Assembly: GCF_963853765.1 (NCBI RefSeq)
Contig: NC_088855.1
Span: forward strand, 52,514,001-52,578,000
Direction of reading: 5' to 3'
Source: Magallana gigas
Taxonomy: Eukaryota
DNA: 64,000 bases
The notes beneath the pieces were generated by a model. It had not been told where the DNA came from. It saw nothing but the letters and a program-made list of their open reading frames with translations, and ran no database searches. Positions 1 to 64,000 of the stretch are shown here, piece after piece. Each line of letters starts with the position of its first letter. Position 1 is the stretch's first letter. A program made the position numbers and the translations under genes.

Positions 1-2218
1 ATATACATTTCAAGAGGGGGGGGGGGGCTTTATAGTCCTAATTAGTTTGCCAGTTATTCTGTCCCCACTTTGTTTTCTCTTCGTTTTCCAGTTTTTTTTA
101 TTTGGCTCGGCAAATTAATATAAAACTTTCTGTGTAGCTCCATAACGATGCACTGTAGATAAATTATTAGTAGTTTTACTTTTGATAAACAGGTACATAT
201 CCGTACTTGAATTTCAATTTGACTCTTATAATCGGATTTAATATTCCAATAAATATAGGGTAGGAAGAGTAGACGGGACTTTTTTGCGCATATCCTACTG
301 TACCATTCATTCAACACAGGTATTAGCACTCATCGAGCTCGACTTGCTTTCCTTTTTTTCATCCACTGGATTTAAAGCTATTAATTTTTGAAAATATTTT
401 GAATTTATGGCCTGAGATTATATATAAATTAGAGCTGAGCTGGTGCATCTATTTACCCAAATGGACCAAAATATATCCAAATGAATCTAAAAATTTTGAC
501 ATAATTAGTTTTAAACGTACGACTCTTTTTCAATTCTAATCGGGTATGTCCTTTAGAAAAATCTTGAACCACACACATTTTAGCAAATAAAACGACAATT
601 GTTTCATTTTTTTATGGGGAGGGAGGTGGTGCCGGTAAAGGACATGTATTGCTTGTGGCAGTTGTGCTATACTCTCATTTGTTATAATAGGTAATACTAC
701 ATATTGATATAAAATGAAAGTTTCCAATTACACTGTACATAGCTTCTATCATGCATTTTGACCCGTGCGATAGTTTAAAACAATTTTCAAAGCATTTAAT
801 GTAATTCAACCGATCATTTTTGAAATTTAATTTTCTGGATCCCCGCCTGATACGTCCGCCTTCTTGTATATTAGAATTACATGTACGTTGACCATATGTA
901 CACATTAACTTAATCGGCTATGTTATGGGACGATACATTTGTTATCAATGTTTTTGCAGGATAGGTAACAAATAACAGCCTATTTGTGGGTTTTTGCACT
1001 GATTATTTGAGATAATTTGCCGCCACCTTTTATGCATTCCACACACCACTCACAGTTTCTTTATTTGGTGTTCTGTGTGTATGGCGACAAATTGGTAAAT
1101 TTTCACCACTCACCCCTTGTAGCTTCATCCTGATTACATTTTATCTGGCTAAGTGTAATGAAGTAGTATATTAAATACACATAACTTTGTTTGCAGTGCT
1201 TATTTACATCTTTAGAGATTTACTTACAAAAAAAGTAAACATCTGTATGTAATTATTGTCAATTTTGGTGCGGGGGGGGGGGGGGGGGGGGGGTAGGAAA
1301 CTACAGAGAAACTTAACTTGGCTGTGAAACATATGCTTTTATTCTTTCTTGTTGATATATCAATAAATAAATTATAACAAAATACATGTACAACAATTAA
1401 TTTTGAAATATTCATGCACAATCAAATTTTTAAAAAGTTTTACTGTTTTCTGCACAAGAAATCGGCAATGTGAGCAAATGGCACCCTATCATCCCTACCT
1501 TTAATTGTAGAGAGTAGGTATCCTTCTATATTGAAAACAATTCCAAAAGTAAGACTCATAATAAGTTGTTTACTGAGGAAAAGGAAAAAAAAATTGTATT
1601 TATTAAAAATTCCGTATGATGTGATAATATCTCAATGATTTGTTTATAATCATAGTACTAGTGTATCACTGTATGCATACATAAAAACAATAAGTAATGC
1701 TTATATTTATTAGTGAAACAGGATAGATTATTTATATTTAGATTATTTAGATACATGTACTAATCTTCATGCGGGGATCTAGAAAGGAGGGGGTAAGGGG
1801 ATCTGGACCCCCTCCTCGGGAAAATTGGAGCTTATTAAATTAACATAGTAAATTTTTTTTTAAAATTGGCCTAGGACCCCCTACATAAAAAATTAGCTAC
1901 GCTTATGAAGTTCTCTACCATAACCGCATTTTTACACAAAAGGGGTGAATAAACCCGGGTTTTAAACTATTACTGGTGGTGAAATACCACAGGGTTCAAA
2001 CGCATCAGGTGGAAATGCAAAATTCAAAATAAAAATCGCTGTATCTTTTGAAAACAACTTCAAAATCATATGATTTTTTGCATACTTATTTTCATTTGGT
2101 AGCGATTTAATAAAACATACGTCGTCATACAAAGTACACAGTAATTTTGCCGTATATCACTTTGTCCACGAACTTTCTAACAACCCTCGTACATCATGAA
2201 AAGAAGATGGGTGGATAA

Positions 2219-2920
2219 GGCGTGTAAAATGCCCATACGCGGTCGGACAGGCTACTGAAAAATTAAAGTATCAATAAATCTGATTGGTTTTTTTTTTAAT
2301 CATTTAAAACAATATATATTTAACGAGTCATTGATTTTTAACCTAAAGGTGTGTTCAATACTTGGAATATGTTGACTCAAACAGGCGTATACGTATCAAA
2401 TCCTGCAAATACTGTCATTTTTTTAGAACTTCAAGGCATTTTCTTTTATAGAGTGGGTCTGTGCTCCATATTTTTCTCATAGTCTAATTAAGGTCTGTTG
2501 GAAAACAAACCGATTTCAATCAATAAAAACGCGTAGAGATGAGCCACTATACTCAAAAATTATCATTTTGTATCCCAACAATTGAACGTTTTGAAAATAT
2601 AATACAAGTCCGGTAGTTCGTGGCCTTAGTCACACATAATATTTAAAAAGCCCATTTTGTTGTGTCTGAAATGGCTCAGTGGTTAGAGTACCTGGCATAA
2701 GCTAACCTTATATATCTAGGCTTTTTATGTTACGGGTTCGATACCACCAAAATTTCCAACAATATTTTTTTTCTTATTTTTTGTTAAATATATTAAAAAC
2801 TGACTATAGTTAGAAATTTTGCTTTTGCAAAGTTGTATTATAATATATTTGAATAGATTTAATTGGGGAAAATAAATTCAAAAGTGTATTTCACTACTAA
2901 GCCGAATGGGCATTTACGCC
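2219..2920. mobile_element. Probable non-autonomous DNA element with imperfect inverted ends and an internal tRNA-like segment
   Basis: Left ggcgtgtaaaatgcccatacgcgg versus right gccgaatgggcatttacgcc (imperfect inverted match). Internal A-box-like tggctcagtggttagag (2672) and B-box-like ggttcgatacc (2735). No TSD resolved. Confidence 0.35.
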
Positions 2921-5229
2921 ATCATATTCCCCCATCTTCTTTACTATGAGGAATATAAAATCATTTCAGAACGAGAGAGAGCAAGCATGCTCTAGTGCGA
3001 GTTAATCAGAGGGGTCCATTTCATCCAGTTTTTATTGAGCCTATCCATCTCACGTCTTCCCTTTGCACAGAATTGTAATACTTAATATAATTTTTTACAT
3101 CATTTATAAGGGCGTTTACTGTTAGTTGATTTTCTGGCCTCTACTTCTGTATTTGTATTATTTCACATAATGAGCACTATATTGAACACCTTTGACATCA
3201 CACCTTCTAAAATATCAAAATTGAAAATTAAATGTGTTATCGTCAACGTCTTTTCTAATTCTTTTTGAGTTGCAAACTTTAACAAATTCTTCTAGTAATT
3301 ATCGTACCTTTAGATAATCTCTGAAGAAGTGATATATTGTTTCCTCGTGGATTCATAGATTAATATCTATTTTACAAATTTGTTTATGGTTAATATAATT
3401 GTTGAGTCTGTACTGCAATCATTTAAATAATTTTGAGTCTGGGTAATAGTAAAAAGGTAGACAAAAGCTTGTAACCTATTGCTTTTCAGTAATAACAAAA
3501 TGCTTGCTCCATTTTCCTTTCTTGTAATTTTGGTGTTACATTAGTCTCTTATAATATATCAGACATCGGGTTTGAAGCCATTTTGTTAAAACAAAGGTTT
3601 AAAAGTTTCATTTCTTATGATGTTGTGTCCTCTTAAATCTGACAATACAGCTTGTATTACTTACATACATGTATATGTGAATAATAATTAATTTGAATAT
3701 TAAATTTCAGGTAGGAGTCTTTTCTGGTTTTCGACTTGTCAAACGTAAATCTGATAAATTTTTCATTAAATCAAGATGAAAGGAAATTAAAATAGTATAT
3801 TTTTCTTTCTTTTTTACTATCATACAACTTGGCATAGAAAAAGTAATCAATGTTTAGAATATAACAAGGACTATATTTTTGGCGTAATATTGGCGTAGGA
3901 AAATATCACATGTTTCGCAATTCAGAATTGCTGCAGATTAATGAGTTTGTTTTAGCATTTTAAAAACAATAACATCAATGTGGGATTTTTTTTTCTAATG
4001 TGAACTAATGATATGATACTTGGTTTTCAGAATAAGTTTTAAAAATATGATTTGCCTATCAAATTACAATTTCATAAGCTTTTTAAAGCGCCAATTCTAT
4101 GCATTGATTTTTGTGAAAAAAATCACGAAAATCAGTTTTTCACTCTTATTAAATGGTCATATATTACCTTTTCTGTGAATTCATATCTTTATATAAAGTC
4201 TTCATAATACATAAAAATCAGAATATCAATTTTAGTAGAAATATTTATTCCAATTTAGTAGAATAAGCTGATAAAAATTTTGATATTCTATCATTTCATT
4301 GAAGAATAGAATCTTCAAATCTTACACAAATGTCTACAAAACTACGAAGAGCTACAGCTATTTTATCATCCTTTACGTTGAGGAAAAAGGTATTGACCTT
4401 GGCCTGACCTTTATGCGAAAACAAAAAGGTCAAATTTGATTAAACTGATAGAATCATTTGGTAATATGATCCGTTTGGCTGTGTCAAAATTTCATGAATT
4501 TCTTATTATAAGAAGTATGTTTGATAACGAGAAGACTCCTTCCTTCAATTTTCAAACGTTTTCATTGTCATCGAATAAGTCTATTACGCATCGTACTCCT
4601 TTGAGTTACCAAGCTTTATTTAAAAGGACTCTGATTTCCTTTTTGAATTTATTATTGTTTTGCAATAGCTTGCAATTGTAGTCACGCCGAGATTAACCAA
4701 TCGATTTATCTCAAATTTCTTTCAAAGCTGTGATGACTTCTTTCCAAAATTAATTTCTGTAATGTTCCTGCATTTCCAACATACACTCTGATCCTGTATT
4801 TAATGGCTTTTCTATGTTAATGGTATTCTCCAATAATGTTTTCCATTTTCAATTATTATCCTTAGTTAATCTCCTAATAAGTAGACTTCAGTTCTTAAAT
4901 ATAGGAATTTAATGAAACCATCCTTAACCCACCATGTTTATGCTTTTGAGAAAACACTTGTCTTTTAACTTTATTATATTTTCAATAAACAAAACTGAGT
5001 ATAATATTATTTAATTATTCCTGCATTTTCTAAAGAAAGTTCGGGTATATCGTTGTTACCCTGTTCCGTCCGTCCGTCCGTCCGTCCGTCCGTCTGTCAT
5101 GTTTTACTTTCTCAAACTGCTCTTACATCCTATAAACCAGCAAACTGAACTCTTGGAGTTTGATTTGGGGTGTCATGTTGTTTTGTAAAAAGGTTTAAAC
5201 AATTCTAATTCTAAAATTAAGTAAAGTAG

Positions 5230-5770
5230 TCCTGGGGGTCAAATAATTGGTAAAAAAATGACGTTTTTAACAAAAAATCTTCTTCCTCGAACTCCTCCTA
5301 CAATTTCAACAGTAAACAAATCATCTCTTGAAATATGTTTTAGGGTATTCTATAGATGCGCAATAAGGTTTAGGAATTCTCAATTTTGTCCTGGGGGTTA
5401 TTTAATGGCTGAAAAATTGATACAAAAAACTGGTTTCAAAACGTCATTTTTTTTTGTTTTGCAGTAGCCAAATGATCTTCTAGAATATGATAAGGGGTGT
5501 CATATTGAAGTGTGATCAGGTTCCAGATTTTTTTTTTATTAAGGGGATTAGATGGCAACAAAAAGTGACGTTTTTTTGCAAAAAAAGTATGGTTCCCAGA
5601 ACTCCTCTTACAACGTCATCTCTTGGGATATAATTGGGGCTGTCCTATTGATGTGCAATAAGGTTTTAAAATTTTTAATTTCATCCAGGGAGTCAAATAG
5701 TAGCAAAAAATTGACGTTCATCAATCCAAAAAAACCATAGATCCTAGAACTCCTCCTATGATTTAATGGA
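5230..5770 (+). repeat. Degenerate ~150-170 bp tandem repeats inside the HINE-like element (satellite-like core)
   Basis: Recurring aaaaaatgacgtttt...cc(t/c)agaactcctc...atcatctcttg...tatagatg(c/t)gcaataaggttt blocks near 5255, 5430, 5560 and 5710; mirrored at 32750-33230. Confidence 0.55.
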
Positions 5771-6299
5771 TAAACACATCATATCTTGGGATATGATAGG
5801 GAATGTTCTATAGATGTGCATTACGGTTTAAAAAAAATTAAATTTAACCCTGAGGCCCATTACCTACATACCTTTTTATGCCATTTAAGGATCAAGAAAA
5901 TATATGTTAAGGGCTGGGGTGGGGATCTCAACCGTTTTCGAGATATTTTTGCACTTCCTGTTCAAGGTGGGTCATGACCACCCCTAGGGCCCATGACCTA
6001 CATGCAGTTTGATGCCCCTTGACACAAGGAACAAGAATATATATGGTTTAAGGGTGGGGATCTCAACTGTTTTGAAGATATTAAGGGACTTGCTGTTCGA
6101 GGGGGGTCAGGACCACCGACAGGGCCCATGACCGACATAACATTTGATGCCCCTTGACACCAGAAACAAGAATTTATATGGTTTAGGGGTCATGATTATA
6201 ACAGTTTCTGAGATATATTGTAATTTCCAATTCCTAGGGGGTGGGGATGACCCCAGGGGTCAGATCTAATAAACCCTATATATATATATTGCCAGTAAC

Positions 6300-6635
6300 G
6301 GTCAATATATGATTATGAAAACCCTTTATCATTATCTTTGTCCGTTTTCAAGTTACCATTTACGATTGAGTCTACGATTCTTCCTACAAGCCCCCCCCCC
6401 CCCCCCCCCCCCGAAAAGTGGTTGTCTAACCCAAAATGAGAAAAATCAAACCAGGGTGCACAACTACATATGCAGGCCAATCGTATCCTAGAGTTTTGTA
6501 CAATTCTGTTCAGCCATCTCTGAGAAACAATTTAATAGCGGGAAAGAAGAAAAAGAAGATGAAGTATAATAATACATGCAATAAGAACCTTACAAAAACA
6601 ATAAGTCTCCAAATTATTTCATTCAGGAGACTTAA
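6300..6635 (-). mobile_element. Second HINE-type element nested in opposite orientation inside the composite
   Basis: Hairpin aagtctcc...ggagactt at 6603-6633 next to a (TTC/TTA)-rich microsatellite. The same module is at 31541-31800 in the right copy. The far boundary is approximate. Confidence 0.5.
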
Positions 6636-8209
6636 GAATAAAGATTAAATAGAGATAGGATCATAAAACATCAATAATTCAAAGATAATTGACAATTTCT
6701 GATTCTAAGGGGGTCATGACTTACATGCCATAATGATCTCATGTGCCATGATCTAAGGAGGAATACTATCTTTGGATTAAGGTGGGGATCTCAATGGTTT
6801 TAATGATATTTGATAATTTCAGGAAGAGCACTTGGGATCATGACCTACATACCATCTGAAATGCCTTGAACAAAGAAACAATAATATAATATGTACATCA
6901 TATATGATTCAATTTAAAAACCCAGATATAGATCAATAATACATGTTTTGTAATGCTTCCTATGTATATATACATGTATTAGTTTGTGTTTTGGTCTTCA
7001 AGTCATGTTCATGACTGTAGTATGGCTTAGTCTTATTTTAAATTACATTAAGAAATTATTGTCAAATATATGACTTGGAACTCCCACCCCCAAACAAACT
7101 CAAATATAAACTGTTGCCCCTCCCTTTTATTGTTGAATGATCTTTTAAAATAAAAATATAAATTGGGGTCTAAAAAGTTTGATAAACTGGTAAAAATGTT
7201 ATTCTTAAAAACAATTACATTACACCTTGCATAATTGACAATGATCTATTGAGATATGATCAGAAGTCATATTTCTACCTTAGGATCAATAACTAATATT
7301 CATTGACAAGTTAAAATTAATAACAATAAATGATTCAAATTATAAATGTTTATACTCCACATCCAACCCCCCCCCCCCACCCCACCAATCAAACCTGGTT
7401 CTAAAGATTCAGTCTTCTTACATTCTTACATGTGTACAGTAGCAATTTCTTGATTGCTTTTTCTCTCCTAATGCACATTAACATTTTGGAAATTGCTTAA
7501 TTCAATTTTTAAGATTTAGAAACAAAATGTTATATGCATGTGTATTCGCCTATTTGGGGCATTTGTAAAGTCTTCTTAACAAAGCAGTGTCATCATTACG
7601 CTATGAATTACCCACATGGATCAAACACTACATACGAATGAGATAAAATACTTTATCATATCTAGTTTTAGAATGTCAGGGTGTCTCCAAGGGGGCATAA
7701 CTTATATACAACTTGATGCGCAATGACACAGGGAGCAAGAATAAATTATATGGTTTAGGAATGAGGATCTCAGAAGTTAACAAAATATACAGTGTATCAT
7801 CATTTTCTATTTCATAAAGGGGAGGGGGTTTAAAGACAACACCTGGGGGTCTTGTAGCTTTACACCATTTGATGCATCATAATGACATTAGAAGATATTT
7901 TGTATTTTCCTGTTTCATGGGGTCAGAACAATCCCATAAAGTCATGTCCTACATTGTATTTGATGCATTATAATACATTAAGAAAGAAATACTCCTTCCT
8001 TCATTCCTATTATAACTCATATAAAAATGATAAGACTCTACACTTACTTACATGTAATACACAAATTTAATAAGTAATTGTTTATAAAGGGTCAATATGG
8101 GGTCAACTCAATAGTGTAAGTCTGACAAATTAAAAAATAAATTTTGCAATTAAAATGACAGAAACTTTAAAAATGCGATATGATAGGTAACGATGATAAG
8201 CTTATTTAA

Positions 8210-8691
8210 AGGGGCATGGTCACGATTTTCCTCAAATTCAATTTTACTGTTTTATTATTTACAATGCTTTGGGAATGTATTTCTAATAATCATGTGCAAT
8301 TTGATAGTCAGGCGTAGAGTTTTGAGCCAGATCCAAGGCTCACAATTCTTTGTCATGAAAACAAGGTTCGTTCCTTGTCTTTGTTTTCGTAGGTTCAATA
8401 TACCAGTAAAATATCTTTTTGAGGCTGATTTGTCTATCTTCTTTTTCATTTTAAGCAAAAATAAACAATATCTAACGTTTAACACAATCATTTCAGGTCT
8501 GGAATTTTCACTTCAACATTTAAAATGTAAACAAATGTTTTGTTTATATAGCAAAGAATTATAAGCTCTACTCACTTATAACTCAACGGACGATACTCAA
8601 ATTTTAGTTGCCTATTAAAATGCCTTACTGAAACATTGTAAACATTAAAATCTGACAAATAATTTTTGATCAAAATCGTGACCATGCCCCT
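8210..8691. mobile_element. MITE with TTAA target-site duplication (Kolobok-like non-autonomous)
   Basis: 20-bp perfect TIR AGGGGCATGGTCACGATTTT / aaaatcgtgaccatgcccct. TTAA flanks at 8206-8209 and 8692-8695. The paralogous empty site at ~30105-30120 has a single TTAA. Confidence 0.9.
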
Positions 8692-8962
8692 TTAAATATT
8701 AAAAGATGATAATACAGTATGCTGTCAAAGGGAGATCAATTATTTAGAAAGTGAAAGTAATACTTATGTATGCTGGCGTCTCATTATATTGTGCTACTAA
8801 AATACATGTATTATGCTTACCTATATTGGTCAACATCAAAATGATAATCCAATATCCGCGCTTCGAGTTCATCCTGAACAACGTTTTTATTCGTTGTTTA
8901 ATCACGCCAGGTCAAAAATGTACCAAAAAAGTAAACTTCCGGTTTTACGGCGTCTCATAACT

Positions 8963-9716
8963 ATGACTGAACGAATTCATTTTTACGGGTTTCAAGTACC
9001 AGATCTAAAGAAGTATCTGCAAGAAAGGGGTGTAAGTTGCAGTATAGGCAAGAAAATAGACCTTGTGCGCTTGTGTGAGCTTGCAGAGGAACTTCGTCTT
9101 GAGGTAATCGTTCGTTCACTGAAGCCTGATTAAAAGCTAATTTTGACATTCGTAGTCAGAGCGACGAAAATAATAGTACCTATCATACATTTTATAAATA
9201 ATTCAAATTCATATTTTTCATGGATGTTTTGTTGTGTAGTATAACCGGTTAAACACATAATCATTCTGTGCAATGATGGTTTTAGGTTTTGACATCTGCA
9301 AATGACGAAGAAGAGTACTCTGTGTTTGATGCAAGGCGCAGGACGGTGGCAGTGGGGAACAACAAAATTATTTTAGACCCTGTAAATGCCGTGACCGAGT
9401 GGTAAGACTTTCATTTTCACACTTTTTATAAAATTGTTTCTATTGACCATGTTGACAAAGCTTATTAGTATTTATACATCAAACTAAACAAAATGGGGTT
9501 AACACACACTTAAACCCACTTGAGTTTTCACAAAGTGAACTGAGCATTTTCATAGCATTGGAAATTTAAATACTATCTATATAGTGTATACTACTTTTGC
9601 AGGAGTAAGGATTTGGCCAGTGGACCAGACTTTGAATCGTGTGATGTGCTGGTATACTTAATGAGATGGTGTGGGTGGACTCACGACTGACTAGGACTTT
9701 ATAAGCAGGATAATGG
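8963..9716 (+). pseudogene. 5' remnant of the transposon's second gene (SAP-like N-terminus; likely the YqaJ-type exonuclease ORF of ISL2EU)
   Basis: Spliceable exons 8963-9103, 9286-9401 and 9603-~9716 give MTERIHFYGFQVPDLKKYLQERGVSCSIGKKIDLVRLCELAEELRLE-VLTSANDEEE...VTEW-SKDLASGPDFESCDVLVYLMRWCGWTHD*LGLYK. In-frame stop, and no nuclease domain remains. Identity is inferred from known ISL2EU organisation. Confidence 0.55.
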
Positions 9717-11648
9717 GTGACACACCAACCAATGCTTTATAAGTATTATGCTGTTTATAGGAGCTAAATGTCTGAGACTGAGCAGTTGGATTTCTTGGTT
9801 TCTTAATGAAAAATTCAATACAGTCAATAATACAATTTACATTTGGAAACTTAGCTCTGAAAGATGAAGGCATGAATTTTTTCATTACATTTCTGGAAGG
9901 CCATTTTAATAATGGTTTGAATATTGTAAACATGAAATTGATGGTTAAGACTTGAGAAACTCTGGAGGTGTTTACGCCAAATAAATCTGCCATGACAAAT
10001 GTAGTCAAAGCTAGTCGCAATCTGACTAGAGTTAAAACAAACTCCTGAAACCTGCTGAGCTTTCTTTTTGGGCCTGACTTTGTATTTAGACTGTCTTTCT
10101 GATATTTTTTCTTTGCAGCACTCCCTTGTCCTGACCAATACTTCAATGTTGGTGAAGCCTTTTCTAAGTTATCTTAATAGAGAGGAAAATTATTTATATG
10201 AAAATGTTACCTTATTATAGAACATTAGATTATGATTAAGTTTTGTGATATATTAAATAATAAACTACGATCAACTTTTTTTCATGTTGTAAAAAAAAAA
10301 AATAAGTATTTACATTTTCAATATCACTGAATTTATTGTGCACCAGTCCATACCATATACACCATTTAGGATTTTCTTCGATGGTAGTCCAGTATACATT
10401 TGTACATTTTTGTCATCTTTCACAACTTTGTTGACAAAAAGTTCTCTCATGAGTTTCTCGGGATCCTCAAGTTTGGTTGATTTCTCCTCCAGAACCTTGA
10501 TATCTGCAGTAGTGGGTGTTGTTTGGCTTTCTATATCTCTGGTTGACATGTCATTACTGCAAAAGCTGCTACTGATGTAACAGTAGTCCATTTCAACATG
10601 AGTACCTACAGTATATTTTCAATGTAAGTTTTTGTGTAATAAGCTTACCTCTATTTAAAAAGCCAGAATCTAAAAAAAAATCAAAATTTTCACCTGTGAC
10701 AGAAAGAGATCCAACACTTCAATTTCTTGATTAACTGGCCAACTTCCATTCAATTCTCCACTGACTCCAGGAACAAACAATAAATTATCATTATTAATCT
10801 GTGATTGCAGAAAAATAATAATACTTAAATTAAAAAATAAATGAAATCATGCTTTCAAAAGTACATTTTAATTAATCAGAAATGCTAGTATTTTTATTGA
10901 TCTACAATGAAAAATATTTGTGCACAAGTTTTACTACTTAATTTTATATCAGCAAATAATCTTGCATACAAGTACACTTTCACTGGCAGCCAGGGAATCC
11001 ACTGGGGGAGGAACTAAGATTTCAAACTGAGTGTCTTTTACCATACACTGATCCCTCTTAGATATTGAAGTCGTTGAACGCATCTAAATATAACAAATTA
11101 TAAGCAATCAAGACCAGCATGTGTGTCTCTAAATTGTAAATACTCAACACCTTATTAAAATGTTCAAAGCTCAAACAGTTCTCAATTTTGTGTTTAATCC
11201 TACAATATATCATAAATAATTAGCATTTTCCATCTAATTTGATGCAGGTTTTTAGACTTTATATCTTGATATTAACACAAGACACTCGATATACATCCAT
11301 GAAATTGATGAATCATGATACCAGCGTTTGGATGTTTTAGCAATCAAAACCAAAACAAACCTTCAGACTTTCCTTAAAATTATTATATGCAAAGAACTCT
11401 GGGTATGGATGATTTTCTGTTGGTCTGCCTTCCTTAAAATGAAGATAGCATACTCTGTGGTTTCTCTTTGGCTCGTAATTTTCTCTTCTCAAGAGGTCCA
11501 GCAAGCGTTTTCTTAGTGCAGGCGCTTTTTTCTGGGTTGGAAAGGGGTAAAATGCTTACATCTTTCATGTAACCATATCTTCCTCTTTTTTCTCATCAGA
11601 ATTACATTCCTCCGCAACACAAAAATAGGATTTTGTTTCAGACAACAT
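9714..11648 (-). pseudogene. Truncated THAP + HTH + DDE_Tnp_4-type transposase
   Basis: From ATG 11648: CVAEECNSD...PFP...RVCYLHFKEGRP...HPYPE (THAP C2CH, frameshifted). YTGLP motif at ~10380. ORF 9691-10146 has KRKLSRFQEFVLTLVRLRL (HTH) and IIDCIEFFIKKP...SSYKQHNTYKALVGVSP, ending after the first catalytic Asp. Confidence 0.85.
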
Positions 11649-13050
11649 TTGGTAACTATTGTAAACAATTTTTACCAGAAGTAAGCCTGCTGAACATTTT
11701 CTGTAAATCACGTGATCGGTGCGATAAAAAGCAAATAAAAACGGACGTTCCGGATGAACTCGAAACGTGACTATTAAAGCACAATAATGAAATCCTTTAG
11801 CTGATCATCACAAAAGAAATGTTTATGCATGTTAACTAATCCTTTTCTGCATATGGAAAACACATGTACATGTATACGTGAAACCCATCTTATCGAAGAG
11901 CTGGGTAAAACTAGTACCCGCTAATGAGACCTGCAGACCTTTGTTGTGTACGTAACTTCAGACAAAGATCAGTTATTTGTAACATGCATGTATTTTTATG
12001 ACCTATTCTTCAAAACCCCTTGCACTATTTTATTAGGTAAATAACAGCTTTATGGTGGTGAAGGACACCTGCATATTGTGGTGTATACTTCCTATTGAAA
12101 TAAACAATAACGTATAAATATAATATTTACCCCCAAAATAATGTCACCTAACATTGAATCGCAATAGGTTAGAACGTCTACATGTCTGTAAGAGCATTGG
12201 TGTCCAAGGTGTATTTTTGGTAATTTTACTATTGATATAAATGAATTTTCATGGGGAGGGGGGAGGGGGAGGTCTGGACCCCTCACTCCCACCCCTTATC
12301 TAAATCTGTGCACACGATGATGTACATGTAGGCTCACAGAAGCAAATATAAAGCCGGCAACCGCAACCTACATAAATCACGAAAAATAGCTATCGGCACG
12401 AACAATTGATATTGTCAAATATTCGGCACCATTTTGTTGATTCTATTCAGTGCTTTTTATCTGGGCCGTACATAATACTACCAAAATGTTTACTATTAAA
12501 ACCAAAATTAAAATAATTCTTCGTCATTGGATTGTATACGCTTTCCTAATGTATATTTAGTACCCATCCTATACAGCTCTAATTTTGTTTTGTAGACCAT
12601 TTTGAATCTACATTAATATGAGTAATAACTGTAAATACTTGTAATTCTAATATAGATTTTCTCCTGAGGAAGAAGGACGACGACGGTCTTAATTCAGCTA
12701 TGTAGAATATCAAATCAAAAGACTTAAGCTTTCATTATGAAAAGCATTTGTGTAAAAACAGTACTAGTAATTGTATCAATCACTTTGGGAATTAATAAGC
12801 TTACTTTTTATTCTGGTATTTTTTATGCAAAGCAAAATTTAAGTTAGAAATTATGTGGATGTATACAATGGGACTATAAAAAGACAAAAGGCAACGATCA
12901 AAATGAGTTTCGCGATAAGCAAAATAAAACTTTAGTTTTCGGTATAAAAGCCTTTAATGTATAATTGAAAAGTACCAATAATCCCTTCCATTTCTATATT
13001 GCCGTTACCTACTGCACTAGGTACAATGGTTTGCGTTTGTATAACTAGTC

Positions 13051-16000
13051 TCAACCAAACGCAACATGGGAAACGTCATGATCACCTACAATTTATCGCA
13101 CAAATGATGATACTTCATAAAGGTTGGCTAAATTTGAAATAATTGAACAGTGGATTTTTCAACAAACCTGTCAGATGAACCGTAACATGTTTTCCTGATT
13201 GGTCCACTGAGAACGGTTCCTGGTGGATAACATGGCCATCTCGTTTAACATTGAGTACGTAGTCACCAAGGAAACCAGTGGTGCTCAGGTGTGTATGCGG
13301 ACTGATTGTTTGGGAATAATCCGTTTTCCACGACTTTTCAACAAGATCAAGGTAAACCTGTCCTGCTGCATTTGGCTTTAATTAGATCATACCTTGCAAA
13401 TTTTGTAATGAAACAAGCTTAAGCAGTTCATAAAGATAGGGTTGCTCTATTTGTAATATATTTTCTAATAAGATACAAGTATTTACCGTTAGATTTGGTC
13501 CTTCAAATAGCTTGGCTGGTGCATTATGAATTGCGCCATCCCAGAAACCCCAGAGCATGATGCCCTCTACTGCCGGATGACTGAAGAAAAGAGTCATTAG
13601 ATTTTCCAGAGCGACAGCTTTTTTGTTGGCATCATTTTCCGACACAGTCAGCTCCGTTATCCAAATCTTGAGTCCGGCCTCAGCCACCTTGTCTAGCCTG
13701 TACTGCAATATTGTTTCTCAATTAACCTTTCCAAAATGGTTTTATTATCAGTTATAATAGAAAACCATACATGATTAAAGGATATTTACTTTAACTACAT
13801 CGATGTTTATATCGCTGCTATGAAAATGACCTTGAATTCCAACAAAAGAGACCGGAATACTCATATTGAGTAGTTGTAAGGCTTGGTTTCGAGTTGCCTG
13901 TAGAAAAAATCAAAGTTTAGTAATCTATTGAAGATTTGTCTTTTACATTACTGTTATTGATTTCCATCCGTTCAAGATTTTACCGTTGTACACTGCGAGT
14001 TGGTAATGACGTTGTATTCATTAATGAAGAGTTTAACTCCAGGTTCTTGACTATGAATCCACTGGAACATTTTGGCGGTTATGTCGGGGTCACCTGTGTG
14101 CCTCTCAAAATAGTCGCCATGTTGGTTTTCATTATTCACATCCCAATGCTCCAGTCTATAAAATCATCGCGATAAAAAAACACGTTGCATTTGCAAACTG
14201 CATAGTATTAAACCCACAAATGTTGTTAAGAATTTAATACTGAGGACTCATTATGATTCATGGTGGCTCAATTTTCATGGTATTCGTTGATAGACCTTCC
14301 CCACGAATTTGCATCTTCGACGAAAAAATATTTTGTAAGAGTTAGTTTTTTCAATAAACAAAATACCAACAGGTCCACGATATTACATTCCCACGAATAA
14401 GCAAAACACCCACAATCCACGAAAATTGACCCCCACCTCAAATTTAAATGATTTTACAGTTATGGACTTTAGGGAAACACAACTATTTCTATCTATGTAT
14501 CTAATTGTATATATCTATTTATCTAATTTTTATATATCTATCCTTCCTTTCTTTCTTACGTTCCTCTGGTATGGCTGATGACTTGCTGAACATGAAGTTT
14601 CATTTCTGTGATGTATTCGGCTGGAGTCATCCCCTGAAGCCATGCTGGAGAATGTCCATCTACCCCCCAGAACATGTTGTGTCCCCGAATTTTGATTCTA
14701 TTTTAAATCAAAGATTACGTTTATGTTAAGAAATGAAGAACATTAGAATTAAAAGCATATATTCTGTTTAAGTGTCGTCGGAAAGTCTATTATGTAATAC
14801 TTTGTAAGACATCTTACCCATGAGCCTGAAGAACTTTGATAGCATTGACAGGTCTGTCAAAGTTGATATGACCCTGCAATGTAAATATCGATGATTCAAA
14901 AATATTTTGTCAGCCTATACTTTTAGATGTGTCTGATTTACATTGATTTTGTGTTGCCCTGCGCAAACTGTACCAATATTAATTTGTGAAATTTTCATGT
15001 CTCTTAAAATAAACATATGTGTAGTGTTAAGTTATTCTTTTTTCTTAGGTTATAGTATCCCTGATATGTTTTGTTTAACTTTTTTTTAATTCTTATTTAT
15101 TTCTTGCATAATGTGAACAAAAATTTAAAATTGTTTAAGGGTTCTAATTCTATACATAAGTAAAACCTGCAGTTTCTATTTGGGCAGTAGGAAAAAAATT
15201 ATATCGAGTGGCAACCAGTACACAGATTGTTGCTTATCTTCATTTTTTATGTACTTTGAACAATCAGACAGTAGAAATTCAGTATTCTTCAATCATCTTT
15301 TATAACCGATACGGTGGACAGAAAGGATCCAATAACTTTTACCTTTGTCCACTCCATGAGCCGCCATTTTAGGGCGTTGACAATGACAGCCCACTCAAAG
15401 TGTTTGTAAACGAAGTCTTGATAAGCCACCTGGTGTGTGTCTGTCATCATTGAAGCTACAACTCCTGCGCCAAACCCAAAGCTGTGTTTTTGTTGCTTCA
15501 ACTGTAATTAATGTGGGTTTTTTTTTAGGATTAATCGTTTTAAGTGTCTAAATACAATGAGTATCCACTTCAAAGTTCGTTATTTATGAAACAATGTTTA
15601 TTTATTTAAAGTGAGATTTATAGATACAGTATTCGAATAAAAAAACTATTTTCCTCTTACCTCTATACTTATTCCGGTAGCGGAAGCTCCGTTTGCCAGT
15701 CTTCGAATTAACAAATCAGTTTAATGACAATTTAAAATCGAGGAAAATTGAATTTCGTTACAAATTAATTTAAGCCTCACCTGACTGTAATGGGCGCTTT
15801 CCTTAAAGAGTTTATCCGTGCATGAGCCTCCGATTTCCAGTTGCTATTGGTCGATATTTTTTGCAAACTAGAAAAATCTTGAAGATAATTGACTGTTGCG
15901 TTGTGGACCTGGACGTATAAGTATGCACTGGTCGTACCTGTCTCAGAAATAATTTAAATTTCCTACATGTTCAAACATATTCAGATGTTTTAAAAAGTCA

Positions 16001-17230
16001 ATATGAAATTTTGGAAAAGAGTAATGTAATGGATAACAACCATTTCATAACATGAATGTCTTGGTAATATTATAAAGGAGTAAAGAATCGTTAATGAGTA
16101 TGCCTGGAAATTTTCCAATCTTCGCTGTTGAATTTTTTGCATTGAGGTTACGGAAAACATTAAGTTATAGAGACTTCTTTGTTAAAGAAAACATTTATTC
16201 TTCGATATAAAAGATTGTTGGTATTTTGCACACATTTAGTATTAGTAAATCAATAATATTATTGATAATTATAGAATATTTACTTTATTTCGTGAAAGAT
16301 AAAAGCACTTAGTTGGTTAGAAAGGGTTGTCCGTCTGTTTGACTAGGTATTGTCCTGCTTTATGACAATTCGAAACTGTAATATCAATAAAACTTCATAA
16401 GAGTAAAAACGGTTTTGAACAAATGCTTAAGTATTGGAATTTACCATCAGGTGTAAGAAAATCTCCCCCGACCTCAGTCCAACCAAACTTTTCCTGTTGC
16501 ATATGTATTTGACCGACTGTTGCAAATTTCGGGTGACCTGCACAAAAATACAGTGTGGTGCTTTTTAGTATTTTCCTTTTCCTTGAAATTTAATTTCGCA
16601 AACTTAAGTGATACTGCGAAAATATCAATCTTTGTTCACTTCAAACCATTAACAGTAAGATGAGCCATCAATTCCACAGTAATGTATGAGACCCCTGGCG
16701 GCATGTTTAGTAACCGGATGTAGGCCTTAGCAGCGTACCATTGTCCACCCTCCAGAACAACGCTCTGTCTAACTCCTGACCAATCATGGTGTCTTTTTTC
16801 GATCAAGGAAATGAAAAATAACTACATTTGAATGATTGAACAAAGTTAAACCAAATTATGCAATCATTGAACCAAACTGACCTTATCCTTGTTGGAACAC
16901 AACGAGGTAATGATTACTAGTAATCATTGTTATCAATTTTTTTTTAGTGTTGTGAACATATGTTTTTTCTCTGCATTTTATCTTGCACAAGAATGCTGTT
17001 GATTAATAGGGGGAATAAAAATGAAATTATTGATATTACCTGTTGGAAATCATCACACACTGACTCCCGTGATATTTATTCTCGGTATGCACTGTCATTC
17101 TACAGTCGCTGCAATGCCAGTTGCCGCTAAAAGAGGAACTTTCAAAATCTGCATTTTTCAATAATTCTACTTCAGCTTTGCTGGGAAATAAAACTCCAAG
17201 AAACACAGAAAATGTGATGACCAGCCGCAT
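13051..17230 (-). CDS. Secreted GH10 endo-1,4-beta-xylanase-like protein, copy C (572 aa, intact)
   Basis: 13 GT-AG exons: 17230-17040, 16792-16647, 16537-16445, 15937-15781, 15700-15661, 15501-15343, 14873-14818, 14697-14560, 14155-13984, 13897-13790, 13702-13487, 13375-13168, 13085-13051 (1719 nt, open frame). Hydrophobic N-terminus MRLVITFSVFLGVLFPSKA and CBM4/9-like LLKNADFES...W. GH10 motifs NALKW, RGHNMFW, WDVNNE (acid/base), QGH, IWITELTV (nucleophile), LWGFWD. Confidence 0.92.
14240..14459. mobile_element. Small MITE-like insertion in intron 8 of GH10 copy C
   Basis: Ends ta|ctgaggactcatt ... atttaaatgattttacag|t (CTG...CAG termini) with internal ccacgaa motifs. The match is imperfect and only one side shows TA. 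Confidence 0.4.
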
Positions 17231-18206
17231 TTTCGCACGTCCTAGTCTACGATTCAACAAGATAACATTTAACAGTGCCTTATAAACCGTAGTTATGTCA
17301 TGCAAGTCCGATTCCTAGGTCAAAATCTTTGGACATGACGAAAGTAAGACATAGTGACATTTTCTACAGAAACTGTAATCATTGTTATGTAAATGATTGC
17401 TGTTGTTTTCATATCTGTTGTATAATAAAAATGCATGATGCCCCAAAAAAAATTATATGACATATAATCATTCTTTGTAAAATTGCTATGATGTGAAAAC
17501 CGAAACCTGTAGTGAACATCATATAGTTCGATTGTAACAACCGCTTTCTTTTATGCAAAAATCAATTTGTAGCTATCTTTTTTAAGAATCGACAACAACA
17601 GTTTCCATTGAGCAAATTTCATAAACTTTTGCAGATCTGGTTAATTATTTGAACATTATATTAGCTGCAAAGATTAAAAGGTGCATGAAATAGCTTAATT
17701 TATGACGACGTTATAATCATTTCACTTCGTTGAATGTAACTGCAAGTTTTCAGTAGAATCTGAAGATAATATTTCAGTTCCTTTATGCGTTGAATCAATT
17801 ATTCCAATCGTGACTCAAGCTAAAAATAGTGTCCTAGAATATAACTTTAGTTCTTAGTATTGTAGTACTATTGTGTAATAGAGTGCTGGTAGAAAGCTAA
17901 AACGTGTAGAACGTTTACAAAGCGCAATGGGGGGAGCATAAATATATGTAAACTTTTTTAAAAATAACTTAAAGAATTTTTAGTTGAAGGTGTGAACCTT
18001 TTTAGGTTAAAAATGGCAAAGCAAAGTTTCATCTCATTTCTTGCATATTGGTCAACAATCATTCATTTTCCTTTAATAGATAATATCAATATTGTTATAT
18101 GTTAAGTATATATAAATATAAATCTTTTAAAGTCTACAATTAATAATAACATGTATCGGTTACTTATGAGTTTAAGGCCCAAATCTTGGAAGACAACGAT
18201 TTTTTT

Positions 18207-20565
18207 CAAGTTCAAGTTCAAGTTCATTTATTTCACTCATAACATATAATGTTACACGAGGTGCCGAAGAATTATATACAAAAGTATAAGAAAAGCAGGA
18301 TTTACAAAAAGAAACAGAATAAAGTAAACAATGAATTTTTTATAGTTGTTACGTAGGATGACCGACCAAATCAAATATTTTTCTAATTAAACTACACATT
18401 TTCATAAGTATTACATGATTTGAAGATTACATAAGTGTTCTAGATTTTAAGATGTTTGGGTTTTTTAAGATAATAATTACTAAACATTTTTTTTCTTACA
18501 TGTGACAGTGCACTACATTCTAAAACATATTGAAATTCATCGCAAATTTGATTGGCTTCACATAAGCCGCATTTGCGGTCTTCACGTGGAATATTGTTCC
18601 ACCTACCAATTTCTATAGGGAGGTGATGGTTTGTAGTTCTATATTTAACAAACAAGTTTCTTAATTTTCGTGAAAGTATTAATAAATAGTCTTCACAACA
18701 AAAATTACATTTAAAAATACGATATATAGCACCTTTTGACGAACTGTCTAATTCACTATTCCATTTTTGGACAAATTGATCTTTACGATTTTGTTTGACA
18801 ATATTTTCTAACCGTTTTACGCTAACAGGATTTTGCTGGTGCCATACAAAGGATAAGCCACAGCTATCAAGAATGATTTTTATACAAACTAGCCACTTAT
18901 TATTGATTTCACCTCTAATGTAACAATTGTAAAGATACATATACATAGTTTTACATAACTTATTCTCCTGGCATAACATCATCTTTGCCCAAAATCCAAT
19001 CATTCTCGTATAAATTGTTATATATAATGGAAAACGACCTGTCTCCCCATAAACCATAAAACTGGGGGTACTACTTTTCAAGTTAAGTTTGTGTTTAAGA
19101 AACCTTAAATGTACACGCTCGATAACAACAATATTTTCGTAACCCCATATTTCACAAGAGTATAGTAAAACTGGTAAAACAACCTTGTCAAATAAGTCTA
19201 ATTGAATATCAAAGGACATGTCAAAATATCTTATTTTTCTAATAATGCCATACATAGCTTTCTGGGATCGAGTACACAAGTGTTTCCTGGCTTTAAAAAA
19301 AGAGCCAGATCGGGAAAATAATATTCCTAGGTAGTTATACTCTTTAACTAATTCTAATTTATCATTATTGTACATAAATGAGCACTTAGGAGCAGGTCCT
19401 TTGGAGAATATCATAACTTAAGGTTTTTTTCACATTAACTGTAAGTTTCCAGTATCTACAATATATACAAAATTCGTCAAGCGCATGTTGTAAATCTTGA
19501 GCCGATTCTGTTAGTATCACAGTGTCGTCAGCATAAAACAAAATAAAAAGTTTACTGTAAACAAGCAACTCTTCTTCTAAATCATTTGTGATACTACTTA
19601 ACCCATTGACATTTCTCTCGTTCATAAAGTGTTCTATATCGTTGATATACATGGAAAATAGAAAAGGTGATAAATTTTCTCCTTGACGTACACCAAGGTT
19701 ACAAAAGAGTGAAGTTTCATCATTCAATTTTACTTTTGACTTGATACCGTTGTACATGTTTTTTAAGAATGTAAGGCATTTGCCAGTTATACCACTTTTA
19801 TGAATTTTAAACCATAAACCCTCACGCCACACAGTGTCAAATGCTTGCTTAAAATCAATAAAAGCACAAAACAGTTTCTTTTTACCATGCATTAAAGTAT
19901 GTGACAAAAAATGCAATAATATAATGTTTTCAAAAGTAGAATATCCTTTCCTAAATCCAGACTGACAACCACTAATTAAGTTTAAATCATCAGAATACAT
20001 TTCAAGTCGACTGCTTAAAACGCTTGTAAAAAGTTTTCCAAGACAGCTTAACAAAGTGATAGGTCTGTAATTCTCCGGTTGTGTTGGGTCACCTTTATTT
20101 TTTTACACTGGTTTAACTATACCAATTAACCATTCATCAGGTACTATTCCTGTATCGTAAATAATATTAAACAACATCACATATAGAGGTAAAAATATAC
20201 ATGTAACAATAGTTGATACAATATGTTCATTCAATACTTGATCACAACCCGGAGATTTATTGTTTTTTAACTTTTTAACTGCGGAGAGGATTTCTTCCTC
20301 GGTAATAGTACTATCAAGAAACTCACAACTAGTTTCCTCACACTCAAAACATGGTTGCTCCATATTATAACTATCGTTGCGTTCAGTTTCATTCATACTA
20401 CGCAAGAAATGATACATATCATCAATATTGACAGAGCATTTACTAACTTGATCCGATTGATTTAAAATTTTCCAGAAGTCCCTACCATTTTTACTGCGAA
20501 GATTTTTTAATTTCTGTGATAAATTGGCCTTGTAATCTTTAATACATCGGTCTAGAGTTGTCCAA
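18207..20565 (-). mobile_element. 5'-truncated, disrupted non-LTR retrotransposon (RTEX/CR1-L2-like reverse transcriptase)
   Basis: Consecutive ORFs 20103-20594, 19386-20054 and 18440-19414 give ITEEEILSAVKKLKNNKSPG, YRPITLLSCLGKLF, QSGFRKG, FIDFKQAFD, GVRQGENLSP and YADD. In-frame TAA at 20103 and a frameshift near 19415. 3' tail AATAAA-like then (TGAACT)3 at 18207-18233. No endonuclease domain present. Confidence 0.9.
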
Positions 20566-23528
20566 AATAAATAAATCAAGAACGCTGTACTCACAAGTTG
20601 GCCTAATAATTGGTTCGGGGTCGTGATTGGACAAATATAGATCTACTATTTATCAAGATAATTGTATTCAGTTAAAACTTTTCTTTGAAAAAGTTTTCCA
20701 AAAGGTCTTAGAGATAGAAAAAGTTGTAATGTAATTGTTTATAAAAAAAAAAAGATCATACTTTAAACGTATATAAGCATTTTACACTAAATAATCTACA
20801 TTAAAGCTTTTTTAATCCGGCGAAAGTTGGTTCTGAAAATTTTCGCGAGATTAGCAATATCCCGTTTTGGGGACGAATTGTTTCAAATAAAATCATATTT
20901 ACTTTCATATTTACATTTACAGTATACACAACATAAACAGATAAACACTAAAGTATTTTAGTCAAATACAAATATGTATGTTGAAATTACATAAACATTT
21001 GAGCAGTTCTTCAGCACTTGTAATAATGAACAGTTTACGTCTTTACGTTAGAAAATAATCGTAAATGTTTCTTTTGAAAAGGGTTTGTCTGTTTGTTAAA
21101 GTTTGCATTTTATTAACAGAATGCAGTAAATCTTGAACGTCTTCTCTTGCAAAATATGAATTCTTAAAAAAATATTTTACAAAAACGGCACCGATTTTTA
21201 TCATTTTCATTTGTTAAACAACTGCATAACGATATGCAATGGAATTACTTTTTAAACCAAATCATTGTAATTGATCACTCTTTCTTCGCGATTAAACAAT
21301 GACGTCCATGAGAGTAGCGCATGCTTCACCGCGGAATTTAACACCTAGTTATCTACATGTAGAGCTATCTTTCTTTCTTCAGCCAAAAATCACATTAAAA
21401 TTTTTTAAAAGACTTGTTTATGCTCTTTCTACTTATGCATTTAGTTAATCTACTAAATTTCAAGGAGTGGAAATATAATTTCTAAATAATCTAACTTCTT
21501 TCAAACAAAACATTTTATTATTTTTAAAAAATTCTTCGAGAAGCATTTAACTAATTACCCTTTGTAATGGTGGATCGTTTACTATTATTCTAACGGTACT
21601 TATGACCTGTTGTTGCCCTAAGTCATGACGTCAGGCATATTTTAGGTTTGTAAGTTGCATTTTTCGAAACAGTGCAAGCAATGGGAGCTACCAATGTCAA
21701 TATTTTTCATAAATAGAAAATACGATGTATTTTTAGTGTGTTTAAATTTGTAACTAACGAAAATGCTATTTGGGATGTAATAAGCATTGGTGAGCAAGAG
21801 TTTTTAAGAAAAAAGGAGAGATAATTTAAAGCATCAGAGATCTTTCTGTTGAAAGGTAGAGCAGTACTATAATGTATACGTATCAATAGAATGGAGGGGT
21901 CCAAAAATGGGTCACTTGTTTAAAAAACTCTCCTATACTGTTGAAGAGCTACACAAGAGTTGACACTACTCTGGAACAGTGTACATGCAGCTTTATTATA
22001 ATAAAATAAATTCCGATTACTCTTGCAGTATGAGAAACCTTTGCTTGGAAATGACAGAAAGGCATCTGTTCTTCTTTTCCGCTTTCATGCTTACAATAAT
22101 TTGATACTTTCCTTAAATAATCAGGATTATTTGTTTTTATATCAAATAGTCTATTTTAATGAGACACTCTGTATATTCGGAAAAAATTCGATTTACCATT
22201 GGCTTATCAGGAAGCCCCTGCAAAAACCCCATAGTTTCATTGAATCTTAGCAACCACCCACACATCACCCATTTTTTTATACTACTTCAAACTCAAATAT
22301 CTATATCTGTTTTTAACATATATTGGTGCCTTTGGTTTCTTTCTCGTTTTTCTTTTCTTATATTTTGACAGGTCATCGAGTAACAAATCGAGAGCAAACT
22401 GGAAATTCGCTAGAAGACCAGAAAAATAGCCAGACAGGATGACAAGCAGCTCGGTGTCATCTGGACTTATGTTCAACAGTTTATCTTTGTTCAAGAGATT
22501 TTAAACCTTTTACTTGTACATGTTCCTTTTCTTGTCGTATCACATTTTTAGGGTGATGGGGACTGGAGAGTCCGCAGTGGTATGTGTTGACACTTTCTGC
22601 TCCAAAACCCGGGTGTCTTCCCCACTTGCTTTTAAAGCTAGGGCTAGTATATAAGATAAATCATTCAATATGGTTTATAAAAGGCAAAGTTATGACACAG
22701 TTAACTATGCCATGTTGTTACAATGTAAAATTGGGTTTTTTTGTATAGTGGGGCCTACATTGGGTATAGCTGGGGCCACATCAGTGAGGGGATACTACAG
22801 GCTGGTGCATGTAATAATTGGTTGATAAAGTAGCCTTTGTCATGCAAAGTTCTAAACCATGTTGCACTTCAGGAGACAGGGTGAGAAGAGCAGGTCTCAC
22901 TGCCCTCCTTAGAACGCTGGAGGTCGTTCAGGTTCGGGCACTGATGCTTCATACTCGGCCAACAATATGTCCCTACATGGGTAGGTAAACTGGCGCACTG
23001 GTCGGCTCCTAGTTACCCCCACAAAAATCATTATGCGGCCAACATCCACCAATTGTTTGTAATAGCGGAGTAATAAATATTTTTCATACTTTTAATTGTT
23101 AGGTTCTATTTTATAATTCCTGAATTTTGCCAGGCTCTATCTTTCAAGCAAATATAACGTATAGTGCTGGATTAGCTTGGTGAATTCAATAATAAATGAA
23201 ATAAATTGAATGGAAATAATATATATGCCATAAAATTAGAGGAAAAAATACTTCAACTTTTGAATCTGCGTGTTCCGTTTATGAATTTATGAACAGCAGT
23301 TTAAATCATAATTTATTTCTTAAAAAAAAAAGATTGAAACATACCCTCCATGAAATATTCCTTAGTCAGACAAGCTTTCTGGAAAGCTATCATTCGTAAT
23401 GGTGAATCGTTTACCTTTATTTTTATCTGTACTTGCGGTCAATATTTTAACGCAATGAAATAAATTGGCGTATACTTTATCTACTGTCTTATGCAATCCA
23501 AACAAATATCAATACATATTCCTACATA

Positions 23529-26500
23529 TCAGCCGAACACAATATGAGATACGTGATGGTGGTCACCTTGAAATAAACAAAAAAAATAGTCAATTGTTTA
23601 GATATAACCAAAAACGGTATTGTTTGAAATCAAATTATATATTTTACTTTGATGCTAACCTGTTAGATGCACTGTGAGGTCTTTCCCTGTGGAGTCTACT
23701 GTAAAATTTTCCTGGTGAATGACGTGTCCATTTTGACGGACGTGCATGACGTAATCTCCTTTGAACATTGTTACATTTACCGGGTGGTCTTGGTCTAACC
23801 TACGCTTGATGTGAGAACGCCATGATCCGTGGACCAGATCTAAATATTTTTGACCAGCTGCATTTGGCTACAAAGATAAACATAAGATATACAAAGTTTT
23901 CAACTACACAATTTCGAATTTTCGACTGCATAAGAGCTACCGTAATTCCCGGGCCGTTAAACAAAGCCTCGTTTTGATGCCAGTTGGATCCGTCCCAGAA
24001 GTGCCATAGAATGACCCCTTCTACCGCGGGGTGACTGAAGAACATGGTAAGCAGGTTTTCCAGAGCCGCCGCCTTCTTGTGTTCATCTGCCGCGTCCACC
24101 GTCAGTTCTGTGGCCCAGATCTTCAAGCCCGCCTCCGCCACCTTGTCTAGCCTGTACTGTGACGACACAAAAGTGCATAATCAGAGTAAAATGGCTCTAA
24201 ATATAAAATGTCAGAACAGGAGCCAATTTTTTTAAATGAAACTTGGACTGGTTAAAATAGTAAAAATAAAGTCATAAATGAACCCCTAAGATTAACATCA
24301 TTTTTTAAATTGTATTTTGATGTTTTATTTGCACATATATACATTTGAAACTTTTTTACTTTTAATTTTGATCCAAATGCCATAAATTCCGAAATGTTAC
24401 ATCAAAATGTCAACCTTTTCCTGCATTTTTGGAATGTGCATAAAACTGCTTATCTTACATATATGCAAGTTATTTTTTATTTCAATTTCAGGCTTGAACA
24501 AACAAAATATTTTTTTGAAGATTTATTCATCTAAGACTTATAATTAAAAGACAAAACTTGTTTATTTAAAGCTGTGCGCTTTATTTCTCATTCGTGAAAT
24601 AAAATAAAAATGCACATTTTTGGCTGATTTTGATTTTATTCTAAAACCTGATGACATAAACTGTCAGTAGGTGAAATTAAATAAGATGGATAGATGAAAA
24701 GGATATCTTATACCAACTCTTCTTCAAAATACTAAACAATTTGAATCTGAAATATTTTAAAAATGGTGAATCATTGCGGCTAATTTTGACTCTTATCCTT
24801 ATAGTCCTTTAGTGGAAGAAATAATCAATCAAAAGGTAATTTTTATCAGAGTCTTTGATGTTCCAGCATTATTCTTTTATATGTAAAATTAAGTTTAAGA
24901 GTTATTCAATGCACGGTTAACAGATTATCAAAATCGATGTACGCATTTTGTCGTGGGTTAACTGATGTCGTTTTGTATTTACAACTGGACAGAGTGGTTA
25001 CCTTTAAAACATCGATGTCAATATCTGTGGTGTAGAAATGGCTTTGTAGACCAATGTTCCCTATCGGCACCTGGCTTTTTATGAAATTCTGTGCCTGATT
25101 TTTTATCGCCTGAAAAAAATAAAAGATTTTAATATGGATTTGCCTGCAGTATCTTCGCCAGTTTACTTTAGACAAGCATGAAGTGTTTGTTCTGACCGTG
25201 GTCATGGTGGACACCGGAAGGACTGAGTAGTCATTGAGGAAGAGCTTAATGCTGGGATCAATGGAGTGAATCCACTGGAACATCTTGTGGGTAATGTCCG
25301 GGTCCGTCGTATGACGCTCAAAGAAATCCCCGTGTAGATTCTCGTTGTTCACGTCCCAGTGGAGGAGTCTGTAAAATCAGAAAGAGACATTCTTTTGAAT
25401 CTCAAAACAAAAGTGTAGGGCATTGCTTTTTCTGACTGTTAGATTTGTAAGTACTTCCTGGTGAAGGTTTGGGGTCCGCTCTGACATTACTGGCATTACA
25501 TGTACCCGTCGTGATTGATAGCATTTTTGCAATTCATGATACATGGAATTACCTACTTCATTATAGAATTACACGACAGCTTACTCACTTGCCCTGTGTA
25601 TGAGACATGATATCTCGGACATGTGCCTGCATTTCGTGGACGATGTTTGATGAAGACATCGCTGGTATCCAAGAGGGCACAAACTTGTCCTTACCCCAAA
25701 ACATATTGTGTCCCCGCATGTTTATTCTGTTGAAAATGGTATGGATATTTTTTCTGTATATACATCTTTACAGCAATACATTTGAAGCAAAACAAGTGAA
25801 ATGAAGCATACCCATGTGATTCAAGAAGTTGAATAGCGTTCAAAGCTAGTGTGTAATTGGTGTGTCCCTAAAGGTAACCATAAGAATACTTTTTAGGAGA
25901 TAACTCGGTAGATGGATAAAGAATGTTTGTGAAAAACGATTTCTACGTTCTTTTACGCAAATCTGACAGCAAGTATTTTGCTTACCCTTATATGTTCCAC
26001 TCCTTTCCATTTTAGTTTATTTGCAATAACGGCCCATTCAAAATTCTTGAGGACAAAATCAGTGTATGCTTGATAAGAAGGGTTTCCCAAGTGGTCTGCA
26101 TGCACGGCTGTTCCAAACGGAAACGAACTTTTTTGTTGCATAAACTGTTTGCAAAAAAAATTATAAACACTTTTTTACAGATAGATCAAGTGCAAAATCA
26201 GTATCAAATTGAATACATGTTTACTGGGATTTTTTTTTCCTTTGATGAACATTAATTTGTCGTCATTCGAATCAATGATGAAATCCACAAAAACTAGTGT
26301 TAAACGAAGATTGATGAAACAGTAAATCAGCGATGGTAAATACAAGTTAAATTCTATATTTAATTTTCAGATGCTTCTGTCATATTGTTTATATGCACTG
26401 AATAATTCCAACTTTTTCTATAAACAATCACTGGGTTTAATTATTCATCTCATTACAAAAATAACTACCTGTTTATTAAACTCTATAATGCAAACTTCAG

Positions 26501-28018
26501 GATTTTGAAGTTTTATTTATCTAACTTTTCATTTTAACTTTTTTATATTTACCTCAACATACACCCCATGCGCGGATTGGCCAGGCGCCAATCTACAATA
26601 CATCATAATGATGACGTGATACTACAGTTTATATCAATTGTCAATTTTCTGCAACAGCGAATATATAACACTTTGAAGATCAGTTTACGAAAATATCAAC
26701 GCCCCCTTTTTATACATTAATTTGATTTTTTTTAACCGACTTGACAGTGACGGGTGCTTTCCGGAGAGTTTGTATGCGGTGGTGTGCTTTAGAGGACCAG
26801 TGAGGGTCATGTGGTAAAATTTGGAGGCTCGCCGAGTCCATGAGGAAATCAATGTCTACATCCACAATCTCAAGAAAAACTGTTGCCGAAGTTGTTCCTA
26901 CAACAATTATAGTCTATGACCTACCTTTTTAATGATAGTACAGTTTGTAGAATTAATGATAATCAACTTGTAATTGCCATTTCATTCTTAAACTTTGCTT
27001 CACTCATTTAGCAAATAAACAATCACTTTTTCAATCTCTTTCCCGCAACGATGTGAAATATACATAGAATGACCAAGAATAGATTGACTCCTTTCGATTT
27101 ATTTTTTTTCTCTCATTAATATTTTAACCATATAAACGTTATTATATAAAAAATTAATCGTACAGTATTATCATACACATATAATTCTACAAGGACGATA
27201 ATTGTTAAAATAAAGTTCATTAAGTTCGTTATTTACCATTCGGAGCATGAAAATCGCCACTTATTTCTGTCCAACCAAATTTCAACTGCTGCATAGGCTG
27301 TTCGGCAACTTTCTGATAGACCGTTTTACCTGAAATTGCAAAAGTAATATTTTCACGTTAACCCTTCGTTAAAATGTAGAAATAAGATATGATATATTCA
27401 CATAAGAGTATCATTCATTGCTTATTTACCGTTTGTTTGTAAGTTGACTCGAAGAAAAACAGTAGTATACATTGTTCCGGGGTGAATGTTAAGGAGTTTG
27501 AAATATGCTTTTACGATGTAGTTCTGTCCTGGCGAAATAGAAACCTTTTGGTGGGGACTCGAAATACTGTGTGATCTAAATTTGAATGATATAATGAGTC
27601 AAGCCGGCTAATTAAAAAAAAAACATTGTGTATGCATATAAGATACAAATCTTGTTATCCGATATGTTGATTCTCGATTAAATTATAACAAAAAGGCAAG
27701 CCAGGTTTAATTTAAACTTTTTAAAAAATCCGAGCGCTAGTTTTTGTGATGATCAGATTTTGTATCGTGAATACATTTCATTTGGTGATTAAAAATAAGT
27801 TGAATAGTTTTGAGTGCACTTTACCTGTGAGTGACTTTGACTGAGCGAGTCCCCTGGTAAACATCGGCGGTGTAGCTAGTAATGCTGCAGTCCTTGCAAA
27901 ACCAGTTTCCATGGAAAGAAGAACTTTCAAAATCACCGTTTTGTAGCAATTCATTCTGAGCACTGGTTACACTAATCAGAAGTATGCTCACTATAACTGA
28001 CGGTACAGGTAGCTTCAT
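23529..28018 (-). CDS. Secreted GH10 xylanase-like protein, copy B (574 aa, intact)
   Basis: 13 exons: 28018-27825, 27575-27430, 27329-27237, 26897-26741, 26592-26553, 26144-25986, 25867-25812, 25726-25589, 25368-25197, 25109-25002, 24156-23941, 23867-23660, 23566-23529 (1725 nt, open). Exons 2-12 have the same lengths as in copy C. Motifs NKLKW, RGHNMFW, WDVNNE, QSH, IWATELTV, LWHFWD. Confidence 0.92.
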
Positions 28019-41642: not shown

Positions 41643-42424
41643 GTTAACACTTAAAAAATTAATGACATAATGCAATATTAATGTTGAATCATATTTTTCC
41701 CGTATATATTGTGTCCGAATTTTCTTAAAGAGACAGTACGGCACATCTTTACAAAAAACCGACTTGAAAAAATTTTCCGATCGGGTTCTGTATTTTTGTG
41801 CTACTCATAAATGTATAAACTTTCAGAAAATTACAAAGTTCTCCATTAAATAAATCTAATTATTTCATTAAAATTAATAATTACGTATAACCTATCACAT
41901 AAATACAATTGCAACGTGTTATGGGGTCAGCCTTCTATACTATTAAGCATGCGTATTTACTGTAAACAAAACACATGCATGGCTAGCAAAGATTCTCCTG
42001 GACATGTTTGTTGATAAAAATATGTCTTTTCTACTTCTCACAGGTAATTGTTGTTCAAATATTTTAAAATAACCACAATTATTATTTTGTAAGCATGTAT
42101 TTTGCGTGCTTATCATAGGAGTTGATTGAAATACCAAAGCTGTAAGCAGGTACTCTGATGCAGGCGTTTTGTAGTTTATTTGCAAAATGCCTTAATTTAT
42201 AAGTATAAAGATTTATTCATCAAACCTTTCTTCATCTTCATCACTTTGATTTTGTATTTACTTCAACACATACCCTATGCGCTAAATGTGCATGTGCCTA
42301 TCCACATTATAGTGACAAAGTGATATTTTTTGTCCAGTTCTTTTATCTTATTTTACTAAAATATCAATGTCTTGCTGTATTTTTGTTACAAAAATGCTTA
42401 TAAAAGGGGCTTTGTTTTTAAACC

Positions 42425-43230
42425 GACTTACATTGACATGTACCTTCCTAAAAGTTGGAATTCCTTGGTGTGCTTCGCAGGACCAGACGGGGGTGTCATA
42501 TGGGTAAATTCTATACGGAAAACCGTAGCCGATGTTGTTCAAACAACAAGCATTGGCTAGGACCAATTTTTCTGATATAATAGTTTGTGGAACTCATGAT
42601 AAACGACATGTACTTACCACCAAATTTAAACTTACAGGGTTTACTTCACTCATTTAGCGAAGTAACAATAACGGTATGAAACTCTTCTCTGTCCCGATCT
42701 AAAATATATATACATATAATGACCAAGAGTAGCAAGACCCTGAACATTAATGTATAAAAAATAAATTCATTATTAACAATTGGTGGATGATAATCTCCAC
42801 TTATTTCTGTCCAACCAAATATCGGCTGCTGCATCAGTTGCTCAGCAAGTTTCTGATGGACTGTTTTACCCTGTTTTGTGGCCATTTTTTATTTTAACCT
42901 GTTGGTAAAAATGTAGAAATAAGATTTAAAATATTTAAATAATAGTCCCATTCAGTTTTTGTGGTGATTAGATTTTGTATTGTGAATACATTTCATTTGG
43001 TGATTAAAAATAAGTTGAATAGTTTTGAGTGCACTTTACCTGTGAGTGACTTTGACTGAGCGAGTCCCCTGGTAAACATCGGCGGTGTAGCTAGTAATGC
43101 TGCAGTCCTTGCAAAACCAGTTTCCATGGAAAGAAGAACTTTCAAAATCACCGTTTTGTAGCAATTCATTCTGAGCACTGGTTACACTTATCACAAATAC
43201 GCTCTTTATACCTGACTGTACCTGTAGCTC
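42425..43230 (-). pseudogene. GH10 gene fragment, paralog of copy B
   Basis: Exon 1 homolog 43233-43040 with the start codon lost (ATG AAG CTA > AAA GAG CTA). Exon 2 is absent. Exon 3 homolog reads GKTVHQKLAEQLMQQPIFGWTEISGDYH (~42790-42870), and a degenerate exon 4 end reads PVWSCEAHQGIPTFRKVHVNV with the same gtcggtt donor as copy B. The upstream region also resembles that of copy B (43290-43385 vs 28070-28165). Confidence 0.85.
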
Positions 43231-44138
43231 TTTGTTTTATTTTCAAGGAATACACGATATAATAACAATGTGTCGTACATGAGAGATACAATCAATATAG
43301 ATAAGGCAACACCATAAATACATTATAGACCAATGTGAAACTTGTCCTTCACATCTCATGTTATGTTTCGGAAATACCGAGTGAAACTAAACTGTTATAT
43401 CAGGATGATTCAACGAATTTTTTTAATCGGTGTTGTTGATGTTGTATTATTTTAATAATAAGATATTTACTTGAATTTTTTTTACTTCTTTTACTATAAC
43501 AAGAATTAAAGTTCAAAAATATTAAAATGATGTTTGATCTAAAACCCAACATATTTAAGGGCTTTAATACGTAAAGCTATAGGGAATATACGCCAGATGT
43601 CAGTTTCGTAAGATTTGTTTGACCTCTAACACTAGCATTTGATGTTGATAGTTCCTTCCTCGGTTTGTAGCTATAAAGGGGTTTCTGTAATAAATACAAA
43701 AATTGCTGATATTTCTAATCAAACTTCGCTTTAAAACCATCAGAATGGTTATTTACCGGTACATCTGTAGTTGAAATTAAATTGCCACAAATATTTGTTT
43801 ATGAGTGAAGAGGATTTATCTACTCGAACCTCAAAACAAAAACATTCTTATTTGTAAAGATGTGATACACTGTAGATAATCTTCCTTTGTTTTATATGAT
43901 AAATGCATAAACTGTAGATCAAGTATCTCCACTGAATGTTAAAGAAACATAGCTCAATGTATGCTGAGAGCTATTCTCTAATGAACTCTAGTATTTGCAC
44001 CTCATCTCTTATAACAGGAGAAGAACAGAAAATGAATCATTTAATAAATCATTTGGAAAATAATTCATTCCATATAATTATATCTTTCAATTTATTAAAT
44101 ATTCCACACATTCAATTGAAGTTGAATGCTGTTTCCTT

Positions 44139-47100
44139 TTAACCAAATGAAATATGGGATACATCTTGATGATCGTCTGAAAATGAAATTGTGAAAAATG
44201 CACCAACAAGCAAAATGAACAAAGAATAACTTTTACAATATATAACATAACTGTATAATTTTACATGAAGAGCTTTAACTCTTACTGGTAAGATTAATGA
44301 TGATATCCTTCGCTGTACTATCCAAACTAAAGTGTTCCTGGTGTATAAGATGGCCGTTTTTCTTAATGTTTAGAAGATAGTCTCCCTTAAAGGCGTGTGT
44401 TTGTATGGTGTTGCCGGGTTGAATGTTGTGAGTGAAGTATGTTTTCCACGTTTTATGAAAGAGATCGAGATATTTCTGTCCAGCAGCATTTGCCTAATAC
44501 AACATAAAATTTCGATGTAATACGTCAACAACATACTTTTTTATCATTCTTTAGAACTACATGTAATGCATTGTATTTCGTTGTTCTTAAACCAAATACA
44601 ATTTCGTTGGGATTTAATTTCGTCATATCATATCCTTGGGTTAAAACTTCGTCATATATTAAATTTCGTTGAAAAATACTGCCAACAAAATGAAAAAATG
44701 ACAATAACAAACCGTCAACCATCTCAAAAATCCATAAAACGAAATACAAATTCAAAGCAGAGCAGCACGGATCTCCATAGAGATAGAGGTATGATCAGGT
44801 GCCTAGAAGGAGATAGCATCTCTGCTACCGAAATGAAATCCTCAACGAATATTTCTGCTTCTACAGTATGACTCAACTGTAATATTTGTTCCAGTAAATA
44901 GAGCGTTATCTTTGTGCCAAATCTTTTGATCCCAGAATCCCCACAACAGGATGCCCTCTACTGCAGCATGACTGAACAACAGGGTCATGACCTTCTCGAG
45001 GTTTGCCGCTTTCCTGTTATTGTCTGTGTCACTAAGAGTTAGCTCTGTAATCCACAATTTTAATCCGGACTCGGCAACTTTATCCAGGCGGTACTGAAAA
45101 TGGAACAAAAATATGTTCCTTACATGAGTTTTCGAATATTTGGTCAATTTATCGATGATTTGTTTGAAATTGTTCCTATTGTGCAGTTAAATCTTCAACC
45201 TGAGGTGTAATTTATCAAAAAATCTATAAGTGCGTTCTTGAGGGCGTCAGTGTCTAATGTGAAATTTACGAAAGTTCAGCCTTTAAATTTAATGAAGGTC
45301 TGTTACCTTAAGGACATCCATGTCAATATTGTGTGAGGAGAAATGTCCCTGAAGCCCAAGTCCATAAACTGGTACCCCGTCTTTTTTAAAACGCGCAGCT
45401 TGGACTTTCAGAGCCTTGAAAGAACATCTCGAGTTTGGCGTATAATTAAGATTAACTAAGATCAGTGAATCAAATTCAGAAGATTTATGATATATTATTA
45501 AGTAAAAAAATAAAATAAAACATATCCCATACAATATAGCTTGGCGCTTTCATAAAATGCTGTCTTTTTGGCAATTCATTTAATTTATGTAAATTTGAGG
45601 TAAAGGATCAAAAGTGCACTAATACTGGCAAGTTATTCTCTAAGAATCTATTTAATAATAGTCTGTTAAAATAACCAACATGCAATGTATAGTGCATTTG
45701 TTTTGTGGAATGGTGGTTAACAATAAATGAATGAATAATTGCATAATTTTTTTCAGTAAACAAATCAGATTTTGATGGAAAAGGAGACGGTAATTTTAAA
45801 ATAGTCAGTTTACCCCTCTACGATCAAAATACGTTGAAACTTTCTTGTGGTTGAAATTTGAAAAAAATATGAGGAAGGTTTGACACTTATGAGTTAACAA
45901 TTACCCCATTTAAACTACAATACGAACGTGAATTAAATTATTAATAAGATATTTAACGAGTTGCAATGAGCGTGCCATTGGTAAAGTTTGAGCAAACCGT
46001 GGTTTCCGCTGAGCTGGTGATGACTTGGTAGTCGTTCAGGAACAACTTGACGCCTGGCTCCTGGTTGTGGATCCACTGAAACATCTTCTCCGTGATGTCC
46101 GGGTCCGCGGTGTGGCGCTCATACCAATCCCCGTGAAGATTCTCGTTGTTAACGTCCCAGTGCTCTAATCTTGTCATGCAAATTAACTACGACTATAGCT
46201 TTCTACTTCTTTATACACTTGTCCTGCAAATTAACTCCGAATTTAGCTTACTATTTCTTGATACACTTGTCGTGCAGATTAATTCCGAATAAAACTCAAT
46301 ATTTCTTTATACACTTGTTATGCAAGTTCACTCCGATTAAAGATTACTATTTCTATATACACTGGTGTTTTGACAGAATAAACGCCTCCATTAAAAATGT
46401 CATGGTTGTATTGCTAATTGATAAATTTCTGTAAAAAGTAATTATAAATTGGGACAATGATATATATGTGGTGGTCAACACTTACTTTCCAGTGGTCCTT
46501 GAGATGACCTCATGTACGTGATTTTTCATGGATGCTAATAATTCAGAGCTTGATTTTGCTTTCAGCCACTGAGGAACAAACTGGTCAACGCCCCAGAACA
46601 TATTGTGTCCGCGAACTTTGATTCTTTAAAACAAAAAAGGGTGAGTCCTAAGGTTTGTATGAGTTGGAGACGCTTGTTGAGTTTGTCAGCGTTTCTTGTA
46701 ATCATTTGTATTCTAACTTACCCATGAGATTGCAATGCAGCTATAGCATTCATTGGCCGATCATAGTTGATAATGTTCTAAAGAAGAAAACAAAATCACT
46801 TTCAAAGTTCATCACCTGGTTTTCTTTTCTTCAGTCATAGGTGTTGTAATTTTGCGGAACCGCGAGGAATGAATATCTGCTTAAAATTGCAAGAAGCACA
46901 TCTCCGCGGATTTTTTAAATTTCGTTTTTATTTTTCGAACGGATAAAAACTAGATGAAACTATGAAAAAAAAATTCGTCATATTATAGCAATTTAATGCA
47001 AAACGTTTGAACAGTATCAAGACCAATGAACATACATAAACAAACCTCTGTCCATTCCATTTGTCTCCATTTCAGTGCGTTTTCCAACACAGCCCATTCA

Positions 47101-49581
47101 AAGTTATTGTAGACAAAGTCTTGGTAGGTCCTCTGTGATTGATCCGTCATATAAGAAGCCGATACAGCTGTCCCAAATGCGAAAGCCCGCTTCTTTTGAA
47201 CAAGCTACATTCAACACAAAACAAACATAAAACTGAGAGTAATCAAGCCACACCGTTTCTTTCCTTTTGCTAATGTAATTTACATTGTTAAACAAAGCTG
47301 ATTTTGGATCCAGGTCTGCATTTTACAAAGGAACTAACTACAAGGTCGTAAATATTTATAATCTTGTAGACTGATTTTAATGAACAAAATTTATATAAAA
47401 CCATTTGTTTACAACTATTTCAATTCCCATAATTATTTTTTTTACAGTTAAAGAATGAAACATTGATTAGTTTGTGATTGATTAGAATTCATTAATCAGT
47501 AAAATGCGGTCCAGAGGTTTATAATTGACATTTTATTACATGTAACAATGGAAGGATTACATTGGAGTCTAACCTCAATGGATATTCCGTGTACGTTTAC
47601 TCCTTGAGGAAGTCTGGGTTCAATGTAAAGATCACAAGAATAGAGTATAAATCATAACTTTTTTTTTCAAAATTCCGAGCATCTTACTTCTTTTAAGCTC
47701 ATGTAACAATATTTCAATTCAAACTTTGAATTATATTACAAGTACGATAGTAAAAAAGTCAAAGATATTTAAGATAATAAGCAACAGTATAAACAAATTA
47801 ATAAAGGTGAACTTAAAACAGTTATTCCATGATGTGTTTGACCCACTTGAATGAGACGGGGGCCTTCCGGAGAGTGTTGATTCTGTGGGTGGCATCTGAG
47901 AGCCAGTGTGAATTGTGTGGGAGTTCCACAGCACTGGCAGCGTCCAACAGGAAGTTGACCTCCGTGTCTTGTATCTGTATATACACCGCGGCAGTGGTAG
48001 CTCCTTCAAATAATTTACACAACCAGTTGTAAATTATTTGAACATCCTTCTCTTTTTAGTTAAAAACCTTATTAGAATATCTTCTCGGTCATTTTTTTTT
48101 TATTGGAGGAAGTTAATCTTACCATTTTGGGCATGAAAATTGCCACTTATCTCGGTCCATCCATACTTCAACTGTTGCAATGGTATGTTGGCCAAAACAG
48201 TGTAATGAGGATGCCCTGTTGTAAAATACATACAGTGGAGGTATAGTATACTCACGTTAAAATATTAATGGACATTATCGCGCAACCGAAAAAAAATATG
48301 CCTAATTCTTCATCCATTTGAATTTGCTATACTATAGACCAATTCACACATCTTTGAAGAAAAACCAATAGATTTTTCACAGAAGCCTTTGTAGTATAGA
48401 GGTTTGTTACTTTCTCATTTGAAGTTAAAAGTCTGTTTTCCTTGTGTATTTTGATTTCCACAGGATGGAACAACCCACAGATCGAAGGAATAAATTTAAT
48501 TCAGAGAGATTTCATCACCGGAAACCCAAGTATTTTGTTGCATAAAGAAGGGGAAAGTTGATTTTTCTCTTCTGACCTTTTTGTTGACCCCGCAAAGGGA
48601 AGCAACTTTAGTATAGTATGGATTGGACTATACACACATTGACCAAATGTAAAGAAAGTTGAGCGTTTTATTGACAAAAATTGATAATGGTTATAAAAGT
48701 GAATACCGTTTACAGTGAGAGCCAGCATCATAGAAACCTTTGCGTAGGCATGTCCGGTAGGAAGGTTTAGGAGCTTGAACTGCATGCTGACCACGTAGTT
48801 CTTCCCGGGAGTAACAGCAAAGGTTTGGCGGGGAGACGACCAAGGGTGATGTCTGCACAAAGACAGGTGTATCAGAATGAATTGATTAGGTTTCAATATT
48901 ATACAATAGTTTGTGTATTGTCTTTCTTCTGTCTTTATTAAATTGTGTTTGTTGTGCTGGAAAGTTGGTTCTATGTTGCATTCTTTGAGATTGTCTGTAA
49001 ATTTGTACGTTTGTCTGTTTGTACCTCTACAGTGAATGTATATGAGGAGTAAAGGAATTTTTGTAATATAGTATAAAAAATACAACTTATTTAATTATTT
49101 AATGCAACATATTAAACTAAACTTTTTCTTTTTTTTTTAACTGTAATTATGGTTATTTTGACAGGTCTAAAGAATAATGATTTAATAATTCAAGTGATGG
49201 TTTACAACAACAAAAATAAATAAAAAACTAAGTACATATATAAATATTATAATACTTAAAACTTTAAACGTTATCTTAATGTCAGATTTAAAATAAGATT
49301 TGAACATGTACACGATTAGTTACATTTTTCAATGGTACATAATATTGTAAGTGAAAGAAGGTACAACAGACATACAGAAAGAGTTCTCACCTGTTAGAAA
49401 CCATAAGGCTACGACCTCCATGGTAAGTGTCGTCTGTCCGTGACGTCAGTTTGCAGTCAATGGGAACCCAGTTACTGGAAAAAGAGGTGCTCTCAAAATC
49501 AGCATTTTGGAACAACTCGGTTGCAGCATTGGTCTTTTCAGCCAAAATGGGAAACAAAACTATGCTGAAGAGGCACCACAT
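44139..49581 (-). CDS. Secreted GH10 xylanase-like protein, copy A (573 aa, intact)
   Basis: 13 exons: 49581-49391, 48852-48707, 48215-48123, 48003-47847, 47613-47574, 47204-47046, 46777-46722, 46623-46486, 46169-45998, 45414-45307, 45093-44878, 44493-44286, 44176-44139 (1722 nt, open). Motifs ENALKW, RGHNMFW, WDVNNE, QGH, LWITELTL, LWGFWD. Confidence 0.92.
46170..46362 (-). repeat. ~48-bp tandem repeat (4 units) ending at the exon 9 splice acceptor of GH10 copy A
   Basis: Unit (+) acttgtcatgcaaattaactccgaatttagcttactatttctttatac. Only one unit is present at the same position in the pseudogene (36042-36090). Confidence 0.85.
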
Positions 49582-50905
49582 TGTCAGGCAGTCTGATATG
49601 TCCCAAAATGGTCTTATATAATATATATAGCCAATAGATAAAATATGACCTCAAAAGACAGGGGTCAGGAGTCGATGGCAGCACTGATTATTCAAGTAAA
49701 ACGTAGTTATTGTAGAGAAGGATTTAGATAACTCCACTTCAAGATTTCCTTTACTCAGGATAAACAAAGAGATATGCAAAGTTGAATATCCTATGTCAAA
49801 GATTGTTTTAAAAACGAAAAAAAACACTGTTTTATAAAATCAAATTTATACTGAAACAGAGAATGAAATTTTTAACATCGCTGAATATGACTTATATTTG
49901 CATGTGAGAGAGACAAATCGTCCAGAATTATTAACATAATCGTGTATTTAGGTTAACAATAATGCAACCGTGAAACGATAAGCGCTTGTAATAATCATTG
50001 TGTAGTTATCAAAAAGTTCACACAGATTTGAACGTATTCGCTATTCCAAAGGTTAATATAAGGACACATAGTTGCAAATGTATATATATTGTTATGTTGT
50101 CGTGTGTGAGTGTTCGTGTACTAGTATTTCATTTAATATCACTTTTGAAGTTTCAATATTGAGTAAGGTAGTCATGTATTTGATATACATGTAGTTCATT
50201 GTGTTTATCGAGCAACATTAAAAATATCGGACGTTAAATCCTGTTTTGTTTTCCGCACAAAAATATTATTCCTCTTGTCTCAGGGGAATTTTCACAATTC
50301 CCTGTCCATTCTTTGATGGAAAATGTTTTCCCTCTGTAGATGGATCATATTAAGAATTGTTTCCTTTTAACTTTCATCCGATTTTACATCCTTTTTGGGG
50401 TATGATAATTATAATGGAATTCAATGACTGCTGTTGGATAAAAGAAAATGTTCATATTTGTCAGTCATTTTTGTCATGGGAAGTCAAGTAAATCATTATT
50501 ATATGTTTTAAATTTGAAATCTTCGTTTCTAAAATATAACCATTTTTAATGTTAATTTTTTGAGTTACAATCATTTTGCAGTACCATATTGTTCATGTTT
50601 GACATTTTATATGTAATTATATAATTCACTGCAAGTGTTGATGTAATATGAATAAACGTCAGCTGCTCCCAATAAGCTAGTCTCGGTAACAGCACATTTG
50701 TTGAGTGTGTTTGTTTTCTCAAACGCAAGTGAATATTATACCGTTACTATTGAACAGTTTTGAAAAAAATTTCATAATGCCTAGTTTTTTTCCTTTATAA
50801 ATCAATGAAATTTGATTAATGGTTTTTGATCTATTTTTCAACATTAAAATGCAATGCATACAAAACATCAATAATAGTCATGATAAACAATAATGCTTGT
50901 GTTTT

Positions 50906-51549
50906 TCATATAGGTAAAAGATGAACAGGCATATAGTTTATTTCTTGACCAGTTTTTATCTTTAACTCAACGGTAATCTTTTCGGAAGGATTAACACAAA
51001 ATGCTGGCCATAAAGGTTTATCAAACATGACGTCATTGAACTGTGCGATGAGGTCAGCTTCGGTACAGTCCACTAAAGATATGCAAGCGTTTGTGTCGTC
51101 GAGAAATATCCCAATAACCTTGTGCAAGGATGAGTTTCTGGTTACCAAACCAACAGGTAGATGACCAACCAGATCTAAGTGGTCCCAGCTCTCGATACAC
51201 ACCTGGTGACATTTTTCACAGAAAACTACAGAAAAGCTCCATCCAAACTTGTGGTGCCGCTGGGTGGTAGTAAACTCGGACAAGTCTTCGTTAGTAATGA
51301 TGACGTCACATATGACATCATTCAAACAGAGATCTTTCCAGATGTCATACTTTATCTCCACCTCAAAGTAGGCTGCACACGGGGAAAAGAAACTAATTGA
51401 CCCTGCAGCACCATTGTAAACGCTTCCCTTGTTTGTAAGTGTCGTGTGATACTGAGATAGAGCGGTAGCTGTGTTAGAAATAATCCTCTTGCATCCAGAA
51501 ATATAGCAGTTCTTGTGTAGAGTCGATTCGTCAAGGTGAAAAGGAGGAC
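50906..51549 (-). CDS. B30.2/SPRY-like domain exon, probable last exon of the TRIM gene
   Basis: A 644-nt open exon after acceptor ttttttttggtcattgacag, with YFEVEIKY, GWSFS, VIGIFLDD and PLWPAFCV motifs. No start of its own. A compatible upstream mini-exon lies at 51743-51707. Confidence 0.7.
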
Positions 51550-53234
51550 CTGTCAATGACCAAAAAAAAATACAAATGAGAGAAGCCAAGAGCAAACTAG
51601 ACCTCTATTTCAAGTACGTGTAATGGTTCAAAAGTAATGTCAAAATTGCATTGCGCTTCTCATGGGTGTTGTACTACAGAAAATCGTGTATCAAAAGCTT
51701 GATTACGTATTGTAGATGAGCGGTTCTTCAACTCCCCTAAGGCCTGGAGAGACGTTAGTCAAAATTTCAGTCAGTATTGAAATGATTGTTCATCATAAAA
51801 TGATTAACAACGTTATATGAAGGCACTTTTAATAGCATTTCAGTTTTGTTTACCATAAAAAGACAAAGGCAAAGTACAATTTTTGAACTAAAATCTAAAA
51901 GTCTAAAGTCTAAAATTGCTTCTTGATCCTGGGCCCTGTAAGAAATATAGAAATTGGGAAGTGTTCTCAAAGTTGTGGATGACTCTTGCGGGAGAGAAGT
52001 AAATAGGGGGATCGTAGTGTTGTTCTATGTTTTATGAAAGTCTGTGCTTCGCTAATAAATAAGTTTGATAATTATAAGAACATATAGCCAAATGAAATTA
52101 AAGCTAGGTTTGGACGCCATCAACGATGTTATAATTCTAAGTTCATGATATATTGTGGAGCCTACGATTAAACTTATCGCACAGTAAAATAACCTTTCTT
52201 TACAGTTTTATTGAACGCGAAAAAGAGTAAAGATTTCTTCAATTAATTTGATAACTGTTGTGAATAAAGCAATATGACATTTTTGTAAAAAAACGAAATT
52301 ATCAACTTAATGATTAATGACTTTGGCATTATGAACAGAACGCCAGCGAATCCAGAAAGGACGTTACCCCAACCTCTTTAAAATAAGTTATCAAAGTGCA
52401 TTTCTTTATGCCGATTTTTAACGATTTTATCGCATGTGTGGCATTACTTTTGGATTAACCCTCGTATTAAGGTTTGATGCGTGTGTCTCTTACATGTAAA
52501 GGTCATGCGACATCGCTCTGATCTTGTCGAAGACAAGCTAAAGGGTCTTCTTGGTGAGGCTAAAGGTTTCATGTCTCCTACAAAAACAAAATAGGTAGTT
52601 AAATTGACCTGATTTCTTGACTGCAAATGAAGAAACATTGTTGATTTTTAATTTTATAGAAATTTAGATCAGGATACGTAAGTTTAGTTTTAATCAGAAT
52701 CGGTCAAATTTTGAAAATTAGCAGTATTTCTAAAAAAAAAAAAAATCGCCAATTCGATTCAATTTCTTTTTTTTTTAAATGATCGTTTTATATTTCTTTT
52801 CTATAAGACACGTCTCTTTAAAAGATTTTATTCATCGGTTTGAAAAATATGAAACAAAGATGTTTTTTTTTAATTTTCATAAATAATTTTGATCAAAAAA
52901 TTTAAAATGTCTTATTAATTATTGACTTTACTGGACATGATTTATTAGATGCTAATACATGTATCACGCATTTATTCACACTAAATTTCAATCTCTTCAG
53001 TGTGTTACAACCAAACCAGATTTTCCACTTTCTTAATAAAGAATACAAAAAAATCGTTAAAATAATAAAGAGCATGTTTGACCTTCGAAATCAAGTTTTA
53101 GAAATGATACTTTAACGATCAATAAAATAAAATTGCGGTGTAGCATTCCATCTCAGAAATAAATATGGCAAAACTTTAACTTCTATGAGCAACAGGAACA
53201 GTTCCTGTGTATTGAGCTTATACATTAACTTTAA

Positions 53235-64000: not shown

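Follow-up and report, generated by a model that had tools for sequence, protein, structure and literature searches.

A tandem array of three intact xylanase-type GH10 genes, probably digestive, in the oyster Magallana gigas

The closest solved structure to the oyster GH10 proteins described here is XynA of Bacillus sp. KW1 (PDB 7D88/7D89, PMC6408826), matched with an E-value of 6e-64 over residues 174–553. Foldseek aligns 7d88 at 32–33% identity over ~365–378 columns with a TM-score of 0.93 normalised to the target, and the match extends from the pre-barrel strands through the barrel into the C-terminal beta domain, with identical catalytic Glu positions; the oyster C-terminal beta domain and two pre-barrel strands correspond to the XynA accessory domain. 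XynA is a bacterial, intronless and thermostable enzyme whose chain lacks an N-terminal CBM22, whereas the oyster proteins add a predicted signal peptide and a CBM22. The same CBM22-then-GH10 order is found in Clostridium thermocellum Xyn10B and Paenibacillus Xyn10C (2w5f, 1dyo, 4xuo), whose CBM22 modules are sequence matches of the oyster N-terminal module; the whole oyster model matches 2w5f. In Foldseek, however, the identity of the whole oyster model to 2w5f/2wys is only 16–17%, with no C-terminal match to these CBM22-GH10 xylanase structures, and the domain orientation differs from the 2w5f type (rmsd about 24 Å over the whole chain).

Among molluscs, the multifunctional GH10 'EGX/MFC' of the apple snail Ampullaria crossean is likewise endogenous, and relatives from Pomacea and Rapana have the same length, the same domains and 11 of the 12 introns of the oyster genes. 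Gastropod members share only ~33–35% identity with the oyster proteins and form a clade separate from that of the bivalves; apple-snail GH10 activities are not simply transferable to the oyster proteins. The same family and species were treated by Wang et al. 2020 (PMC7560691), where GH10 is expanded in herbivorous molluscs, often with CBMs, the C. gigas count is 3, and molluscan GH10 is expressed mainly in hepatopancreas. Male gonad also appears there as a C. gigas GH10 expression site, a poor fit to a purely digestive role. The paper describes GH10 as 'mostly dispersed in the genome', in contrast to the single 36-kb tandem array, conserved in Ostrea, reported here, and in its available portion contains no discussion of cross-phylum intron conservation. 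The core finding is thus known, since the genes are already in RefSeq and the molluscan GH10 expansion is published (Wang et al. 2020). New here are the cluster order conserved in Ostrea edulis, the age of the paralogues, which predate the Ostrea/Crassostrea split, the strong purifying selection on one of them, and the 9–11 of 12 intron positions common to other animal phyla.

The array lies on the minus strand of the window, the whole 64,000-nucleotide stretch of DNA analysed, and consists of three intact 13-exon genes (A, B and D), a full-length pseudogene (C) and a 5′ relic (F), arranged in tandem (Table 1). An all-versus-all comparison of stop-to-stop ORFs reveals four minus-strand copies ~10 kb apart and one fragment, and a tblastn search of the window yields no GH10 fragments besides these. 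By transcription the functional paralogues run in the order D, B, A. ORF comparison, splice models and exon-level lesions agree with the tandem GH10 cluster of three intact and two dead copies proposed in an earlier note on this DNA, and the span limits given there are exact, 13051 being the last base of the A stop codon and 49581 the A of the D ATG. In Magallana (Crassostrea) gigas these genes form a host-encoded tandem array, very probably of three functional paralogues for secreted xylanase-type enzymes, with digestion as the probable use.

Table 1. Positions of genes, exons, catalytic codons and dead copies within the window.
Feature	Positions	Strand	Details
Gene A	13051..17230	-	13 exons, 572 aa; LOC105338397, 'endo-1,4-beta-xylanase 1'
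Gene A exons 1-7	17230-17040, 16792-16647, 16537-16445, 15937-15781, 15700-15661, 15501-15343, 14873-14818	-	
Gene A exons 8-13	14697-14560, 14155-13984, 13897-13790, 13702-13487, 13375-13168, 13085-13051	-	
A acid/base Glu336 codon (WDVNNE)	14128..14130	-	aligns to Glu mutated in 7d89
A nucleophile Glu437 codon (WITEL)	13652..13654	-	
Gene B	23529..28039	-	13 exons; LOC105338396, 'endo-1,4-beta-xylanase 1-like'
Gene B exons 1-7	28018(28039)-27825, 27575-27430, 27329-27237, 26897-26741, 26592-26553, 26144-25986, 25867-25812	-	
Gene B exons 8-13	25726-25589, 25368-25197, 25109-25002, 24156-23941, 23867-23660, 23566-23529	-	
B acid/base Glu337 codon	25341..25343	-	
B nucleophile Glu438 codon	24106..24108	-	
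Pseudogene C, D-like	about 33561-39325	-	exon-by-exon alignment to D; 5 disabling lesions
C lesion, exon 1	1-nt deletion after 39154	-	
C lesion, exon 5 donor	37239-37238	-	GT>GA
C lesion, exon 8	near 36389	-	5′ end lost and in-frame stop
C lesion, exon 9	36041-35954	-	only this part kept, then replaced; second half lost
C lesion, exon 11	34070-34068	-	TGG>TAG
Relic F, 5′ remnant of B-like copy	about 42417-43229	-	blastn of B gene vs C-D spacer; ORF matches
F: exon 1 and start of intron 1	43229-42924	-	92% identical to B
F: exon 3 region	42954-42762	-	76% identity
F: intron 3 and start of exon 4	42732-42519	-	weak protein-level match onward to 42417
Gene D	44139..49581	-	13 exons, 573 aa; LOC105327293
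Gene D exons 1-7	49581-49391, 48852-48707, 48215-48123, 48003-47847, 47613-47574, 47204-47046, 46777-46722	-	
Gene D exons 8-13	46623-46486, 46169-45998, 45414-45307, 45093-44878, 44493-44286, 44176-44139	-	
D acid/base Glu336 codon	46142..46144	-	
D nucleophile Glu437 codon	45043..45045	-	

Splice models of A, B and D, built by hand, reproduce the anticipated ~573-aa paralogues with 12 common introns and equal internal exon lengths. Specifically, all 36 introns (12 per gene) are GT-AG, the phases are the same in the three genes (2,1,1,2,0,0,2,2,0,0,0,1), and the 11 internal exons measure 146, 93, 157, 40, 159, 56, 138, 172, 108, 216 and 208 nucleotides in each. Translation of gene B gives 574 aa when begun at the ATG at 28018; RefSeq begins it at another in-frame ATG upstream, at 28039, for 581 aa. 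The 5′ UTR of gene D spans at least 17 nt, an RNA contig extending to 49598. The two dead copies are borne out as a five-lesion pseudogene and a 5′ relic: C retains remnants of all 13 exons, 89.8% identical to the D exons, and F has exon 2 deleted and is devoid of a catalytic domain. Neither was found among the public proteins returned by the protein matches.

Spliced transcripts at the predicted junctions are found exactly for all 12 introns of D, which appear as CT..AC joints at the exact model coordinates in contigs from RNA runs X1, X2 and X5. Raw polyA reads of run X21 contain 3 D joints; first mates map exclusively to the + strand, an orientation that fits D, and D read depth is 100–500 in exon bins versus 0–20 in most intron bins. 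These runs are oyster metatranscriptomes of unstated tissue. Read-level joints pertain to D; for A and B, splicing is supported by exactly matching proteins whose source contigs are of transcript length, 1.8–2.0 kb, too short to contain introns. The A protein is 100% identical over 572 aa to transcript-derived P0304, present on 13 contigs measuring up to 1.9 kb, and 99.3–99.5% identical to RefSeq proteins (XP_011441801.1 at 99.3%). The 574-aa B protein matches residues 8–581 of XP_011441799.3 (P0285) at 100% identity and P0295, translated from a transcript contig of 1962 nt, at 99.8%; D is 100% identical to XP_011425963.3. These RNA data document, down to the splice joints, that a filter-feeding bivalve produces xylanase-type enzymes of its own rather than depending on microbes.

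In A, B and D alike, a signal-like N-terminus (recognised by visual inspection and by the N-terminal helix in the model) precedes a CBM22-type module (Pfam CBM_4_9), after which come the GH10 barrel and a C-terminal beta domain. In single-exon Pfam searches Glyco_hydro_10 passes and the CBM_4_9 match is weak; the A, B-like and D proteins score 139.7–162.6 bits for PF00331 (cut-off 22.1, E 1e-40 to 1e-47) and 49.5–58.2 bits for PF02018 (CBM_4_9; cut-off 25.9, E 1e-13 to 1e-15), with CBM_4_9 at 22–155 and GH10 at 216–476 of the gene A protein. The CBM4/9-like module recognised earlier is present and is more precisely a CBM22: phmmer matches residues 18–180 to the CBM22 structures 4xuo/4xup (E 2.5e-5) and 1dyo/1h6x (E 2e-3). 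An AlphaFold2 model of D (pLDDT 95, pTM 0.92) contains a beta-sandwich over residues 39–170, and Foldseek returns ~50 GH10 structures with target-normalised TM-scores of 0.8–0.93, identifying the (beta/alpha)8 barrel fold.

Both catalytic glutamates expected in all three paralogues are in place, within the WDVNNE and (I/A)TEL motifs of A, B and D, in keeping with the GH10 pattern of an acid/base Glu following strand 4 (xNE) and a nucleophile Glu following strand 7 (TEx), and the 7d89 double mutant (E182A/E280A) carries Ala exactly at the positions of D Glu336 and Glu437. N335, Q406, H408 and W471 never vary across 75 animal homologues, 74 of which retain both catalytic Glu; in the CBM module, the aromatic or charged positions W38, R64, Y83 and W132 are conserved in the same set. 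The -1/-2 subsite residues, which we take to be E43, N44, K47, H80, W84, Q203, H205 and W273/281 in Cex numbering (a mapping made from alignment offsets), include N, K, H, W, Q, H and W in all of A, B and D. The E43 equivalent, the Glu of ENxxKW (D E250), is Glu in D, Val across the A lineage and Ala across the B lineage.

This subsite difference, a mutual identity of 52–55% and the possession by each paralogue of its own orthologue in another oyster genus bear out the description of the set as diversified. In the phylogeny A, B and D each group with an orthologue from O. edulis or C. virginica, and an O. edulis chromosome carries a GH10 gene followed by the B orthologue and then the A orthologue, on the same strand and ~10 kb apart, the exon lengths of the B orthologue being identical. 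Comparison of B with this orthologue gives dN 0.16, dS 2.6 and dN/dS 0.06, and B is under strong purifying selection. The array formed by tandem duplication in the oyster lineage before the Ostrea/Crassostrea split, and oysters have retained three deeply diverged paralogues in one conserved array.

Beyond oysters, 9–11 of the 12 intron positions are common to Pomacea, Capitella, Lingula and Branchiostoma, representing a gastropod, an annelid, a brachiopod and amphioxus from four phyla, and the gene therefore appears ancient in bilaterians. At 9 positions, oyster, apple snail, Capitella, Lingula and amphioxus agree exactly in both place and phase, and another two introns coincide to within a few alignment columns. 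A GH10 gene with 9–11 of the 12 introns would thus date to the bilaterian ancestor; among the papers searched, none states this intron evidence. FastTree places all the named animal sequences in a single clade, apart from 80 bacterial relatives, and within it they branch as in the species tree. Contamination or recent horizontal transfer from a microbe could draw on the mainly microbial and plant occurrence of GH10 and on bacterial proteins of equal CBM22-GH10-C-terminal layout at 28–35% identity, but its probability is close to nil: each gene holds 12 spliceosomal introns, GC is 33% at the genes as in the remainder of the window, and the DNA between the copies holds a retroelement, a pseudogene and oyster repeats. 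Together with the RNA-confirmed D introns, the O. edulis synteny, the introns common to amphioxus, brachiopod and annelid, and the single animal clade, these features rule such an origin out, and the exact M. gigas proteins likewise uphold the view that the genes are host-encoded.

The gene and nearly all of its introns, held in common with amphioxus, brachiopods and annelids, favour ancient vertical inheritance for GH10, a point relevant to the old debate over whether animals inherited their plant-cell-wall enzymes from ancestors or gained them by horizontal transfer. CBM22-GH10 is likely to be an ancestral bilaterian gene transmitted vertically for >500 million years with repeated losses, the oyster lineages later diverging at the -2 subsite. 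If so, it would be neither a mollusc peculiarity nor a late bacterial gift, it would have been lost, for example, in vertebrates and most ecdysozoans, and Glu, Val and Ala at the -2 subsite would point to split substrate specificities among the oyster paralogues.

Each gene would yield a predicted secreted enzyme of ~573 aa combining a signal peptide, a CBM22-type beta-sandwich, the GH10 (beta/alpha)8 barrel and the C-terminal beta domain. The products are most likely retaining endo-beta-1,4-glycanases acting by double displacement, with the Glu of WDVNNE as acid/base and that of (I/A)TEL as nucleophile; xylan is the probable preferred substrate, beta-glucans may be cleaved as a side activity, and the CBM22 would keep the enzyme on the polymer. 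Acting in the digestive gland, the enzymes would release products from algal or detrital cell walls that feed the oyster. Algal or detrital xylan digestion can reasonably be inferred from the family, the intact active sites, the hepatopancreas expression described in PMC7560691 and the snail GH10 activities that PMC6408826 cites, and the genes offer aquaculture nutrition and carbon cycling concrete candidate enzymes for algal hemicellulose breakdown.

A main substrate other than beta-1,4-xylan, such as cellulose/CMC, mixed-linkage glucan or red-algal beta-1,3/1,4-xylan, possibly with specificities split among the secreted paralogues, is rather unlikely, though far from negligible. The substrate of A and B may differ from classical beta-1,4-xylan because the ENxxKW Glu is replaced throughout their lineages, yet the remaining -1/-2 residues typical of GH10 xylanases are all conserved and the CBM resembles xylan-binding CBM22 modules. 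Bacillus sp. KW1 XynA, the closest solved relative, cleaves xylan as well as various cellulosic substrates, a related Rapana venosa protein is named 'cellulase', and PMC6408826 cites activity of the GH10 domain from Ampullaria crossean towards pNPC, CMC and pNPG. The same paper describes characterised GH10 enzymes as mostly xylanases. The loss of the same Glu in A and B could also suggest that one or more of the three proteins is a catalytically inactive, lectin-like binding protein, and in other species single family members (P0178 and P0207) are missing one catalytic Glu. Because A, B and D preserve the catalytic pair as well as the invariant Asn, Gln, His and Trp, and B is under strong purifying selection, an inactive protein among the three is very improbable. 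A non-digestive purpose in the gonad, in host or microbial glycan remodelling or in defence against algae or biofilms is improbable. Table 1 of PMC7560691 places male gonad beside hepatopancreas for high C. gigas GH10 expression, and the RNA runs showing D splicing carry no stated tissue, but in that paper hepatopancreas is the main GH10 site, its GH families switch on at feeding larval stages, and family size tracks herbivory, being smaller in a cephalopod and a deep-sea symbiotic mussel.

The RefSeq entries M. gigas LOC105338397, LOC105338396 and LOC105327293 (XP_011441801, XP_011441799 and XP_011425963) are A, B and D themselves. Names differ among records ('uncharacterized', 'endo-1,4-beta-xylanase 1/2-like', 'anti-sigma-I factor RsgI6'), D being listed as 'endo-1,4-beta-xylanase 2-like' or 'anti-sigma-I factor RsgI6'; the latter name misleads, as it stems only from the GH10 module that a clostridial protein carries. 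In older models, D is fused with an upstream TRIM-like gene (K1RVX3, 934 aa).

The stretch is AT-rich eukaryotic DNA with ~33% GC throughout and a single N run of 179 bases (60857-61035). An all-against-all stop-to-stop ORF comparison reveals four co-linear sets of short minus-strand ORFs at ~10 kb spacing (A, B, C and D) and a partial fifth set (F), as listed in the table. Single exons match Pfam Glyco_hydro_10 above cut-off, and the first exon matches CBM_4_9 weakly. Splice models, obtained by anchoring the conserved blocks and then seeking splice sites common to all copies, are open for A, B and D, confirming the three intact paralogs of ~573 aa described in the earlier note; for B, the RefSeq start lies at an in-frame ATG 21 nt upstream (28039), giving 581 aa. 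The end points claimed for the cluster, 13051 and 49581, are exactly the A stop codon and the D start codon. All introns of the three genes are GT-AG (36/36), with common phases 2,1,1,2,0,0,2,2,0,0,0,1, and the 11 internal exons are equal in size (146, 93, 157, 40, 159, 56, 138, 172, 108, 216 and 208), length differences being confined to the first and last exons (3 nt); the shared 12 intron positions and identical internal exon lengths thus stand as proposed. A tblastn search with the three proteins as queries found no GH10 pieces in the window beyond the five copies, and the overall observation of a tandem cluster of intron-rich animal GH10 genes, three intact and two (C and F) dead, is borne out.

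ORF sets, gene models and pseudogene lesions of the GH10 cluster (window-relative positions)
Feature	Position	Strand	Basis or description
ORF set A	~13.1-17.3 kb	-	stop-to-stop ORF comparison
ORF set B	~23.6-28.1 kb	-	stop-to-stop ORF comparison
ORF set C	~33.6-39.4 kb	-	stop-to-stop ORF comparison
ORF set D	~44.2-49.7 kb	-	stop-to-stop ORF comparison
Partial ORF set F	42.4-43.2 kb	-	stop-to-stop ORF comparison
Gene A	13051-17230	-	open model, 13 exons, 572 aa
Gene B	23529-28018	-	open model, 13 exons, 574 aa
Gene D	44139-49581	-	open model, 13 exons, 573 aa
C lesion: 1-nt deletion	after 39154, exon 1	-	alignment to D
C lesion: exon 5 donor GT>GA	37239-37238	-	alignment to D
C lesion: exon 8 5' end lost, in-frame stop	exon 8	-	alignment to D
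C lesion: unrelated sequence in place of the final 84 nt of exon 9	from 35953 downward	-	alignment to D
C lesion: TGG>TAG, exon 11	34070-34068	-	alignment to D

Database searches used single exons, a B intron read-through ORF (25002-25367) and the public identical proteins P0151, P0155, P0285, P0304 and P0313 as queries; the representative-search profile retained 29 intron-coded columns, so its top matches include ORF-style fragments from genomic contigs. In Magallana (Crassostrea) gigas, A corresponds to LOC105338397 (XP_011441801, 99.3-99.5% identity), B to LOC105338396 (XP_011441799.3, 100%) and D to LOC105327293 (XP_011425963.3, 100%). RefSeq naming varies between 'uncharacterized', 'endo-1,4-beta-xylanase 1/2-like' and 'anti-sigma-I factor RsgI6', the last of which only records that a clostridial protein contains a similar GH10 module.

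Splicing of D was followed by mapping three RNA-contig runs and one raw-read polyA run to 43900-49800; 34-46% of the words sampled from the D stretch are present in the RNA runs, exons accounting for 32% of this stretch. Twelve joints with CT..AC ends on the plus strand, equivalent to GT..AG on the gene strand, skip 109, 384, 213, 583, 316, 98, 268, 369, 233, 119, 491 and 538 bases, so that all 12 D introns, whose junctions had been put forward for checking against RNA, are recovered as exact joints. Eleven of the 12 occur in all three contig runs, the 109-base joint (intron 12) occurring in X2 and X5 only, and three are also present in the raw reads. Over the D exons, first mates of the raw reads fall exclusively on the plus strand, as expected from a stranded library of minus-strand RNA, and depth reaches hundreds in exon bins against 0-20 in most intron bins. 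One RNA contig stops at 49598 and continues into adapter sequence, which places the D 5' UTR at no less than 17 nt. For exon 10, an alternative donor 9 nt upstream (GAT/GTTGTA) is possible by sequence; the RNA joint 45093/45307 selects AAG/GTAA instead. The A protein is 100% identical to P0304, a protein found on 13 contigs of up to 1.9 kb, and B is 99.8-100% identical to RefSeq and to proteins from contigs of 1.9-2.0 kb; these contigs are too short to hold the introns. Within D intron 11, the segment 44688-44884 shows an RNA depth 20-30x that of the exons (~6800-7200 in two runs), with reads on both strands, many loose ends and variant bases, and resembles a transcribed family of short, abundant repeats more than a portion of the gene.

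In the full-length proteins, Pfam places CBM_4_9 at ~22-155 and GH10 at ~213-491, both well over threshold. The N-terminal module, noted earlier as CBM4/9-like, has sequence matches to CBM22 modules of known structure (4xuo/4xup and 1dyo/1h6x), which sharpens its assignment to CBM22. By far the best solved relative is XynA of Bacillus sp. KW1 (7d88; E 6e-64, D residues 174-553), the alignment taking in two pre-barrel strands and a C-terminal domain of ~80 residues. Specifically, the Ala residues of its inactivated double mutant E182A/E280A (7d89) lie exactly opposite D Glu336 (WDVNNE) and Glu437 (ITEL), and the equivalent two Glu are present in A and B, in keeping with the claim that all three paralogs hold both catalytic glutamates. 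An AlphaFold2 model of D built from 75 homologues (pLDDT 95, pTM 0.92) predicts an N-terminal helix (2-17), a beta-sandwich (39-170), the barrel and a C-terminal beta domain, and Foldseek aligns it to 7d88 with a target-normalised TM-score of 0.93 and to classical GH10 xylanases with 0.8-0.86. Among 75 animal homologues, each catalytic Glu is conserved in all but one (74 of 75), and invariant positions include the Asn preceding the acid/base, Gln and His within GxQxH, and a WGFW Trp.

A, B and D are 52-55% identical to one another, the CBM being most diverged (44-50%) and the barrel least (57-63%). By residue offsets, the Glu of the ENxxKW motif would correspond to Cex Glu43, which is a ligand at the -2 subsite. 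D and its lineage have this Glu; Val takes its place throughout the A lineage and Ala throughout the B lineage. On sequence grounds, this putative -2 subsite change serves as a lead for divergent specificity rather than a result.

The products of A, B and D are most likely secreted retaining beta-glycanases of the GH10 type, in which general acid/base catalysis would fall to the WDVNNE Glu and nucleophilic attack to the TEL Glu; the CBM22 would anchor the enzyme on xylan or beta-glycans related to it. Secretion is presumed from the hydrophobic N-termini and the same start in all relatives; the substrate and a digestive role are what we infer from family membership, from the hepatopancreas-biased expression of molluscan GH10 (PMC7560691) and from the activity of a snail GH10 domain, cited as active on pNPC, CMC and pNPG (PMC6408826). 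Because the Bacillus relative XynA is active on cellulosic substrates as well as xylan (PMC6408826), a broader specificity, or one different from xylan, is a live rival, rather unlikely in our estimate. A reading as inactive lectins is rejected, since the catalytic Glu pair is kept in A, B and D, and contamination or recent horizontal transfer is rejected on the spliced introns, the synteny with O. edulis and the animal clade. The host-encoded interpretation is thereby supported, with the function itself inferred. No oyster-specific literature on bivalve GH10 biochemistry or crystalline-style xylanase was found.

The two remaining copies are dead, as the earlier note had counted them. C is a D-like copy whose exon remnants are 89.8% identical to D exons and which bears five independent lesions; C and D are a younger pair. 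F is a B-like 5' remnant that retains exon 1 and the start of intron 1 at 92% identity, lacks exon 2, holds exon 3 (76%) and stops early in exon 4. In reading-frame comparisons, F exon 1 (43229-42924) shares several identical stretches of ~45-185 bases with B exon 1 (28014-27710), and the uneven divergence between the exon 1 region and exon 3 suggests, from sequence comparison, possible gene conversion between B and the relic. The presence of F indicates that a B-like copy formerly stood between C and D.

In a tree (quick method) built from 41 proteins of bivalves, gastropods, chitons and annelids, all oyster sequences fall into one clade of at least five lineages; A and B each group with a different O. 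edulis protein, and D groups with one from C. virginica (support 99-100 each). These separate orthologues in other oysters place the duplications before the Ostrea/Crassostrea split and agree with the description of the paralogs as diversified. The B orthologue on the O. edulis chromosome has another CBM-GH10 gene 10 kb upstream and a 574-aa A orthologue 10 kb downstream on one strand, matching the D/C, B, A order of the window, and its exon lengths are those of B, exon 1 excepted. The dN/dS between B and this orthologue is 0.06, with dS saturated; dS saturation in the A/B/D paralogue pairs precludes a value. Upstream of D, the neighbour at 50951-55205 (minus strand) is a separate gene. In the older fused models C. 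angulata XP_052715180 and C. gigas K1RVX3, the first 266 aa map to 55205-55053 and 51559-50951, and a paralogous exon of 42% identity lies at 52578-52270. In O. edulis, the gene on the upstream side of the cluster carries a weak B-box match fused to GH10, and this neighbourhood may also be conserved there.

Exon-intron structures were compared at homologous loci of Pomacea (gastropod), Capitella (annelid), Lingula (brachiopod) and Branchiostoma (cephalochordate), with proteins mapped exactly to DNA. Oyster, Capitella and Branchiostoma have exon lengths of 56, 138 and 172 in common, the corresponding exons being 56, 141 and 172 in Pomacea and 56, 138 and 178 in Lingula; the 216-nt exon is likewise found in oyster, Capitella and Branchiostoma, with 219 in Pomacea and 225 in Lingula. 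In a joint alignment of eight sequences, nine introns coincide in column and phase across the full set, two others align to within one to four columns, Capitella alone lacks one, and intron 12 is the sole intron specific to oyster in this sample. A bacterial genome scan recovers relatives that combine CBM22, GH10 and the C-terminal domain at full length; these are 28-35% identical and come from Planctomycetota, Verrucomicrobiota, Bacillota and others. The GH10 phylogeny envisaged earlier was realized in part: in a FastTree analysis (a fast method) of 24 named animal and 80 bacterial sequences, a set drawn from animals and bacteria and so identifying no donor, the 24 named animals come out together as a single clade (support 96), in which amphioxus is the sister of the lophotrochozoans (support 99); P0084 and P0128, proteins of unknown source, fall among bacteria. 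Together, the introns and the animal clade argue that animal GH10 arose once, at an ancient date preceding the divergence of protostomes and deuterostomes, and was then inherited vertically, with losses.

The genes are already known at gene and family level, being present in RefSeq and in Wang et al. 2020 (PMC7560691), which reports GH10 expansion in herbivorous molluscs, counts three GH10 genes in C. gigas, places expression chiefly in hepatopancreas, plus male gonad in oyster, and characterizes GH10 genes as largely scattered across the genome. The conserved tandem array with two relics, the lineage-specific -2 subsite change and the intron evidence for a bilaterian origin may be new, each carrying modest weight; a literature search found no paper stating such intron evidence.

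Among the animal homologues, Branchiostoma belcheri KV411655.1 holds at 1001-10053 a GH10 gene with two CBM_4_9 modules, the extra N-terminal CBM introns repeating phases 2,1,1, which points to internal exon duplication; a second CBM-GH10 gene follows within 1 kb, which makes this a tandem array in amphioxus as well. Lingula anatina and a number of gastropod proteins (~790-890 aa) represent a longer subfamily of animal GH10 with additional C-terminal domains that match Pfam PCSK9_C1/C3; in Lingula, this part adds five introns. Within the window, a tandem repeat array occupies 62831-63709 (~35-70-base offsets, 76-88% identity between offset copies), the long artificial ORFs of which have no Pfam match. 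The A-B spacer contains three consecutive long minus-strand ORFs of 324, 222 and 163 aa (18440-20594), the middle one matching reverse transcriptase (Pfam RVT_1, E 2e-31), which marks the segment as a retroelement remnant. A large inverted duplicate (5012-12367 and 33404-29378; 84-92% identity in five co-linear blocks, no long ORFs seen) has its left copy, longer by 3.6 kb (8210-11829), downstream of A and its right copy between B and C; a large transposon, or a segmental inversion connected with how the cluster evolved, may account for it.
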